Source: Candidatus Azophilus sp.
GTDB taxonomy: Bacteria > Pseudomonadota > Gammaproteobacteria > Pseudomonadales > Azotimanducaceae
Length of the DNA stretch: 64,000 nt
Direction of reading: 5' to 3'
Assembly (NCBI GenBank): GCA_965200465.1
Contig: OZ241358.1
Span: 1,189,872 to 1,253,871, forward strand
Positions 1-64,000 of this stretch are shown here, piece after piece (the stretch's first letter is position 1; the number at the start of each line of letters is the position of its first letter). Position numbers and translations under genes: made by a program. The notes beneath the pieces were generated by a model, which saw nothing but the letters and a program-made list of their open reading frames with translations, had not been told where the DNA came from and searched no databases.

Positions 1-57
1 GCGTGTTCAGAGGCCGCAAGTTAGGGTAAGGTTAAGCCAAATCCAATCAGCAGGGGA

Positions 58-738
58 ATGAGGCTCATGGGCAACAGGATCAGGCTGCGCACCGCCGACG
101 GCTTCGAACTCGGCGCTTGGCAGGCGCTGCCGGAGGGCGAGCCGCGGGCCGGCCTCGTCGTCATTCAGGAGGTGTTCGGCGTCAACAGCCACATTCGGGA
201 AGTGGCCGAGGGCTATGCGCAGGCGGGGTACGCCGTGGTTGCGCCGCAGCTCTTCGACCGGGTGCAGGCCGACCTCGAACTTGGCTACGAGGCCCAGGAC
301 ATGGCCCGCGGCATCGAGGTCGCTTTACAGAAGCTGCGGATGCCGAACACCCTGGCGGATTTGCAGGCGGCCGTGGACCATGCCGGCGCATACGGCAAGG
401 TCGGCGTGGTCGGCTATTGCTTCGGCGGCCTGCTGACTTGGCTGTCCGCCTGCGAGCTTACGGGAGTGGCGGCGGCCGCTTCCTACTACGGCGGCGGGGT
501 GGCGGGCGAGGCCGCCCGCTCCCCGAACTGCCCGGTCATCATGCACTTCGGCGAGTTGGACCCGCACATACCCATGTCCGACGTGGAGAAGATCAAGGCC
601 GCCCAGCCCGGGGTTCCCGTCCATGTCTATCCGGCGGACCACGGGTTCAACTGCGACCACCGCGCCAGTTTTCACGCCGCCAGCGCCGACTTGGCGCGGC
701 GCCGCACCCTGGATTTCCTTGCGGAGCAGCTTGCGTGA
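58..738 (+). CDS. Dienelactone hydrolase family protein (carboxymethylenebutenolidase-like)
   Basis: 226-aa ORF. N-terminus ...GLVVIQEVFGVNSHIREVAEGYAQAGYAVVAPQLFDR and nucleophile-elbow-like GVVGYCFGG are typical of the DLH alpha/beta hydrolase family. The other frames here give Arg/Gly-rich shadow ORFs. Confidence 0.85.
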   Translation: MRLMGNRIRLRTADGFELGAWQALPEGEPRAGLVVIQEVFGVNSHIREVAEGYAQAGYAVVAPQLFDRVQADLELGYEAQDMARGIEVALQKLRMPNTLADLQAAVDHAGAYGKVGVVGYCFGGLLTWLSACELTGVAAAASYYGGGVAGEAARSPNCPVIMHFGELDPHIPMSDVEKIKAAQPGVPVHVYPADHGFNCDHRASFHAASADLARRRTLDFLAEQLA

Positions 739-922
739 GGACCGGCGCCGCCAAAACCGCCGGCGCAATCGCCTTGACAAGCGAAAAACCTTTGTTAATG
801 CTTGGGCCGCCTCGCATTTTTTGCTTTTATTGGGGGGCGGGAATGACATCCTATCTGCATGGTTCGCCAAAGTGCGCCCTTGGCCTCGTGGCGGCAGGAC
901 ACATTGTGCCTAGGGAGGACAA

Positions 923-1693
923 ATGAAAAACAAACGCAGCCATTGGCTTCCAGCGCTGGCCTTGCTGATGGGCGCGGGCTTTGTCGGCGCCGCATCGGCG
1001 GCGACGCTTGCGGACATCTATCAGGTCGCGGAGAGGATCAACCAGCAAGCCAAGACCTCCCAGGCCAGAATCGACGCGCTGGAGGAGGAGACGCACAAAC
1101 TCCTGAACGAGTACAAGACCGTGCTCAAGGAGATCGAGGGGCTGCGGGTCTATAACCGGCAGGTGGCCAAGCAGATTCAGGCCCAGGATGCGGAAATGAC
1201 CCAGCTTGGAGAGTCCATCGACAGGGTCACCGTGATTGAACGGCAGATCACCCCTCTGATGCTGCGCATGATCGACGCGCTTGAGCAGTTCGTAAGCCTG
1301 GATTTGCCCTTCCTGCTCAACGAGCGCAACGAGCGCATAGAGCGGCTGCGGGGCATTATGGACCGGGCCGACGTCGCCGTCTCCGAGCAATTCTCCCAAG
1401 TCCTGCGCGCCTTCCAGATCGAGAACGAATACGGCCGCACCATGGAGACCTACGGGGACACCATCGACATCGACGGCGTGGAGCGCAAGGCGGACGTGCT
1501 GAAAGTGGGGCGCGTCGCCTTGGTGTTCCAAACGCCGGACGGCACTGAAACCGGCATGTGGAACAAGAACACCCAGTCTTGGGAGGTGCTTGGCGACGAA
1601 TACACGACGCCGGTGCGCAACGGCATCCGCATGGCGCGCAAGCAACTCTCAGTCGATATGCTGATGCTGCCCATCACCGGACCGGAGGCTTGA
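923..1693 (+). CDS. DUF3450-type periplasmic coiled-coil protein (TtpB-like accessory of a TonB2-type system)
   Basis: Signal peptide (ALALLMGAGFVGAASA) followed by coiled-coil-rich sequence. It is the first gene of a DUF3450 / large MotA / ExbB / ExbD / TonB / TPR order. RBS gggagga lies upstream. Confidence 0.8.
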   Translation: MKNKRSHWLPALALLMGAGFVGAASAATLADIYQVAERINQQAKTSQARIDALEEETHKLLNEYKTVLKEIEGLRVYNRQVAKQIQAQDAEMTQLGESIDRVTVIERQITPLMLRMIDALEQFVSLDLPFLLNERNERIERLRGIMDRADVAVSEQFSQVLRAFQIENEYGRTMETYGDTIDIDGVERKADVLKVGRVALVFQTPDGTETGMWNKNTQSWEVLGDEYTTPVRNGIRMARKQLSVDMLMLPITGPEA

Positions 1694-1698
1694 GACCG

Positions 1699-3174
1699 AT
1701 GAAACTTTTCAATCGTTGCATGGCGCTCGGCGCCGCGTTCGTGGGGGCTGGCCTGTTCGTCGCTTCGGCGTTGGCCCAGGAGGGCGCCGGTTCGGAGAGC
1801 ACCTTGGAGGTCAACCAAGCCACCACCTTGGATGATTTGCTGCGCCTCGTGGAGGAGCGCCGGGTGGTTGAGTCCACCGAGCACCGCCAGCGGGAGCAGA
1901 GCTTTCAGGACGACAAAGCCCAGCAGGCGCAGATGCTCGCCAACGCCAAGGCGGAGCGCACCCGGGAGGAACGCCGCTCCAACCAGCTGGAGACCCGCTT
2001 TGACGAGAACGAAATCCGCATTGGCGCCCTGCAGGAGCAGCTCGATGAGCGTCTTGGCTCCCTAAGGGAGCTCTTCGGGGTGCTGCAGCAGGTCGCCGGC
2101 GACACGCGCGGCCTGTTTGAAGGCTCCCTCATCTCGGCGGAGTTCCCCAACCGAGGCGAATGGCTTGGCGAATTGGCGGCGAAGATGGGCACCGCCAGCC
2201 AGCTCGCCACCATTGAGGAAATGGAAACCCTCTGGTTTGAGCTGCAGCGGGAAATGACCGAATCCGGGCGCGTCAGCCGCTTCCCCGCAACCATCATTCG
2301 CGCCAGCGGCGAGCACGAGGAGACGGACGTGGTGCGCGTCGGCGCCTTTGCCTTGGTCGCCGACGGCGAGTACCTGAACTACGACCCCAATGACGGCACC
2401 CTGGACGATTTGCCCCGGCAGCCTTCGGGGCGCTTCACCAACACGGTTGAAGACCTTGAAGAGGCGGAGCCCGGCGAGGTGGTTGCCTTTGCGGTCGATC
2501 CCACCCGCGGCTCCCTGCTGGCGTTGCTCATTCAGGCCGCCACGGTCGGCGAGCGGGTTGGCTCGCTGTTCGGCGGCATAGCCAACGGCGAATGCTACCT
2601 GCCGTTTTGCGACGGGCAGGGCGGCTATGTGGGCGCCGTGATCATCCTCGGCGGCATCGTCGGCGTTCTCTTGGCCGTGGAGCGCTTGGTCACCCTTTCC
2701 ATCATCGGCACCAAGGTGAATGCGCAAAAGCGCTCCGAGACGCCCAATGAGGACAATCCCTTGGGCCGGGTGCTCAACGTCTATCACCAGAACACCTCCG
2801 TTGACGTCGAAACCCTGGAGTTGAAGTTGGGCGAGGCCATTCTCATCGAGACGCCGATCATCACCCGCAACGTCACGCTCATTCAGGTGATATCCGTGGT
2901 CGCGCCCTTGGTGGGCCTGCTCGGCACGGTGATCGGCATGATCCTCACGTTCCAAGCCATCACCCTGTTCGGCACGGGAGACCCCAAAACGATGGCCGGA
3001 GGCATTTCCACCGCCTTGATGACCACGGTGCTCGGCCTGTGCGTGGCCATTCCCACAACGCTGCTGCACGCCATCGTCGCCCAGCGGAGCCGGTCGGTCA
3101 TTCATGTGCTCGAAGAGCAAACCCAGGGCATCATCGCCGAACATGCGGAAAAGACCGGCCGTGCGTTGGGGTAG
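1699..3174 (+). CDS. Large MotA/TolQ/ExbB proton-channel family protein (TtpC-like)
   Basis: The ATG at 1699 (MKLFNRCMALGAAFVGAG..., signal/TM) was chosen over the track start at 1558. The C-terminal third carries the ExbB motif ISVVAPLVGLLGTVIGMILTF plus further TM helices. A long periplasmic/coiled N-domain is typical of TtpC. Confidence 0.85.
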   Translation: MKLFNRCMALGAAFVGAGLFVASALAQEGAGSESTLEVNQATTLDDLLRLVEERRVVESTEHRQREQSFQDDKAQQAQMLANAKAERTREERRSNQLETRFDENEIRIGALQEQLDERLGSLRELFGVLQQVAGDTRGLFEGSLISAEFPNRGEWLGELAAKMGTASQLATIEEMETLWFELQREMTESGRVSRFPATIIRASGEHEETDVVRVGAFALVADGEYLNYDPNDGTLDDLPRQPSGRFTNTVEDLEEAEPGEVVAFAVDPTRGSLLALLIQAATVGERVGSLFGGIANGECYLPFCDGQGGYVGAVIILGGIVGVLLAVERLVTLSIIGTKVNAQKRSETPNEDNPLGRVLNVYHQNTSVDVETLELKLGEAILIETPIITRNVTLIQVISVVAPLVGLLGTVIGMILTFQAITLFGTGDPKTMAGGISTALMTTVLGLCVAIPTTLLHAIVAQRSRSVIHVLEEQTQGIIAEHAEKTGRALG

Positions 3175-3183
3175 TCTTGCATC

Positions 3184-3702
3184 ATGCTAGGTGACGCCTA
3201 TCACGCCATCGTCCTGTTCGTGGAGCAGGGCGGCAATGTGCTGTACCTCATCGCCACTCTGACCTTTTTGATGTGGACGCTGATTTTCGAGCGGGTTTGG
3301 TACTTCACGAACCAGCACAAGGCGTTCGTTTCCGAGGCGACGGACCAGTGGGAAAGCCGCCCGGAGCGGCGCTCCTGGAGCGCCCACCAGATTCGGGACA
3401 GGATCATTTCCGAAGCGGCGGACAAGATCACCGGCAGCCTGCCGCTGATTCAGACCTGCGTCACCCTGTGCCCGCTCTTGGGGTTGCTCGGCACGGTCAC
3501 GGGCATGATTTCGGTGTTCGACGCCATGGCGACCCACGGCGGCAATGCGCGCTCCATGGCCGCCGGGGTGTCCATGGCCACCATACCCACCATGTGCGGC
3601 ATGGTCGCTTCATTGTCCGGCCTGTTCGGCAGCACCTTCGTGAAGCGCAAGGTGGATTTTGAAATCGAGCTCTTTGAAGACCATCTGACCATGGATCATT
3701 GA
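3184..3702 (+). CDS. exbB: ExbB/TolQ family proton channel
   Basis: 172 aa with three TM segments and the motif CPLLGLLGTVTGMISVF. Sits directly upstream of exbD. Confidence 0.85.
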   Translation: MLGDAYHAIVLFVEQGGNVLYLIATLTFLMWTLIFERVWYFTNQHKAFVSEATDQWESRPERRSWSAHQIRDRIISEAADKITGSLPLIQTCVTLCPLLGLLGTVTGMISVFDAMATHGGNARSMAAGVSMATIPTMCGMVASLSGLFGSTFVKRKVDFEIELFEDHLTMDH

Positions 3703-3754
3703 GTGGTCCGCGGTGGTGCGATAGGAGCAGGCGAATCGCCAGGAGGGGATTGAC

Positions 3755-4162
3755 ATGGCCCGCCAAGCAAACCGGTTCTCCCGCGCTGACGAGGAGTCGG
3801 ACATCAACTTGACGCCGATGCTTGACGTCGTGTTCATCATGTTGATTTTCTTCATCGTGACGGCCACCTTCATCAAGCAGGCCGGCATCGACGTCATGCG
3901 GCCCGAAGCGCAGACCGGGATGCAGAAGCCCACGGTGAGCGTTTTGGTGGCCATCGGCGCCAACGGCGACATCTGGATCGACAAGCGCAAGGTGGACAAG
4001 GCGGCGGTGCGCGCCCACATCGAGCGCCTGCACGCCGAGAATCCCAAGGGCGGCTTGGTGGTGCAGTCAGACCGTCACGCCAAGTACGAACAACTCAAGG
4101 CGGTGCTGTCCGCGGCCCGGGCCGCCGGCATGAGCCAGATTGCGGTTTCCACGGAGGCATAG
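3755..4162 (+). CDS. exbD: ExbD/TolR biopolymer transport protein
   Basis: 135 aa. N-terminus DINLTPMLDVVFIMLIFFIV carries the conserved TM Asp. The size and periplasmic domain are typical of ExbD. Confidence 0.9.
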   Translation: MARQANRFSRADEESDINLTPMLDVVFIMLIFFIVTATFIKQAGIDVMRPEAQTGMQKPTVSVLVAIGANGDIWIDKRKVDKAAVRAHIERLHAENPKGGLVVQSDRHAKYEQLKAVLSAARAAGMSQIAVSTEA

Positions 4163-4165
4163 GCT

Positions 4166-4771
4166 ATGGTTGCGCGTTTTGCTTTCTCAGTGGCGCTGGG
4201 GCTGGGCGCCACCTTTGTGCTGTTCCTGGTCATGCAGGCCCTGATAAAGAGCGACAAGAACCCGTTTGAGGAGGGCATAACGGGCAGAATCGTCGATTTC
4301 GTTCGCGTTGAGGAGGAAATGGCGATCGAGACCAAGCAGCGCAAGCCCAAGCCGCCGCCGCCGCCGGACGAGCCGCCGCCGAGCAAGCCGAGGGCCACGC
4401 TCGACACCAGCGCCCAGTCGCAGGGCATTGACATGAGCCAGGTCAACGTCGAGGTGGAGCTTTCCATCGACCACGGCGCCGGCTTCAGTTCGGACGGCGA
4501 ATACTTGCCCATCGTCAAGGTGGCGCCCGTGTATCCCCGTCGGGCGCAAACCCGGGGCATTGAAGGCTATGTGCTGCTTGAGTTCGTGGTTACCCGAACC
4601 GGCGCGGTGCGCGACCCGGTGGTGCTGGAGTCCAAGCCGCCGGGCATCTTTGACCGGGCCGCCCTCAATGCGGCCCTGAAGTTCAAGTACAAGCCGAAGG
4701 TGGTCAACGGCGAACCCATAGACGTGGCCGGCGTGCGCAACCGGATCACTTTCGAGTTGCAGGACGGTTGA
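4166..4771 (+). CDS. tonB: TonB family energy transducer
   Basis: N-terminal TM helix, Pro-rich spacer KPKPPPPPDEPPPSKP and a C-terminal TonB domain (GYVLLEFVVTRTGAVRDPVVLESKPPGIFDRAALNAALKFKYKP). Confidence 0.85.
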   Translation: MVARFAFSVALGLGATFVLFLVMQALIKSDKNPFEEGITGRIVDFVRVEEEMAIETKQRKPKPPPPPDEPPPSKPRATLDTSAQSQGIDMSQVNVEVELSIDHGAGFSSDGEYLPIVKVAPVYPRRAQTRGIEGYVLLEFVVTRTGAVRDPVVLESKPPGIFDRAALNAALKFKYKPKVVNGEPIDVAGVRNRITFELQDG

Positions 4772-6123
4772 GGTTTGGGAGCATACTTATGGCGAGCATG
4801 AAGCGAAGGCGGCGGGTGGCTTTTGCCTTGGTCGCGGCTTGGCTGCTGGGGCTGCCGTTGACGTTTGGCGCGGCGCCGATGGCGTGGAGCGAAGCGGCCC
4901 AGGAGGAGCAGCCGCGGCACAAGACGCGGCGGGTGCCCTCCATGAGCGAGGCGACCTTCAAGAAACTGGCGGAGGCCCAGGAGTTCATCGACGCCAAGGA
5001 CCTCAACGGCGCCCAAGCCGTGCTGGAGGGCATGCTGGACCGCAGCCGCAGATACAACGGCAACGAAATCGGCCAGATCCACAACATGCTGGGTTTCGTC
5101 CACTTCTCCAAGGAGGACTACCCCAAGGCCATTCACCACTACCAAACCGTGCTCGCCCAAGGGGAGGACATTCCCGAAGGGCTGGAGACCACCACCCTCT
5201 ACACCCTGGCCCAACTCAGCTTCGTGGATGAGCGCTATCAGGACGCCCTGCGCTACATGGAGACCTGGATATCCAAGGCCCAGAACCCGGGGCCGGAGCC
5301 GCGCATCTTCATGGGCCAGGTCTATTACCAAATGGAGGACTACGGCAACGCCGTCCGGCAGATCGAAACCGGCATCGCCGTGGCGCGGGAGCGGGGCACC
5401 GAGGTCAAGGAGAACTGGTGGGCGCTGCTGAACTACCTTTACTTCGAGCAGGAAAACTGGCCAAGGGTCTTGGAGACCTTGGAAATTCTGGTGCGGGATT
5501 TTCCCAAGCGCGAGTATTGGCTGCGGTTGGCCGGCATCCAGGGCCAGGAAGGCATGGAGAAACAGCAGATCTACACCATGATGGCGGCCTACGAAGGCGG
5601 CTTCCTGACCAAGGAGTCGGACCTGACCACCTACGCGGGGCTGCTGATGCAGGATGAAGTGCCCATTCGCGCAGTGCGCGTTTTGAAGCAGGGGTTCGAC
5701 GACGAGCTCATCGAACGCACGGACCGGAATTTGCGCGCCTTTGGGCAGGCGTACCAGCTTTCCCAAGAGGTGGACGAAGCCATACCGCTCTTTGAGGAGG
5801 CCGCCGAGCTCGCCGAGGACGGGAAAATCTACGAGAGCTTGGCGCAGCTCTACCTTGAGGACGAGAAGTTCGGCGAGTGCGTGGGCGCCGCCGCCCACGC
5901 CTTGGAGAAGGGCGGGCTGCGCAAGGTGCAGAGCGTCCACATCGTGCGCGGCATGTGCGAGTTCAATCGTGACCGCCTAGCCCCGGCGCGGCGCTCCTTT
6001 GCATCCTGCCGCAGCGAAGCGCGGCGAGTGCGGGACGAGTCCAACCAGCGCGTTTGCCAGCAGTGGATCACCTACATCGACCGCGAGTCCGAACGCCGCA
6101 GGCACATCGAAGCCGCCATCTGA
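4768..6123 (+). CDS. TPR-repeat protein (TtpD-like, last gene of the TonB2-type cluster)
   Basis: Signal-like N-terminus (an alternative start at 4789 or 4798 is possible). It has multiple TPR-like repeats (YPKAIHHYQTVLA, YGNAVRQIETGIA). Its start overlaps the tonB stop. Confidence 0.75.
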   Translation: MRFGSILMASMKRRRRVAFALVAAWLLGLPLTFGAAPMAWSEAAQEEQPRHKTRRVPSMSEATFKKLAEAQEFIDAKDLNGAQAVLEGMLDRSRRYNGNEIGQIHNMLGFVHFSKEDYPKAIHHYQTVLAQGEDIPEGLETTTLYTLAQLSFVDERYQDALRYMETWISKAQNPGPEPRIFMGQVYYQMEDYGNAVRQIETGIAVARERGTEVKENWWALLNYLYFEQENWPRVLETLEILVRDFPKREYWLRLAGIQGQEGMEKQQIYTMMAAYEGGFLTKESDLTTYAGLLMQDEVPIRAVRVLKQGFDDELIERTDRNLRAFGQAYQLSQEVDEAIPLFEEAAELAEDGKIYESLAQLYLEDEKFGECVGAAAHALEKGGLRKVQSVHIVRGMCEFNRDRLAPARRSFASCRSEARRVRDESNQRVCQQWITYIDRESERRRHIEAAI

Positions 6124-6183
6124 TTGCGCTTAAGGAAGCCGCCCTTAGGGGCTCGGCCCCCTAGCCGGGGCCGCCCGCCAACC

Positions 6184-6813
6184 ATGTTCACCGGAATAGT
6201 GCAGGGCCTTTGCGAGGTCGCCGCCGTCGCCGATGAGCCGGCTCTCCGGCGCTTGCAGGTTGACCTAGGCGGCTTGGCCGAGGGGCTGCAAACGGGCGCC
6301 TCCGTGGCGGTCAACGGCGTTTGCCTCACCGCCGCCCGGCTGGACGGCGCCGCGGCCGGCTTCGACGTGGTTCGTGAAACCCTGCACTGCACCAATCTTG
6401 GCGCCCTGGCGGTTGGCGGCCGCGTCAACGTCGAGCGCTCCTGCCGCGTTGGCGACGAAATCGGCGGCCATCCGCTGGCTGGGCACGTGCAGGGCGCAGC
6501 GCAGGTGGAGGCGGTGGAGGACGGCCCCAATGAACGCAATCTGTGGCTGGGCGCAGCGCCGGATTGGATGCGCTTTTTGCACCACAAGGGGTTCGTCGCC
6601 TTGGACGGCGCCAGCCTCACCATCGCCGCCCTGGCGCCGGCGGAGCATCGTTTTAAGGTTTGCCTGATCCCGGAAACCCTTGCCCGCACCACGCTAGGCG
6701 AAGCGGCGGTGGGCGACCGGCTCAATTTGGAGATCGACCAGCAAACTCGGGCGGTTGTGGAAACCGTGGAGCGGATGCTGCGGGCGCAGGGCCGCTCCCT
6801 TTCCGCGGCCTAG
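6184..6813 (+). CDS. ribE: Riboflavin synthase alpha chain
   Basis: The internal ATG at 6184 gives the hallmark N-terminus MFTGIVQG. The protein has a two-lumazine-binding-repeat architecture of about 209 aa. Confidence 0.85.
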   Translation: MFTGIVQGLCEVAAVADEPALRRLQVDLGGLAEGLQTGASVAVNGVCLTAARLDGAAAGFDVVRETLHCTNLGALAVGGRVNVERSCRVGDEIGGHPLAGHVQGAAQVEAVEDGPNERNLWLGAAPDWMRFLHHKGFVALDGASLTIAALAPAEHRFKVCLIPETLARTTLGEAAVGDRLNLEIDQQTRAVVETVERMLRAQGRSLSAA

Positions 6814-6864
6814 CTTCTTGCGCGCGCCGCCCACTGCCGCGGATGGCGCCCAGCGCGGCTTATA

Positions 6865-7752
6865 ATGCGCACCATGGCCGCTGCTGCTGGCTCCTTTCAT
6901 GATCGGCTAAGGCGGGCTTGGGCGGACAGCGGGTCGCTCCTCTGCGTGGGGCTGGACCCGTTGCGCAGCCGCCTGCCGCCGCCCTTCAATCGCTCCTCCT
7001 TGGGCTTGCGGGACTTCTGCTGCGCCATCGTCGACGCCACCGCCGACTTGGTCTGCGCCTTCAAGCCGCAAGCCGCCCACTTCGCCGCCGAAGGCGCGGA
7101 GGATCAGCTCGCCGAGGTCATAGCCCACATTCACGAGGGTTGGCCGGACAAACCCGTCATTTTGGACGCCAAGCGCGGCGACATCGGCAGCACGGCGGCC
7201 CTCTACGCCAAGGAGGCGTTCGAGCGCTACGGCGCGGACGCAGTGACGGTGAACCCCTATTTGGGGGAGGAGAGCATCCGTCCGTTTCTGCAGCATCCAG
7301 GCCGGGGCGTGGCCGTGCTCTGCCGCACGAGCAACCCCGGCAGCGGTTGGCTGCAGGAGGCGCCCGCCGAGGATCCAGCCTATCTGCGCATCGCCAAGGC
7401 GGCCTTGGGCTGGAACCGGGACGGCAACCTCATGTTGGTGGCGGGGGCCACCCATCCGCAGGAGCTCAGGCGCATCCGAGCCGCCGTGGGCGCCATGCCG
7501 CTGCTGACGCCGGGAGTCGGCGCCCAGGGCGGCGATCTTGAGCAGGCCTTGCGGGCTGGGTTGGACGCCGAGGGGCGGGGGATGCTCATCAACGCCTCGC
7601 GCTCGGTCCTCCACCCGGCAACGACGGCGGGCGAAGCCGGCGGCGGGCGGCGGTTTGCCGAACTCTCCCGCGCCGCCGCGCAGCGGCTTAGGGATGCCAT
7701 CAACGAGCTAGCGGAGCAGGGCAAAGGCGTCCATTTCATCCAGGGCGCTTAG
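6865..7752 (+). CDS. pyrF: Orotidine 5-prime-phosphate decarboxylase, type 2
   Basis: LCVGLDP and the ILDAKRGDIGSTA signature are present. The length of about 290 aa is typical of the long (type 2) PyrF. Confidence 0.85.
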   Translation: MRTMAAAAGSFHDRLRRAWADSGSLLCVGLDPLRSRLPPPFNRSSLGLRDFCCAIVDATADLVCAFKPQAAHFAAEGAEDQLAEVIAHIHEGWPDKPVILDAKRGDIGSTAALYAKEAFERYGADAVTVNPYLGEESIRPFLQHPGRGVAVLCRTSNPGSGWLQEAPAEDPAYLRIAKAALGWNRDGNLMLVAGATHPQELRRIRAAVGAMPLLTPGVGAQGGDLEQALRAGLDAEGRGMLINASRSVLHPATTAGEAGGGRRFAELSRAAAQRLRDAINELAEQGKGVHFIQGA

Positions 7753-8736
7753 GCTGTTGCCCAGCAGGGTGCGGGCTAGGGCTTGGCCGCGCTCGTTGCC
7801 CATGTCCAGGGTGCCGGCGATGATGACGGCGTAGCAGAGCAGGTAAAGGGCGGCGATGCGAAACCGCTCCCGGCAAAGGTCAAGGCGGTAATCGACGCCT
7901 CGTTGCGCCAACGCGGCCTGGTAGCGAGCCGGCCAGTCCTCCTGAGCGTACACCTGCGGGGCAAGGCTTTGGGTGACGAAATAGGCCAGGTCCTGCTCCG
8001 GGGCGGAGGCGCAGACCGATTGCCAATCCACCAGCACCACTTCGTTCTCGCCAAAGAAGATGTTGTCCAGCCGCACGTCCGCATGGGACAGGCACACCGG
8101 GCCGCGGCACATCTCCTCGAGCAGCCCGGCCACCCTGCCCGGCATTCTGTCTCCCGCCAAGCGGGCCCTGGGCGGAATCAGCTCGCCGAAATGCTTCGTC
8201 ACCACCGGCCACCCGGCTTGGAAGCCGGCGATCATGCCGTCCCTTTGCATGGGGTTGTTGTGCAGCAGCATTCCCGCCGGCGGCGCATCCCAAAGGCTGC
8301 TGTGCAGGTCGGCGACGGCGTTGATGACCGCCAACGCCTCATCGCGGGAGCATCCCGCCACCTGATCGCCAATGCGGTGGTTGCGCAGGTCTTCAATGAG
8401 CAGCACGAAGTCCTGGGTGGCGGCGTCAAATTCGGCATGGTGGCAAAAGGGAGTGCGCAGGCTGATGGTCTTGGCGGTCTGTTGATAAAAGCGGACTTCG
8501 CGCCCGTACATGTCGTAGGTGTGGGCGACCGCCCGGTTCTCCGTCGCAGGGGAGGGGAACTTGGCGATGATGGAGGGCGGCCCTTCGGCGGCGGTGAGAT
8601 GCAGGCGGGTGACCAAGCCGACGACGCCCGCCCCCTCGCTGAAATGGCTGACCTTGAAGCTGGCCACCGGGTAGCCCAGCACGGCGGAGAGCCAAGCGGC
8701 GTCGAGCTGTTCGGGGGCGCTGGGGAACGAAGCCAT
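7708..8736 (-). CDS. Phosphotransferase / kinase-like (APH-CHK/EcKinase family) protein
   Basis: The start was moved to the ATG at 8736 (MASFPSAPEQLDAAWL...). It has the catalytic-loop-like HADVRLDNIFF followed by VLVDWQ. The upstream part of the track ORF is not protein-like. Confidence 0.7.
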   Translation of the reverse strand: MASFPSAPEQLDAAWLSAVLGYPVASFKVSHFSEGAGVVGLVTRLHLTAAEGPPSIIAKFPSPATENRAVAHTYDMYGREVRFYQQTAKTISLRTPFCHHAEFDAATQDFVLLIEDLRNHRIGDQVAGCSRDEALAVINAVADLHSSLWDAPPAGMLLHNNPMQRDGMIAGFQAGWPVVTKHFGELIPPRARLAGDRMPGRVAGLLEEMCRGPVCLSHADVRLDNIFFGENEVVLVDWQSVCASAPEQDLAYFVTQSLAPQVYAQEDWPARYQAALAQRGVDYRLDLCRERFRIAALYLLCYAVIIAGTLDMGNERGQALARTLLGNSLSALDEMDAFALLR

Positions 8737-8925
8737 GCTTAGGGCCTGCTGCTTGCCGCAAGAGGCTAGACTATGGCCGATGCCGGCCGCCAAGTCCATG
8801 CCGTTGGGCATCGCCCGGCGACGTTCCTGGGCGCTTGCCGCCGCGGCCGCCTTGGCGCGGCCTTGCGGCCCTAGGCCGGGCACGGGACAACAGGCGCAAC
8901 GGCGCAAAGCAACAAGGAGGGCGAC

Positions 8926-9378
8926 ATGATTGTCGGCATTCATCATGTGGCGGTTGGCGTTCCCGACTTTGAGCGGGGTCTGGCGTTCTACCGCGATCTG
9001 CTTGGTTTTGAGGTGGTGCAGGAGGGCGCGTGGGAGCGGAATTTTCCCTTGGCGGACCAAGCCGTTGGCCTGGAGCAAACGGCGGCCCGCATGGCCATGC
9101 TCAGGGCGCCCAACGCCTTCATCGAGCTATGGGAGTACACCAACCCCAAACCGGCGGATCATCGGCAGCGCCCCTGCGACTACGGCTATCCGCACTTTTG
9201 CCTGCAGGTGGACGGCATTCAGGAGGAATATGATCGCCTCTGCGCCGCCGGCATGCGCTTCGCCGGCCCGCCGGTCGATTTTGGCGAAACTTCGGCGATC
9301 TACGGCAAGGACCCTTTCGGCAACGTCATTGAACTCTACGAGATCCGCAACCAGGGCGTCGCCCAGCTTGCCCGCTGA
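8926..9378 (+). CDS. VOC family (glyoxalase/bleomycin-resistance/dioxygenase) protein
   Basis: MIVGIHHVAVGVPDFERGLAFYRDLLGFEVV is a classic VOC N-terminal beta-alpha-beta module. 150 aa. Confidence 0.8.
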   Translation: MIVGIHHVAVGVPDFERGLAFYRDLLGFEVVQEGAWERNFPLADQAVGLEQTAARMAMLRAPNAFIELWEYTNPKPADHRQRPCDYGYPHFCLQVDGIQEEYDRLCAAGMRFAGPPVDFGETSAIYGKDPFGNVIELYEIRNQGVAQLAR

Positions 9379-9431
9379 GCGCGGCCTTGCCCAACCGCCC
9401 AAAGGCCGAGTACGCCGCTTGGCCGCCGTTG

Positions 9432-11066
9432 CTATTGGTGGTCGATGTCCTTGCGTGTCCGCTTGGCTTGAACTGGGGGCGGCGGCCTTTGCATCTGCTT
9501 GCGAAGCGCTTCCGGTGCAAACGCACCGGTTGGCGGCCTGGCTTGCCGGGCTGGGTTCGGCCTGGGCGCTGGCTGCACGGGCCGCGGCGGGCGGGGAATG
9601 GCGTTGATGACGCCGGGCGTCCAGCCCCCGCTTGGAGCCGCCGCCGGTGCCGAGGGGCGGTTCGGGGCGCTTGGCCGCTGCTGCACCTGGGCCGGATGGG
9701 CGACAGGTCGCCTGGCCGTCTGGGGCGCTTGCCGGGGAGGACGCTCCGCCGGCGTTGGCCGCACGAAGCGGGCCGCTGGGGTTCCAGCCCAGCGCTGCGC
9801 TCGTCCAGCATTGGCCGCGCCTTGCCCCGATGGACGCGGGCGCCGCGTCGTCTCCCTTGGCAGGGTTCCCGTCTGAATTGGCGCATGGACTCTGGGCGCC
9901 GGCCGGTCTGCGCGGTCTTGGTTGCGGTCAACGCGCCATCGGTCGGCCCGCCGCCCGTCGCGCTCTGAACTGTTGGCCCGCTCCGCATGGCGGGTGAAGG
10001 CGTGGCCAAGCTCCCCCTGCCGGGCGATCCAGCTGCCCCGCCGATGCGGATGCTTTGGCCTAGCCCCTTGCCGGTGGCCGCGTGGCCGCCAACGGGTGCC
10101 GTCATGGTGGCGCTCATGACGCCGGCGCCAGCGGTCGCGCCGCTGCTCCCGCTCATGCAGGCTCAGGTGCAGGTGCGGGCGACGGTAGTAGAAGGGGTCG
10201 TAGTAACGGTAGCCGAAGTAGGGATGGTCGTGGAAGCCGTAGTGGTGCCAGTGCAGCCGCCCGGTGCTCCAGCCGACGCTGAAGGCCGAGGTGACGCCCC
10301 AAAACAGATCGTCATGGAAGCGGTGGCGCCGATCGTATGGGTAGTAGTACACCGGATAGGCGCGCGGATAGTAGTGGTACACCCGACGGGGTTGATGGCG
10401 CACGACCACTTCGGCGGGTTCGTAGTAGGGCACATGGATGCGGGTGGGGTTGGTGGAGCGGATGCGGACGGCGTCGTCCTCCACCGCCACTGCCTGCTTG
10501 TCGTCGCTCTTCAGGTTGCCGGCCAACCGCGCCCTGTTGCGGAAGGCGCTGATCGCGGCGATGACGTCCTCCTCCTGAGCCAGCACCGCCTCGCCAAGCC
10601 GCCAAGTCCAGTCCAAATCCTCATTCAGCAGCTTCAGGGCCTCCGGATAGTTCAGCAGGGCGATGACGGCTTCGTTCCAGTCTTCATCGGGCTTGGCCGT
10701 CCGGCGCTTCCGCCGCTCCTTGAGGAACCGCGCCGCCTGCACCACCTGCAGCGGGTAGGTGGAGGCCGGCAGCACCACCGCAAGCAGGTCATCGGGGTAG
10801 AGCGCCACCGGCCCCACCAAGGCTTCAAGCTCCTCGGCATCGAGCAGCGCGGCCGCCGGCGCGGCCTGCGGTTCGGCGCCGGCGGCCGGCGCCTGGGCGG
10901 CGAACGCCAGCCAGAACGCCGTCAGCAGCGCCGCCGGCCGCAATACGGCCGTCAGCCGGTGGAGGCGCCGTCCTCTGGGCGCTGGATTGGGTTTGGCGCG
11001 CCAACCGCAGATGCGCCCGCTTCGTCGCCCCTTGGCAGCGCCGCCTTGGTGGAGTGCCTGCATCAT
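9432..11066 (-). CDS. DUF3300 domain protein with a His/Tyr/Arg/Pro-rich low-complexity C-terminal half
   Basis: The start was set at MMQALH (11066), so that the signal-like LLTAFWLAFAAQAPAAGA is N-terminal. The LVGPVALYPDDLLAVVLPASTYPLQVVQAARFL block is the DUF3300 signature. The start and the reality of the C-terminal tail are uncertain. Confidence 0.65.
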   Translation of the reverse strand: MMQALHQGGAAKGRRSGRICGWRAKPNPAPRGRRLHRLTAVLRPAALLTAFWLAFAAQAPAAGAEPQAAPAAALLDAEELEALVGPVALYPDDLLAVVLPASTYPLQVVQAARFLKERRKRRTAKPDEDWNEAVIALLNYPEALKLLNEDLDWTWRLGEAVLAQEEDVIAAISAFRNRARLAGNLKSDDKQAVAVEDDAVRIRSTNPTRIHVPYYEPAEVVVRHQPRRVYHYYPRAYPVYYYPYDRRHRFHDDLFWGVTSAFSVGWSTGRLHWHHYGFHDHPYFGYRYYDPFYYRRPHLHLSLHEREQRRDRWRRRHERHHDGTRWRPRGHRQGARPKHPHRRGSWIARQGELGHAFTRHAERANSSERDGRRADRWRVDRNQDRADRPAPRVHAPIQTGTLPRETTRRPRPSGQGAANAGRAQRWAGTPAARFVRPTPAERPPRQAPQTARRPVAHPAQVQQRPSAPNRPSAPAAAPSGGWTPGVINAIPRPPRPVQPAPRPNPARQARPPTGAFAPEALRKQMQRPPPPVQAKRTRKDIDHQ

Positions 11067-11280
11067 CCGGACCCCGTGTTGGTTCGCCGTCAACCATACA
11101 CTAGAAGGCGCAGTCTGAACCGCCGCTGAACCCGTTTTTGTCAAACCAAGATGAAAAGTTTCCCCTTTCCAGTTCCCAAGCGGGCTGTCGCCGGCTTGCC
11201 GCTCATCGAAGCCAACTCCGCCGATTTTTTCCACTAGGCGTTCCATCCGGCCCGCAATGGGCGTACTATGCGCGTCATCC

Positions 11281-11357
11281 GCACCCGTGGCCAAATTGGA
11301 TAAGGCACCAGTCTACGAAACTGGGGATTGCTGGTTCGAATCCAGCCGGGTGCGCCA
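11281..11357 (+). tRNA. tRNA-Arg (anticodon ACG)
   Basis: Folded by hand into a 77-nt cloverleaf. Acceptor GCACCCG pairs with CGGGTGC. The anticodon stem CCAGT/ACTGG carries loop CTACGAA (ACG). T-arm is GCTGG-TTCGAAT-CCAGC, with discriminator G and an encoded CCA. Confidence 0.9.
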
Positions 11358-11414
11358 GCCGACGGATGGCGTTGCCATCATTTCTCTAGTCAGAGGCAAT
11401 CAGGAGAGGCGAAC

Positions 11415-13802
11415 ATGCGGATTTTGCGAAATTTGGGAGCGCTTGGCGCACTTGCGGTCTTGGCGGGCGCCTTCGCGGGCGGCGGTTGGTCGGCGGCGGC
11501 TTGGGCGCAGCAGCAGGATGCGTCCGGGCTGATCGAGGAAGTGGTGGTCACCTCCCGGCGGCGCCAGGAGTCGCAGCAGGACGTGCCGCTTTCGGTGACC
11601 GCCTTCGGCGCAGAGCAGATCGAGCAGCTCAAGCCGCAGACCCTGCGGGACTTCGACGGGCTGGCGCCGAACGTCTATATCGGCATGAACACCGCCGGCC
11701 CCGGCGCCAGCGCCCTGTACATCCGCGGCATCGGCTACTCCGACATCGAGAAGACGCAAAGCTCCCAAGTGGGGGTGATCGTCGATGGCATCCAGATGGG
11801 CTCCAGCACCGGCCAGTTGATCGACGTCTTCGACGTGGAGAGCATCGAGGTCAACCGCGGCCCCCAGGGGGTGCTGTTCGGCAAGAACACCATCGGCGGC
11901 AACATCGTCGTCAACCGGGTGCGGCCGCAGTTCAATGAGTTCGGCGCCAAGCTGGCCGGAGAGATCGGCAATTACAACTCCAGAATCCTCAAGGGCCGGG
12001 TCAACATTCCGCTGGTCGATGACGCCTTGGCCCTGAAGGTCGGCGCCATCATGCGCGAGCGGGACGGCTTCTACGACAACATCACCTTGGGGGACTCCGC
12101 CGGGGACATCGACTTCTCCTCCCAAACCCTGGCCCTGCGCTGGGCGCCCTCGGACAAGTTCGACGCCATCCTCACCTATGACCGCCTCAAGGACCGCGGG
12201 CAAATCCCGCCCCAAGATCCGCGCTTCAACGGCGACGACCCCTTCGAGAACTTGGCGGACAAGAAGGAGCCGATGCGCTACGACGTGGACCAAGTGGGCC
12301 TGCGGGCCGAATGGGAACTGCCCAACGGCTACGTTCTCAACGCCATCACCGGCTGGCACAGCGGCGATGACTTGGTGAACCAAGACTTCGACGGCGGCGC
12401 CATTGACGGGACCGCCATTCCCTTCGCCCAACTGCACACCCTGCGCGACCAGAAATACGACGTGTTCACCCAGGAGGTCCGTTTCTCCGGGGACTTCACC
12501 GACGGCCTGGACTTCATGGCCGGCTTCTACTACTTCAACTCGGAGCTTGGGTTCCAGCAGAACACCAACAACGTGCTGCAGTTGCCGCCGGGCGCCTTGG
12601 GCCTGCCGCCGGGGCTGCCTTGCGGCATCGCTCCGGGGTTGCGCGCCAACCCCGGCGTGGGCGATGCGCTTTGCCAAGTCGCCAACGCCCGCAGCATTCA
12701 GCGGGCCGGGGAGGACGTCAAGTCCATCGCGGTCTTCGGGGCCATCAACTGGCGGCCGGCGGAGAACCTGGAGCTGAGCTTCGGCGCCCGCTACATCAAT
12801 GAGGACAAGGACGCCTTCAACTCCTACTTCGACTACTCGGACGGCACCTTCGACACCACGCCGGTCACCCAGGAGTTCAACTTCGCCGGCCGCCCGGAGC
12901 GGGCCGGCGTCGCCTACGAAGTGTCGGACAGCTGGGACGACGTGATTTTGCTGGCCTCCGCCACCTGGGCCATCACGGACAACAACCGCGCCTACGTCAG
13001 CTATTCGGAGGGCTTCCGCAGCGGCGGCTTCAGCATCCGCTCCGCCCGGGACCCGGCGGAGGCGGCGTTCCAGCCGGAGGACGCCTTCCAAATCGAGGCC
13101 GGCCTGAAGAACGAGTTCTTCGACCGTCGCCTGCGCCTCAACGTCGCCTACTTCCATTTGGAGCGGGACGGCGCCCAGTTCAGCTCCATCATTCCCCTGC
13201 CGCCCGGCTCCATTCCCGGCACCACCACCATCATCAACAACGGCGGCACCTCAGAGTACTCCGGGGTTGAACTGGAGTCCCAATGGCTGATCAACGACGA
13301 CTTCACCCTAGTGGTGAACGGCGGCGTCCTGGACGTCAAGAACCAAGCCTTCACCATCGACTGCTTCATTCTGGACGGCTGCGCCACTGGCGTTCCCGGC
13401 GTGACCGACCCACCGGGCACTTTGCGCAATCAGGGCGGCAACGACGACAGCCGGCAGCCGGACTGGAACCTTGCCGTCACCCTGGCGTTTGACCGGCAAC
13501 TGGGGCCGGGGCGCTTCTCCGCCAATCTCGGCTGGCGGAAGGTGGGCGACTTCCTGCTGGTGAACACCGGCGGCGGGGCCGACCAACGGCTGTTCGAGGG
13601 CGGCTACTTCGGCTTGGACGCTCGGGTGGCCTATGAATGGACGCTGGACAGCGGCGGCGCCGTTTCCATCGCCGCCTTCGGCAAGAACCTGACCGATGAG
13701 AAGTGGCGGGAGCAGGCCCTGTTCCTAGGCGGCTTCAGAACCGGCTTCCAAGGCTGGGGCGCGCCGCAGACCTACGCCCTGGAGTTCTCCTACACGATGT
13801 AG
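11415..13802 (+). CDS. TonB-dependent receptor
   Basis: The ATG at 11415 follows RBS aggaga. It has a signal peptide and a plug region EEVVVTSRRRQESQQDVPLSVTAF. The long beta-barrel body is rich in aromatic/Gly strand repeats. Confidence 0.9.
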   Translation: MRILRNLGALGALAVLAGAFAGGGWSAAAWAQQQDASGLIEEVVVTSRRRQESQQDVPLSVTAFGAEQIEQLKPQTLRDFDGLAPNVYIGMNTAGPGASALYIRGIGYSDIEKTQSSQVGVIVDGIQMGSSTGQLIDVFDVESIEVNRGPQGVLFGKNTIGGNIVVNRVRPQFNEFGAKLAGEIGNYNSRILKGRVNIPLVDDALALKVGAIMRERDGFYDNITLGDSAGDIDFSSQTLALRWAPSDKFDAILTYDRLKDRGQIPPQDPRFNGDDPFENLADKKEPMRYDVDQVGLRAEWELPNGYVLNAITGWHSGDDLVNQDFDGGAIDGTAIPFAQLHTLRDQKYDVFTQEVRFSGDFTDGLDFMAGFYYFNSELGFQQNTNNVLQLPPGALGLPPGLPCGIAPGLRANPGVGDALCQVANARSIQRAGEDVKSIAVFGAINWRPAENLELSFGARYINEDKDAFNSYFDYSDGTFDTTPVTQEFNFAGRPERAGVAYEVSDSWDDVILLASATWAITDNNRAYVSYSEGFRSGGFSIRSARDPAEAAFQPEDAFQIEAGLKNEFFDRRLRLNVAYFHLERDGAQFSSIIPLPPGSIPGTTTIINNGGTSEYSGVELESQWLINDDFTLVVNGGVLDVKNQAFTIDCFILDGCATGVPGVTDPPGTLRNQGGNDDSRQPDWNLAVTLAFDRQLGPGRFSANLGWRKVGDFLLVNTGGGADQRLFEGGYFGLDARVAYEWTLDSGGAVSIAAFGKNLTDEKWREQALFLGGFRTGFQGWGAPQTYALEFSYTM

Positions 13803-13832
13803 GCGCTGACCATCGCCGGCTGGCGGGCAGCC

Positions 13833-15221
13833 GTGGCTGGCGACGACGGGCATCCACCTGCGGCGGCGGATGCCCGCCCTGATCTAGGCCGCCGTTGCGG
13901 GCTTGATGCCCCTGCGCCCGGGCCCTACCCGAACCCTGCTTATGCCTGGGCGGTGGTCGGCGCACTGGTGCTGGCCGCGCTGGTGGCCTTCATCGACCGG
14001 CAGGTGGTGGCCATCGTGGTGGATCCGATGAAGGCCGACCTAGGCGTCAACGACGCCCAGATCGGCTGGCTGTACGGCGTGTTCGCGGTGTTCTACGCCG
14101 TCGCCGCGCTGCCCATCGCTTGGCTGGCGGACCGCAGAAGCCGCAAACTCATCATCGCCGCCGGCATCTTCTTCTGGTCCCTAATGACCATGGCCTGCGG
14201 CCTGTCGCGCAGCTTTTGGCATGTGCTCTTGGCCCGCATCGGCGTGGGCGTGGGGGAGGCCACCTTAAGCCCGGCCGCCACCTCCCTGGTGGGGGACTTC
14301 TTCCCTCGGCAACGGGTGCCGCTGGCGCTCTCGGTGTTCCAGACCGGCGCCATCATGGGCTCCGGCATCGCCTTCATCATCGGCGGCTATGTGCTTGGCT
14401 TGGTGCAGGAGGCGCCGCCGCTTAAGCTGCCGTTCTTTGGCGAACTGCGGCCCTGGCAGCAAACCTTCGTCTATGTGGGGGCGCCGGGGCTGCTCATGGC
14501 GCTGCTGTTCGCCCTGCTGCGGGAGCCGGCGCGGCGCATGGGCGCCCAGGTCGGCGGCGGGCGGCTGCGCGACTTGGCGGCGTTCTACCGCAGCAACCTC
14601 AAGACCTTGGCGCTGCACCACTTGGGCTTCCTGTCCCTGGTGTTGGCCGGCTACGCCTTCGTGTTCTGGACGGTCTCCTACTTCGTGCGGGTGCATGGCT
14701 ACGAAGCGGCCCAGGCTTCGCTGATCTTCGGCTGGATTTTCCTGATCGCCGGCCCGACCGGGCCGATATTGGTGGCCCTGCTGGCCCGCCGCCTGAGCGA
14801 CCGCGGCGCCAAGGACGCCAACATCGTCGGCGGCATGGCGGGCGGGGCGGCGGCCATCCTGATCATCCTGGGGATTCAATTCACGCCGAACGCCTTTTGG
14901 GCCTTCGTCCTTTACGTTCCGGCCATGGCGGCCATCAACTCGCCCTTCGGCATCGCCGCCGGCGCCCTGCCGGTCATCACGCCGCCGAACCTGCGCGCCC
15001 AGGTGGCGGCGGTCTATCTGTTCGTCACCTCGCTGGGCATGCTGCTGGGGCCGCCCATCACCGGTGCCTTCAACGAATACGTCTTCCCGGAAGGAGAGGG
15101 GGTGCGCTACTCTCTAGTGACCGTCTCCAGCATCTTCGGCCTGGTCGGCCTCATCGCGCTGCAACTGGCCCGCAAACCCTACGCCCGCAGCCTGGAGGTC
15201 GCGGACCAAAGGGACCCCTAG
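13833..15221 (+). CDS. MFS transporter (Spinster-like)
   Basis: About 12 hydrophobic segments, with FIDRQVV near TM1 and the motif-A-like WLADRRSRKLII. The only upstream in-frame start is the GTG at 13833, so the exact start is uncertain. Confidence 0.8.
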   Translation: MAGDDGHPPAAADARPDLGRRCGLDAPAPGPYPNPAYAWAVVGALVLAALVAFIDRQVVAIVVDPMKADLGVNDAQIGWLYGVFAVFYAVAALPIAWLADRRSRKLIIAAGIFFWSLMTMACGLSRSFWHVLLARIGVGVGEATLSPAATSLVGDFFPRQRVPLALSVFQTGAIMGSGIAFIIGGYVLGLVQEAPPLKLPFFGELRPWQQTFVYVGAPGLLMALLFALLREPARRMGAQVGGGRLRDLAAFYRSNLKTLALHHLGFLSLVLAGYAFVFWTVSYFVRVHGYEAAQASLIFGWIFLIAGPTGPILVALLARRLSDRGAKDANIVGGMAGGAAAILIILGIQFTPNAFWAFVLYVPAMAAINSPFGIAAGALPVITPPNLRAQVAAVYLFVTSLGMLLGPPITGAFNEYVFPEGEGVRYSLVTVSSIFGLVGLIALQLARKPYARSLEVADQRDP

Positions 15222-15339
15222 ACTTTCAGCAATGGCGGGCGCCGCTGGCTGCTCATGGCGATGCGCCAAGCCGTGCATCGATTTGCTTCAAGGATGCCGT
15301 GATATGCTGCCCTGATCTCAGGTCGCAGCGGGAGGACCA

Positions 15340-15822
15340 ATGGGCTTGATCAACGCCGAAATTGAACTCTCCAACCCTAGGGATGGGGAAATCAGGCCGG
15401 TCAAGGCCGAGGCGCTGGTCGATGCCGGCGCCCTGCACCTTTGCGTCCCGGAGCGCATTGCCTTGCAACTGCAGCTGGAGGAGCTCCACAAGCGTGAAGT
15501 GAAAACCGCCGGCGGCAAAAGCCATCTGGTTCCCTACATGGGGCCGGTGGTGGTTAAGTTTGACAATCGCGGCTGCTTCACGGGCGCCTTGGTTTTTGGC
15601 GACCAAGTGCTGCTTGGCGCCGTGCCGATGGAGGACATGGACGTCTTGATTTCTCCATCGACCCAATCTCTAGTCGTCAACCCCGAGAGCCCCAACATCG
15701 CCACTTCCGTGGCGATGCGCGGTTTCGAGTTCAACTTCCAGATGAGGCCCGGGCGGACAGTCGCTCACTGGACGATTCCGGCGATGTGCGAATTGCATGG
15801 GCAGCTCCGCTCGATGGGCTGA
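15340..15822 (+). CDS. Retropepsin-like (clan AA) aspartic protease
   Basis: N-terminal 125 aa (MGLINAEIELSNPRDG...VDAGALHLCVPERIA...LLGAVPMEDMDVLISP) match the small bacterial clan-AA protease pattern. The last ~35 aa overlap the next remnant in another frame and may not be native. Confidence 0.6.
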   Translation: MGLINAEIELSNPRDGEIRPVKAEALVDAGALHLCVPERIALQLQLEELHKREVKTAGGKSHLVPYMGPVVVKFDNRGCFTGALVFGDQVLLGAVPMEDMDVLISPSTQSLVVNPESPNIATSVAMRGFEFNFQMRPGRTVAHWTIPAMCELHGQLRSMG

Positions 15823-16115
15823 ACAAAACCGGCTATTTTTGGGCCTTCTTTCCGATGCACACGGCAAGCCTTTTGGCGGGCATTCTGAATGCCCCGTGGA
15901 AGACCAATGAGGACCGGCGGAACCTCCTGCCCGGCCCATGCAACGACGAACTGATCGATGCCGCTGCGGAATTGGCGGCGAAAGCGCTGCCCAAGCTCTC
16001 CTTGCCAACCGACCCTGCGAAGCACTTGGACGCTTTGCCGCGCCGGGAGGAAGCGGGAGACGGCGAGCACAGCAGAAGGTTGCGGGAAAGGCTGCTTGCG
16101 GCCCTGCGTGACTAA
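15660..16115 (+). pseudogene. Fragment of a larger gene (sacsin/HATPase-like family suspected)
   Basis: This open frame has no convincing start (the track starts at GTG 15786, but the frame is open further upstream). It encodes ...VRIAWAAPLDGLNKTGYFWAFFPMHTASLLAGILNAPWKTNEDRRNLLPG. I recall this block from the middle of >1000-aa ATP-binding proteins; here only ~110-150 codons are present. Confidence 0.3.
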
Positions 16116-16207
16116 AAAGTTGTTCCGGACCAAGGCGGCCAACAATATGGACAACTTCAACAGGGAGTTGGCGTTTACGGATTTGGATTGGCTGTGGGCG
16201 TAGTCCG

Positions 16208-16906
16208 CTATGCGGGGGAGATGAAGGACTTCAATTGGTTGGCGAGGCTGGAGCAGGCGGAGGAGCGCACTCTGGCGATGATGGGGATGGGCACGATGAC
16301 CGCCGGCACATAGCTCATGCCGGTGGCTTCGGAACTGATCCTGCCGGCGTTCCGGCCGGTGTTGACGTCCCATACCGAGGCTTCGTAGGAGGAGTCGTTC
16401 TCCCAGGAAAGGAAGCCGAAGCAGCCGCCGCCGCCGGGCGCTACGGCGCAGGTCAGGGAGCCGCCGGAGTCGGTGCGCTCGGTGGAGCCCTCTATCCACA
16501 CCAGATACTTCAGGCGCATCCGCTCCAAGCGTTCGGCCAAGGGCGGCTGCTTGATGATCTCCGGCAGGTCGGCGCTGTTGAGGGGTGCGATGCGCGGTTC
16601 AAACCAAGGGAAGACGGCGTCGATGAACTGCTGCTCGTCAATGACGTTGAAACCTTCCGCCCCGCGGCTCATGTTGTCCGCCACGCAGCTGATGAAGTCC
16701 AGCTCCGTTTCGTCCGCGGTCGGCTGGCTGCGGCGGCCAAGCACCACGATGGCGTCGCCGCCGGACATGGCCGTGTCCGTCTCGCGGATTTCCTGCACCG
16801 TGGCGGTGACGCAGCCGCCTAGCAGCACACACGCCAGAAGGAGCGCCAAGCCGCGCCCTGGGCCAACTGTGGACGCTTCGTCTTGAGGTTCCGCCCTCCC
16901 GAACAC
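16208..16906 (-). CDS. Hypothetical lipoprotein
   Basis: Lipobox-like LLLACVLLGGC, then a Cys-containing soluble domain. The start is uncertain (GTG at 16906 is the nearest upstream start codon). It lies on the same strand downstream of the MotA/vWA cluster. Confidence 0.5.
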   Translation of the reverse strand: MFGRAEPQDEASTVGPGRGLALLLACVLLGGCVTATVQEIRETDTAMSGGDAIVVLGRRSQPTADETELDFISCVADNMSRGAEGFNVIDEQQFIDAVFPWFEPRIAPLNSADLPEIIKQPPLAERLERMRLKYLVWIEGSTERTDSGGSLTCAVAPGGGGCFGFLSWENDSSYEASVWDVNTGRNAGRISSEATGMSYVPAVIVPIPIIARVRSSACSSLANQLKSFISPA

Positions 16907-17022
16907 GGGGTTGCCGGGTTGCCGGATGGGGACTGCGCCCTGGCGCCGCACCCTGCACCCGGCTTGGAGTGAGGCGCCGCGGGCGGCTGGGCGAATCTTG
17001 TGCTGCCTTGGCTGCCTGCACT

Positions 17023-17679
17023 TCATGCCGCCGCTCCCATTTCCTTCGCCAGCCATGCCTGCACCACCGGCACGCTGGCGAACTGCTGGGTGAAGAAGGC
17101 CATGGCGTCCCGGCAGGCGGCCATAGCCGCATCCTGCAGGGCGCTGGAGGCGCCGGCGTGGTTCTGCTTGTGCGCCTTGCCGTAGGCGGTCAAGTCCCAG
17201 CCGCCGAGTTCGACGCCCTGGTTGTCGTGCAGCTTGAAACGATAGCGCAGCCAGACCTCGTAGTAGTCCGAGCGGCTCTGCTCCGGGGTGGCGAACTGCA
17301 CCTCCTCGATGGAAGGCGACAGCACTCCGGCAATGTCAGGATGCTTGGCGTCAACGCGCTCCACCAGCCGATGGCCGGCGAACATGCCCTCCAGCAGGTT
17401 GGCGAACATGGCCGGCTGGGCGGCGCCGAGCTCGATCTCCCAGTCCCCCCGCTGCTCCAAGGACTCCCGGTGGATGTAGGCGAGCAGCGCGTCGTCGAGG
17501 TGGAGGCCCACCGGCAGCGGCACCTTTTCCACCAAGGGCACGGGAAACTGGGTGGGCACCGCCACCTTGGCCCCGGCGCAGCCCACCAACAGGGCCAAGG
17601 CGAACAGCAGCGGGAGGGCTCGGACAAGCCTAGGTTCAGGCCGTCCTCCAGCGCCTTCGGTTGCGGGACAAAGGCGCAT
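17023..17679 (-). CDS. Hypothetical lipoprotein
   Basis: The ATG at 17679 gives MRLC...LPLLFALALLVGCAG (lipobox LVGC). The longer track ORF N-terminus (to 18000) is not protein-like. An AT-richer putative promoter region lies upstream. Confidence 0.55.
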   Translation of the reverse strand: MRLCPATEGAGGRPEPRLVRALPLLFALALLVGCAGAKVAVPTQFPVPLVEKVPLPVGLHLDDALLAYIHRESLEQRGDWEIELGAAQPAMFANLLEGMFAGHRLVERVDAKHPDIAGVLSPSIEEVQFATPEQSRSDYYEVWLRYRFKLHDNQGVELGGWDLTAYGKAHKQNHAGASSALQDAAMAACRDAMAFFTQQFASVPVVQAWLAKEMGAAA

Positions 17680-18027
17680 ACGGCTTTCTCCGAAACTGAA
17701 AATATCCTTGAAAAACAACGACATGGAAAGAATTCTGCAACAGATCCTCGGCCGCGGTTGCCGGCTGTAACGAGGAACAGCCAGCCGAACTGCACCGAGT
17801 GGCGGCGCCGCCCATGCAGCGCTGGGCCAACCCGCGGCCGCGCCGTGCAGCGGCGGAATCCGCACTGAGTTCCCGTGCTTGTGGACGCTGACCCTGCGGA
17901 AAAGGGCGCACACGGCCGGGGATTGGGCTGCGCCCCGGGTGAAGCCTTGAAGCGCTTTCGGCAATGGACTGAATGTGAAGGGCATTGCTGCGTCGGACAA
18001 ACGGGTTGCTGCGGCCTGCCGCCTAGA

Positions 18028-19020
18028 TTACTGGAATTCAGACAAGCCGACAAAGGCGCCTTCGTTGCGGTGCGCCAACTCCCGCATCAGCGCGGCGAAG
18101 CGGTAGATGCGGGCGTTGGGCCGCTGCAAATGCACCGGAAAGCCCACGGCGTTGATGCGCACCCGCCGCCGCCCGGCTTCGTCGGCGACGTTGATGCGGT
18201 CCACCGCATCGACCACCTCCTCTATGGAGTCGCCGCTGTAGTCGTCGCCGAACACATAGATGCCGATGCGCTTGTCCGGCGCGTAGAAGGCGTCGATGGC
18301 GGCCTGAATGCCCTCCACCGGGCTGGAGTTGCTGAACGGGCTCCAACTGCGCAGGGTGTTGATGATGGACTGCCGGCGCGCCGGCGTGTCGGGAATCCAC
18401 TGGCCGCGGTAGCCTGAGAACATGTACTCGCCCATGTCGTTCATCACTTGGATGCCCTTGACGGTGGGATAGACGTCCAAGGTCTCCTGCACCTTGCGCA
18501 GCACCTGCGGCCAGGCGCCGTTGAACATGCTGCCGGAGGTGTCGATGACGAAGATGATGTACTCGCTGTCAACGGCGATGCCGCCCACCAAGTCGCTTTG
18601 GCGGCGGAAATCCATCCCCAGCAGGCGCTCCATCTCGTCGGTGAGGGTCTGGCGGGCGGCGGCCAGCTTCAGGGTCTGCCGCCGCACTTCCTCGTTCGTC
18701 TGCGCGGTGGCCCTGTGCCGGCCGAGCACTCGGGTCAACTCCTCGCGCATGGCGGCCAAGGCCAGCAGGTTCTTGTCCAGCTGGGCGGCGGCCTGCTCCA
18801 CCTGCCGGCGCAGCTCCCGAATCTGGCCCTGGATGTCGTGCAGGGCCTGTTCGCGGCTGGCGACCTGCCCATCCAGGCTGACTGCGGACTTCTCCAGCAG
18901 CACCGGCGCCACCGTCTTGGTGATGAGCAGCAGCAGGATGATGGCCCCGAAGCCGCAGCAGATCACGTCTAGAAAGGAGACGCTGAACTCCTCCATCGGC
19001 CGGCGTCCGCGAATGCTCAT
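18028..19020 (-). CDS. ExbD/TolR-like TM anchor - coiled coil - vWA domain protein (paralogue 2)
   Basis: N-terminus RRPMEEFSVSFLDVICCGFGAIILLLLIT aligns with the in-window ExbD INLTPMLDVVFIMLIFFIV, including the TM Asp. About 100 aa of heptad-like Q/E/R/L sequence follow. The vWA domain has MIDAS DxSxS (FVIDTSGSM). Confidence 0.75.
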   Translation of the reverse strand: MSIRGRRPMEEFSVSFLDVICCGFGAIILLLLITKTVAPVLLEKSAVSLDGQVASREQALHDIQGQIRELRRQVEQAAAQLDKNLLALAAMREELTRVLGRHRATAQTNEEVRRQTLKLAAARQTLTDEMERLLGMDFRRQSDLVGGIAVDSEYIIFVIDTSGSMFNGAWPQVLRKVQETLDVYPTVKGIQVMNDMGEYMFSGYRGQWIPDTPARRQSIINTLRSWSPFSNSSPVEGIQAAIDAFYAPDKRIGIYVFGDDYSGDSIEEVVDAVDRINVADEAGRRRVRINAVGFPVHLQRPNARIYRFAALMRELAHRNEGAFVGLSEFQ

Positions 19021-19033
19021 GGCGCACCGGCCA

Positions 19034-20125
19034 TCAGGGCCAGTCCTTGGAGGGCGCCATGTAGGCGCCGCCGCTGGTGCGGGCTAGGTTCCAAAAGGCG
19101 GCGGAGGCCAAGGGGTCGCCCTCCATCGGCATCAGGATGACGTTGATCGGCACTTGCGGGGGCAGTTGCCGCAGCGCCGCCCGGAACAGGCTGAGCCGGT
19201 CGGCGCCGGAAATGGTCGCCCGCCGCGGCCTTCCGGCGCCCTGGGTGGGCAGGGAGTCAGTCACCAAATAGACGTTGTCCGGCAGGGGGTTCAGGGTGCG
19301 CAGCTTGGCGGCCAAGCGCTCCAGGCTGGTGCCGCCTTTCGGGGTCATGGCGCCTAAGCGGTCGATGGCTGCGGACAGCGCCCGGCCGTCGCCTAGAGGC
19401 GTCCACTGCTCTTCGCTGTCCGGTACTAAGGACAGCGCCTCTTCGCTGAAGGCGAACAATTGGAAGTCCGCGTCCAAGGGCAGTTGCGCGGCCAGCCACT
19501 CCACCGTGCGCACCGCCCGCCGCCACTTGGGAGCGTTGCGCTGGCGCTCCTCCGGCATGTTGCGGCGGCGCAGCACGTTGACGATGGTTTCGTCGAGCAT
19601 GCTGGCGGATGCGTCGATGGCGATGAGGATGTTGCGCCCGCCGACCTTCAGGCCGGTGAGGTACTGCCGATCCCCCTCGCCGACGAACGCCCTGGCCTTG
19701 CCGCCTTCGTCGGCCTCCTCCATTTGGCGCAGCCGGCGCACCTCCTCCTCACGGGCCGCCACGTCGCTGCTCAGCTTCTCCAGGGAGCGCCGCTCCGCCG
19801 AAGACTCGGCGCTTAGGTCGTCGAACGCCTCGCGGGATTGGCGCAGGTCGGCCTGCACGCTCACCAGCTTGCGGCTTGATTCGCTCAGCCGCTGGGCCAG
19901 CGCCTGCAGCCGCTCCCGCCATTCGAACAGGTCCTTCTCGCCGGCTTGCACCTGATAGTCGAGCAGGCGGACTTCGGCAAGCTGCTCCCGGTTGACGACC
20001 TTGGCGTTCTCCTCGGTCTCATGGTTGATGATCAGGAAGATCAGCACCACCGCCCCGAAGCCGCAGGACATGACGTCCAGAAACGACAGCGAGAAGACGC
20101 TCGGCCGCCGTCCGCTGCGGCGCAC
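19034..20125 (-). CDS. ExbD/TolR-like TM anchor - coiled coil - vWA domain protein (paralogue 1)
   Basis: GTG start overlaps the upstream stop (TAGTG). N-terminus RRPSVFSLSFLDVMSCGFGAVVLIFLII is followed by a long coiled coil. The vWA domain has MIDAS IAIDASASM. Same architecture as the 18028-19020 product. Confidence 0.75.
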   Translation of the reverse strand: MRRSGRRPSVFSLSFLDVMSCGFGAVVLIFLIINHETEENAKVVNREQLAEVRLLDYQVQAGEKDLFEWRERLQALAQRLSESSRKLVSVQADLRQSREAFDDLSAESSAERRSLEKLSSDVAAREEEVRRLRQMEEADEGGKARAFVGEGDRQYLTGLKVGGRNILIAIDASASMLDETIVNVLRRRNMPEERQRNAPKWRRAVRTVEWLAAQLPLDADFQLFAFSEEALSLVPDSEEQWTPLGDGRALSAAIDRLGAMTPKGGTSLERLAAKLRTLNPLPDNVYLVTDSLPTQGAGRPRRATISGADRLSLFRAALRQLPPQVPINVILMPMEGDPLASAAFWNLARTSGGAYMAPSKDWP

Positions 20126-21261
20126 TAAGGGCCTTCCTCCACAAGGATGAACTGGAAGCGCCGGCCGTCCCCTTCGTGCATTTCGCCAACGCGCCCCCGC
20201 TCCGGCAGACCGAAGGGATTGCCGCGCAACGGCCAGGCGCGATGGCCCTGCAGGGCGTGGGTGGCGGCCGGCGGCGGCGCTGGGGCGCTGCTTGGGGCGA
20301 CGGCGCCCCTTGGCAGCGTCGTAACCAACTTCAACCCGTCAAGAACACCCTCATGCTGGGCGGCGGCGCGGCTTAAGACGTCCTCCGGCAGGGCCTCGGG
20401 GCGCAGGCCGAGATCACTGAGCGCCGCCATCAGCCCCGGCAGGGCGGCGCTGCGGGGCGCCACCAGCAATTGCGCGTCGGCGGGCACCTTCTCGGCCGCC
20501 GGCGCCAAGCGTTGGGCCAGCTTGTCCTGCAGCGCGGCGCGGCTTAGTTGGGTGCGCCGCACGGCGCCGCGGTGCGTAACCTCCAAGGCCAGGTCGGCTT
20601 GGCCGCCGCTGCGGGACCAAGCGTGCAATTGGTCGTAGAGCTGCTGTTCGGTGTCCGCGGCGTGCAGTGGGTCGAAGCGCAGCTCCTGCACGAAGCGGTC
20701 CGCCGCCAGGTTGGCCCAACCGTCCAGGCAGGAGTTGAGGCCGGCGCTGGCCAGGGGCTCCACTGCGCCGCGGCCCAGCTCTTCGCCGCAGCGAAGTTCG
20801 GTGAGGCAGCAGCGGGTGGCGTGCAGGTCCAGCAGCCAGGTGGGCGGTTGCAGCCGCGCCGCGCTCGCCATCAACAAGGCGGTGTCCACAAAGGCGCGCA
20901 GCTCGAAGCCGGCCTCGTTGGCAATGCCGAGCAGGACGCCGAGTTGCTCCTTGGCCAGAAATCCCGGCACGGCGGCTATGGCCGGCTGTTCCGCCAAGCC
21001 CTGCAACTCCAGCAGGTGCCGATAGACCAGATCCGCATGATTGGCCACCTGCCGCCCCGGGTGCGGCAGCGGGTCCGCGTTCAGCCGCGCCAGATATTGC
21101 TGGTTCGCCTTCTGCGGATGGCGGCGGGCGTTCTTGAGGGCGGCGTCCCCGAAGGTCAGGGCGTCGCCGTCCAGATAGGCGATGGCCGGCTGTTGATGCA
21201 GGATGCGGCCGTCATGGTGCAGGCTGAGAGCCGCGTCGTTGAGCTCCAGCACCAGGGGCAT
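20125..21261 (-). CDS. Cytoplasmic hypothetical protein, possibly a degenerate Hsp70/actin-fold (ASKHA) protein
   Basis: No TM or signal peptide. LVLELNDAALSL, AAVPGFLAKEQLGVLLGIANEAGFELRAFVDTALLMA and WLLDLHATRCCLTEL resemble the Hsp70 phosphate-1, connect and phosphate-2 blocks, but the Gly-rich ATP-binding residues are replaced. The fold call is an inference. Confidence 0.5.
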   Translation of the reverse strand: MPLVLELNDAALSLHHDGRILHQQPAIAYLDGDALTFGDAALKNARRHPQKANQQYLARLNADPLPHPGRQVANHADLVYRHLLELQGLAEQPAIAAVPGFLAKEQLGVLLGIANEAGFELRAFVDTALLMASAARLQPPTWLLDLHATRCCLTELRCGEELGRGAVEPLASAGLNSCLDGWANLAADRFVQELRFDPLHAADTEQQLYDQLHAWSRSGGQADLALEVTHRGAVRRTQLSRAALQDKLAQRLAPAAEKVPADAQLLVAPRSAALPGLMAALSDLGLRPEALPEDVLSRAAAQHEGVLDGLKLVTTLPRGAVAPSSAPAPPPAATHALQGHRAWPLRGNPFGLPERGRVGEMHEGDGRRFQFILVEEGP

Positions 21262-21361
21262 GGCTACGGCCGGCTGCTGCGGCTGTTGCCGGAGGCCAGC
21301 GGCCGCGGAGCGCCGCCGCGGTGCGGGCCGGGCGCCGCGCTGTCCGCTTTGGACGGCGGCC

Positions 21362-22165
21362 TCACTGGCCCCGCACCTGAAGATGGCTCATTAGGCGCTG
21401 GTCGCAGTAGGTCTGCACGTCCAGCACCAGGCGCTCCTGAACGAGCTGCAGTTGGTGCATCAGGAACATGATGACGATGCTGATGACCAAGGCGATGAAG
21501 GTGGAGTTGAAGGCCACGCCTAGGTTGGCCGTCACCCCGGCGATGTCCCCCTCCACGGCCTTGTAGGCCTGTCCAAGGGCCTGGCTGATGCCGCGCACCG
21601 TGCCGATGAAGCCTATGCTGGGAATCGCCCAGGCGATGTAGCGGACCATGGCCAGTTCGCTGTCCAGCCGGTCCGATTCGCTGTCGCAGACCGCCTTGAC
21701 GGCCACCGAGACGTCCTGCACGTTGCGGGTGGCGGCGAAGCGCTGCAGGGCGGACAGCAGCGCCCTTGGCAGCAGCCGCTCCCGCACCGGCGCCGGCAGC
21801 GCCTGAATGGGGCGGGCGTATTCCCGGGCGTCCTCCGGCAGGATGCTCATGCCGTCCGCCACCCGGATGACGTCCTCCGCCAAGAGGCGGCGTTCGCGCA
21901 GGGCGCTGCGGCCCTTGTAGCCCATGATCGCCATTGCCCAAAGCATCAGCACGAAGCAGGACTCCTGCTCGAAGTCCTTGAGCATGACGTAGAGGGACTG
22001 CTGCTCGTCAACGCGCTCGCCGGCCGCCGCCTGCTCGGCCCGCAGTTCAAGGACGGCTTGGGCGTTGGGGCGCACGACGGTGATGTAGAGCAGATGCACG
22101 ACGATCAGCGCCAGCACCAAGGCGGCTATCTGGTAGATCAGCTCCGTGGGCAGTGGCCGCTTCAT
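21362..22165 (-). CDS. MotA/TolQ/ExbB proton-channel family protein
   Basis: 267 aa with three TM helices. The motif AIPSIGFIGTVRGISQA plus FNSTFIALVISIVIMFL parallels the in-window ExbB CPLLGLLGTVTGMISVF. Confidence 0.8.
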   Translation of the reverse strand: MKRPLPTELIYQIAALVLALIVVHLLYITVVRPNAQAVLELRAEQAAAGERVDEQQSLYVMLKDFEQESCFVLMLWAMAIMGYKGRSALRERRLLAEDVIRVADGMSILPEDAREYARPIQALPAPVRERLLPRALLSALQRFAATRNVQDVSVAVKAVCDSESDRLDSELAMVRYIAWAIPSIGFIGTVRGISQALGQAYKAVEGDIAGVTANLGVAFNSTFIALVISIVIMFLMHQLQLVQERLVLDVQTYCDQRLMSHLQVRGQ

Positions 22166-22557
22166 ATATCCACCGGGAAGGGCGCGGCGAAGTCCTCGGA
22201 AATTTCCTCGGAGGGCAGGAACACTTCTTGACGCGGCCCTTCATTCCTTGCGGCTTCGGCATCGCCGGCCGGGTCGGCGCGGCCCTCCGCGGCGGGCGCC
22301 GGCGGCGCCTCGTTCGGAGGCTTCGCCGCCGGCCGCTCCGCCGCTTGCGTGGCGCCGGCGAGGCCGCAAAGCAGCAGGACGGCCGCGCCGCGCCGGATGC
22401 AGCCTAGGTGGAGCCAAGCGCAAGGCGACCGGTCGAACCGCTCTGCATGGCCCGTCCGCCCTGGCGCCGCCGCTGCCTTGGAGACATTGCGCAATTGCGG
22501 CCGCCGCCGGCGAGCGGGAGGGCTTCCTGTTGATGCGCAGCGCATGTTCGTTTCCAC
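22162..22557 (-). CDS. Small single-pass membrane or secreted protein, acidic Pro/Ala-rich C-terminus
   Basis: Hydrophobic segment GAAVLLLCGLAGATQA followed by a Pro/Ala/Glu-rich tail. Its stop overlaps the MotA-like start (ATGA). Only the ATGs at 22557 and 22545 are available as starts, so the N-terminus is uncertain. Confidence 0.4.
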   Translation of the reverse strand: METNMRCASTGSPPARRRRPQLRNVSKAAAAPGRTGHAERFDRSPCAWLHLGCIRRGAAVLLLCGLAGATQAAERPAAKPPNEAPPAPAAEGRADPAGDAEAARNEGPRQEVFLPSEEISEDFAAPFPVDI

Positions 22558-22597
22558 TTAGCCTTAAGCCTTGGCCAGCCGCCCGGCGCCGGCATTC

Positions 22598-24643
22598 CTA
22601 GGGCGCGGCCTCCGCAAAGCGGGCGATTCTAAAGCCTAGATCCGGCCGGCCGTCAATGCCGTAGTCGCGGAATGACAGCCTGAGATCGGTGACGGTGCCG
22701 TGCATCCAGCTGGAGCCGCGGATGACATGATACTCCCCCGCGGCCGGCCCTAGAGGGCCGACGCCTTCGGGGACCGGATGCTGGTAGTAGTCGTTGGTCC
22801 ACTCCGCCGCGTTGCCGCCTAGGTCGAAGAGGCCCTTGGCGTTGGCGGCGAACGCGCCCACCGGCGCCGCTACGGCGTAGTTGTCGTTGTAGCCGAAGAC
22901 GACCCGTCCGACCAGATGGCCGGCGGAGCGGTCCGCGTAGTTGCCGTGGCGGTCGGGTGGCGGCAGGGCCTCCCCCCAGGGAAAGCGAAGCAGCGTCGCC
23001 GCGCCCTCCTGGGTGCGGGCCGCCCAGGCCCACTCCGCCTCCGTCGGCAGCCGGTAGCCAGTGGCTTGCGGGTTGAAGCCGGTCGCCTTGCCGAACTCCT
23101 CGATGTAGAACGGCGGCAGGTTTTCCCGGCGGGACAGCCAGTTGCAGTAGAGTGCGGCGTCGTGCCAGCTTAAGCTCGCCGCCGGCTGATCGTCCTTGTT
23201 CAGGGGCTGGTCCTCGTAGGAGCCGGAGTCATGGCCGCTGGCGAAGGCCCTGAACTCCGCGTTGGTGACCTCCTTGACGGCTAGGTAGAACAGCCGCTTG
23301 AGCGCCACGTCGCGCAGGGTTTCATTGGCCCGCCGGCCCGCCTCCCTTCTGGAGGCGCCTAAGGTGATGGGGCTGGGCTGCAGCAACCTCAGCACCTGTC
23401 CCTGAGCCGTGGTGATTTCCGGGGGCAGCGCCGCCAGCCGCGCCTCCTCCAAGGTCAGCAGGTTGGCGCGCACCTCCAGGGTAAGCCCCGGCCGCGGGGT
23501 GACCTTGGCGCTGTGGTCGGCGTAGCCCGGTGCGCTGATTCTTAAAGTGTGGCGGCGAGCCGGCAACTCCAGGGTTTGGTTGGCCGGCCCGGCCGGGCGT
23601 CCGTTAACGTGCAGCAGGGCGTTGGCCGGGGAGGCCTGCACCGCCACCGCCCCGACCAGTTGCTCAAGCTCCAGGGACAGCGTTCGCGCTTCGCCGGCCG
23701 CCAGCCGCAGGTTCGCCTCCCGCGCCGCGAAACCGGCTTTGAAGACCCGCACGCGATAGGCGCGGCCGGAGCGAAGCTCCACCCGCAGCGGGGATTCGCC
23801 CTGATACTTGCCGTCGATGGTTACGCCGGCGCCGACCGGCCGGGTGCTTAGGCGCAGCGAGGCGTCGGCCTGCCGCAGCTTGATGGGGGAGGGGGCGCGC
23901 CGCTCCTGCGCGACGACCAGAATGCGCTGGCGATGGGCTTGGTGGCCGTCGAGCAGCAGCGCCACCTCATGCTCCCCGGCCAGGATCTCCGTAGTCGCCG
24001 GGGTGCGCCGGCCGGTGTCCCGCCCATCGACCAGGATGCGGGCGCCGGGCGGCTCGGTGACGTAATGCACTTCGCCCCAGTTGGGCGTCAACTCCGCATC
24101 CACCCGTTGCGGCCGCCGCTTGCCAACCACCGTCACCGGCAGCTCCCTTGCTTGATGGCGTGGATGGGTGAAGCGCAACAGCCGCTTCCCGGCCGGCACG
24201 GGAACGTCCGTCAACGGCGTTGCGCCGACGGCCTTGCCGTCAATGCTCACCGAGGCACCGGCGGGAGCGGAGTGGACGCTCAGCAGGCCGGGCAGGGGGG
24301 TGAACTCAAAGGCGAAGGCTTGGTTTCGTTCGGGGCCGACCCGCAGTTCCTTGTCCAAGGGATGATGGCCGGCGAGTTCCGCCCGCACCCGGTAGCTTTG
24401 GCGCAGCAGCAGATGAACGCCGCCGAAGGCGAGAGCCGGGCCGCCGGCAAGCTCCACCCGGTCGGCCGGCGGCGAAAACGCCAACTCCACCGAGCGGGCG
24501 GTGAACAGGAACACCAGCAAGGCGGCGGCGCCCAGCGCCACGGCCGCCAAGGCGATCGGCACCGGCGCGACCTTGGAGCGCCTTGCTCCCGCCGCTGCCG
24601 AAGGCTGATAGCGAATGGGCTGGATCGCCGGGCCGTCGGTCAT
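22598..24643 (-). CDS. Membrane-anchored PEGA-repeat protein with C-terminal FGE-sulfatase (SUMF1/GldK-like) domain
   Basis: The ATG at 24643 overlaps the upstream stop (ATGA). It has TM helix VPIALAAVALGAAALLVFLF and at least four ~70-aa PEGA-like repeats (e.g. LSVHSAPAGASVSIDGKAVGATPL..., LRLSTRPVGAGVTIDGKYQGESPL...). The C-terminus carries FGE-fold blocks AASLSWHDAALYCNWLS, YRLPTEAEWAWAAR, GGNAAEWTNDYY, RGSSW and LGFRIARF. Confidence 0.8.
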   Translation of the reverse strand: MTDGPAIQPIRYQPSAAAGARRSKVAPVPIALAAVALGAAALLVFLFTARSVELAFSPPADRVELAGGPALAFGGVHLLLRQSYRVRAELAGHHPLDKELRVGPERNQAFAFEFTPLPGLLSVHSAPAGASVSIDGKAVGATPLTDVPVPAGKRLLRFTHPRHQARELPVTVVGKRRPQRVDAELTPNWGEVHYVTEPPGARILVDGRDTGRRTPATTEILAGEHEVALLLDGHQAHRQRILVVAQERRAPSPIKLRQADASLRLSTRPVGAGVTIDGKYQGESPLRVELRSGRAYRVRVFKAGFAAREANLRLAAGEARTLSLELEQLVGAVAVQASPANALLHVNGRPAGPANQTLELPARRHTLRISAPGYADHSAKVTPRPGLTLEVRANLLTLEEARLAALPPEITTAQGQVLRLLQPSPITLGASRREAGRRANETLRDVALKRLFYLAVKEVTNAEFRAFASGHDSGSYEDQPLNKDDQPAASLSWHDAALYCNWLSRRENLPPFYIEEFGKATGFNPQATGYRLPTEAEWAWAARTQEGAATLLRFPWGEALPPPDRHGNYADRSAGHLVGRVVFGYNDNYAVAAPVGAFAANAKGLFDLGGNAAEWTNDYYQHPVPEGVGPLGPAAGEYHVIRGSSWMHGTVTDLRLSFRDYGIDGRPDLGFRIARFAEAAP

Positions 24644-26205
24644 TGCTGCAGCGCTTCCCGGCAACTGATGTCTATGGGCGCCATGTCCTCGGCCACGGTG
24701 ATCTGGGCGCGGAAGTCCCGGCAGCCGTCGCGGCTGGCGACGATGGTGTAGGCGCCGGGCCGCAGGCGCAGGCGTTTTTCGGAGAAGCGGCCCAAGGGAC
24801 CTATGTTGGAGAGCAGCACCTCGCTGGCGTTGTCCGAGCGCAGCAGCACCGGCACCGGGCTGCCGTAGCGCCGCAGCAGGGCGTCCGCTGCGGCGACGGC
24901 GGCGGCCAGCACGGGGCCTTGGGGGGCAAGCCGCTTGGCTTCGTCCAGCGCCTGCAAGGCGTCTCGGTAGCGCGCCTCGGCGGACAGCAGGTCCGCGTTG
25001 GCCATGAGTTCGTTCAGGGCCTCCAGAGTTCGCCGCTGGGTTGCCGCCCGCCGCAGTCCGGCCTTGGCGAACTGGACATTGGCGTCCAAGGCCAAAATGC
25101 CCTGGTAGGCGTCCGCCGCCTGCCGCCATTGCTCAGCGGCGGCGAAGGCCGCGGCTTGCTGCTTGAGGCGGCTGATTTCCGCCAGCACCGACTGTTCCGC
25201 GAGCTGCTGCAGGCCGCCGAGGGCGGACGAGTTGTTGGCGTCCATGGCCAGCGCCTGCTCGAAGGCGCTTCTGGCCGCGGCGAACTCCTGCCGCTCCAAG
25301 GCCGCGAAGCCTGTGGAAAGATGGCTGCGCAGCCTTTGCGCCGCCTCGTTCCGGCGGGCTTGGGCAAGGGCGTCGGCGAGGCCGGACGTTGCGGCGTCCA
25401 AGGCGCGGATGCCCTCGTAGGCGCGGACGGCGTCGGCCCAGCGCCCGGCCAGTTCGTGGTTGCGGGCTTGGCGAAATCGGTCGAGCAAGTCCGGCAGCCG
25501 GGCGGCTCGGGCCGCGGCTTGCGCCAACCTTGGGCTGTCGGGCTTGATTTGCTTGGCTTGGTCGAGCTGGGAGCGGGCCTCTTCGGAATTGCGGGCGTCA
25601 ATGGCGGCGAGCGCCGCCGCCAAGGCGCCGTTGAACTGGGAGTGGCCGGCTGCGAGCAACGCGGCCAAGGCGTCCGCCGCTTGCCGGTAGCCGCCGATGG
25701 CCTGCTCAAAGCGTTCGGCGACGAAGGCTTCATCCCCGGCTTGGGCTAGGTCGCGGGCTTGGTCATAGCCTTCCTGTCCCCATGCGCCGACGTTCAGTTC
25801 GTCGCGCAGGCGCAGCTCCAGCTCCACGAAGCGGGCCAGCGCGGCGCTGGCGTCGGTGCGCGCCTGCTCCCGGCGCAAAGCGGCGAAGGGGGGCGGCTGT
25901 TCGGCGGCCGGGCGGCTGGGGCGCGGCGTCGTGGCGGCGCCCTCCTGCGTTGGCGGGGGAGGCTTGACAACAGGTGCCCACTGGGGCGCCAGAGTGAACA
26001 GCGTCGCCACCATGGCGGCGGCCGCCAAGCCGACGGCGGCGTAGAGCGGCCAGCGGCGGCCGTCGGCGCCCGATTTGGCCGTCGTCCGGTTGGCGTGGGT
26101 AAGTGGAACCGGCTGCGGTTCGATCAGCGGCGAATCGCCGACGGGCCTCCGCTCCGTCCCGACTAGGGACGGAGCCCCGGGTTTGGGTCCTGGCTCATTC
26201 TTCAC
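24640..26205 (-). CDS. Single-pass membrane protein with TPR-like helical repeats and a C-terminal PEGA-like beta domain
   Basis: TM helix WPLYAAVGLAAAAMVATLFTL and a Pro-rich linker. The repeated Ala-rich helical hairpins are TPR-like (WADAVRAYEGIRALD, FAAARSAFEQALAMD, WRQAADAYQGILALD). The C-terminus RLRPGAYTIVASRDGCRDF resembles a PEGA strand motif. Confidence 0.65.
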   Translation of the reverse strand: MKNEPGPKPGAPSLVGTERRPVGDSPLIEPQPVPLTHANRTTAKSGADGRRWPLYAAVGLAAAAMVATLFTLAPQWAPVVKPPPPTQEGAATTPRPSRPAAEQPPPFAALRREQARTDASAALARFVELELRLRDELNVGAWGQEGYDQARDLAQAGDEAFVAERFEQAIGGYRQAADALAALLAAGHSQFNGALAAALAAIDARNSEEARSQLDQAKQIKPDSPRLAQAAARAARLPDLLDRFRQARNHELAGRWADAVRAYEGIRALDAATSGLADALAQARRNEAAQRLRSHLSTGFAALERQEFAAARSAFEQALAMDANNSSALGGLQQLAEQSVLAEISRLKQQAAAFAAAEQWRQAADAYQGILALDANVQFAKAGLRRAATQRRTLEALNELMANADLLSAEARYRDALQALDEAKRLAPQGPVLAAAVAAADALLRRYGSPVPVLLRSDNASEVLLSNIGPLGRFSEKRLRLRPGAYTIVASRDGCRDFRAQITVAEDMAPIDISCREALQQ

Positions 26206-26229
26206 CCTGGAGGCCGCGGTCTGGATGGC

Positions 26230-27432
26230 TTACGCGGGGTCGTCCGTCTCGGCCGGCGCCGGGGCGGGCAGCCCTAGGTCTGCAAAGTAGAGTTCGCGCA
26301 GGATGCGGCGCAGTTCCTGGTATTGCTGATCGACCGTGCCCTGCAGGCGCACGGTCTGGTTCTCCAACTCCAGGGTGTGGGGCATGATTTCGGCCTCCGC
26401 CGCCATGCCGATCTCCTGCAGGGCCTCCGCCTGCATGGCGGCCTCGTTCCTTTTCGCCACCGCGCCCTTGATCAAGGCGGCGCCGGCGCCGATGGCGACT
26501 AAGCCGGTGGCGTCAATGTAGGGATTGCTGCTGTCGTAGATGGCGCCGATGCCGGCGCCGATGGCGGCGGCGCCGGTCAGGGCGCGGGTGCGCGCCTGGG
26601 CCTTGAGTTCGCGCAGGGCGGCGGCCTCCGAGTAGGTGGCGTTGCGCCATTCCTGATAGGGGCGGTGCATTTGCCGATGGTAGTTGGCGTAGTGTTCGTC
26701 CAGGGTGTCGATGAAGACGTACTCGCGCTCCCGCACTTGGCGCACCCGCGCCAGCATGGGGTCGTCCTCCGCCGGCAGCCGCAGCAGCTTGAAGCCGCCC
26801 TCGGGCAGCGCCTGCACATGGCTGGCGAAGGCGTCCGGCGCGAAGTCCCGGGCGAACTTCATCTCCGCGGTGGCGCGGATGGCGCGGATGGTTGCGTCGT
26901 CCAACGTCTCCCGGTAGGCCAGCATGTCGTCCGCCAACTGCCGGTAGTTGGCTTGGAAGGGGTCGATGCCCGGCGGCATGGTCGGCGAATAGGCGTATTT
27001 GCTGGCCAGCGCCCGGTAGGTCCTGCTGAACCAAACCTGGCCGCGGGCGTCCGCCACCGTGAATTCCTGGGTGAGGCGTTCGCCGTCCGACTCCAGAATC
27101 TTGCCGGTGACGGTGACGTCCACGGCGTGGGTGGGCCGGGGAACCACCCGCACGGCGCCCCAGTTGCCGGTGCTTTGCAGCACGTTCTTGGCGAAGTAGG
27201 GCATGAACTGCGCTTCGGCGCGACGAATGTCCGGGTTGATGAGTTGGGCGACCTGCTCGTCAAAGCTCTCCGGAATGTTGGGGTCCAGCACGGCGACGCC
27301 GATGTCGAGCAGGTGCGTCTCGTCCTGAACGCCTTGGAACTGCTTCGGCGGCGTTAGGTCCACCGTGCGCACGGATTCGGAGACGCAGGCGGTGAGCGCC
27401 GCCATGCAAAGGGCAATGGGGATGAGGCGCAT
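26230..27432 (-). CDS. Hypothetical lipoprotein with C-terminal glycine-zipper segments
   Basis: MRLIPIALCMAALTACVSE (lipobox LTAC). Near the C-terminus are two Gly/Ala-rich hydrophobic segments, GAAAIGAGIGAIY and LVAIGAGAALIKGA. The start lies 2 nt after the upstream stop. Confidence 0.65.
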   Translation of the reverse strand: MRLIPIALCMAALTACVSESVRTVDLTPPKQFQGVQDETHLLDIGVAVLDPNIPESFDEQVAQLINPDIRRAEAQFMPYFAKNVLQSTGNWGAVRVVPRPTHAVDVTVTGKILESDGERLTQEFTVADARGQVWFSRTYRALASKYAYSPTMPPGIDPFQANYRQLADDMLAYRETLDDATIRAIRATAEMKFARDFAPDAFASHVQALPEGGFKLLRLPAEDDPMLARVRQVREREYVFIDTLDEHYANYHRQMHRPYQEWRNATYSEAAALRELKAQARTRALTGAAAIGAGIGAIYDSSNPYIDATGLVAIGAGAALIKGAVAKRNEAAMQAEALQEIGMAAEAEIMPHTLELENQTVRLQGTVDQQYQELRRILRELYFADLGLPAPAPAETDDPA

Positions 27433-27434
27433 GG

Positions 27435-28385
27435 TCAGCGGCCCTTGTATCTCTCGTATTCCGCCCAGAGTTTCTCGCGCAGCACTGGGTCCTGCTCCGC
27501 CATGGCCGCTTCGCGCAGTTGCCGGGCGATGATGTCGTCGTCCTTGGCGTCCGGGACGCCGCCCGCCGTCCGTCCGCCGCCGCTGCCCGGCATGGCCGGG
27601 GCGGGGCGCGGCGCTCTGGTGGTGCGTGCGCCGGGAGATGCGGCCTTGCCACCGCCTCCGGCCGGCTTGGCGGGGGCTGGTTGCGGAACCCCGCCGCCGG
27701 TTCCGGCGGTGCCGCGGTTGGAGCGTTCGGTGATGACGGAGCGTTCCGCCAGAATCTCTCCGTCGAACGCCTCAAGAGCTTGCTCCAGGGCGCCTTGCCC
27801 GCTTGCCGGAGCGCCGCCCTTGGCGCCTGAACCCGGCAGGCTGCTGGGGTTGCCGCCGCTGGGCGCTTGGCTGCCGGAAGCGGAACCGCCGGGCACGGAA
27901 CCGCTGGGTGCGGAGCTGCCGGGGACCGAACCGCCGGGCGCCGTTCCACTGGGCATGGCGCCGCCGGCTGGGGAATGGCCGGGTGCGCCGCCGCCGGGCG
28001 TTGAACCATCGGAGGATGGAGCGCCTGTTGAGCCTGGCGCGTTTGGCGGCGGCGGTATGCGCGCCTGCCCAGCGCCGCCGGGCATGGAGTTGGACGAACC
28101 GCCGGAAGTTCCGCCGGGGCTTGGCGCTCCTGCAGGCTCGGCGCCGCCCGGCAAACCGCCTGGGCTGGGCAGACCGCCTCCGGGAAGGCCGCCACTGGGC
28201 AGTCCTCCGCTGGGCAGTCCTCCGCTGGGCATGCCGCCGCCACTTGGCCCGCCGCTGGAGGAACCGCCGCTGGGGCCGGAGGACGAAGGCGATTGCGGCT
28301 GCTGCGGATAGAGCGGCGATATGGGCGCACAGGCCCACAGCAGAGCGAGCAGGGCGAAAAAAGCAATCTTGCAAGCGGCGCTCAT
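27435..28385 (-). CDS. Gly/Ser/Pro-rich low-complexity lipoprotein
   Basis: The ATG at 28385 gives MSAACKIAFFALLALLWACAP (lipobox LWAC). About 230 aa of G/S/P repeats follow (PSGGLPSGGLPSGGL...). The C-terminus is an ordinary helix, DDIIARQLREAAMAEQDPVLREKLWAEYERYKGR. Strand was chosen from the lipobox and operon context. Confidence 0.55.
   Translation of the reverse strand: MSAACKIAFFALLALLWACAPISPLYPQQPQSPSSSGPSGGSSSGGPSGGGMPSGGLPSGGLPSGGLPGGGLPSPGGLPGGAEPAGAPSPGGTSGGSSNSMPGGAGQARIPPPPNAPGSTGAPSSDGSTPGGGAPGHSPAGGAMPSGTAPGGSVPGSSAPSGSVPGGSASGSQAPSGGNPSSLPGSGAKGGAPASGQGALEQALEAFDGEILAERSVITERSNRGTAGTGGGVPQPAPAKPAGGGGKAASPGARTTRAPRPAPAMPGSGGGRTAGGVPDAKDDDIIARQLREAAMAEQDPVLREKLWAEYERYKGR
28195..28239. 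repeat. 15-bp tandem repeat x3 inside the Gly/Ser/Pro-rich lipoprotein gene
   Basis: ctgggcagtcctccg ctgggcagtcctccg ctgggcatgccgccg, read directly. On the minus strand it encodes the PSGGL pentapeptide repeats. More degenerate G/S/P-coding repeats extend over about 27850-28290. Confidence 0.8.
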
Positions 28386-28548
28386 GGCTGGCTTGGCATC
28401 CAACGGGGTGGAGCAGCCCTGGCCGCGGCGGCCTTGGCGTGATCGCAATCCGTCATGGGTTTCCCGAATCCAAGCCGTACGGCCAGTTTGGCCGCCCCGC
28501 TTGGCCGAAGGGGGGCGAGGCAGATGCGCCGCACGACCGGCAGGCGGC

Positions 28549-29940
28549 TTAGGCGTCTTCATCGTCCGCGTCCTCCTCCCGCACAAAGTAGCTGAATTCA
28601 TGCCGGTAGGTTTCCTGTTCAAAGGCGGTGGTTCGGCCATCGACCAAGGCCGGGCGGTAGCGGGCGTTGCGCAGGCTGCGGCGCACCGAGAAGTCCATCA
28701 TGCCCTTCGGCTCGGAGGCCACCACCTGCATGTTCTGGACGCCGCCGGTGGGCGACACCCGAAACGCCACCTCCACGAAGCCGGGGTTCTCCTTCCCCGC
28801 CAAGGCCCGCCGCCCCGAAGGCGGCTTTGGATCCTTGGGCAGGGGCATGTGCAGCAGCTTCGGCTTGGCGAAGTAGGCCTCGGCATCCACTGAGTCGAGT
28901 TGCTGCATGACGCCGTAAACGTGCTCGTAGAGGACTTCCGCCTTGTTGAAGCGCTCCCAAAGCAGGTGCCAGTCGGCCAGGTCCAGGATGGCTTCCGAAA
29001 CCGGCAGGGGGCCGCTGGCGGGATCTTCCCGACGAATGTGGATGACCGCCTGCAGCGCCCTCTCCGCCACGGGGAAGTTGTTGAAGGTCAGGGGCGCGTC
29101 GAAGGCCGAGGTGCGCACGCTGGGCCGGGTGGACATGGCGAACGCCGGCGCCTCCCGCTCGCTGGCGTAAAAGGGCGGGAAGCGCTCCATGCGGTAGGTT
29201 TCGGCAAGCCCCTGCAGCGCTGGGATGGCCTTGGGCGCCCCCTCGTCGCCGTTGGCCGCATGAATGCGCAGCGCCTGCTCAAACAGGGCGCGGGCGGCGA
29301 AGATGTTGTACCTTGCGTTGTGCCACTTGGCGAGGCGGAAGATGCCGGGCAGCAGGGCCTCGCTGTCCGCCCCGTGAGCCTTCCACAGGACTTCAAAGGC
29401 GTACTCCTCGCGGCTGGCGGCCTCCTCCAGGTTGCCGAGGCGCTGCAGCGCCTCCGACTGCTTGTAAACCGCTTCGACCTGGTTGGGGGTGAACAGGCCG
29501 TCGCTGACCCGGCTGACGTGGACCGCCGTGGCGTAGCTTTGCAGCGCTTCCTCGTATTGGCGAAGGCCGAACTGGGCGTCGCCAAGCAGGGTCAGCGGCC
29601 TAGCCAAGTCCCCGTGGTGGCGGTGGCGGGCGGCTTCAAGGGCGCGGATGTAGGGCACTAGGAAGGCTTGCGCCTTCCCGTATTCGGCGTTGTCGATGTC
29701 AACCGCCACCGCATCGAGCGGCGAGGCCGTTGCGCCAAGGGCTTCCTTGATGCGCTCCATCGCCGCCGCAACCGAGGATTCCCCAGCCGCGGCGGCTTGC
29801 GGCGCTGCGGCCTCCGGGCGAGCCTTAAGCTCGGCGGCGCCGGCCGCGCCAGGCAGCGGCAGCGCCAGCAGAACAACGGCCTGCACCAGCAGCAAGCAAC
29901 CGCGCCGCCGCCCGGCGCGGCTTTGCAAGGACGTCGCCAT
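28549..29940 (-). CDS. Secreted TPR-repeat protein with C-terminal TonB-C-like domain
   Basis: The ATG at 29940 gives a signal peptide (CLLLVQAVVLLALPLPGAAGA). The central region is TPR-like. A KDPKPPSG linker precedes GFVEVAFRVSPTGGVQNMQVVASEPKGMMDFSVRRSLRNARYRPALVDG. That block aligns with the in-window TonB C-domain GYVLLEFVVTRTGAVRDPVVLESKPPGIFDRAALNAALKFKYKPKVVNG. Confidence 0.65.
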   Translation of the reverse strand: MATSLQSRAGRRRGCLLLVQAVVLLALPLPGAAGAAELKARPEAAAPQAAAAGESSVAAAMERIKEALGATASPLDAVAVDIDNAEYGKAQAFLVPYIRALEAARHRHHGDLARPLTLLGDAQFGLRQYEEALQSYATAVHVSRVSDGLFTPNQVEAVYKQSEALQRLGNLEEAASREEYAFEVLWKAHGADSEALLPGIFRLAKWHNARYNIFAARALFEQALRIHAANGDEGAPKAIPALQGLAETYRMERFPPFYASEREAPAFAMSTRPSVRTSAFDAPLTFNNFPVAERALQAVIHIRREDPASGPLPVSEAILDLADWHLLWERFNKAEVLYEHVYGVMQQLDSVDAEAYFAKPKLLHMPLPKDPKPPSGRRALAGKENPGFVEVAFRVSPTGGVQNMQVVASEPKGMMDFSVRRSLRNARYRPALVDGRTTAFEQETYRHEFSYFVREEDADDEDA

Positions 29941-30080
29941 AGTGAACCCGTTCGCCCGGCCTCCTGTTCGCCAGCCTGCTTGCAGTGTGGAACCCGCACT
30001 TCGGCAAGTCAAGACGGAGGTTGATCGCGCACTCGCTTTGGGCCTATGCTGCCCGCTTGAATTGTCGGGAGGGATGGATC

Positions 30081-30980
30081 ATGACGAAGGCTCTAGCGTT
30101 GGCGGCGATGCTTGCAGCCGCATTCGCGCCGCCTTTGGCGGATGCGCAGGATTTTGAGGATCGCCATATCTTGCCGAACGTGTTTGAGGATGGGCTGAGC
30201 AACATTGAAGGTTTTATCCGGATTCACAATCTAAGCCTCGATAGAGCGCCCGTTAAATTGTCCGCCTATGACGACGCAGGCGTGTTTTGGGGAGACCGAA
30301 CAATCTTTTTGGACTCTAGCGGGGCCACGCACTTTAATTCCGGGGACCTTGAGAACGGCAATCCGGACAAAGGGCTGGAGGGGTTCGGCAATGGCAGCGG
30401 GAGGTGGACGCTGGTGATTGAAGGCCCGATTTTCGCAGGGTCGTACGCCAGAACGTCGGATGGCTTCTTGACCGCAATGCACACGGTGGCGCGGCCGGTT
30501 CCCAACTCTAACGAAGGATTATCGGATATCGACGACTACAAATACATCTACGTCATTCCCATCTTCAACCCAGGGCGCAACCGTGACCAGGTCAGCATAC
30601 TGCGCGTCAAGAACATGGAGAACTACGAGCATCAGTGCGCATTGGTGGGATTTGACGATGCAGCCGAGCAGGCTGGGCGCCCGATCGGGTTTTTTACGCT
30701 CGGTGCGGGTGTGGGCGCCGAATACACCGCCCTAGAGTTGGAGGACTTGATAGGCGACGGGGGAGGGAAATGGTATTTCCTTATCTTTTGTGACCGGATA
30801 CTCGTCTCCAGCCTTCTGCACTCCCGCCCCACTGGGTACATCACGAACCTCACCAACGCGGCTGTGGAAAGCCCCGCGCTCCGCGACTTCACGTCCTCCC
30901 AGCTGGAGAGGATCAGGCAGGCGTTCGCCAACTCGAACGCCATTGAAATCCGGCCAAGCCCCTCGCCGACACTGCATTAG
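30081..30980 (+). CDS. Secreted hypothetical protein
   Basis: The ATG at 30081 follows RBS gggaggga. Signal peptide is MTKALALAAMLAAAFAPPLADA. I recognise no family. GC is lower (52-58% in two spot-counted 60-nt lines) than in neighbouring genes (~70%). Confidence 0.6.
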   Translation: MTKALALAAMLAAAFAPPLADAQDFEDRHILPNVFEDGLSNIEGFIRIHNLSLDRAPVKLSAYDDAGVFWGDRTIFLDSSGATHFNSGDLENGNPDKGLEGFGNGSGRWTLVIEGPIFAGSYARTSDGFLTAMHTVARPVPNSNEGLSDIDDYKYIYVIPIFNPGRNRDQVSILRVKNMENYEHQCALVGFDDAAEQAGRPIGFFTLGAGVGAEYTALELEDLIGDGGGKWYFLIFCDRILVSSLLHSRPTGYITNLTNAAVESPALRDFTSSQLERIRQAFANSNAIEIRPSPSPTLH

Positions 30981-31179
30981 TTGTGGGGCGCGCCAATGGT
31001 AGATACGCATGTATCGCTCTTCTAAAGCATTGATGTTGCAGCCAAAATCGGGCGGCGCGACAACGGGCTGGCCATTCGTCCTAGGCGGCGCAAAGTCGGC
31101 CGCCTTGGGGCCACGCCGCACTGAACGCCGCGGCGCACCGATTCGGAGGCTTCCTGAAGCGGCGGAATTGCCGGTGGCT

Positions 31180-34100
31180 CTACAGGAGTTTGGGCTTGGC
31201 GGTCTTGGGCGGCTTGCGCATGGCGGCGGGGGGCGGCTTTAGGTCGCCGGCTTGCAGGCATTCCCCGGACGTCGCGGCTTCGAGCAGTTGCGCCTGCTTG
31301 GGGTAAAGCGCCAAGGTCGCCTCCAAGACCCAAAGCAGTTCGAGCAGTTCGGTGGTGAACTGCGGCGTCCAGCGCTGCGGGCGAATGCCGTCCAAGGGGG
31401 AGGAGCGCCGGCCGCCGCCTTCCCTTAGGCGGTGCTTCAGCCAGGATTGGACGACCTTGAGGCCGGAGACCTCGAAGTCGTAAACCGGCCGCGCCACCGG
31501 CGCGAACTCGCCCTTGCCGACATGCAGCGTTTGGCTGGCGGCGTTGTGCCGGAATCGTTCCGGGCAGCCCTCGGCGCCGTCGGGAACCGCCTTGAGGCAT
31601 CTCGCCGCCCCCTGCGGAACCATGCCGGGCCGCCCGCCGTCCGCGGCGAATCGCTCGCCGTAGGTGTGCAGCCACAGCAGGCGGGCGCCGAGGGCGCGGG
31701 CCTGCTCGAACAGGTCGGGGTCCCTAGTGATGGGAAGGCGCAGCTCGCGTGTCCGCAGCTGTGCGGCGAAGCGCTTGACGAAGGCCGGGTGCCCTAGGAG
31801 GCCATAGGCGTAGGCCAGGAAGTCCTCCGGCGTGACCGGGCGCCCGTATTCCCGGCTTAGCCGGTCCAGGAGGCCGGGCGAGAGGTTTGGCTTTGCGGCG
31901 TCGGCGGTTCGGTAAAGGGGGAGAGTTGCCTTTGCTCCGTATGAGCCTCGGAAATGGTCGAGGTCAGGAAGGTGGGAACTGGTCGTCAATGCAGGGCCTT
32001 CGCCAAGAGGATGGGACAGCAGGCTTGTTAGGTACACCTGCTTGTTGCTGTGCGTCCTCCATAGCGACGGCCCCGGTCTGTCGATTAGCCTTGCGTCCGA
32101 GAAAATGAACTGCCGGTCGAATGATCGGTAGGCGAAACCAGCAATTTCCGGCGCTGGGCTTCTCTTCCGCAGAGCGGCAACGGGCGCGAGCTGCGTCTCC
32201 GACGGCGCAGACGCAACGGCCGCCTGATGCACTTGGCGGCCCGTCGGGGAGTCCTTGAAAAGCGCTCTGCGCTCTTTCCCTTCGGCCTGCAGCAAGGCGC
32301 TCCAGCGCCTGTTCAGCGTCTCCCGGTCGGGCGCGATGACCCAGGTGCGGCCGGCTTTGACCCCGGACTGCTGCCACGGCATCAGGTCCGTCAACAGCGG
32401 CCAAGAGAAGTAGTCCCCCTCGCCCGCCGGGCGGAAGGGCGCCTGCCATTCCTCCGGGCAGTCCCGCCACTCCACCTTGCCAAGGCCGTCGATGGCCTCC
32501 AGCTTGGCCAGCTTCTCCCGCCGCGTTCCCTCGATGCTCGCGTAATGCACCGCCGCCGGCGCCGGGTTGGGCTGCTTCGCGCGCATCGCCACGGCGATGG
32601 CCACCGGCGTTTGGATGGCGAAGACGTTGTCGCTGCGGTGGGTGCCGCGCCCCTCGCCGCCCAGGTCCAGAATCCATATCTCGTCGCAGACGCGGCGCAG
32701 GTGCTCCCTCATGCCGCGGAAGGCGTCCCCGTCCAAGTAGCTCGAAGCGCTGATGAAGCTGACGATTCCGGGGCCGCCGCCGGCCTCCTGCTCGAAGACC
32801 TTCCACAGCGCCCAGCGCCAGAAATAGACATACAGGTTGTAGAGGTTCTTGACGCGGACGCCGTGGCCGGTGCGCTTCGCCGGCGCCAGAAAGTCGTTGA
32901 GGATGGGCGGCGCCTCGCGGTCTTCGTCGCCCCAGCGCACCCAGCCGCCGGTGCGGGCCTTGTTGAGCGCCGTGGCGGCCTCGTGGCGGTCGTAGGGCGG
33001 GTTGCCCAGGCAGACGATGACCGGCACGGCGCTCTTCACCGCCAGCGCCTTGCGGTGCTGCTCGGCGATGGGCTGCAGGAACAGGGGCGTCTGCGGCGGC
33101 TGCGCATGGGGGCTTTCCAAGGTGTCGGTCAGGTGGATGTGGGTGCCCTCGGCGGGCAGGGCGGCGCCGCGGTCGCCGAGGGCGCGGCTGATGCGCAGTT
33201 CGCTCACGGCGTAGGGGCCGACCAGCAGCTCGAAGCCGTAGAGGTTTCTGGCGAGCGAGGTGGCCTGCCCAGCCACAGCCCCGGCGCCTTGGCGGGCTTC
33301 GACGCGGCCCAAGGCGTGCTCGATGACGCCGAGCAGGTAGGTGCCGGTTCCCACCGCCGGGTCCAGGGTGAGCACCTCTGGGTCCGCGAACCCGTCCGGC
33401 TTGCCCAGCCGTTGGGAGAGCAGTTCATCGACTAGGCGCACCTGCGCGTGAACCACCTCCAAGGGCGTGTAGTAGGCGCCGGCGTTCTTGCGCAATTGCG
33501 GGTCGTAGGCCGCCAGGAAGTCCTCGTAAAAGTGCAGCCAAGGGTCCTGCGCCCCCAGGAAAAGACTGCGCGGCACTACGGAGATGACGCGCAGCAGCAA
33601 GTCCAGGGAAGCCGCCATGTCGGTGCGCGCCTTGGGGTCCGTCAGCACTTGCAGCGCCCGGGACAGCAGGCTGTGCTGGGCGGCGAGGGCCTGCTGGGCG
33701 CTTTCCAGCGTCAGCGGCTGCGCCCCCTCGCTGCGGCCCAGCAGCAGGGCGAAGGCGACGGTTTGCGCATAGGCGTCCGCGAACTGCCCGTCGGTTGCTT
33801 GCGGGAACAACAGGTGCCGCCAGTCCCGCGCCAGCGCCAGCAAGGGGGACTGCGCATCCCGCAAGGCGTCCGCCACGTCGTCGCGCAGCATCCGGCACAG
33901 GGGCGCCAGGGTTGCCGCGAAGTCCTTGAGGTTGATGCGGCCGTTGCGGTCCTGCGGCAAGGCCGGCTCCCAGCACAGGAAGTCGCGCAGCAGGCGTTCG
34001 ACCGCCAGGGCGTCCTCTTCGCTGACGGCCTTGGCGCCGTCCTCAATGATGTTTCCGGACAGGCGCAGAAGCGGGCCGATGCGCTTGCCGCGGCGGTATA

Positions 34101-34476
34101 GCGCCCATTCGTTGCCGTCGCTGTAGAGGATGTTGGGCACCGCGGCGAACCGCTTGAACTGGGCGCGGTTGCGGCCCTTGAAGCGGCCGGCGTTTGCGCC
34201 GGCGCCGGGCGCCTTAAGCTCGACATAGCCGGCCAGCAGGCCGTTGCGGTGGACGGCGAAGTCCGGCCGGCCAAGGCGGTCGGGCAGCGGTGCCTCTCCC
34301 GTGCAGACCAACCGCCAACCCCAGGCCAAGGCCGCCGCCGACATCAGGTTCTCGAAGGGCGCGCGCAGTTGCTCCTCCGGCGCCCCGGCGGTCAGTTGCC
34401 CCGTCTTGGCCGCCACGGCCGCGGCGAAGTCCTGCAAGGCATGGCGGGACCACGAATTGCGACTTGATTGGCCCAT
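31180..34476 (-). CDS. Single-polypeptide restriction-modification enzyme, type IIG / type ISP-like (PD-ExK nuclease + gamma-class N6-adenine MTase + C-terminal specificity domain)
   Basis: 1098 aa. N-terminus has RPDFAVHRNGLLAGYVELKAPG (D-X13-ExK). The AdoMet motif is YYTPLEVV...LDPAVGTGTYLL and the catalytic motif IV is CLGNPPYDRHE. The C-terminal region (FLAYAYGLLGHPAFVKRFAAQL, LWLHTYGERF) resembles the type ISP/MmeI-like target-recognition region. Confidence 0.8.
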   Translation of the reverse strand: MGQSSRNSWSRHALQDFAAAVAAKTGQLTAGAPEEQLRAPFENLMSAAALAWGWRLVCTGEAPLPDRLGRPDFAVHRNGLLAGYVELKAPGAGANAGRFKGRNRAQFKRFAAVPNILYSDGNEWALYRRGKRIGPLLRLSGNIIEDGAKAVSEEDALAVERLLRDFLCWEPALPQDRNGRINLKDFAATLAPLCRMLRDDVADALRDAQSPLLALARDWRHLLFPQATDGQFADAYAQTVAFALLLGRSEGAQPLTLESAQQALAAQHSLLSRALQVLTDPKARTDMAASLDLLLRVISVVPRSLFLGAQDPWLHFYEDFLAAYDPQLRKNAGAYYTPLEVVHAQVRLVDELLSQRLGKPDGFADPEVLTLDPAVGTGTYLLGVIEHALGRVEARQGAGAVAGQATSLARNLYGFELLVGPYAVSELRISRALGDRGAALPAEGTHIHLTDTLESPHAQPPQTPLFLQPIAEQHRKALAVKSAVPVIVCLGNPPYDRHEAATALNKARTGGWVRWGDEDREAPPILNDFLAPAKRTGHGVRVKNLYNLYVYFWRWALWKVFEQEAGGGPGIVSFISASSYLDGDAFRGMREHLRRVCDEIWILDLGGEGRGTHRSDNVFAIQTPVAIAVAMRAKQPNPAPAAVHYASIEGTRREKLAKLEAIDGLGKVEWRDCPEEWQAPFRPAGEGDYFSWPLLTDLMPWQQSGVKAGRTWVIAPDRETLNRRWSALLQAEGKERRALFKDSPTGRQVHQAAVASAPSETQLAPVAALRKRSPAPEIAGFAYRSFDRQFIFSDARLIDRPGPSLWRTHSNKQVYLTSLLSHPLGEGPALTTSSHLPDLDHFRGSYGAKATLPLYRTADAAKPNLSPGLLDRLSREYGRPVTPEDFLAYAYGLLGHPAFVKRFAAQLRTRELRLPITRDPDLFEQARALGARLLWLHTYGERFAADGGRPGMVPQGAARCLKAVPDGAEGCPERFRHNAASQTLHVGKGEFAPVARPVYDFEVSGLKVVQSWLKHRLREGGGRRSSPLDGIRPQRWTPQFTTELLELLWVLEATLALYPKQAQLLEAATSGECLQAGDLKPPPAAMRKPPKTAKPKLL

Positions 34477-34668
34477 TCACCAACCTTACTACGCATGCTG
34501 GGGGCGATGGCAATGCGCCTGAGCAATCTGCCGCCGAGGCATTGCATCCCTGCACAAGGACTTGAGCTTAGTGCATCCGTAGCCTATGGTGAGTTGCCGG
34601 GTTGCCCACATCACTCAATCGGTGAACGCTCAACTACATGGCAGCCAGCGGCGCCACAGGGCTTGACC

Positions 34669-34749
34669 ATGTACGTCTGGACGGAATATCTAAGGCACAG
34701 GGCAAAAGCAAGGGGGTTCGATTTGTCCGTTAATCGCGGTGCCGTTTGA
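34669..34749 (+). pseudogene. Possible truncated DUF4258-type toxin remnant
   Basis: MYVWTEYLRHRAKARGFDLSVNRGAV-stop resembles the N-terminus of DUF4258 proteins (H-A-x-x-R-x-x-x-RGI) but stops after 26 codons. It lies immediately upstream of a DUF2283 gene, the usual partner. Weak call. Confidence 0.25.
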
Positions 34750-34842
34750 ACAGGCAAATGATCGGGTCACGCCGGTCACCGTTCATGCAACCACTCGTCA
34801 GCAAATTAGTTTTCGGCTGAAGACAGGGAGGTACGCACCGCC

Positions 34843-35064
34843 ATGAAGACACCACGGATGTTCTACTTCGAGAAGGAGGATGTGCTGCATCTGGTGATAA
34901 GTGACGAGGAGGAAACCGGCAGCACTGAGCTCAGCCCCAACGTCACCGCGGAACTCAATGCTCAAGGGGACTTGATCGGCGTTGAGATATTGGAGGCGAG
35001 CACCTATGCCTCCTCTTCGTTCTCCACCACCGCAGGCGGTCTGGCGCAGCCGAAATTTGCTTGA
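34843..35064 (+). CDS. DUF2283 domain protein (antitoxin-like); C-terminus supplied by the 52-bp repeat
   Basis: MFYFEKEDVLHLVISDEEE...NAQGDLIGVEILEAS matches the DUF2283 pattern. The last 7 codons plus the stop (LAQPKFA-stop) lie inside the 35041-35092 repeat. Confidence 0.7.
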   Translation: MKTPRMFYFEKEDVLHLVISDEEETGSTELSPNVTAELNAQGDLIGVEILEASTYASSSFSTTAGGLAQPKFA

Positions 35065-35357
35065 AAACCGTCTTGACTGACCGTTTTGCCGCCGCTGCTT
35101 GTGCTCCCAGGGCTGCCGCTAGATGTGCGGCCAGCCTCCATCTCGAAGATTTCCTGCATATCGTCAATCGCCTTTCTAGCCTTGCTGCTGCGCATCAATT
35201 TATCAGCGTCAACATAGAATCCGCCGTTTTTGGTGACATGCACCTCCACCTTTTCTTCGCTTGGCGCCACGTCACCTCTTGGCTGGGCTTTGAACACGGT
35301 CTCCTCCTGCTTGAGTGCTGCGGTTTGAGTATGACAAGGCGAAAAACTCAGGGTCAA
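35004..35357 (-). CDS. Hypothetical small protein (doubtful)
   Basis: TTG start 20 nt downstream of the gcvPB-like stop. The first ~85 aa look protein-like (KVEVHVTKNGGFYVDADKLMRSSKARKAIDDMQEIFEMEA). The C-terminal part reads through the 52-bp repeat and is low complexity, so the native end is unclear. Confidence 0.3.
   Translation of the reverse strand: MTLSFSPCHTQTAALKQEETVFKAQPRGDVAPSEEKVEVHVTKNGGFYVDADKLMRSSKARKAIDDMQEIFEMEAGRTSSGSPGSTSSGGKTVSQDGFQANFGCARPPAVVENEEEA
35041..35092. repeat. 52-bp perfect direct repeat, copy 1
   Basis: ctggcgcagccgaaatttgcttgaaaaccgtcttgactgaccgttttgccgc is identical to 56929-56980. It contains an imperfect hairpin (aaaaccgtc-ttgact-gaccgtttt, one mismatch). 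Confidence 0.9.
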
Positions 35358-35376
35358 GGCTTAGTGTTGGGAGTTC

Positions 35377-36939
35377 TCATCTCAAGGGAGCGGCGCGGGC
35401 GGCCTGCTTGCGCAGGTGGGCCCGCCAAGTCATGGCCCAGCGGTCGGGGTCGTCCAGGGAATCCGCATTGAGCCGATGAATCCCCTGGTTGTGGGGCGCC
35501 GTTTTGACGATTTCCGGGTTGGAGTAGGCTTCGTCGGAAATTTGCCGCAGCACGGCAACCCAGTAATCCACGTCTTCCTTGGACCACATTTCCCCGGCTT
35601 CCGGCGTGAAGGGCTGGGGCACGATCCAGGGTTCGTGGCTCAGCCAGAAGGCGTCGACGCCGAAATCGACCATGCGGTTCTGGACATCGAGCACGCTCAC
35701 GCCGGTGTCTTGATACAGCTGTTCCAGGCTGAAGCGAGTCATCTCCATGCGCCAGCCCTCGGCCTCCGGGTGCGAGCGGGCCACCCCGCGGATTTGCAGC
35801 AGCTGCCGCTCCATGTAGTTGTTGAGCAGCACCGACATGTCCGCGGCCTCGGAGAGGCCCTCTGCGCCCATGGCCCGCAGCCAGGCGTAAGCCTTGACCA
35901 GCTGCTGGACATTGCCCAGATATTCCCGCACCCGGCCAACGCCTTGGGCGGAGGCGGCGCGCAGCGCGAAGCGGGCGCCTTCCCGGACGACTATGGGGCC
36001 CGGCAGATATTCGGCCAGTTCGTCCGTGCAGCCGTAGGCGCCCACCGCCGGGCCGCCTCCGCCCTTGGCCACGCCGAACGTCTTGTGCAGCATGAACATG
36101 CAGGCGTCGAAGCCGAGTTCCCTAGCCCGAATCTTGGTCATCACGCCATTGAAGTTGGCATGATCATAGAAGCACAGGCCGCCGGCCTCATGCACGATTT
36201 CCACCCACTGCTTGATGTGCGGGTTGTAAACCCCCATGTCGTCCGGGTTGTTGATCATCAGCGCGGCGGTGCGCTCCGAAACCGCCGCCTTGAGCGCCTT
36301 CAAGGATGGATAGCCGTCCTTTTCCAGCATCAGGGTCACCACCTCGAACCCGGCGGCGGCGGCGGTGGCGGGGTTGCAGGGATGGGATTGAATGCTGGTG
36401 ATGATCTGATTGCGCTGCTCAAGCTGGCCCCGGGCGGCATGATAGGCCCGGGTGACGCAGGCGTGGGCGTAGGCGGCGTCGGCGCCCCCGGCCGGCTGGA
36501 ACGTGAACCGTTCCATTCCGGACAGTTCGCGCAGCAGCAGATCCAGGCGGTGGATCACCTCCAGAACGCCTTGCAGGGTCGAGCAATCCTGATTCGGGTG
36601 CAGCTCCGCCACTTGCGGACGGGCGCTGAGATCTTCCGTCAGCCGCGGGTTGTACTTCATGGTGCAGGTGCCGAACAGGCTGATGCCCATCATGCCCAGG
36701 GTTTGCTGGGAAAGATGCAGGTAGTGGCGCAGGACGTCCGGCTCCGACATTTCCGGCAGGGCAGGGGGGGCGCCGCGCTGCATGGCTGCCGGAATCAGCT
36801 GCTTGGCGGCGCCCGCCCTGGCCGACGGGTCTTGCTCCGCGTGGGGGAAATGGCAGCCCCGGCGACCGGGCGCCCCGAGTTCCATGACCAGCGGCTCGTC
36901 CCAGATTGGGGCTTGGTATCTGCGCAGCGGAGGGGTCAT
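35377..36939 (-). CDS. gcvPB: Glycine dehydrogenase (aminomethyl-transferring) subunit 2-like PLP enzyme
   Basis: The ATG at 36939 overlaps the subunit-1 stop (ATGA). Typical GcvPB blocks are present: LPEMSEPDVLRHYLHLSQ, HPNQD, HLNLHKTF-like MFMLHKTFGVAKGGGGP and the PLP-Lys region. Confidence 0.8.
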   Translation of the reverse strand: MTPPLRRYQAPIWDEPLVMELGAPGRRGCHFPHAEQDPSARAGAAKQLIPAAMQRGAPPALPEMSEPDVLRHYLHLSQQTLGMMGISLFGTCTMKYNPRLTEDLSARPQVAELHPNQDCSTLQGVLEVIHRLDLLLRELSGMERFTFQPAGGADAAYAHACVTRAYHAARGQLEQRNQIITSIQSHPCNPATAAAAGFEVVTLMLEKDGYPSLKALKAAVSERTAALMINNPDDMGVYNPHIKQWVEIVHEAGGLCFYDHANFNGVMTKIRARELGFDACMFMLHKTFGVAKGGGGPAVGAYGCTDELAEYLPGPIVVREGARFALRAASAQGVGRVREYLGNVQQLVKAYAWLRAMGAEGLSEAADMSVLLNNYMERQLLQIRGVARSHPEAEGWRMEMTRFSLEQLYQDTGVSVLDVQNRMVDFGVDAFWLSHEPWIVPQPFTPEAGEMWSKEDVDYWVAVLRQISDEAYSNPEIVKTAPHNQGIHRLNADSLDDPDRWAMTWRAHLRKQAARAAPLR

Positions 36940-38333
36940 GCTCGGCAAATCTCCTCCAAGCATTCGGCAAGGCGCTGCAGGTCGGCGGCATCATGGAGTT
37001 CGGTCACGCAGTACAGGGCGCTCTGGCCCAGCTCCGGAAAGGCCGCGCTCAAATCCAGGCCGCCGAAAATGCCCCGGTCGAGCAACTGCCGGTTGATCTC
37101 ATGCACACTCTTGCCCGCGGCATCGAAATTGACCCGGAACTCCTTGAAAAATCCCGTGCTGGGGCAGACCGAAACCCCGGGAATCCGCCCAAGCAGAGAG
37201 GCGCCGCTATGCGCCTGCTGCACGATCAGTTCGCCCAGCTCTCGGAACCCCTCGGGGCCCAGCAGCGCCATGTAGGCGGCGCTGGCGATGGCCCACAGAT
37301 AGGTGGAGTTGCCGGTCCAATCCTTGCCGGCTTCCCGGGAACCGTAGGAACTTTGATGCATCAGGGCCATGCCGAAGCCGCGCTCGCCATGGGTGGTTTC
37401 GCCGATGCTCAGCATCAGCGCCGGGCATTCGCCGGCGTAGCGCGGCTCGTCCCGGCTGGCGATGAACCCGCCGAGGCCGCCGCCGCAGTGCATGTGAATG
37501 CCCAGGGGCTGAATCGACCCCACGGCAATATCTGCCCCGTATTGCCCGGGCGGCATCAGCACCCCTAGGGATAGAGGGTCCAGGCCGACGATGGTTTCCG
37601 CGCCTCGATGCCGGGCGGCGTCGGCAATTTGCGCGGCCTGAGACTGAATTTGCCCCAGATAGGAGGGGTTTTCGAAATAGACCGCGGCACATCGATCGGA
37701 CAGTTTCGCCTGCAGGTCGCGCAAGTCAACCAGCCCGCTGGCCGGCTCCACCTCGAACTCCAAGATCTGAATGTGCGAGGCCATTTGCGGCGGTTCGCAA
37801 TAGGTTGCGATGACCGCGCGCCGCTCCGGGTCCAAAAAGCGGGGGATGAGCACTTGGCTGCGCTCGGTCATTCGGGCGGCCATGCGAATGGCATGCCCCG
37901 CCGCGCAGCCCCAGCTGTAAACGGGCAGCGCCACCAAGTCCAGATCCAGCAGTTCGCCCAGCTGGCTGGCGAACTCGAACCAGGCTTGGTTTCTGCCCAA
38001 ATCGGAAGAAGGGGTGCCCCAAACCGGGGTGAGAAATTCGCTGCGCCGGACGATTTCGTCGCAGACTGCGGGCACATGGTGGCGCCAGCAGCCGCCGCCT
38101 AGGAAGTTCAAGGCTTCTTCGCAGGAGGTGTTCCGCCCAAGCAGACCGAGCATGTGGCGGCGCAACTCGACCTCTGAACTCATGGCCGGCGGCAGTTGCA
38201 GCGGCTTCCGGCAGCGGTGGTCGTCGGGAATCTGAATGAACAGCTCCTCGGCCGTCTCGACACCCAAAGCATCCAGCAGTTGCCGGCGCATGGCGGGGAC
38301 CGAATTCGGCATGAAGGGGTGAGGACGCGGCAT
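36936..38333 (-). CDS. gcvPA: Glycine dehydrogenase (aminomethyl-transferring) subunit 1-like protein
   Basis: N-terminus PHPFMPNSVPAMRRQLLDALGVETAEELF and FLGGGCWRHHVPAVCDEI are typical of GcvPA. 465 aa. Confidence 0.8.
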   Translation of the reverse strand: MPRPHPFMPNSVPAMRRQLLDALGVETAEELFIQIPDDHRCRKPLQLPPAMSSEVELRRHMLGLLGRNTSCEEALNFLGGGCWRHHVPAVCDEIVRRSEFLTPVWGTPSSDLGRNQAWFEFASQLGELLDLDLVALPVYSWGCAAGHAIRMAARMTERSQVLIPRFLDPERRAVIATYCEPPQMASHIQILEFEVEPASGLVDLRDLQAKLSDRCAAVYFENPSYLGQIQSQAAQIADAARHRGAETIVGLDPLSLGVLMPPGQYGADIAVGSIQPLGIHMHCGGGLGGFIASRDEPRYAGECPALMLSIGETTHGERGFGMALMHQSSYGSREAGKDWTGNSTYLWAIASAAYMALLGPEGFRELGELIVQQAHSGASLLGRIPGVSVCPSTGFFKEFRVNFDAAGKSVHEINRQLLDRGIFGGLDLSAAFPELGQSALYCVTELHDAADLQRLAECLEEICRA

Positions 38334-38456
38334 GATCGCCTATGCCTCCCATGCTCGATTCAGGAAATTGCGCTGCTTCACTGGCGGGAATATATCATCG
38401 CCGCACCGCAATGGCACTCGCAATCAATGCCTTGGCCAAACGGGACGGGGTGGGCA

Positions 38457-39599
38457 ATGCAGACATATCGGCTCGGCTTGATCGTCAATCCCATTGCCGG
38501 CATGGGAGGCGCGGTGGGGCTCAAGGGCACTGACCGGGAACTGGCGGAGAAGGCGCGAGCGCTCGGCGCCGCGCCCTTGGCCGGCTGCCGCGCCGCCGCC
38601 GCTCTGTCGCAGTTGGCCGACCTTGGCGACCGGCTGCAAGTGCTCACCTGTTCCGGGACAATGGGTGCGGACGCCGCACAGGCGAACGGCTTGCCGGCAC
38701 AGGTGGCGAGCATTGTGCAGGATGGTCCAACCAGCGCCGCCGACACCCAGGCAGCGGCCCTGCGCATCCTCGATCGGCATCCAGATCTGCTGCTGTTTGC
38801 CGGCGGAGACGGCACGGCTCGGGATCTGCTCGAGGTGTTGGGCCAAAGGGTTCCCATGCTGGGCGTGCCCTGCGGCGTGAAGATGCATTCGGCGGCCTTT
38901 GCGGCTTCGCCTCGGGCCGCTGGGGAAGTGGTTCGCAGACACCTGCTGGCCGCCGACCGCGGGGCCCTGCTGCGGGATGCGGAAATTCTGGACCGGGAAG
39001 CCTCCTCCGCAACGCAAAACAGGCTGTCGCCCAAACTGTACGGCATGGTGCGGACCCCCTGCCTGTCCTTGCTGGTGCCGGGCGCCAAGTCTTCCAGCAG
39101 GCCGAGCGAGCAAGCAGCCTTGCAGAGCGCCGTGTGCAGGGCGGTGAAGTTGGCTGGCGACAAGCGCATCACGCTCATCGGTCCCGGCTCGACCATGCAG
39201 CGGGTAAAGCGGGGGCTCGGCTTTGCAGGCGCGCTTTTGGGCGTGGATGCCGCAGCGGAGGGACGCTGCTTGGCCGAAGACCTCGGCGAACGGGATATTC
39301 TCGGCTTGCTGCGCGGTCGGCCGGCGCGCATTCTGCTCAGCGTGGTCGGCGGCCAGGGATTCCTGTTCGGACGGGGCAATCAGCAGTTCAGCCCAAAGGT
39401 CATCCGGGCCGTGGGCCTGGATCAGATCTTTGTGGTGGCCTCCCTGGAAAAACTGGCGGCGCTGCCGGAGCAATGCCTGCTGGTCGATACCGGAGACGAG
39501 CGGCTGGACGATCAGTTGGCGGGCTTTAGGGAAGTAATCGTGAGCGGCGGTCGAACGGTGCTCATGCCGGTGCGCAACGCCGGACGACAAGCGCCGTGA
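38457..39599 (+). CDS. ATP-NAD kinase family protein (AcoX-like)
   Basis: The ATG at 38457 gives MQTYRLGLIVNPIAGMGGAVGLKGTD. GGDGT (FAGGDGTARDLL) is the NAD-kinase/diacylglycerol-kinase-fold signature. The gene is divergent from the gcvPA-like gene. Confidence 0.7.
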   Translation: MQTYRLGLIVNPIAGMGGAVGLKGTDRELAEKARALGAAPLAGCRAAAALSQLADLGDRLQVLTCSGTMGADAAQANGLPAQVASIVQDGPTSAADTQAAALRILDRHPDLLLFAGGDGTARDLLEVLGQRVPMLGVPCGVKMHSAAFAASPRAAGEVVRRHLLAADRGALLRDAEILDREASSATQNRLSPKLYGMVRTPCLSLLVPGAKSSSRPSEQAALQSAVCRAVKLAGDKRITLIGPGSTMQRVKRGLGFAGALLGVDAAAEGRCLAEDLGERDILGLLRGRPARILLSVVGGQGFLFGRGNQQFSPKVIRAVGLDQIFVVASLEKLAALPEQCLLVDTGDERLDDQLAGFREVIVSGGRTVLMPVRNAGRQAP

Positions 39600-40564
39600 C
39601 CAAGGCGTCGCCGCGAGCCGGTCGGGGCTGGACCCATTACTGGCGGGAGGGCTGGGCGGCCTCCTGCGCCCCGGACAGCAAACGCGCGGCCCGGGAAATC
39701 CGCGAACGCTGGATGCAATGGTTCGCCGAGCTGCCGGACGGCAGCCGTGTGCTGGATCTGGGCACGGGCAACGGCATCCTGCTGGCCCATGCGGTGGCGG
39801 CGGCTCAGCAGCAAGGCAAGCGCTTTTATCTGACCGGCGTGGATTTGGCGGACATCGATCCGGTGCGCTGGCTGTCCAGCCTTCCCCCGGGGCTGCGCCG
39901 GGCGCGGTTTCTCGGCGGCGTGGCCGCGGAGCAGCTGCCGCTGGCCGCCGGAGAGTTCGATGCGGCGGTGTCTCAGTACGGCTTGGAATACGCGGCTCTG
40001 GAGCCAGCCTTGGCGGAGGTCGAGCGGATCCTCGCGCCGGGCGGGAAGCTGTTCTGGCTGGCCCATGCCGAAGACAGTTCCGTGGTGCGGCAGAACCGCA
40101 GCCAAGGTGAGCAGGCGGCCTACTTGCTGGCGCCGGGCAGCCCGCTGCATGCCATGCGGCGGTTCGTGGCCGAACGGCGCAGGGGCAGGGTGCCGAAGCG
40201 CACCGCCAAGGAGTTGGCTGCTGCGCTGGCCAAGGCCGAGCAATACTGCAACGACCGCCCGTCGGCCGCGGTGGTGCGTGAAGTCTGCACCGTCATCGCC
40301 GAAACGGCCCAGCGCTGGCAGGCATACCGCTTGGAGGACTTGGACCGCATGCTGAGCGACAGCCGCGCCCGGCTCCAGGCGCATCGCCAGAGAATGAGCG
40401 ATCTGGCGGCGGCCGTCCTGTCGCCCGTGCGGCTTGCAGCGGTTCGCCGCCGCTTGCAGCCGCCGGCTTGGCAAGAGGCGTCCATGGCGGAATTGCGGGT
40501 CGGCGCCTCCGCCAGCTCGGTGGGCCTGCTCATCGCCGCCCAACGTGCCTTCCCGCCTAGCTGA
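39596..40564 (+). CDS. Class I SAM-dependent methyltransferase
   Basis: GTG start overlaps the upstream stop (GTGA). Motif I is VLDLGTGNGILLAH, and an acidic post-I residue is followed by DAAVSQYGLEY. Confidence 0.7.
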   Translation: MTKASPRAGRGWTHYWREGWAASCAPDSKRAAREIRERWMQWFAELPDGSRVLDLGTGNGILLAHAVAAAQQQGKRFYLTGVDLADIDPVRWLSSLPPGLRRARFLGGVAAEQLPLAAGEFDAAVSQYGLEYAALEPALAEVERILAPGGKLFWLAHAEDSSVVRQNRSQGEQAAYLLAPGSPLHAMRRFVAERRRGRVPKRTAKELAAALAKAEQYCNDRPSAAVVREVCTVIAETAQRWQAYRLEDLDRMLSDSRARLQAHRQRMSDLAAAVLSPVRLAAVRRRLQPPAWQEASMAELRVGASASSVGLLIAAQRAFPPS

Positions 40565-40698
40565 CCGGGCCATCCTTCGGCCTTGGCCGGCGCCGCGCCC
40601 GGCCAATCTGCCGTGCTTCGTAAATACAGCAGAAACGCCATGCAGATTATTGAAATTAAAGCATTTTTTGGAACGGTTCGTTTGACTGAATATGCCGG

Positions 40699-41814
40699 CT
40701 AGCCTGGGCGGCGTCTCAGAAAGAACGCATAGGATTCCGGCAGGATCGCATGCGGATCCGGGTGGTCCAGGGCTTGCGCGGCGTGGAAGACGAAGTTTGG
40801 ATCGTCCAGCAGTTGCCGGCCGATGGCGACCAGATCCGCGCTGCCGGAAGCGATCGCCGCGTTCGCCTGACGCGGCTCGATGATCAGCCCCACGGCCATG
40901 GTCGGGATGCCGGCGCCTTGGCGAATGGCCTTGGCGTAGGGCACCAAGTAGCCCGGAGACTGCTCCCGGAGCGCACGCCCGGACGGGCCGACGATGCCCC
41001 CGGAGGAGCAGTCGATCAGATCCACGCCCTTGGCCTGCAGGGCCTTCGCCAAGGCCACCGAATCCTCAATGGTCGCACCTTCGGGGAATCCGTCCACGGC
41101 GGAAGTGCGGAACAGCAGCGGCATGGAATCCGGCAGAACCGAGCGCACCGCCTCCGCCACGGCCAAGGGAAAGCGCATGCGGTCGCGCAGTTCCGGCCCG
41201 CCCCAACGGTCCTCCCGCTGATTGGACAGCGGCGAAAAGAAGCTGTTCAGCAAATAACCATGAGCGCCGTGAATTTCGATGAAGTCAAAGCCGGCTTGCA
41301 GGGCGCGGCGCGCCGCCAAGACGAAGGCTTCGATCATGCGCTGAATTTCCGCCTCTCTCATGGCCTTGGGCGCGGGCCAGCCCGGGGCCATGGCGATGGC
41401 GCTGGGCGCGATGGTTTCCCATGCCTGATCGGGTGCGCATTGCGCCAGCGGGGCGGCCCCGTCCAAGGGCGCCGCGGCGCTGCCCTTGCGCCCGGAGTGG
41501 CCGATCTGAATGCCTGCTGGAATCCCTTGGCGGTGGTAGATGGCGGCGATCTTGGCAAGCCCTTTGATGTGGCTGTCCAAATAGATGCCCAAGCACTTGG
41601 GCGTGATGCGTCCTTTGCGGGTGACCGCGGTGGCTTCGACGCTGGCCGCGCCCACCCCCGCCAGAGAAAACCGCCCGTGGTGCGCGAAATGCCAATCCAC
41701 GACATGGCCATCTTCCGCGCAGTACTGGCACATGGGCGTGACGAACACCCGATTGCGGAACTCCAGGCCGCGCAGGCGGAAGGGCCGGAACAGCGCCGGC
41801 AGGGATGCGTCCAA
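40699..41814 (-). CDS. NADH:flavin oxidoreductase / NADH oxidase (Old Yellow Enzyme family)
   Basis: LFRPFRLRGLEFRNRVFVTPMCQY, HSGRKGS, GFDFIEIHGAHGYLLNSFFSPLSNQR and GRQLLDDPNF are canonical OYE blocks. Confidence 0.85.
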   Translation of the reverse strand: MDASLPALFRPFRLRGLEFRNRVFVTPMCQYCAEDGHVVDWHFAHHGRFSLAGVGAASVEATAVTRKGRITPKCLGIYLDSHIKGLAKIAAIYHRQGIPAGIQIGHSGRKGSAAAPLDGAAPLAQCAPDQAWETIAPSAIAMAPGWPAPKAMREAEIQRMIEAFVLAARRALQAGFDFIEIHGAHGYLLNSFFSPLSNQREDRWGGPELRDRMRFPLAVAEAVRSVLPDSMPLLFRTSAVDGFPEGATIEDSVALAKALQAKGVDLIDCSSGGIVGPSGRALREQSPGYLVPYAKAIRQGAGIPTMAVGLIIEPRQANAAIASGSADLVAIGRQLLDDPNFVFHAAQALDHPDPHAILPESYAFFLRRRPG

Positions 41815-41821
41815 GGCGAGT

Positions 41822-42802
41822 TCAGCCAGCCGCTTGCCCGACTTTAATCTCCGGCTCCTTGCGGTCGGCGATGGGCGGCAGGCTGTGGGCTAGGGCTTCC
41901 ACTTCGCGCATCAGGGGAACCAGCTTGCGCATCCGCTCAGCCCCCTCCTGCCCAAGCTGATCGAAGCGGGTGAGGGGAGGGCGCACCTCGCCCATGGGAT
42001 AGCCGGCCGCCGCCGCTAGAGCCTTGGAATAGCATTGATGGCCGTAGGCGGGATGGCCTTCGGCGATCACCTTGTCCATCGCCTCGGCCAGTTGCTGAAT
42101 GCGCTTCGCCTCCTCGATGCGGCCGGCATCCAGCAGATCCCAAAGCCTTGACGTCGAATAGGGGATGTAGTTGCCGAAAGGGTTGACATAGCCGACGGCG
42201 CCCAGCAGATGGCTTTCCACGGGTCGCTCTCCGGCGAACACATGCATTGCGCCTTCGGTTTCCTCCAGGATGTCGAACACCCGGCCCACGTCCATGCTGG
42301 CCTCCTTGATGTAGCGGACGTTGTCGAAGGCCGCGGTCAGGCGGGCAACCAGCTTGGCGGACATGTCCACGTTGGAGGTGAACGGATTGTTGTACAGCAT
42401 GATCGGCAGCGAGACCGCTTCCGAGATGGCCCGGTAGTACTCGAATATCTCGTCCTCCGTGGGCGTGTAGTAATAGGGGGGAAGGATCATCAGGCCGTCG
42501 GCGCCCAGGTCTTGCGCCTCGCGGCTGTGGCGGACCGCCTTGGGGGTGTGGGCGTTCATGGCGCCCACCAGCACATCCATCCGCCCTTGGACGTGCTCCA
42601 CCGTGGCGCCGACCAGGGTGCGGCGCTCCTGATCGCTGACGGTCAGGAATTCTCCGGTGGTGCCCAGAATGATGATGCCGGGAACCTCGCAGGCCAGCTG
42701 CCAGTCGAGAAACCGCTTCAGGGAATCGACGCATATCCGGGCGCCGTCCTCCGTAAAAGGCGTGACCGCCACCGTGTGGCTGCCATGAAACTGCGCATTC
42801 AT
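41822..42802 (-). CDS. Dihydrodipicolinate synthase family protein (DapA/HypD-like lyase or deaminase)
   Basis: The ATG at 42802 gives MNAQFHGSHTVAVTPFTEDG. GIIILGTTGEF and PPYYYTP are present, and IKEAS is the Schiff-base Lys region. Confidence 0.85.
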   Translation of the reverse strand: MNAQFHGSHTVAVTPFTEDGARICVDSLKRFLDWQLACEVPGIIILGTTGEFLTVSDQERRTLVGATVEHVQGRMDVLVGAMNAHTPKAVRHSREAQDLGADGLMILPPYYYTPTEDEIFEYYRAISEAVSLPIMLYNNPFTSNVDMSAKLVARLTAAFDNVRYIKEASMDVGRVFDILEETEGAMHVFAGERPVESHLLGAVGYVNPFGNYIPYSTSRLWDLLDAGRIEEAKRIQQLAEAMDKVIAEGHPAYGHQCYSKALAAAAGYPMGEVRPPLTRFDQLGQEGAERMRKLVPLMREVEALAHSLPPIADRKEPEIKVGQAAG

Positions 42803-42960
42803 TCGTCCGCCCTCCCGTGCCGCCAAGCGCTTGCCGATGCCGTTGGGATTCGGCGCCGATGGCGCCCTTGCTGTCGCCGTCGGCCCGATGCGCCTTGAAC
42901 CTTAGCACAGAGCGCGAAAAGCAATCCAGTTCGGCGAGGGCTTGCGCAGGGGCATGGGCC

Positions 42961-44175
42961 ATGGCGGTTGACGGGGCTTTTTGGATGGGAATAGCATCGC
43001 CGAAGGCAGGGAAGGCGGCGCGGTTCGGCACGGGGCGGACAGGCGGATTGTTCGACGCGATCATCATCGGGGGCGGCATCGCCGGTTGCAGCACGGCTTA
43101 TTTTTTGGCTGCGGACGGGGCGCAGGCGGCTGTCTTGGAGCAGTTCGAGCCCGGGTCCCTGGCTTCGAGCGCCAATGCCGGCAGCCTGCATGTCCAGATT
43201 CAGCCCGAACCTTTCCATGCGTTTGGCGAGGCTTGGGCGCGGGCGTTCGCGCCGGCCTTGCCGTTCTATGCCGAGTCCCTGTCACTCTGGCGGCAAACCG
43301 AAACTGCGCTGGGCGAAGATTTTCAGATCGTCCAAAACGGCGGGCTGCTGATTGCCGAAAGCGACGCGGATATGCGCTTCATCGAGGCCAAGATGCGCAT
43401 CGAACGTGCGGCCGGCTTGGAGATGGCGCTGCTGTCCGCGGCGGATTTGCGCGACCGGGCGCCCTGGATCGCGGATTCCGCTGTCGGCGGCGCCTTCTGT
43501 CCCGTGGAAGGCCAAGCCAATCCGCTGATCGCCGCGCAGTCCTTCGCCGCCGCCGCCGCCGCCTTGGGCGCTCGGATCGAGTCGGGCTGTCAGGTGCGGG
43601 CCATTCGTCGCAGCAAGGCTGGCTATGAGGCCGAGACCAGCAAGGGGCGGTTTCGGGCGGCGCGGCTGGTGAACGCGGCCGGAGCGGATGCGCCGCGCAT
43701 CGCCAAGCTGCTCGGCAGCGCTTTGCCGCTGGAATCCTTTCCCTTGCAGCTGATCGTCACCGAACCCGCCGAGCCGTTGCTGGACCAGCTGATCTATTCC
43801 GCCGCCGACCCTCTGACCTTGAAGCAGACCAAGATCGGCAGCGTCCTGATCGGGGGCGGCTGGCCCGGGTGGCTGGATGGCCGCGGCCACGCCCAGGTTG
43901 CCGCGCGCTCCCTGCTGGGCAATCTGCGCGCCGCCGGCCGGCTGGTTCCGGCTCTGCAGCCGCTGCGCATGATCCGCGCCTGGGCGGCGCAAGCGGCGGG
44001 CAATCGCAGCTGGCTGCCGATGCTTGGGGAACTGCCCGGCGTTCCGGGATGCTTCGTCAACTGCGTGCCTTGGATGGGGTTCAGCGGAGCGCCGGCCGCC
44101 AGCCGCATCGTCGCCAGCCTCGTGCAGGGGCGAACTCCGCCGATGGATTTCGATGTCTCCTGCTTCGCCCCTTGA
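42961..44175 (+). CDS. FAD-dependent oxidoreductase (DAO / sarcosine-oxidase-beta-like)
   Basis: The start was set at ATG 42961 (or 42985) to leave a divergent intergenic gap to the dapA-like gene. The dinucleotide fold is FDAIIIGGGIAGCSTAYFLA. About 400 aa. Confidence 0.8.
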   Translation: MAVDGAFWMGIASPKAGKAARFGTGRTGGLFDAIIIGGGIAGCSTAYFLAADGAQAAVLEQFEPGSLASSANAGSLHVQIQPEPFHAFGEAWARAFAPALPFYAESLSLWRQTETALGEDFQIVQNGGLLIAESDADMRFIEAKMRIERAAGLEMALLSAADLRDRAPWIADSAVGGAFCPVEGQANPLIAAQSFAAAAAALGARIESGCQVRAIRRSKAGYEAETSKGRFRAARLVNAAGADAPRIAKLLGSALPLESFPLQLIVTEPAEPLLDQLIYSAADPLTLKQTKIGSVLIGGGWPGWLDGRGHAQVAARSLLGNLRAAGRLVPALQPLRMIRAWAAQAAGNRSWLPMLGELPGVPGCFVNCVPWMGFSGAPAASRIVASLVQGRTPPMDFDVSCFAP

Positions 44176-44198
44176 ACAGGCGGAATCGCCGCCGCCAG

Positions 44199-44936
44199 TC
44201 AGTGCTTCAGGATGGAGGCGACGAACTCCCGAGTGCGGGCCTGCCGGGGCCGGTCGAAAATCCGCTCCGGCGGGCCGATTTCGACGATGCTCCCCTGGTC
44301 CATGACCGCCACCTGGGTGGAAACCTCCCGCACGAAGGCCATCTCGTGGGAGACGATGAGCATGGTGATGCCTTCTCCGGTCAGGGTGCGGATGGTTGCA
44401 AGCACCTCGCTTACGCGCTCAGGGTCCAGGGCGGCGGTCACTTCGTCCAGCAGCAGGATTTCCGGGTGGGTGGCCAGGGCCCGGGCGATGGCCACCCGCT
44501 GCTGCTGCCCGCCGGAAAGCTCCTCGGGATAGGCGTCGCGCTTGTCCGTCATGCCCACTTTTTCCAGCAGCGCCAGCGCCTCCCGCTCCGCTTCCCGGCG
44601 CGAGCGCTTCTTCACCTTGATCGGCGCCAAGGTCAGGTTGCGCAGCGTCGTCATGTTCTGAAACAGGTTGTACTCCTGAAAGACGATGGACATCCGATTG
44701 CGCAGCGCCCGCAGGCTCTTGCGGCTGCGGTAATCGACCCGTTCGCCGGCGATCAGCACCTCGCCTTGGCTGGCGGGCGTCAATCCGATCAGCGCCCGCA
44801 GCAGGGTGCTCTTGCCGGAGCCGGACGGGCCGATCAGGCCGATCACCTCGCCCTGGTCCGCGGCTAGGCTTACTTCCCGCAGCACCTCGCTGGCGCCGTA
44901 GGCGCTGCACAGATTGCGAATTTCAAGATGCGGCAA
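44199..44936 (-). CDS. Amino-acid ABC transporter ATP-binding protein
   Basis: Walker A GPSGSGKST, signature LSGGQQQRVAIARAL, Walker B LLLDEVTAALD. Confidence 0.9.
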   Translation of the reverse strand: MPHLEIRNLCSAYGASEVLREVSLAADQGEVIGLIGPSGSGKSTLLRALIGLTPASQGEVLIAGERVDYRSRKSLRALRNRMSIVFQEYNLFQNMTTLRNLTLAPIKVKKRSRREAEREALALLEKVGMTDKRDAYPEELSGGQQQRVAIARALATHPEILLLDEVTAALDPERVSEVLATIRTLTGEGITMLIVSHEMAFVREVSTQVAVMDQGSIVEIGPPERIFDRPRQARTREFVASILKH

Positions 44937-45603
44937 GGCGCTTCTCCAGCCAGGCCGCGGCGCGGCTCAAGGGATAGGACAGCAAAAAATAGCAGATCAG
45001 CACGGCGCCGAACCCCAGCACCGGCGAGAAGCCCCGGTTCACCAGCATCTTGCCGGCGAAGGTCAGTTCGATCACGCCTAGCTGGGAGGCCAGGGAAGTG
45101 TCCTTGACGAACATGACCGCGAAGGCTGCGGCTGGCGGCAGGATGACTTTCCAGGATTGCGGCAGCACCACCAGAATCAGGGTTTGCAGGAAGCCCAGGT
45201 TGAGCGCCCGGGCGCCCTCGAGCTGCCGGGCCGAGACCGATTCCAGCCCGGCGCGGACGATTTCCGAGAGAAACGCGGTGGACAGCAGGCATACGGAAAC
45301 CGTGGCGATGCCCAGCAGCGACGTGCCCGGCATCAGGGGTTCGATGACGAACATCACGATGAACAGGATGACCAGAAAGGGAATGCGCCGGAAGGTCTCG
45401 ACGTATGCGATGGCCGCCGCCCGCAGCGGCAGCAGCAGGGCCGAGCGGGAGCGGCGCAGCACCGCCAGAAGCAGGCCGAAGGCGAAGCCCAGGGAGCAGC
45501 CGATTAGGGTCATCGCCAAAGTGCGGCCCATGGCCTCCAGCAAAAAGATCAGGTTGTAGCGGTTGAAGAAGGCGGGGGCCTGTTCCAGCAGCGCATCGAG
45601 CAT
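44923..45603 (-). CDS. Amino-acid ABC transporter permease (His/Glu/Gln/Arg/opine family)
   Basis: 226 aa polytopic protein with an EAA-like loop (SEIVRAGLESVSARQLEGARALNL). It overlaps its neighbours. Confidence 0.85.
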   Translation of the reverse strand: MLDALLEQAPAFFNRYNLIFLLEAMGRTLAMTLIGCSLGFAFGLLLAVLRRSRSALLLPLRAAAIAYVETFRRIPFLVILFIVMFVIEPLMPGTSLLGIATVSVCLLSTAFLSEIVRAGLESVSARQLEGARALNLGFLQTLILVVLPQSWKVILPPAAAFAVMFVKDTSLASQLGVIELTFAGKMLVNRGFSPVLGFGAVLICYFLLSYPLSRAAAWLEKRLAAS

Positions 45604-46277
45604 CAGAACACCTTGGCCTTGACTCGGAACAGCCAGCGCCCCACTAGGGCGAGAAAGGCGCTGGCGAAGACCGTGAGCAGCACGTAGATTCCCGCCACCA
45701 GGGTGAAGGTCTCGATGCTGCGCAAGTTCGCCGTGCTGATGTTGATGGCCCGGCCAGTCAGTTCCTCCACGCCGAACAGCGCCGCCAGGGAACTGCCGAG
45801 CACCAGCCAGATGAAGAAGTTCGACAGGGGCGCATAGACGGTCTTCGCCGTGTGCGGCAGCATCACGCAGCGCACTTGCTGCCAGCGCGACAGGCCCAGG
45901 GCGACGGCCGCCTCCATCTCGGAACGGCGCACGGAGACGATGCCGGCGCGCAGAATTTCCGTCAGATAGGCGCCGGCGTTCAGCGTCAGGCCGATCAGCA
46001 CGGCGGTCATGGCGCCGAGCAGGATGCCGGCATCGGGCAGCGCGTAGTAGAGCAGGAATATCTGCACCAGCGCCGGGGTGTTGGTCAGCGCGGTGACGTA
46101 GGAGGAAGCCGTCTTGCGGGCGGCCGGCCCCCCGTACACCTTGGCCAGGGCGCCGAGAACGCCGATCAGGGCGCCGCCCCAGAAGGAGACGAAGGCGATC
46201 TGCAAGGTGACCAGGGCGCCGCCGAGCAAGTAGGGCAGCTGATCGATGACCGGGGCGAACTGAAAGCTGTAGTCCAT
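45603..46277 (-). CDS. Amino-acid ABC transporter permease (His/Glu/Gln/Arg/opine family)
   Basis: 224 aa polytopic protein with an EAA-like loop (TEILRAGIVSVRRSEMEAAVALGL). Confidence 0.85.
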   Translation of the reverse strand: MDYSFQFAPVIDQLPYLLGGALVTLQIAFVSFWGGALIGVLGALAKVYGGPAARKTASSYVTALTNTPALVQIFLLYYALPDAGILLGAMTAVLIGLTLNAGAYLTEILRAGIVSVRRSEMEAAVALGLSRWQQVRCVMLPHTAKTVYAPLSNFFIWLVLGSSLAALFGVEELTGRAINISTANLRSIETFTLVAGIYVLLTVFASAFLALVGRWLFRVKAKVF

Positions 46278-46323
46278 CGCAAACCCTAGGGCCGGACGGC
46301 GGGGAGGGGCTGGGCGCGGGCGA

Positions 46324-47127
46324 TCAAAAGAACGGATCTGGCGTCACGGGAACCGCCATGGGCGCTCCGTACCATTGCCGCCAAATTTCGTTGACTCTGC
46401 CTGAGGAATGCAGGTCGTAGAGCAGCACGTTCAGAAAATCCCGCAGGGCGTAGTTGCCCTTGCCGACGCCGATGCCGCAGTAGGCGATGAAGATCGGCTC
46501 ATTCAGCACCTGCCACTGCACGTTGCGGTATTGCCGAAGGAAGCGCAGGAAGAAGTCCACATTTTCCACCAGGGCGTCCGCCCGGCCCTGGGCGATGGCC
46601 CGGATGGTGTCCGCATTGCCGTCCACCAGCAGCACCTTGGGCTTCGGCAGCCGCTCCTTGAGCAACTGCACGGAGAGATTGCCGCGCATGTTCACCAGGG
46701 TGATGTCCTCCCGGTTCAATTCCGTCCAAGAGGAGACGTCGATTTTGTCCGTAGTGATGACGCCCATGGCCTCCGAATGCAGAGGCAGGGTGTAGCTGAT
46801 CAGCTTGGCTCGCTCCGGCGTGCGGGTCAGGGCGCCTAGGGCGACGTCGATCCGGTTGGCGGCCAGGAAGGGCACCCGCTGCGCGGATTCGGTGGCGACG
46901 AATTCCACCTCCACGCCCAGCGCCTTGCCGATCAGGTTGCCGATGTCGATGTCGAAGCCTTCCAGCTGATTGGTGGTTCCGAAGGAGCTCATGGGCGGGA
47001 AGTTGGGGTTGACGCCGATGCGCACGGCGCCTTCGCCGATGATCTCATCCAGAGTGCGGGCTTGCAGGGAGGGCACGGCCGCCGCCCAGCAGAGCAGGGC
47101 GAGGGCGGAAAGGGTTTTGCCGAGCAT
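46324..47127 (-). CDS. ABC transporter substrate-binding protein, family 3 (polar amino acid/opine type)
   Basis: The ATG at 47127 gives a signal peptide (MLGKTLSALALLCWAAAVPSLQA). GFDIDIGNLIGKALG is typical of SBP_bac_3. Confidence 0.85.
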   Translation of the reverse strand: MLGKTLSALALLCWAAAVPSLQARTLDEIIGEGAVRIGVNPNFPPMSSFGTTNQLEGFDIDIGNLIGKALGVEVEFVATESAQRVPFLAANRIDVALGALTRTPERAKLISYTLPLHSEAMGVITTDKIDVSSWTELNREDITLVNMRGNLSVQLLKERLPKPKVLLVDGNADTIRAIAQGRADALVENVDFFLRFLRQYRNVQWQVLNEPIFIAYCGIGVGKGNYALRDFLNVLLYDLHSSGRVNEIWRQWYGAPMAVPVTPDPFF

Positions 47128-47183
47128 CTTGTTCAGCCTCCAGTCGTTCAATTGCAGCAATGAATCGGCCCGCCAGACTTAAG

Positions 47184-47951
47184 CTAGCGAATGTAGCTCG
47201 CGCCGTTGACGTCCAGGGTTGCGCCGGACAGATGCTTGAGGCGCCCGCTGGCCAGGAGCGCAACCAGCTCCGCGATTTCCTCGGGCGGCGCCCATTCCCC
47301 CATCGCCAGCCCCCGGGCCACCTTTGCGGCGCCGCCAAGCCGGGCGGCGGACTGCTGGGACATGCGGGTGTCCACCGGGCCGGGCGCCAGAACGTACGCC
47401 AGGATGCCATGCGCGGCGAACGACCGGGCGATGGTCTGGGTGGCGCAATGAATGGCCGCTTTGGAGGCCCCGTAGGCGATGGTGTCGGGCAGGGCGGTGC
47501 CCTGCTGAGCGGTCCAGCTGGAAAGGGTGACGATGGTTCCGCCGTCCCGTTCGAGGAAGTGCCGCACCGCCCGGCGCAGCAGGCGGGCCGGTGCCGCCAC
47601 GTTGATCTCCAAGGTTCGGTCCCAGACCGCGTCCCAGGCATCCAGCGGCTCCTCGAATCCGCCGCCCCAAAGCATGACCGCGGCGTTGTTCACCAGCACG
47701 TCGATGCCGCCGCGCCACTGCCGGGCGGCGTCCCACAAGGCTTCCACTTGGCCTCGCTGGGCCAAATCCGCCTGCAGCAGGCATTTTCGCTCCGTTTCAA
47801 TGGCTTCCCCGGCCTGCTCCGCGCCCGCCCGATCCGATCCGTAGTGCAGGACGACATGGGCGCCGGCTTCGCCCAAGCGTCGGACGATGGCGGCGCCGAT
47901 TCCCCTTGAGGAACCAGTCACCAGAATTGTCTTGCCTGAAAGATCGTGCAT
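47184..47951 (-). CDS. SDR family oxidoreductase
   Basis: TGSSRGIGAAI (TGxxxGxG), NNAA and YGASKAA (YxxxK). It is a paralogue of the 53923-54705 product and shares the C-terminus LSGATLDVNGA-S/T-YIR. Confidence 0.85.
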   Translation of the reverse strand: MHDLSGKTILVTGSSRGIGAAIVRRLGEAGAHVVLHYGSDRAGAEQAGEAIETERKCLLQADLAQRGQVEALWDAARQWRGGIDVLVNNAAVMLWGGGFEEPLDAWDAVWDRTLEINVAAPARLLRRAVRHFLERDGGTIVTLSSWTAQQGTALPDTIAYGASKAAIHCATQTIARSFAAHGILAYVLAPGPVDTRMSQQSAARLGGAAKVARGLAMGEWAPPEEIAELVALLASGRLKHLSGATLDVNGASYIR

Positions 47952-48014
47952 TGCCCAGCCTCAAGGCGGGCCATTGTGTACGGCGCTGGCGACGAAATGC
48001 AAAGGAAAAAAATG

Positions 48015-48043
48015 TTGACTTTCCGTGGGCGAGCGTCTATTAA
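48015..48043 (+). promoter_or_regulatory. Putative sigma-70 promoter for the TonB-dependent receptor gene
   Basis: TTGACT, a 17-nt spacer, then TATTAA, about 70 nt upstream of the ATG at 48113 in the divergent intergenic region. Pattern match only. Confidence 0.4.
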
Positions 48044-48112
48044 CTGTCGCACAAGGGCGATCGTGGCTAGGGGGTGGCCCAATTCTAAGGATACGGCTTG
48101 GGAGGACATCCA

Positions 48113-51037
48113 ATGACTATTGCACCGGCTCGCAATCCCTTGCGCCGCGCCATACGCCGTGCGCTAATCGCCGGCCCGGTGGCGGCCGTGGCCAGCCAGG
48201 TCCCCGGCGCGTTCGCCCAGCAGGAAGGCGCGGAGGGAATCGCCATTGAAGAAGTTGTGGTGACCGGCTCCCGGCTGGTTCGCCAGGACTTCACCGCCAT
48301 CAGCCCCATCGCCACCGTGGATCAGGACGTCATCCGCCAATCCGGCAACGTCACCTTGGAGGAAACGCTCAACATGTATCCGCAGCTGAACCCGGATACC
48401 ACCAGCGCCTCCAATCAAAGCGGCGGCGATGGAGTGCTGGCGCCGGATTTGCGCGGCTTGGGCTCGGTTCGCACCCTGGTGCTGGTGGACGGCAAGCGCT
48501 TCATTCCCGCCAGCGTCACCGGCCTCTCGGACATGGGCATCATCCCGGACATGCTCATCGAGCGGGTGGAGATCGCCACCGGGGGCGCTTCCGCGGTGTA
48601 CGGCTCCGACGCCATCGCCGGAGCAATCAACTTCATTCTCGCCGACGACTACGAGGGCGCCGACATCCGCTATCAGTGGGGCCAGGCCGGGGAAGGGGAC
48701 GCCACCACCAGCAAGGTGGACCTGATCCTAGGCGCCAACGTCGCCGAAGGCGAAGGCAACATCACCCTGCATGCCTCCTTCACTCAGCGCGACCCGGTGT
48801 TCATGGAAAACCGGACCTTTTCCCAGCAGCCGTGGCTGGCCGACAGTTCGGGGAACCTGAATGAATTCGGCTCCGGCAACATTCCGGGCGGCAAGATTTT
48901 CATCCCCTCGGCGGATTTCGGGCAGATCGCCGGCCTGGACCTAGTGAGCGCCGCAGCCGACTGCCCAGGCCCCATTCAAGGCATCAGGTTTGGCGAAAAC
49001 AGCCAGCCCCTGCCGTTCTGCCGGCCCACGGACCAGTTCAACTACGCGGCCACCAACTACATCATGCGCCCCTTGGAGCGCTGGCAGCTGGGTGTGCTCG
49101 GCGAGTATGAGATTGCCGAAGGCGTGGAACTCTACGCCCAAGGCTTCTACACCAAGAAGGAAAATGAATGGCAGCAGGCCGCCTTGGCGGTGGCGCCCAC
49201 CAGCTCCGGCGCCCCCAACGGCAGCCTGCTGCTGCCCAATGCGGACACCAACCCCTTGTTCCCAGCGCCTCTGCGGGAATTCTTCGCGGCCAACCGCAGC
49301 TATTTCGACCCGGACGGCGATGGCGTGTTCCAAACCTTCGGCAACGGCCGGCGATTTTTGGAGTTCGGTCCCCGCAACGCGCACATTCTGCACGAGTCCT
49401 TCGGCGTCACAGGGGGACTGCGCGGCGCCATTCAACTGGCCAACCGAACTTGGAACTGGGACGGCTTCTATCAGTATCAGCGCTCGGATGTGGATCAGAC
49501 TCGGGTCGGGCTTCTGTCCCGCTCCCGAACCACCCTGGGGCTGGATGTGGTGTTGGGGGCCGATGGCCAGCCCCAATGCCGGGTGGACCTGCTGGGCTGC
49601 GTGCCAGTCAATGTCTATGGCACCAACACCCTCACGCCCGAGATGGTCGATTTCCTGAGCGTGACCACCGGCCGCGCGGACTGGTTCAAGCGCCAAGTGG
49701 TGGGCGGTTCCATGGCTGGGGACCTGTTCGACTTGCCGGCCGGCCCCGTCTCCACCGCCTTCGGCTTCGAATGGCGGGACGAGTCCTATCAGACGGTGCC
49801 GGACGAGGTCTCCGCCTCCGGCGACTTGGGCGGTGTGCCCCCGGTCAGGAACGCCGGCGGCTACGACCTTTGGGAGTTTTACGGGGAAGTGCGCATTCCC
49901 ATCATCGAAACTCTGGCGGTGGAGGGGGCCATTCGCTACTCGGACTACTCCACCATCGGCGGGGTCACCACTTGGCGGGCTGGTCTGGATTGGTCGCCAG
50001 TGGATTGGGCCCGGGGCCGCTTCTCCATCAGCCGGGCCATTCGGGCGCCCAATCTGGACGAACTGTTCGCGCCGCCCAATCAGAGCTTCATCGGCGGGGA
50101 GGACCCTTGCGTGGTGGACAACAACCCCACCACGGCAATCAAGGATCTGTGCCGGCAGCAGGGGGTCCCGGCCCGCTTCATCGACGATCTGCAAGTGGGC
50201 GCCAGCCAAGGATGGAGCCAGTTTTCCGGCGGCAACCTGAACCTGAACGAGGAGAAGTCCGACACCTACACGGTGGGCATGGTGGCGAGCCCGCCCTTTG
50301 CTCCAGGGCTGACGCTGTCCCTCGACTACTGGCAGATCGAAGTGGAGGGCGCCATCAGCAGCGTCAATTCCCAAGCGCTGGTGAATTCCTGCTTCGACCT
50401 GCTCGACAGCAGCTCCCCCCAATGCCAAGCCATCACTCGGGACGCCCTCGGCAACATCGACCAGGTGAACGCGCCCCTGCTGAACCTGCAAACCCGGAAA
50501 GGCACGGGCATCGATCTGCAAGCCAGCTACGCCATGGACTTGCCGGAATCGTTCGGCCTCGCGGGGAACGGGGCGGAACTGGCCCTGCGCTGGATCTCCA
50601 CTTGGCAGACCAAGGACAGCACGGTGATTCTGGAGGGGCAGCCGGCGGTGGACTGCGCCGGCTATCTAGGCGGCGATTGTTCGGCCAACTTCATTCGCGC
50701 CACGCCGGATTTCCGCGGGCTGTTCAGCGCCGTCTATTCCAGCGGCTTGGCCAGCGTACGTTCGGATGTGGAGCTGATAGGCGGCTTCGGCTTGGCCGAA
50801 GGCGCCTATCCAAACAACAATGTCCCCATCGGCTCCGAAGCCTACTGGGACATTTCCGGCAGCTACACCTTCATGGGCTATGTGGAAGTGTTCGCCGGCG
50901 TCAGCAACGTGCTGGACCGGCAGCCGCCCGTTCTCGGCTTCCGTGCCGGGGGCGACTCGAACACCCAGTCGCAGCTGTACGACACGGTGGGGCGGCGCTA
51001 TTTCATCGGCACCACGGTGAAGCTGGGCGCCCGCTAG
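48113..51037 (+). CDS. TonB-dependent receptor
   Basis: The ATG at 48113 follows RBS gggagga. It has a signal peptide, a plug (EEVVVTGSRLVRQDFTAISPIATV, RVEIATGGASAVYGSDAIAGAINF) and a long barrel. Confidence 0.9.
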   Translation: MTIAPARNPLRRAIRRALIAGPVAAVASQVPGAFAQQEGAEGIAIEEVVVTGSRLVRQDFTAISPIATVDQDVIRQSGNVTLEETLNMYPQLNPDTTSASNQSGGDGVLAPDLRGLGSVRTLVLVDGKRFIPASVTGLSDMGIIPDMLIERVEIATGGASAVYGSDAIAGAINFILADDYEGADIRYQWGQAGEGDATTSKVDLILGANVAEGEGNITLHASFTQRDPVFMENRTFSQQPWLADSSGNLNEFGSGNIPGGKIFIPSADFGQIAGLDLVSAAADCPGPIQGIRFGENSQPLPFCRPTDQFNYAATNYIMRPLERWQLGVLGEYEIAEGVELYAQGFYTKKENEWQQAALAVAPTSSGAPNGSLLLPNADTNPLFPAPLREFFAANRSYFDPDGDGVFQTFGNGRRFLEFGPRNAHILHESFGVTGGLRGAIQLANRTWNWDGFYQYQRSDVDQTRVGLLSRSRTTLGLDVVLGADGQPQCRVDLLGCVPVNVYGTNTLTPEMVDFLSVTTGRADWFKRQVVGGSMAGDLFDLPAGPVSTAFGFEWRDESYQTVPDEVSASGDLGGVPPVRNAGGYDLWEFYGEVRIPIIETLAVEGAIRYSDYSTIGGVTTWRAGLDWSPVDWARGRFSISRAIRAPNLDELFAPPNQSFIGGEDPCVVDNNPTTAIKDLCRQQGVPARFIDDLQVGASQGWSQFSGGNLNLNEEKSDTYTVGMVASPPFAPGLTLSLDYWQIEVEGAISSVNSQALVNSCFDLLDSSSPQCQAITRDALGNIDQVNAPLLNLQTRKGTGIDLQASYAMDLPESFGLAGNGAELALRWISTWQTKDSTVILEGQPAVDCAGYLGGDCSANFIRATPDFRGLFSAVYSSGLASVRSDVELIGGFGLAEGAYPNNNVPIGSEAYWDISGSYTFMGYVEVFAGVSNVLDRQPPVLGFRAGGDSNTQSQLYDTVGRRYFIGTTVKLGAR

Positions 51038-51062
51038 CGGAAGCATACGGAAGGTTGACCCC

Positions 51063-52772
51063 ATGAAACAGCAATTGACCCGAAGCATCCGATTCGCTCT
51101 GGTTGCCGCAGCCCTCGCTTGCGCCTTGGGGCCGTTCGCCGGTCCAGCCCGAGGCGCCGCGCTGGAGGGCATGCCGGAAGGGCAGGGCGGCCATCAGGAT
51201 TTGGTGGCGCTGTTCCAGGAATTTCTGGAATGGAAAGACCCGGCGCGCGCCCGGGGCGATGTGCCCAATCGCGACATCGCCGGCGCGGCCACCGAGATCT
51301 ATCCCGACTACGGCCCGGAAGCCGTGGCCGCTCGCCGGGCGCAGATGCGGGAATATCAGGGCCGCCTTGCCGACATGGCGGTGGCCAGCTGGCCCTTGGC
51401 GCAGCAAGTGGACTATCTGGCGGTGCGCTCCCGCTTCGACCAGCATCAATTCACTTTGGACATTTCCCGCCCCTGGTCTCGGGACCCGGGCTTCTATGTG
51501 GATCAAATGCTGCGCGTGACCTTTGCCGAACTGCCCCTTGCCGCCGATGAAACCGCGGCGCTGCAAGCCCAGTTGCAGGCCATATCGCTGCTTGTGGAGC
51601 AGGCCATGCGCAATTTGACGGAAGTGGCGGCGGACTATGCGGACTTGGCCATCTTCAACCTGAGCAATGCCGACGGGGTGGGGCATGGCTTCCCCTACCG
51701 GGCGGTTCCGCCGCCGGGCGTGATTGGCTGGTACGCGGATTTTCTGGAGCGAGCGGCGCAGCAGCAGCCCGCGCTGCAAGAGGACATCGCCGCCGCCAAG
51801 GCCTCCGTGGAGGCATTCCGGGACTGGCTGACCGAGGGTCGCGCCGGCATGACAGGGCAGGCCGGGGTCGGCGAGGACAACTTCGACTGGTACTTGAAGC
51901 ACGTCAAGCTGATGCCCTACACGGCGGATCAGATCGTTACCCTGGGCTTGCGGGAGCTGGATCGCCTGTGGAGCGTTTACGCCTTGGAGCAACATCGCAA
52001 CCGCGCCCTGCCGGCCATTGAAATCTCCAAATCCGAGGAGGAATACGCTGCCCGCATCGCCGCCACGGATCAGCGCATCCGCACCTTTCTGGTGGAGAAC
52101 GACGTCATCAGCATCCCGGACTACATTCAGGAACTGGACACCAACGTGCCCTGGATCGTTCGCCCTGGCGGGCCGAATTTCTGGGAGCAGGTGCAGTACC
52201 GCAATCCCACGCCCGATCATCTGCATGCGGTCATTCCCGGCCACCGCTTCGACGGCTTGGTGGAGCGCAACAACCCCCATCCCATTCGCGGCAAGATCAC
52301 CAGCGGCGCCCGCACCGAGGGATGGGCCGTTTATCTGGAGGAGGGGATGATGAATGCCGGGGTGATCGACGACTTGCCCCGGGTGCGGGAACTGATCTAT
52401 GTGTTCGGCATCTTCCGCGCCGCTCGAGTGCCGGCGGATGTCTGGCTGCAAACCAATGAAATGACCGTGAACGAAGTGGTCGATTGGTGGCGGGAGCGAA
52501 CGCCTTGGCTGGATGTGGACGTGGCCCGAGTCGATGCGGAAATCTACTTGCGCCGTCCGCCGGGCTACGGGCTGGGCTACACAGTGGGCATGCTGCAAAT
52601 GCAGCAGCTGCTGGCCGACCGCAAGCGTCAGCTGGGGGATGACTTCAATCTCAAGGCGTTCCACGATCAGTTCATGGCCGCCGGCCGGCTGCCCATTTCC
52701 CTGATCCGCTGGGAAATGACCGGGCTGGAGGACGAGGCCCGCGACCTCTGGCGCAGGGAACCTCTGAACTAG
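51063..52772 (+). CDS. DUF885 domain protein (secreted)
   Basis: Signal peptide present. PGHRFDG ... EGWAVYLEE resembles the DUF885 metallopeptidase-like core. Family recall only. Confidence 0.7.
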   Translation: MKQQLTRSIRFALVAAALACALGPFAGPARGAALEGMPEGQGGHQDLVALFQEFLEWKDPARARGDVPNRDIAGAATEIYPDYGPEAVAARRAQMREYQGRLADMAVASWPLAQQVDYLAVRSRFDQHQFTLDISRPWSRDPGFYVDQMLRVTFAELPLAADETAALQAQLQAISLLVEQAMRNLTEVAADYADLAIFNLSNADGVGHGFPYRAVPPPGVIGWYADFLERAAQQQPALQEDIAAAKASVEAFRDWLTEGRAGMTGQAGVGEDNFDWYLKHVKLMPYTADQIVTLGLRELDRLWSVYALEQHRNRALPAIEISKSEEEYAARIAATDQRIRTFLVENDVISIPDYIQELDTNVPWIVRPGGPNFWEQVQYRNPTPDHLHAVIPGHRFDGLVERNNPHPIRGKITSGARTEGWAVYLEEGMMNAGVIDDLPRVRELIYVFGIFRAARVPADVWLQTNEMTVNEVVDWWRERTPWLDVDVARVDAEIYLRRPPGYGLGYTVGMLQMQQLLADRKRQLGDDFNLKAFHDQFMAAGRLPISLIRWEMTGLEDEARDLWRREPLN

Positions 52773-53692
52773 GTCGCCGACCGGGCTTGCGGCAGGGCCA
52801 GTTCCGGCTGGCAGGCCCTCCTGACCCAGCGGGCCACTTCAGCGTGGCTGCCGAACCAGACGCCGCCTTTCTCCTTCGCCCGCTCGAGCAGCCGTTCCAG
52901 AATCCAGATGCGCGAGCGATAGCCGATGACGAACGGGTGCATGACCAGCTGAAACAGCCCGCGTTCCTCCCAGGCCGCATCCAGTTCCCGCTTGAAGATG
53001 CCGAACACTTCCTCCGGCGTGCTCCAGGGCCGGGTTGCCGGTGCCCGGTTGAACATCAGATAGACCGCGTCGTCCCGCAGCCACTCCACGGGAACTTCCA
53101 CGACGCCAGTGGGTGCTCCGTCCAGCAGCAATTCGTAGCAGGCCTCGTCCGCCATCATGGAACTGTCGTATTCCAAGCCGAGTTCCGCAACGATGGCGAT
53201 GGTGTTCGGGCTCAAATCCCAATTTGCCGAACGAAAGCCCACTGGCGCAGCGCCCGTCCGCTCCGCCAGCAGGTCTCGGGCACGAAGCGCCAAATCCCGT
53301 TCGGTGGCGGCATCCAGCTTGGAGTTGTCTTCGTGCATCCAGCCGTGCAGGCCAACCTCGTGCCCGTCGGCGAGGATGCGCCGAGTTTCCTCGGGGTCGA
53401 TCATGGCGCAGACCGCCGGCACGAAGAAGCTGGCCCGCACTTCATGGCGGCGCAACGCAGCCAAGATGCGCGGCACGCCAACCCGGCGGCCGAATTCCCC
53501 CCAGGCCAACCGGCCCACTGCTCGGCCGCCGCGGCCCAGTTCGTAGGCTTCATGGTCGCAGTCGAAGGACAGTGCCGCCGCGCAGCGGGCGCCGCCCGGC
53601 CATGCCGGGGGACGCAAGGCGCGGCCGGCGCGGACCCGGCCCACCAGGTCGCGCCAGTCGGGGGAGATTTCCCCTTGTTCCGCCTTGCCCAT
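52769..53692 (-). CDS. Polysaccharide deacetylase family (NodB-fold) protein
   Basis: The ATG at 53692 follows RBS ggagga. LSFDCDHE, SFFVPA and GHEVGLHGWMHE match NodB-homology motifs. Confidence 0.75.
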   Translation of the reverse strand: MGKAEQGEISPDWRDLVGRVRAGRALRPPAWPGGARCAAALSFDCDHEAYELGRGGRAVGRLAWGEFGRRVGVPRILAALRRHEVRASFFVPAVCAMIDPEETRRILADGHEVGLHGWMHEDNSKLDAATERDLALRARDLLAERTGAAPVGFRSANWDLSPNTIAIVAELGLEYDSSMMADEACYELLLDGAPTGVVEVPVEWLRDDAVYLMFNRAPATRPWSTPEEVFGIFKRELDAAWEERGLFQLVMHPFVIGYRSRIWILERLLERAKEKGGVWFGSHAEVARWVRRACQPELALPQARSAT

Positions 53693-53859
53693 GATTCCTC
53701 CGCTGCCCGTCGAGCAATGGGACAGTGCTTGGCCGCTGCATAGCCTAACGCATGGAACTGCGGCCAACCCGGAGATTTTCGCGCTTTCGCACAGGAAGGC
53801 CGCGCCATGCGTGAGGATTGCAGTCGCGCCGCAAGCGCCGCACCGTCGCCAGAGTTTCG

Positions 53860-53887
53860 TTGACAGGGGCGCGACGGCGGGCACAAT
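53860..53887 (+). promoter_or_regulatory. Putative sigma-70 promoter for the SDR/SnoaL/oxidoreductase genes
   Basis: TTGACA, a 16-nt spacer, then CACAAT, about 35 nt upstream of the ATG at 53923. Pattern match only. Confidence 0.3.
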
Positions 53888-53922
53888 GGAAAAACTCGGA
53901 GGATTGAACAGTTAAGGAAGCA

Positions 53923-54705
53923 ATGACCGCTGGGCATCTGCAAGGCAAGGTCATCCTGCTGACTGGCGCATCCCAGGGAATCGGGGCCGCCGCGGCCGGG
54001 GCGCTCGTCCAAGAAGGGGCCGCGCTGATCGCGCATCATCAAGGACGGCCTGGGGACTTGCAGGGTGCTCAAGCGGCGCTTCGGGATGCGCCGCCGGAGC
54101 GCAAGCATTTCGTGGCCGGGAATTTCGAGCGCAACGAAGAGGTGGAGCGCGTCTGGCGAAGCGCCTTGAACTGGCGGGGCCGCCTGGACGCGCTGGTGCT
54201 GAACGCCGCCATGATGGAGGCGGCGGGCGGCATCGACGACAGCGACGAGCATTGGGACGCCTCTTGGCGTCGCCATTACCAAGTGAATGTGCAGGCCCCC
54301 GCCCGTCTCATGCGGGGCGCGGTTCGGCATTTCCGCAGCAGCGGCGGCGGCGTCATCGTTCTGATGTCCAGTTGGGTGGCGCAGCGCGGCGTCACCAATC
54401 CGCAGATGATTGCCTACGCCGCCTCCAAAGGCGCCGTCAAGGCCTTGGCGCAATCCATCGCCCGGGGCTATGCCAAGGACGGCATCCGCACCTACATCAT
54501 CGCCCCGGGAATCGTGCGCACCAAGATGTCCTTGGACTTCGCGGCCTTGCAGGGAGGCGAGGCGGCGGTGACCGAAACCCTGGCCATGCGCGAATGGGTG
54601 CCGCCCGCCGAGCTGGGGGAACTGATCGCCTTCCTGGTGCGGGGCAAGGTTCGTCACCTGTCCGGCGCCACCCTGGACGTGAACGGCGCCACTTACATCC
54701 GCTGA
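53923..54705 (+). CDS. SDR family oxidoreductase
   Basis: TGASQGIGAAA, NAAM and YAASKGA (YxxxK). Paralogue of the 47184-47951 product. Confidence 0.85.
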   Translation: MTAGHLQGKVILLTGASQGIGAAAAGALVQEGAALIAHHQGRPGDLQGAQAALRDAPPERKHFVAGNFERNEEVERVWRSALNWRGRLDALVLNAAMMEAAGGIDDSDEHWDASWRRHYQVNVQAPARLMRGAVRHFRSSGGGVIVLMSSWVAQRGVTNPQMIAYAASKGAVKALAQSIARGYAKDGIRTYIIAPGIVRTKMSLDFAALQGGEAAVTETLAMREWVPPAELGELIAFLVRGKVRHLSGATLDVNGATYIR

Positions 54706-54729
54706 GGCGCCGCGGTGGGGGATCGGATC

Positions 54730-55212
54730 ATGCAGGAGTTGCTGGACCGACAGGCCATTGCCGAGGCGCTGCACGAATACTGCGCCGCCTTGGACTCCAT
54801 GGACCTGCCCCGGCTGGCGGCGCTGTTCACCAAGGATTGCGTGGTGGACTATGGCCCGGAGGACTGGCTGCAAAGCCGCGGCGCCGCGGCTTTGGAAAAG
54901 TCTTTGCAGCGGATGTGGCGCTGGTCGCGCACCTCCCATCATCTCTCCAATGTGCAGATCGACTTCCGGGGCAAAGACCAAGCCTTGGCGCGCAGCTACG
55001 TCCACGCCTGGCACGAGCGCGGCGACGGCGCCACGGCCACGGTTTTTGGCCAGTACCATGATCGGTTCGTGCGCTTGCCGGCCGGTTGGCGCATCGCGGA
55101 GCGGCGCATGCTGATGAACGGCAATTCCGCGGGCTTCGCAGTGAACCTCAACCGTTTGCGGCGCCAACCGCCGCCAAGGGGTTGGTCGCCGCCGCGCGGC
55201 GCTCCAACTTAA
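54730..55212 (+). CDS. SnoaL-like / NTF2-fold protein
   Basis: MQELLDRQAIAEALHEYCAALDSMDLPRLAALFTKDCVVDYG is the typical SnoaL_4 opening. About 160 aa. Confidence 0.65.
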   Translation: MQELLDRQAIAEALHEYCAALDSMDLPRLAALFTKDCVVDYGPEDWLQSRGAAALEKSLQRMWRWSRTSHHLSNVQIDFRGKDQALARSYVHAWHERGDGATATVFGQYHDRFVRLPAGWRIAERRMLMNGNSAGFAVNLNRLRRQPPPRGWSPPRGAPT

Positions 55213-55227
55213 GGCGCGGCGCAAGCC

Positions 55228-56952
55228 ATGCAATCCCGTCGAGCTCCGCCGGAGGACGCCATAAGGATTTTCTTCGAAGGTCGGGAAATTCGCTGCCGTC
55301 CGGGGCTGTCGCTGGCCGCCGCCCTGACCCAAGCGGGCGAACTGCGGCTTCGGGATGCCGGGCCCGGCGGAGTGCGCGGCCTGTTCTGCGGCATGGGCGT
55401 CTGCCAGGAGTGCCGGGTTGATCTGGACGACCGCCAAGGCGTTCGCGCCTGCATGTGCTTGGCGGAGGACGGCCAGCGCCTGTCTCGGCATCGGCGTCTC
55501 CGTCCCCGGAATGCGCAAGGCTTCCATGTCGGCGGCAACGGCGATTGCCAGCCCTGGGCGCCGGACATTCTGGTGATTGGCGCGGGGCCGGGCGGACTGG
55601 CCGCGGCCGCGCTCGCCGCGGAAGCCGGCGCCGATGTGGTGCTGGTGGATGATCGCACCCATCCCGGCGGCCAGTTCTACAAGCAGCCGGCCTCTCCCCG
55701 CCATGTGCCTGCCTCTCTCGCCGGAGATCCGCAGTTCGCGGCCGGTCGGGCGCTCATCGAACGGGCCGAGCGCTCCGGCGCCAAGCGGCTGGCCGCCACG
55801 GAAATCTGGGGTGCCTTCCCGCCCAACGAATTCGCCGCCGCGCACCTTGACGGCAGTTGTATGTTCAAGCCGAAGCGAACGATCGTCGCCACCGGCGCCT
55901 TCGAGCGAGGGCTGCCGCTGCCGGGTTGGACCCTGCCCGGCGCCATGACCACTGGTGCGGCGCAAACCTTGCTGCGCGCGCATGGCGTGCTGCCGGGCCG
56001 GCGCGTGCTGGTGGCCGGCAATGGGCCGCTGAACCTGCAAGTGGCCTTGGAATTGAAGCGGGCGGGCGCGCAGGTGGCGGCCGTGGCGGAACTCTCGGCG
56101 GCGCCTGGCCCAGCCGCGCTCGGCCAAGCTTGGCGGATGCTGCGCAATGCGCCCGGCCTGACCTTCAAGGGCTTGGCTTGCTTGGCCGGGTTGCGTTGGG
56201 CGGGGGTGCCGGTGCTGCATCAGCGCATTCTGACCGCGGTGGAGAAGGGTGGCACCGGCCTGATCGCCTGGCTTGGCCGAATCGGCCCCGAGGGGCCGAC
56301 CAAGGAGGTCCGCTTCGAGGTCGATGCCGTGTGCATGGGGTATGGCTTTCAGCCCAGCAATGAACTGCTCAAGTGCCTTGGCTGCCGCCACCGCTACGAT
56401 GAACGCTTCGGCCAGCTGGTCGTTGCACGAAGCGCCGACTGCGAAACCAGCCTGCCCGGCATCTACGCCATCGGCGACTGCTGCGGCCTGGGCGGGGCGC
56501 CGGCGGCGATTCGGGAGGGCATTCTGGCCGCCACGGCGGCGGTCCGCTCCCTAGGCCTGAATCTTGCGCCCCGCATGCTCGCAGAACGCCGCGCCGCGCT
56601 GCGGGAACTGCGCCGGCAGCGGGCCTTTCAGTCCGCGCTCTGGCAGCTGTTCGCCGCGCCGCGCTTTCAGACCGAATTGGCCGAACCGGATACGCCGATC
56701 TGCCGCTGCGAAAACGTTTGCCTCGGCGACATCGAAGAAGCGCTGAACCGGGGCGATGCATCCATCGGCATGCTCAAGCGGCGCACCCGTTTGGGCATGG
56801 GCCTCTGCCAAGGCCGCTACTGCGCCCCGCTGGCGGCGGCCATGATTGCCCGGCGAACAGGCCATCCCTTGGACGAATTTTCCTTTTTCGCCCCCCGCAT
56901 CCCCCTTCGGCCCATCGCCATCGGCCGGCTGGCGCAGCCGAAATTTGCTTGA
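55228..56952 (+). CDS. FAD/NAD(P)-binding oxidoreductase with N-terminal 2Fe-2S and C-terminal BFD-like 2Fe-2S domains (opine-oxidase subunit A / HcnAB-like)
   Basis: N-terminus IFFEGREIRCRPGLSLAAAL...FCGMGVCQECRV. The dinucleotide fold is ILVIGAGPGGLAAAALAA with a second one at VLVAGNGPLNLQVA. The C-terminus has CRCENVCLGDI...GMGLCQGRYC. The last 7 codons plus the stop lie in the 52-bp repeat. Confidence 0.8.
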   Translation: MQSRRAPPEDAIRIFFEGREIRCRPGLSLAAALTQAGELRLRDAGPGGVRGLFCGMGVCQECRVDLDDRQGVRACMCLAEDGQRLSRHRRLRPRNAQGFHVGGNGDCQPWAPDILVIGAGPGGLAAAALAAEAGADVVLVDDRTHPGGQFYKQPASPRHVPASLAGDPQFAAGRALIERAERSGAKRLAATEIWGAFPPNEFAAAHLDGSCMFKPKRTIVATGAFERGLPLPGWTLPGAMTTGAAQTLLRAHGVLPGRRVLVAGNGPLNLQVALELKRAGAQVAAVAELSAAPGPAALGQAWRMLRNAPGLTFKGLACLAGLRWAGVPVLHQRILTAVEKGGTGLIAWLGRIGPEGPTKEVRFEVDAVCMGYGFQPSNELLKCLGCRHRYDERFGQLVVARSADCETSLPGIYAIGDCCGLGGAPAAIREGILAATAAVRSLGLNLAPRMLAERRAALRELRRQRAFQSALWQLFAAPRFQTELAEPDTPICRCENVCLGDIEEALNRGDASIGMLKRRTRLGMGLCQGRYCAPLAAAMIARRTGHPLDEFSFFAPRIPLRPIAIGRLAQPKFA

Positions 56953-56980
56953 AAACCGTCTTGACTGACCGTTTTGCCGC
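56929..56980. repeat. 52-bp perfect direct repeat, copy 2
   Basis: Identical to 35041-35092 in the same orientation, 21,888 bp downstream. Degenerate similarity continues for about 12 nt on the right side. Confidence 0.9.
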
Positions 56981-57029
56981 TTCTATGCTTCTGCCTTGAG
57001 CCTGCAAGGATTTGGTTTAGGGGGGTTTC

Positions 57030-58346
57030 ATGACGGTTTACCGCAAGATCGATCGGTTCGCGGACCCGCAGACGTCAAAGACGCCGGCGCACAAGGAGCC
57101 GGATCCGGACCTGGGGCACGACTTCATCCCCAAGGAGCGCTACACCTCGCCGGAATTCATGCGCCGGGAGTGGGACAAGCTGTGGACCAAGGTGTGGCTT
57201 ATGGGCGCTTGGGAGGGGGATCTGCGGAACCCCGGGGACTACGTCACCACCAAGATCGGCACGGAGTGCATCGTCATCACCAAGGACGAGAACCACCAGT
57301 ACAACGCCTTCTACAACGTCTGCTCCCACCGCGGCAACCAGGTGGCCTACGGCCCCGCCGGCAACACGGAGACCTTCCGCTGCTCCTACCACCTGTGGGA
57401 GTACAACCTGCGCGGGGAGCTCATCCACGTGCCGGACGCGGAGACCTTCCCGCAAGGCGCCCCCTGCGACAAGCTGTCCATCGTGCGCCTGCCCTGCGAC
57501 AGCTGGGGCGGCTGGGTTTGGTTCAGCCTGAACCCCAACGCGGAGCCCCTGCGGGACTACCTGGGCATGATCCCGCAGCACCTGGACCCCTACCACTTCG
57601 ACCGCATGACCCTGGTGAACGACGTCACCGTGGAGTGGGACTGCAACTGGAAGACCTCCGTCGACGCCTTCAACGAGACCTACCACGTCTTCGGCACCCA
57701 CCCGCAGCTCACCACCATGCTGGAGGACATGGACGTGCAGATCGACTGCTACGAGCGCCACAACCGCTACCTCATTCCCTTCGGCTGCGTCAGCACCCAC
57801 ATCAAGGACGGCACCATCATCACGGAGGAGTTGAAGGACTACATGCGCCTCAACCTGCTGGACCCGGACAGCTACCAGGGGGACGGCCTTGGCGTGCGCC
57901 GGGCGGTGCAGCTGAACTGGCGCAAGATCGCCGGCGGCATGGGCTTTGACTTTGACGACTTGAACGACGATCAGCTTTCGGATGACTACCACTACCTGAT
58001 CTTCCCCAACATCACCATGAACATCCACTGCAACAGCGTGATGATCTTCCGCCAGCGCCCGCACGAGACCGACCCCAACAAGATGTACTACGACCTGCAG
58101 AACTACTCCCTGTTCCCGGCCGGCCAGGAGCCGCCGCCAAGGCCGCAGCATCAGCAGTTCAAGCACGGCGAGCAGTCCATCGGCGAGGTGCTGGACCAGG
58201 ACGCCTCCAACTTGGCGATGGTGCAGGCCGGCATGAACTCGGCCGGCTATCGGGGGCTTTGGATCTCCAGCCAGGAGCTGCGCATCCGCCACTTCCACAA
58301 GACCATCGACGACTACCTGCAGCGCAACCCCATCAAGTGGATGTAG
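57030..58346 (+). CDS. Rieske non-heme iron oxygenase, alpha subunit (alpha-only type, GbcA/Stc2/CntA-like class suspected)
   Basis: Rieske motif CSHRGNQV...FRCSYHLWEY and a catalytic-domain His/Asp region (FNETYHVFGTHP). No beta-subunit gene is adjacent. Confidence 0.85.
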   Translation: MTVYRKIDRFADPQTSKTPAHKEPDPDLGHDFIPKERYTSPEFMRREWDKLWTKVWLMGAWEGDLRNPGDYVTTKIGTECIVITKDENHQYNAFYNVCSHRGNQVAYGPAGNTETFRCSYHLWEYNLRGELIHVPDAETFPQGAPCDKLSIVRLPCDSWGGWVWFSLNPNAEPLRDYLGMIPQHLDPYHFDRMTLVNDVTVEWDCNWKTSVDAFNETYHVFGTHPQLTTMLEDMDVQIDCYERHNRYLIPFGCVSTHIKDGTIITEELKDYMRLNLLDPDSYQGDGLGVRRAVQLNWRKIAGGMGFDFDDLNDDQLSDDYHYLIFPNITMNIHCNSVMIFRQRPHETDPNKMYYDLQNYSLFPAGQEPPPRPQHQQFKHGEQSIGEVLDQDASNLAMVQAGMNSAGYRGLWISSQELRIRHFHKTIDDYLQRNPIKWM

Positions 58347-58352
58347 GCCCAG

Positions 58353-58697
58353 GTGAAGCCGGCGGTTGCCATGGCGGCGGTGGGCGAGGGCGAGATGGCC
58401 GCTTGCCAAGTTGAGGGCGTCAAGGTTCTCGTTTGCCAGGTGGAGGGCCGTTTCTACGCCCTGCACGACCAATGCAGCCACGCCCGCCAAGCGCTGCACG
58501 GGGGAACCCTGAGCGGCCATCAGTTGCGCTGCCCGCTGCACGGCGGCAGGTTTGACGTGCGCACCGGAAAGTGCCTCGGCCCGCCGGCTGTTTTGCCGGT
58601 GCAGACCTTTCCCTTGCAGTTGCAAGCGGGTAAGGTGCATGTGGACGTGTCCGGCGCCAAGGACAGGCCGCGCCCGCAGTTCGGGCCGCTGAACTGA
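58353..58697 (+). CDS. Rieske-type ferredoxin component
   Basis: 114 aa with CSHARQAL...LRCPLHGGRFD (CxH...CxxH). GTG start at 58353 or ATG at 58371. Confidence 0.8.
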   Translation: MKPAVAMAAVGEGEMAACQVEGVKVLVCQVEGRFYALHDQCSHARQALHGGTLSGHQLRCPLHGGRFDVRTGKCLGPPAVLPVQTFPLQLQAGKVHVDVSGAKDRPRPQFGPLN

Positions 58698-58788
58698 GCG
58701 TCCGCTTGGCCGCCGCTTCAATGGGGAAGGTTCAAGCTCGGCTTTGGGCCGGCAAGACAAGCAACAACGTCTTTTAAGGAGGACAGCA

Positions 58789-59547
58789 ATGGATCTGCAA
58801 CTTAAGGGCTGCAAGGCCCTGATCACCGGGGGCTCCAAGGGCATCGGCCGCGCCATAGCGGACCGGCTGGCCGACGAGGGCTGCAACGTCGCCATCTGCG
58901 CGCGCAACGAAGAGCAGGTCAATGACGCGGTGGCGGCCCTTGCCGCCAAGGGCGTGACCGCTTTCGGCCAAGCCGTTGACGTGGCCGACGGGGACGCCCT
59001 CAAGGCTTGGGTGGCGGCCTCCGCCGAGGCCTTGGGCGGCATCGACAACATCGTCGCCAACGTCTCCGGCCCCAACGCCCAGGGGGACGCCGGCTGGCAA
59101 GCCAAGTTCGACGTCGACGTCATGGGCACCGTGCGCATGGTGGAGGCGGCCACGCCCCACTTGGAGAACTCCGAAAACGCCAGTGCGCTGATCATCTCCA
59201 CCACGGCGGCCTTGGAGCGGTTCATCGGCCCCGGTGCCTACAACGCCATGAAGGCCGGGCTGCTGAACTACTCCGGCGCCCTTTCCCAGGCCTTGGCCGG
59301 CAAGGGCATTCGGGTGAACGCCATCTCGCCGGGGCCGATCTTCATTGACGGCGGCGCCTGGGACAACATCAAGCAGCACATGACGGCCTTCTACGACGCC
59401 ACGTTGGCGGACATCCCGCTGGGGCGCATGGGCAAGGCTTCGGAGGTTGCCGCCCAGGCGGCGCTCCTGGCCAGCCCCTTGGGGGCCTTCACCACGGGCG
59501 CCAACATCGTCATTGACGGCGGCCTCACCAAGCGCATTCAGTTCTAG
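58789..59547 (+). CDS. SDR family oxidoreductase
   Basis: The ATG at 58789 follows RBS aaggagga. TGGSKGIGRAI and YNAMKAG (YxxxK). Confidence 0.85.
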   Translation: MDLQLKGCKALITGGSKGIGRAIADRLADEGCNVAICARNEEQVNDAVAALAAKGVTAFGQAVDVADGDALKAWVAASAEALGGIDNIVANVSGPNAQGDAGWQAKFDVDVMGTVRMVEAATPHLENSENASALIISTTAALERFIGPGAYNAMKAGLLNYSGALSQALAGKGIRVNAISPGPIFIDGGAWDNIKQHMTAFYDATLADIPLGRMGKASEVAAQAALLASPLGAFTTGANIVIDGGLTKRIQF

Positions 59548-59549
59548 CC

Positions 59550-60314
59550 GTGGCCGAAGCGGAGAACAGAACCGTCAACGTCCACATGGTGGCGGCGGGC
59601 AAGTACCACGACATCGACTTCGCCCGCTTGGAGCTGTTGAAGCTGCTGGCGGAGGATGAGCGCATCCGGGTGCGGGTGGCGCCGGACTACCATGACTTGG
59701 ACGGCATCCGCGCGGCGGACTTCCTCATCACCTACACCTGCGATCTGGTGCCGGAGGACGAGGAGCAGGTTGCGTTGCGGGACTACATCGCCTCCGGCAA
59801 GCGCTGGTTCGCCCTGCACGGCACCAACGCCATCCTCAGGTTCCTGGAGGACGGGCGGGTCGATGCGCCGGAAACCGCGCCGGTGCTGATGCAGACCTTG
59901 GGCACCCAGTTCCTGGCCCATCCGCCCATTCAGCCCTTCAAGGTCATGCTGTCGGACCCGGAGCACGAGCTGGTCAAGGGCATCAACGAGTTCGAGACCG
60001 ATGACGAGCTTTACCTTTGCCGGGTTCACGGCGACCTGCATCGGCTGTTGGAAACCCGCTTCCACGGGGACGTCCAAGGCTGGGTGCATGACCAATGGCC
60101 AGAGGACGAGCCGCGGCCGGTCTATTACATCAACCGGGTGGGGCAGGGCGAAGTGCTGTACCTGAACCTCGGCCACTGCCGGGGGCACTACGACATGCAG
60201 CCCATCATGGACTACTACCCGGAAATGGAGCGCGGCAGTTGGCGGCGGCAGGAGTACTACGAACTGCTGCGGCGCGGCATCCGCTACTGCGCGGAGCGGG
60301 CGCTGGCGGCTTGA
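59550..60314 (+). CDS. ThuA-like domain protein (tentative)
   Basis: VHMVAAGKYHDIDFARLELLKLL...FLITYTCDLVP...WFALHGTN resembles the ThuA / class-I glutamine-amidotransferase-like fold. Family recall is moderate. Start is GTG 59550 or ATG 59586. Confidence 0.5.
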   Translation: MAEAENRTVNVHMVAAGKYHDIDFARLELLKLLAEDERIRVRVAPDYHDLDGIRAADFLITYTCDLVPEDEEQVALRDYIASGKRWFALHGTNAILRFLEDGRVDAPETAPVLMQTLGTQFLAHPPIQPFKVMLSDPEHELVKGINEFETDDELYLCRVHGDLHRLLETRFHGDVQGWVHDQWPEDEPRPVYYINRVGQGEVLYLNLGHCRGHYDMQPIMDYYPEMERGSWRRQEYYELLRRGIRYCAERALAA

Positions 60315-60410
60315 CTGCGCAGGCAAGATCGCTTCGGCGGTCATGCCTGCGGCTAGGCGCTCTTGACGCATCCCAAAGCTTTGGCGCCCGCAACGGGAGG
60401 TTGCTTAGAC

Positions 60411-61379
60411 ATGGCCATTAAGCCGTTCCGCTTCGCCGTGCAGTCCTTCAACGCCCAGAGCGGGGAGGACTGGGCCAACCAGGTTCGCCAAGCGGAGCAA
60501 CTGGGCTATTCGGCCTTCCACTTGGCGGACCATCTGATCGGCCCCGGCCCAGCGCTGGAGAGGACCAACCATCCGGTGCAGAACCTAGCGGCCGTCCCGG
60601 CCATGGCCTACGCGGCGGCGGTGACCGAGCGCATCCGCATCGGCTGCCGGGTGTTCTGCATCGACTACTACAACCCCGTGGTGCTGGTGAAGTCCGCCAT
60701 GACCATCGACCTCCTGTCCGGCGGGCGCTTGGAGTTCGGCCTAGGCGCCGGCTGGCTTAAGGAGGAGTACGCCGCCATCGGCCTGCAGTTCGACCCGCCC
60801 AGGGAGCGCATCGACCGTTTGGCGGATGTGCTGGAGGGGGTGCAGGCGTTTCGCGGCGAGGGCCACGCCGACTTGGCCAACGCCACCCTGTCCTGGCGGG
60901 ACTTCGAGGGCCTGCCCAAACCCGTCTCCAAGCCGCCCATCATGATCGGCGGCGGCAGCCCCAGGGTGCTGCGCTTGGCCGGGCGCGAGGCGGACATCGT
61001 GAGCCTCAACTTCAACAACCGCGCTGGGGTGATCGGCCCGGACGGTGTGCAAATGTCCACGGAGGAGGAGACCCGCCGCAAGATCGGCTGGATTCGGGAG
61101 GGCGCCGGGGAGCGCTTTGACGACCTGGAAATTGAGATCGGCGCCTACTTCACGGAGGTGGCCGAAGATCCGGCGCCGGTGCTGGCCGGCTTCGCGCAGA
61201 TGTTCGGCCTGCCGGAGGCGGAGGTGGCCAAGCATCCCCACGCCCTGATCGGCAATGTTGACGCCATTTGCAACGAACTGCAGCGCCGCCGCGAACTGTT
61301 TGGCATCTCCTACGTCACCGTCGGCGCGGACACCATGCGGGCTTTTGCCCCTGTGGTGGAGCGGCTGGCCGGAAGATAG
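60411..61379 (+). CDS. LLM-class (luciferase-like) flavin/F420-dependent oxidoreductase
   Basis: The ATG at 60411 follows RBS gggagg. FRFAVQSF...AEQLGYSAFHLADHL and LSGGRLEFGLGAGW are typical LLM blocks. Confidence 0.8.
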   Translation: MAIKPFRFAVQSFNAQSGEDWANQVRQAEQLGYSAFHLADHLIGPGPALERTNHPVQNLAAVPAMAYAAAVTERIRIGCRVFCIDYYNPVVLVKSAMTIDLLSGGRLEFGLGAGWLKEEYAAIGLQFDPPRERIDRLADVLEGVQAFRGEGHADLANATLSWRDFEGLPKPVSKPPIMIGGGSPRVLRLAGREADIVSLNFNNRAGVIGPDGVQMSTEEETRRKIGWIREGAGERFDDLEIEIGAYFTEVAEDPAPVLAGFAQMFGLPEAEVAKHPHALIGNVDAICNELQRRRELFGISYVTVGADTMRAFAPVVERLAGR

Positions 61380-61582
61380 TTATCCCGCATAGGACAAAAC
61401 GGCACAAATGGCGAAGGAAACACGGATCCGGGAGGCTGGCGGCAACTTCATCAAAGACTCCAGTACGAAGAACGAGTTGGTGCCGTTTGCTTCCGGTGTG
61501 AAGACCGAAATTGTGCGGAGGGCGTAATGGCAACGACGTATGACAAAGTAGACACTACCCAGACGGCGAAGACTGTCCGAGC

Positions 61583-61837
61583 TTGGAGGCCGCAAAAGTC
61601 CACTTCGACGTTCTGATGGGCTGGCTCCAGTCCCGGCACTTGCTGTCGGAAGAAGGGCGGGAAGCAATGGAGGTCGGCATCGATTCGGACTTTTCGCTTA
61701 CCTCATACATGCTCACCGACAAGGGCCACCAGCTTTTGACTGCCTGCTATGCGGAATGGACCAGCACGGTGAGGTATGGAGTGCGGCCATCCATGAACGT
61801 TCTTGAGGAGCATCTGCAGAGGATCGCACTAAGGTAG
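61583..61837 (+). CDS. Hypothetical small protein (doubtful)
   Basis: 84-codon ORF with a TTG start in a lower-GC stretch (52% in a spot-counted line). No recognisable family. Confidence 0.3.
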   Translation: MEAAKVHFDVLMGWLQSRHLLSEEGREAMEVGIDSDFSLTSYMLTDKGHQLLTACYAEWTSTVRYGVRPSMNVLEEHLQRIALR

Positions 61838-61888
61838 GAGTGCAGGGGTCAGGAAGGCAAATGGGTCGTGCTATTGCGGCATATCGGC

Positions 61889-63022
61889 CTAGCCTCCAGC
61901 GAGGTCGCCGTTTGAGCAGACCGTGAACAGATGGCCGCGCCGCCTGACTTGGTAGGGCTTGCGGGCGAGGGGCGTCGCCACATAGTTGTTGCCGATTGGA
62001 TAGCGTTTGCGGAAAGCCTCCACCGGTGCCGGGTTCAGCTTGTCCGGGTTGATCTTGCATTCCACTAGGTCAACGCGGCCCTCGGTGCGCCGAATTACGA
62101 AGTCCAGCTCGCGGCGCGCCTTGTCCTGCCAGTACAGCACGTTGTCCTCAGCGAAGCGCATCAGCAGCGCGTCCAGCACCAGATGCTCCCAAAGGAGGCC
62201 GCGGTCGTCATCGCGAATGGCGTCCCAGCCCTTTGCGTGCGTGACGAAGCCGGTGTCGAAGGCGTAGCACTTGGGGCGGCTGATGATCTCCTGCTTGCCG
62301 TCGCCGTGGAACGGACGCAGCAGGTGGACGGCATGGGCCGTGTACATGGCTTCGATGTGGGCCTTCACCGTCGGCCGGCTCAGTTCCGAGAGGGAGGCAA
62401 GCTGACTGAAATCGAGCTGGCCGCCGCTGCGCTGCAACAACAGCCGGAAGAGCGTGAGAAAGCCCTGCCGGTTGCGGATGCCGAACAACTCGAGGATGTC
62501 ACGGGCGTAGAAGCTGTCGATCCACTCGCTGAAGAAAGCCGGGTCTTTGTTTGCGGCCAACAGGGGTTCCGGCAGGCCGCCGTGGAGCAGACGATGATCT
62601 AGGCTGGTTGCGCCGAACGCCTCGCATTCCTCCCAAGGCACCGGCCGCAGATGGACGACCGCCTTGCGTCCGGTCAAGGAGTCGCGAAACTTGCTTGTGG
62701 CGGCGAGCGTGGAGGAACCGGTGGCCAGCACCCGCAGGCTGCTGTATTGGTCCGCCGCAATTTTCAGCAACTGGCTTGGGTCGGGAAGGCGATGCACTTC
62801 GTCAAAGATCAGGGTGGCGCCCTGTTGCTGGCTCTCGTAGAACAGTTCAGGGTCTGCAAGCGCCCGCTGCGTGGAGGGCAGGTCGCAGTTGAGGTACGTC
62901 GCGTCCCCAAGCATCTTGGCGAGCGTCGTCTTCCCCACCCGGCGTACGCCGGAGAGCCATGCAATTGGCCGCTGCGACCACGCAGCGCGGATTTTTCGCA
63001 GCCAATACGTTCGCTGGATCAT
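61889..63022 (-). CDS. AAA-family ATPase with DUF4143-type C-terminal domain
   Basis: Walker A GVRRVGKTTL, Walker B LIFDEVH, and a C-terminal block with a restriction-endonuclease-like fold (ELDFVI...VDLVECK) typical of AAA_14/DUF4143 proteins. Confidence 0.8.
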   Translation of the reverse strand: MIQRTYWLRKIRAAWSQRPIAWLSGVRRVGKTTLAKMLGDATYLNCDLPSTQRALADPELFYESQQQGATLIFDEVHRLPDPSQLLKIAADQYSSLRVLATGSSTLAATSKFRDSLTGRKAVVHLRPVPWEECEAFGATSLDHRLLHGGLPEPLLAANKDPAFFSEWIDSFYARDILELFGIRNRQGFLTLFRLLLQRSGGQLDFSQLASLSELSRPTVKAHIEAMYTAHAVHLLRPFHGDGKQEIISRPKCYAFDTGFVTHAKGWDAIRDDDRGLLWEHLVLDALLMRFAEDNVLYWQDKARRELDFVIRRTEGRVDLVECKINPDKLNPAPVEAFRKRYPIGNNYVATPLARKPYQVRRRGHLFTVCSNGDLAGG

Positions 63023-63034
63023 AAGTCAACTTTA

Positions 63035-63052
63035 CATTTAGTGCGCTAAATG
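63035..63052. promoter_or_regulatory. Palindrome CATTTAG-N4-CTAAATG upstream of the AAA ATPase gene
   Basis: Perfect 7-bp inverted repeat 13-30 nt upstream of the minus-strand ATG at 63022. A third CATTTAG heptamer lies at 63085-63091. An operator role is speculative. Confidence 0.3.
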
Positions 63053-63218
63053 GCAAGTACGATTTACACTTGGTTGCATCCATCCATTTAGACGCCACAG
63101 GAGGCAGGGGCAGGGCGCTCCAGGGCCGCCAAGGCGGGACCGGCTTCCATCGCGGGCATCCTGAAGGCGGCTGGTTTATCATCGCCGCTCCCCGTGCGCA
63201 AAAATCGAGGCCCCTTAC

Positions 63219-64000
63219 ATGCTCGTTGAACAGATCTGGACCGGCAACGCCTACCGCAACTTCAACTACCTCATTGCCTGCCCTCAGACTGGCGAAGCCT
63301 TGGCCGTGGACCCGCTGGACCACGAGAAGTGCCTCGCCGCCGCCCAAGCCAAGGGCTGGGAGGTCACCTGGATTCTGAACACCCATGAGCACTTCGACCA
63401 CATCGGCGGCAACGAGGCGCTGCAGCAGGCCACCGGGGCGCGGATCATGGCGCACGGCAACGCCGGCAAGGCCATCGCCGGGATGGAGCGCGGCCTCGCC
63501 GCTGGGGATCTGGTGCAGGTGGGCAAGACCGTGGAGCTGCTGGCGCTGGACACGCCGGGCCACACCATGAGCCATGTCTGCCTGCTGTCGCAGACCGATG
63601 CGCCGGCCCTGTTCTGCGGAGACACCCTGTTCAACGCCGGCGCCGGCAACTGCCACAACGGTGGCCATCCCAACGAACTGTACGAGACCTTCGCCTCCCA
63701 GCTCGACGGTCTGCCGGACAGCACCAGGATCTATCCGGGCCACGACTACATCACCAACAACTTGGCCTTCACCCTGGACCGGGAGCCGGACAACCAAGCC
63801 GCCGCCGACCTGCTCGCCGACCTCAAGTCCAGCCATGACCCGGCTGCGGCGATGGTCACCACCCTAGGCCAGGAAAAGGCGTTCAACACCTTCTTTCGCC
63901 TGACCAGCCCAGCCGTCATCGCCCGGCTGCGGGAGGCGTTCCCGGAACTGGACGAGCGCCCGTCACCAAGGGAGGTGTTCCTCAGGCTGCGCGAACTGCG
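63219..64000 (+). CDS. gloB: Hydroxyacylglutathione hydrolase-like MBL-fold protein (3-prime partial, runs off the window)
   Basis: Translated by hand from the ATG at 63219, with no stop before 64000. It has THEHFDHIGGN (HxHxDH), TPGHTMSH and GDTLF, and a GloB-like C-terminal helix region (KAFNTFFRL). Confidence 0.8.
   Translation, partial: MLVEQIWTGNAYRNFNYLIACPQTGEALAVDPLDHEKCLAAAQAKGWEVTWILNTHEHFDHIGGNEALQQATGARIMAHGNAGKAIAGMERGLAAGDLVQVGKTVELLALDTPGHTMSHVCLLSQTDAPALFCGDTLFNAGAGNCHNGGHPNELYETFASQLDGLPDSTRIYPGHDYITNNLAFTLDREPDNQAAADLLADLKSSHDPAAAMVTTLGQEKAFNTFFRLTSPAVIARLREAFPELDERPSPREVFLRLREL

Follow-up and report, generated by a model that had tools for sequence, protein, structure and literature searches.

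In genomic islands and ICEs, direct repeats of tens of base pairs serve as att sites that bracket a multigene block, and the repeat restores the stop codon of a gene. Rearrangements of another kind are microhomology-mediated template switching and the insertion of templated filler where breakpoints are repaired; they include MMBIR/FoSTeS-type events and, in naturally transformable bacteria, homology-facilitated and double illegitimate recombination. In bacterial catabolic gene amplicons of 12 to 290 kb, the duplication joints lie between sites with 0 to 5 bp of identity (PMC9997567), and the join points of spontaneous tandem duplications have been described for the cat gene amplicons of Acinetobacter baylyi (PMC9997567, citing Reams and Neidle 2003/2004). 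Terminology of the latter kind is used in PMC6382021.

The locus compared here with these systems is located in a window of 64,000 nucleotides, which is the whole stretch of DNA analyzed. It contains a 52-bp direct repeat, the two copies of which enclose a catabolic gene block. All positions refer to the window, and the features are as follows.

28549 to 30012, − strand: TPR/TonB_C gene, the direct divergent neighbor of the Rieske operon in genome G014
30013 to 35007: accessory islet with a 331-aa protein, a 1098-aa enzyme, and toxin-antitoxin debris
34843 to 35007, + strand: native part (codons 1 to 55) of a truncated DUF2283 gene (Pfam PF10049), antitoxin-like
35008 to 35040, + strand: 33-nt putative filler that separates copy 1 from the truncated DUF2283 gene, without a significant match
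35041 to 35092, + strand: copy 1 of the 52-bp repeat, exact match, presumed relic copy
35093 to 35393, − strand: segment S (301 bp) with a small gene of a family of about 70 to 74 aa, species-specific DNA
35394 to 56937: catabolic/transport block of 21.5 kb, from a gcvP-like pair to the FAD/2Fe-2S oxidoreductase (Pfam)
55228 to 56952, + strand: FAD/2Fe-2S oxidoreductase, 574 aa, last five residues QPKFA
56929 to 56980, + strand: copy 2 of the 52-bp repeat, exact match, presumed functional junction
56929 to 56942, + strand: left part of copy 2, about 14 nt, probably derived from the oxidoreductase 3′ end
56943 to 56980, + strand: right part of copy 2, 38 nt, native to the upstream region of the Rieske operon
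56961 to 56989, + strand: sigma-70-like promoter predicted by a promoter scan for the Rieske operon (TTGACT, 17 nt, TATGCT)
57030 to 61379, + strand: Rieske oxygenase operon for an alpha subunit, a Rieske ferredoxin, an SDR, a ThuA-like protein, and a luciferase-like monooxygenase (Pfam)

Within the window, the two copies at 35041 to 35092 and 56929 to 56980, both on the + strand, agreed without any mismatch, and such a match occurred in 0 of 100 shuffles. The whole genome of 3,927,415 bp contained the 52-mer twice at up to 3 mismatches, no third partial copy longer than 14 to 16 nt was found with blastn-short, and the genome-wide search recommended in the first-pass annotation thus yielded no scattered intergenic copies. 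That annotation had correctly described an exact repeat in the same orientation and two upstream ORFs (34843 to 35064, 73 aa, and 55228 to 56952) that read into the repeat in a shared frame and terminate with LAQPKFA and a stop codon. The “weaker similarity” it had seen on both sides of the repeat comprised 4 of 6 nt on the left, and local alignment of the 60-nt flanks gave shuffle p values of 0.93 (left) and 0.28 (right). This similarity was at the level of chance, so the edges of the repeat are sharp. An assembly artifact as the source of the repeat was ruled out by independent metagenome scaffolds that reproduced both junctions; a scaffold of 143.6 kb contained both copies, spaced by 21,888 bp.

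Copy 2 is composed of the last 7 codons and the stop codon of the oxidoreductase gene, followed by the predicted upstream half of the promoter of the Rieske operon, and was unchanged in 12 of 12 conspecific metagenome contigs. Judged by the alignments with its relatives, it is a chimera that joins two sequences unlinked in these genomes. On the left side, the DNA homology of the block to three sister species stopped at positions 56933 to 56937, which is 5 to 9 nt inside the repeat. CTGGCG (Leu-Ala) is common to this part of copy 2 and the sister oxidoreductase genes, and these 6 nt are the only ones with a secure origin from the oxidoreductase gene. An oxidoreductase origin of the following 8 nt is suggested by the in-frame agreement of CAGCCGAA with GAGGCGAA, the oxidoreductase tail of L065, at 6 of 8 positions, with one of four sister genes providing this match; in an alignment read by eye, this stretch is also weakly similar to the sequence upstream of the operon in G014 (5/7, and 10/18 overall). 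The sister orthologues end with IGRLAGTEA, IGRLAED, or IGQLAEAKD, and the C terminus of the oxidoreductase should therefore be native up to ...IGRLA. The first-pass annotation had described this C terminus as a whole as native in appearance; its last five residues, QPKFA, are unlike those of all four sister orthologues. Exact protein matches for the oxidoreductase and the gcvP2 product of the source genome were not found, and cluster relatives were used instead. On the right side, homology began at 56943 in G013, 56950 in G003, and 56951 in G014, and these three genomes present three different left contexts beside the shared upstream region of the Rieske operon. By joining a gene end to this upstream region, copy 2 therefore has a double role, closing the oxidoreductase gene and providing one half of the predicted promoter.

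The repeat breaks off in the promoter spacer, 3 nt short of the −10 box TATGCT, and the −35 box TTGACT and the −10 box were both kept in 10 of 10 readable relatives. With a spacing within the range of 16 to 18 nt, copy 2 carries what is by prediction a sigma-70-type promoter. The −35 box is contained in a 24-nt motif, GAAAACCGTCTTGACTGACCGTTT, which is located in the right part of copy 2 and forms an imperfect palindrome/direct repeat (ACCGT-N8-ACCGT) around this box. Of 185,579 species genomes, G013, G003, and G014 were the only other ones with this motif, once each and always upstream of the same Rieske operon, and the 24-nt core had no match in the JGI metagenomes. The motif is a probable operator of the Rieske operon, and copy 2 resembles a sigma-70 promoter with an overlapping operator, as far as this can be read from the sequence. 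Copy 1 differs in possessing only the −35 half, with TGCTTG at the site where the −10 box would be; a −10 box was absent after copy 1, and the promoter scan made no call on the + strand there.

Copy 1 is part of a patchwork in the order DUF2283 codons 1 to 55, 33 nt, 52-mer, S, and block. Homology to the intact gene pair of G013 ended at 35007, and the intact 78-aa relative P0275 was identical to the DUF2283 ORF in residues 1 to 55 and then diverged. P0275 was not encoded in the source genome, a search for its context in JGI contigs returned only relatives with up to 76% identity, and the DUF4258-like partner upstream of the DUF2283 gene is degenerate. The truncated ORF receives its last 7 codons and its stop from copy 1, and this chimeric ORF is probably dead. 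For the 33-nt filler, no template with a significant match was found in the genome or in the intergenic regions of the relatives. Segment S, with the 3′ end of its small gene abutting copy 1, was matched only in conspecific contigs, and no plasmid match was found for copy 1 plus S. In a comparison with the sequences that precede the Rieske operon in G014, G003, and G013, the left flank of copy 1 showed no similarity (p 0.64 to 0.97).

All conspecific contigs kept copy 1. Contigs L042 and L046 contained a 1-nt deletion in it, L044 contained the same deletion plus a change from TTGACT to TTGATT, and P0274 represented a Pro-to-Leu variant; of four conspecific contigs with the copy in full length, three carried the deletion, which is in the left arm of the motif, and one of these also the −35 change. 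A deletion, a −35 substitution, or a Pro-to-Leu exchange among the contigs indicates that copy 1 is decaying. Copies 1 and 2 were not identical within one scaffold, which argues against both gene conversion of copy 1 and constraint on it. The identity of both copies in the source genome may be taken as a sign of recent conversion, a point against a scar; the other strains argue otherwise.

The block was syntenic with 66 to 78% identity in G017 and G014 and with 89 to 94% in contigs of sister species, with different flanks. Its homology was limited at 35394/35395 on the left and at 56933 to 56937 on the right. In G017, G014, and the sister species, it resided at other chromosomal sites, flanked by LigAB..., msrA..., or UDPG-DH..., and it was single-copy in the source genome and in all conspecific contigs. 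The Rieske operon was conserved by 82 to 93% in relatives, with left-hand neighbors of four kinds. In G014, the TPR/TonB gene adjoins the Rieske operon, which makes 30013 to 56942 inserted DNA; the accessory islet, in which the 331-aa protein belongs to a multicopy family and the 1098-aa protein is a Type ISP-like restriction-modification enzyme, is also missing from this site.

The 52-mer is probably the scar of an illegitimate, non-site-specific recombination in a rearrangement-prone zone and not a functional repeat. In the lineage of the source species, about 27 kb came to separate the TPR/TonB gene from the Rieske operon, composed of a defense/toxin-antitoxin islet, segment S, and the 21.5-kb block, which is located elsewhere in related species. 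Copy 2 would be the working junction and under purifying selection. Copy 1 would most likely be a secondary, functionless copy of this junction at the other end of the block, now drifting, and its contribution of a tail and a stop to the truncated DUF2283 ORF would be accidental. In line with what the first-pass annotation had suggested, copy 1 is most likely a duplicate displaced from the end of the oxidoreductase gene, the C terminus of which is native up to ...IGRLA. Copy 1 may mark the joint at which S, block, and 52 nt were once duplicated head to tail, with a later loss or replacement of the upstream unit, or it may be filler that was copied from a template while a break was repaired. 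The copy could thus be what remains of a duplication joint, a templated filler, or the product of a target duplication mediated by microhomology. What the data show directly is the chimeric structure of copy 2, an insertion relative to G014, a repeat confined to two sites of the genome, no recombinase, and a decaying copy 1. Neither a genome with a full second unit nor one with the state before the event was found, so the order of events is inferred; the manner of copying and its direction, with copy 2 as the source of copy 1, are inferred as well.

The first of these routes resembles the cat amplicons of A. baylyi in that a catabolic segment of similar size is concerned, 21.9 kb here versus 12 to 290 kb. 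At 35092|35093, sequence from upstream of the Rieske operon passes into the start of S plus block, that is, from a unit end into a unit start as in a head-to-tail joint, and essentially no homology exists at the breakpoints here, in agreement with the 0 to 5 bp there. In contrast to a tandem duplication with at least two head-to-tail units, the block is single-copy and no two-unit strain was found. Of the supposed upstream unit, no more than 52 nt are left, which presupposes that it was later deleted or replaced, and the arrangement is fixed in a natural population, whereas the amplicons were selected in the laboratory. A single insertion would take fewer events than a duplication that was afterwards deleted almost completely, which counts against the scar. 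Templated filler of the MMBIR/FoSTeS type is similar with respect to the short pieces of different origin (33 nt and 52 nt) stacked at one breakpoint, one of them copied from a site 21.9 kb away, and to the short microhomology CTGGCG at one edge. It differs because 52 nt is long for a bacterial filler, the 33-nt piece has no template, and the mechanism is a presumed one in this uncultured organism.

Alternatively, copy 1 may be what originally preceded the Rieske operon, and S and the block would have been inserted into the promoter spacer by microhomology-mediated recombination, either a template switch or a double illegitimate event. The return joint would have used CTGGCG, 52 nt behind the departure point, so that these 52 nt were copied again, the promoter was restored at copy 2, and the last codons of the oxidoreductase were taken from the target. 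This would be a single event. A perfect match of 6 nt, or 10 of 12 if extended, links ATCGGCCGGCTGGCG at the end of the oxidoreductase gene to GCAGGCGGTCTGGCG in the flank of copy 1, three of the four sister tails do not resemble QPKFA, and GCTGCGG upstream in G014 is weakly similar to GCAGCCG. The left flank of copy 1, however, does not detectably resemble the sequence before the Rieske operon in any relative, the 33-nt piece and the truncated DUF2283 gene beside copy 1 are not promoter-region DNA, and the in-frame resemblance of CAGCCGAA to the L065 tail points to the oxidoreductase instead. Moreover, an illegitimate insertion normally deletes target DNA and does not duplicate 52 nt of it. 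Such an origin is therefore rather unlikely; it would predict CTGGCGCAGCCGAA directly before ATTTGCTTGAAAACC in a genome that does not contain the oxidoreductase at this site.

The remaining explanations ascribe a function or mobility to the repeat. Retention of copy 1 as a second operator or decoy, by which the Rieske regulator would be titrated, and/or as a handle through which RecA could reversibly amplify or remove the block, has a slight probability. It would agree with the complete 24-nt conserved motif within copy 1, with the presence of this copy in all conspecific contigs, and with a length of 52 bp, which is more than RecA needs as a minimum for recombination in E. coli. It does not agree with the left-arm deletion in three of four full-span contigs, the −35 change in one, and the further variant in the left part, a variation that fits the 1 to 3% neutral divergence of the flanking S segment among conspecific contigs. 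Recombination between the copies that deletes or amplifies the block is possible in principle; block-deleted or amplified forms were present in 0 of 17 conspecific contigs. An att reading, with attL and attR of an integrative element that targets the oxidoreductase 3′ end and may be excised as a 21.9-kb circle, is largely refuted and can be given only a very small chance. As in genomic islands and ICEs, direct repeats of att-like length (52 bp) bracket the gene block and overlap a gene 3′ end. Among the ORFs in 35093 to 56928, however, none encodes an integrase, recombinase, or transposase, all having metabolic/transport Pfam domains or being the small S gene, and the block has no unannotated gaps above about 300 bp. 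The supposed target gene is inside the bracketed block, which has the GC content of the genome and is a conserved syntenic cluster ancestral to the genus, while the repeat is a chimera of about 14 nt of gene end and 38 nt of foreign promoter region, with one copy decaying and no plasmid match. Nor was there an empty site with a single repeat, proposed earlier as a check: of the repeat, the relatives have no more than its right 38 nt, which precede the Rieske operon and lie beside other neighbors. Finally, a REP/MITE-like dispersed hairpin element or a shared intrinsic terminator, also raised in the first-pass annotation, has practically no probability. The imperfect palindrome with the stem aaaaccgtc/gaccgtttt and the loop ttgact does exist, and a marginal terminator-like hairpin, CGGCTGGCGCAGCCG plus AAATTTGCTT, was found in the scan at copy 2, where it needs 3 nt outside the repeat, and not at copy 1. 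A dispersed element is already refuted by the copy number of two per genome, and outside this genome the motif was restricted to the same operon in 3 other species genomes of 185,579 and absent from the JGI metagenomes. The stem is AU-rich instead of GC-rich, contains an internal mismatch, and reaches −8.2 kcal/mol; no U-tract follows it, its loop is the conserved −35 box, and the 52-mer as a whole folds no differently from shuffles (z = −0.78), which argues against a terminator.

As a probable scar of DNA shuffling and not an att site, dispersed repeat, or terminator, the repeat is therefore ordinary. It may be nevertheless of value for annotation: a long perfect repeat that brackets a block and overlaps a gene end mimics the att site of an island, and comparative data suggest that the att-like repeat at this locus is a junction scar in a plasticity zone. 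The repeat also marks the probable promoter/operator of an uncharacterized Rieske operon, a chimeric DUF2283 ORF, and an altered oxidoreductase tail. If it mediated loss or amplification of the block, the copy number of the catabolic cluster would be affected in this uncultured Pseudomonadales lineage, and a precise loss would leave the Rieske promoter intact; nothing in the contigs examined indicates such events.

In L039, an NAD-kinase-like gene seemed to be joined to the oxidoreductase end. The two halves are 90% and 99% identical to the window, so this contig is probably a chimeric assembly and was left out as evidence. A search of 1.84 billion representatives returned 4 homologues of the small gene in S, of which the best had 74 aa, 62% identity, and an E value of 1e-18, and a promoter-like site is located in S at 35357 to 35328 on the − strand.

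The 52-mer CTGGCGCAGCCGAAATTTGCTTGAAAACCGTCTTGACTGACCGTTTTGCCGC was found at positions 35041-35092 (copy 1) and 56929-56980 (copy 2) of the window, both on the + strand with 0 mismatches, and was never reproduced in shuffled sequence. This agrees with the first-pass annotation, as does its statement that two ORFs, a DUF2283 ORF and a FAD/2Fe-2S oxidoreductase, enter the repeat in one frame and both end with LAQPKFA-stop. Weaker similarity beyond the repeat on both sides, also claimed there, was not recovered: the repeat breaks off sharply at both edges, and the likeness of the 60-nt flanks was at shuffle level (p 0.93 and 0.28). In the complete 3.93-Mb genome, a single contig, there are just these two copies with up to 3 mismatches allowed, and a short-word blastn revealed no further pieces elsewhere in the genome beyond chance 14-16-mers. 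Both repeat junctions were recovered in independent metagenome assemblies and a single 143.6-kb metagenome scaffold holds both copies with a spacing of 21,888 bp, so that an assembly artefact is ruled out. The features of the region, in their order, are as follows.

28549-30012, - strand: TPR/TonB_C gene
30013-35007: islet of lower GC with genes for a 331-aa protein of a multi-copy family, a 1098-aa Type ISP-like R-M enzyme, a degenerate DUF4258-like stub and the DUF2283 gene
34843-35064: DUF2283 ORF, 73 aa, C-terminus inside copy 1
35041-35092, + strand: copy 1
35093-35393: segment S, 301 bp
35394-56937: block of 21.5 kb with, in order, split gcvP-like pair, NAD-kinase-like, methyltransferase, OYE, DHDPS, DAO, amino-acid ABC transporter, SDR, TonB-dependent receptor, DUF885, deacetylase, SDR, SnoaL and oxidoreductase
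55228-56952: FAD/2Fe-2S oxidoreductase, 574 aa, C-terminus inside copy 2
56929-56980, + strand: copy 2
57030-61379, + strand: Rieske oxygenase operon of five genes

Copy 2 has two parts of different descent. All 24 further species of the genus were compared over 56300-57600: their matches begin within the repeat (56943-56953) or at the start codon of the Rieske gene, and in none of these 24 is the oxidoreductase located upstream of the Rieske operon. An upstream-region alignment and a promoter scan of the window revealed a promoter (TTGACT, 17 nt, TATGCT) that is kept in every readable relative, and the alignment a 24-nt motif, GAAAACCGTCTTGACTGACCGTTT, identical across the related species genomes G013, G003 and G014. 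The right edge of copy 2 lies inside the promoter spacer, 3 nt short of the −10 box. The start of homology in the relatives together with the conserved promoter and motif indicates that the repeat's right-hand 38 nt are native DNA of the predicted promoter/operator region of the Rieske operon. Among 185,579 species genomes, the 24-mer occurred beyond this genome only in those three, which are uncultured Pseudomonadales MAGs, and JGI metagenome contigs gave no match. On the left side, contigs of sister species with 89-94% identity to the block DNA lose homology at 56933-56937, 5-9 nt into the repeat. Their oxidoreductases terminate with IGRLAGTEA, IGRLAED, IGQLAEAKD or IGPLSDGSA, here with IGRLAQPKFA; CTGGCG is common to these ends at the DNA level, and CAGCCGAA of the left part resembles GAGGCGAA of one sister oxidoreductase end (L065) in 6/8 nt. 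In copy 2, two ancestrally unlinked sequences are thus joined: the oxidoreductase 3' end, which contributes about 14 nt, and Rieske upstream DNA, which contributes 38 nt.

The block, single-copy in this genome, is syntenic in G017 and G014 (66-78% identity) at other chromosomal positions. In sister species it is flanked by LigAB-ALDH-QueF on the gcvP side and by msrA-NUDIX-pyrG-kdsA-eno or UDPG-dehydrogenase on the oxidoreductase side, genes that are far from the block in this genome. By these comparisons, the block is not a mobile element. Both outward-facing end genes have species-specific C-terminal tails (35377-35394, 56935-56952; for gcvP2, RAAPLR here and R, VSGTSGKAPGEGAPEEPPRM or RARN elsewhere), with homology fading exactly over the last few codons. 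The 27 nt around the gcvP2 stop (35367-35393), possibly a small repeated motif, are 92.6% identical to genome sites 1118057-1118083 and 3012813-3012839.

A gap of about 250-500 bp separates the TPR/TonB gene of G014 from the Rieske operon, with the two divergently oriented as here, so positions 30013-56942 (about 27 kb) are extra DNA in this lineage. The left neighbor of the operon differs again in G003 and in G013-like genomes, where it is clpP and homology to this genome starts in the same nucleotide range, at 56943. In these genomes of a related species (L060-L064; L015) the operon directly follows clpP, and about 90 bp lie between it and the tig-clpP genes. The differing neighbors show that the site just upstream of the predicted Rieske promoter is a recurrent breakpoint, used in at least four lineages. 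One metagenome contig, L039, joins a NAD-kinase-like gene (1-910, 90% identity to 38284-39127) to the oxidoreductase end plus Rieske gene (910-2521, 99% to 56794-58405). Two species were probably assembled into a chimera there, a real recombinant being possible.

The surroundings of copy 1 form a patchwork. The match of the DUF2283 gene to the intact G013 gene ends at 35007, and residues 1-55 of the ORF are identical to an intact 78-aa relative, P0275, which this genome does not encode, and divergent thereafter. Then follow 33 nt for which no source was detected in the genome or in intergenic regions of the relatives, the 52-mer, and S; three breakpoints are thus within 85 nt. S was found in conspecific contigs only. 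Its small protein has 4 homologues among 1.84 billion representative proteins, the best with 74 aa and 62% identity in an alignment that reaches the S/repeat boundary. The gene (35093-35357, - strand) belongs to a very rare family of about 59-74 aa with the motif KVHVTxNGGxYVDAxEL.

In conspecific contigs, 98-99.3% identical to the window, copy 2 was unchanged in 12/12. Copy 1 was intact in L043 and over the 40 repeat nt present in L045, was one A short (GAAACC instead of GAAAACC) in L042 and L046, and carried this deletion plus TTGACT to TTGATT in L044; a further variant of its left part, P0274, exchanges Pro for Leu. Copy 1 changes at about the rate of the adjoining S (97-99.7% identity). 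On scaffold_9, copy 1 is mutated and copy 2 intact, and the copies are therefore not homogenised. In place of a −10 box, copy 1 has TGCTTG, and the promoter scan called no + strand promoter there.

Illegitimate recombination most likely left the repeat behind as a scar, an ordinary phenomenon, with copy 2 the functional junction of a gene end and a predicted promoter half and copy 1 a relic. Of the earlier proposal that copy 1 is a displaced duplicate of the oxidoreductase end, the duplicate stands, and the kinds suggested for it do not. Att sites of an element targeting a gene 3' end are rejected: no recombinase or transposase is among the annotated genes between the copies, the block is syntenic elsewhere in relatives, and copy 2 is a chimeric junction. 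A REP/MITE-like dispersed element does not fit two copies in the genome. A shared terminator was abandoned as well, the hairpin being weak, AU-rich and internally mismatched (about -8 kcal/mol), with the whole 52-mer folding no better than shuffles (z -0.78); the sole terminator-like match, a hairpin at copy 2, is marginal and includes 3 nt from outside the repeat.

Copy 1 is somewhat favored as the secondary copy because the repeat unit spans the junction created at copy 2. It may mark where S, the block and the 52 nt were once duplicated head to tail, the upstream unit of which would later have been lost or replaced; such joints, arising at 0-5 bp of identity, are known from catabolic amplicons of 12-290 kb (PMC9997567). 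Alternatively, copy 1 may be templated filler, laid down with the 33-nt piece in break repair. The main rival, rather improbable, has copy 1 as the original, with S and the block inserted into the promoter spacer by microhomology and a 52-nt target duplication. The left part of the repeat weakly resembles the G014 upstream sequence, which would agree with target duplication, but the 6/8-nt match to the L065 oxidoreductase end favors a secondary copy 1; as judged from such resemblances, the separation of the two readings is thin. Retention of copy 1 for a function is unlikely because it decays among conspecific contigs.

The 331-aa islet protein (29985-30980) belongs to an expanded family without Pfam match and has at least 12 paralogues in this genome (30-40% identity), scattered and some in tandem. 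A second Type ISP-like R-M gene is located about 180 kb away (G000:C1:1402129-1405368; DNA 73% identical to 31180-34476); the copy in G003 is 80% identical. Right of the Rieske operon, 61380-63167 is a variable islet hotspot (compared in L033-L037 and L058), with an 84-aa ORF and a DUF4143/AAA_14 ATPase here, empty in one contig, and in some conspecific contigs occupied instead by genes for a dynamin-like protein of 689 aa and for proteins of 216 and 1019 aa, a candidate defence system.
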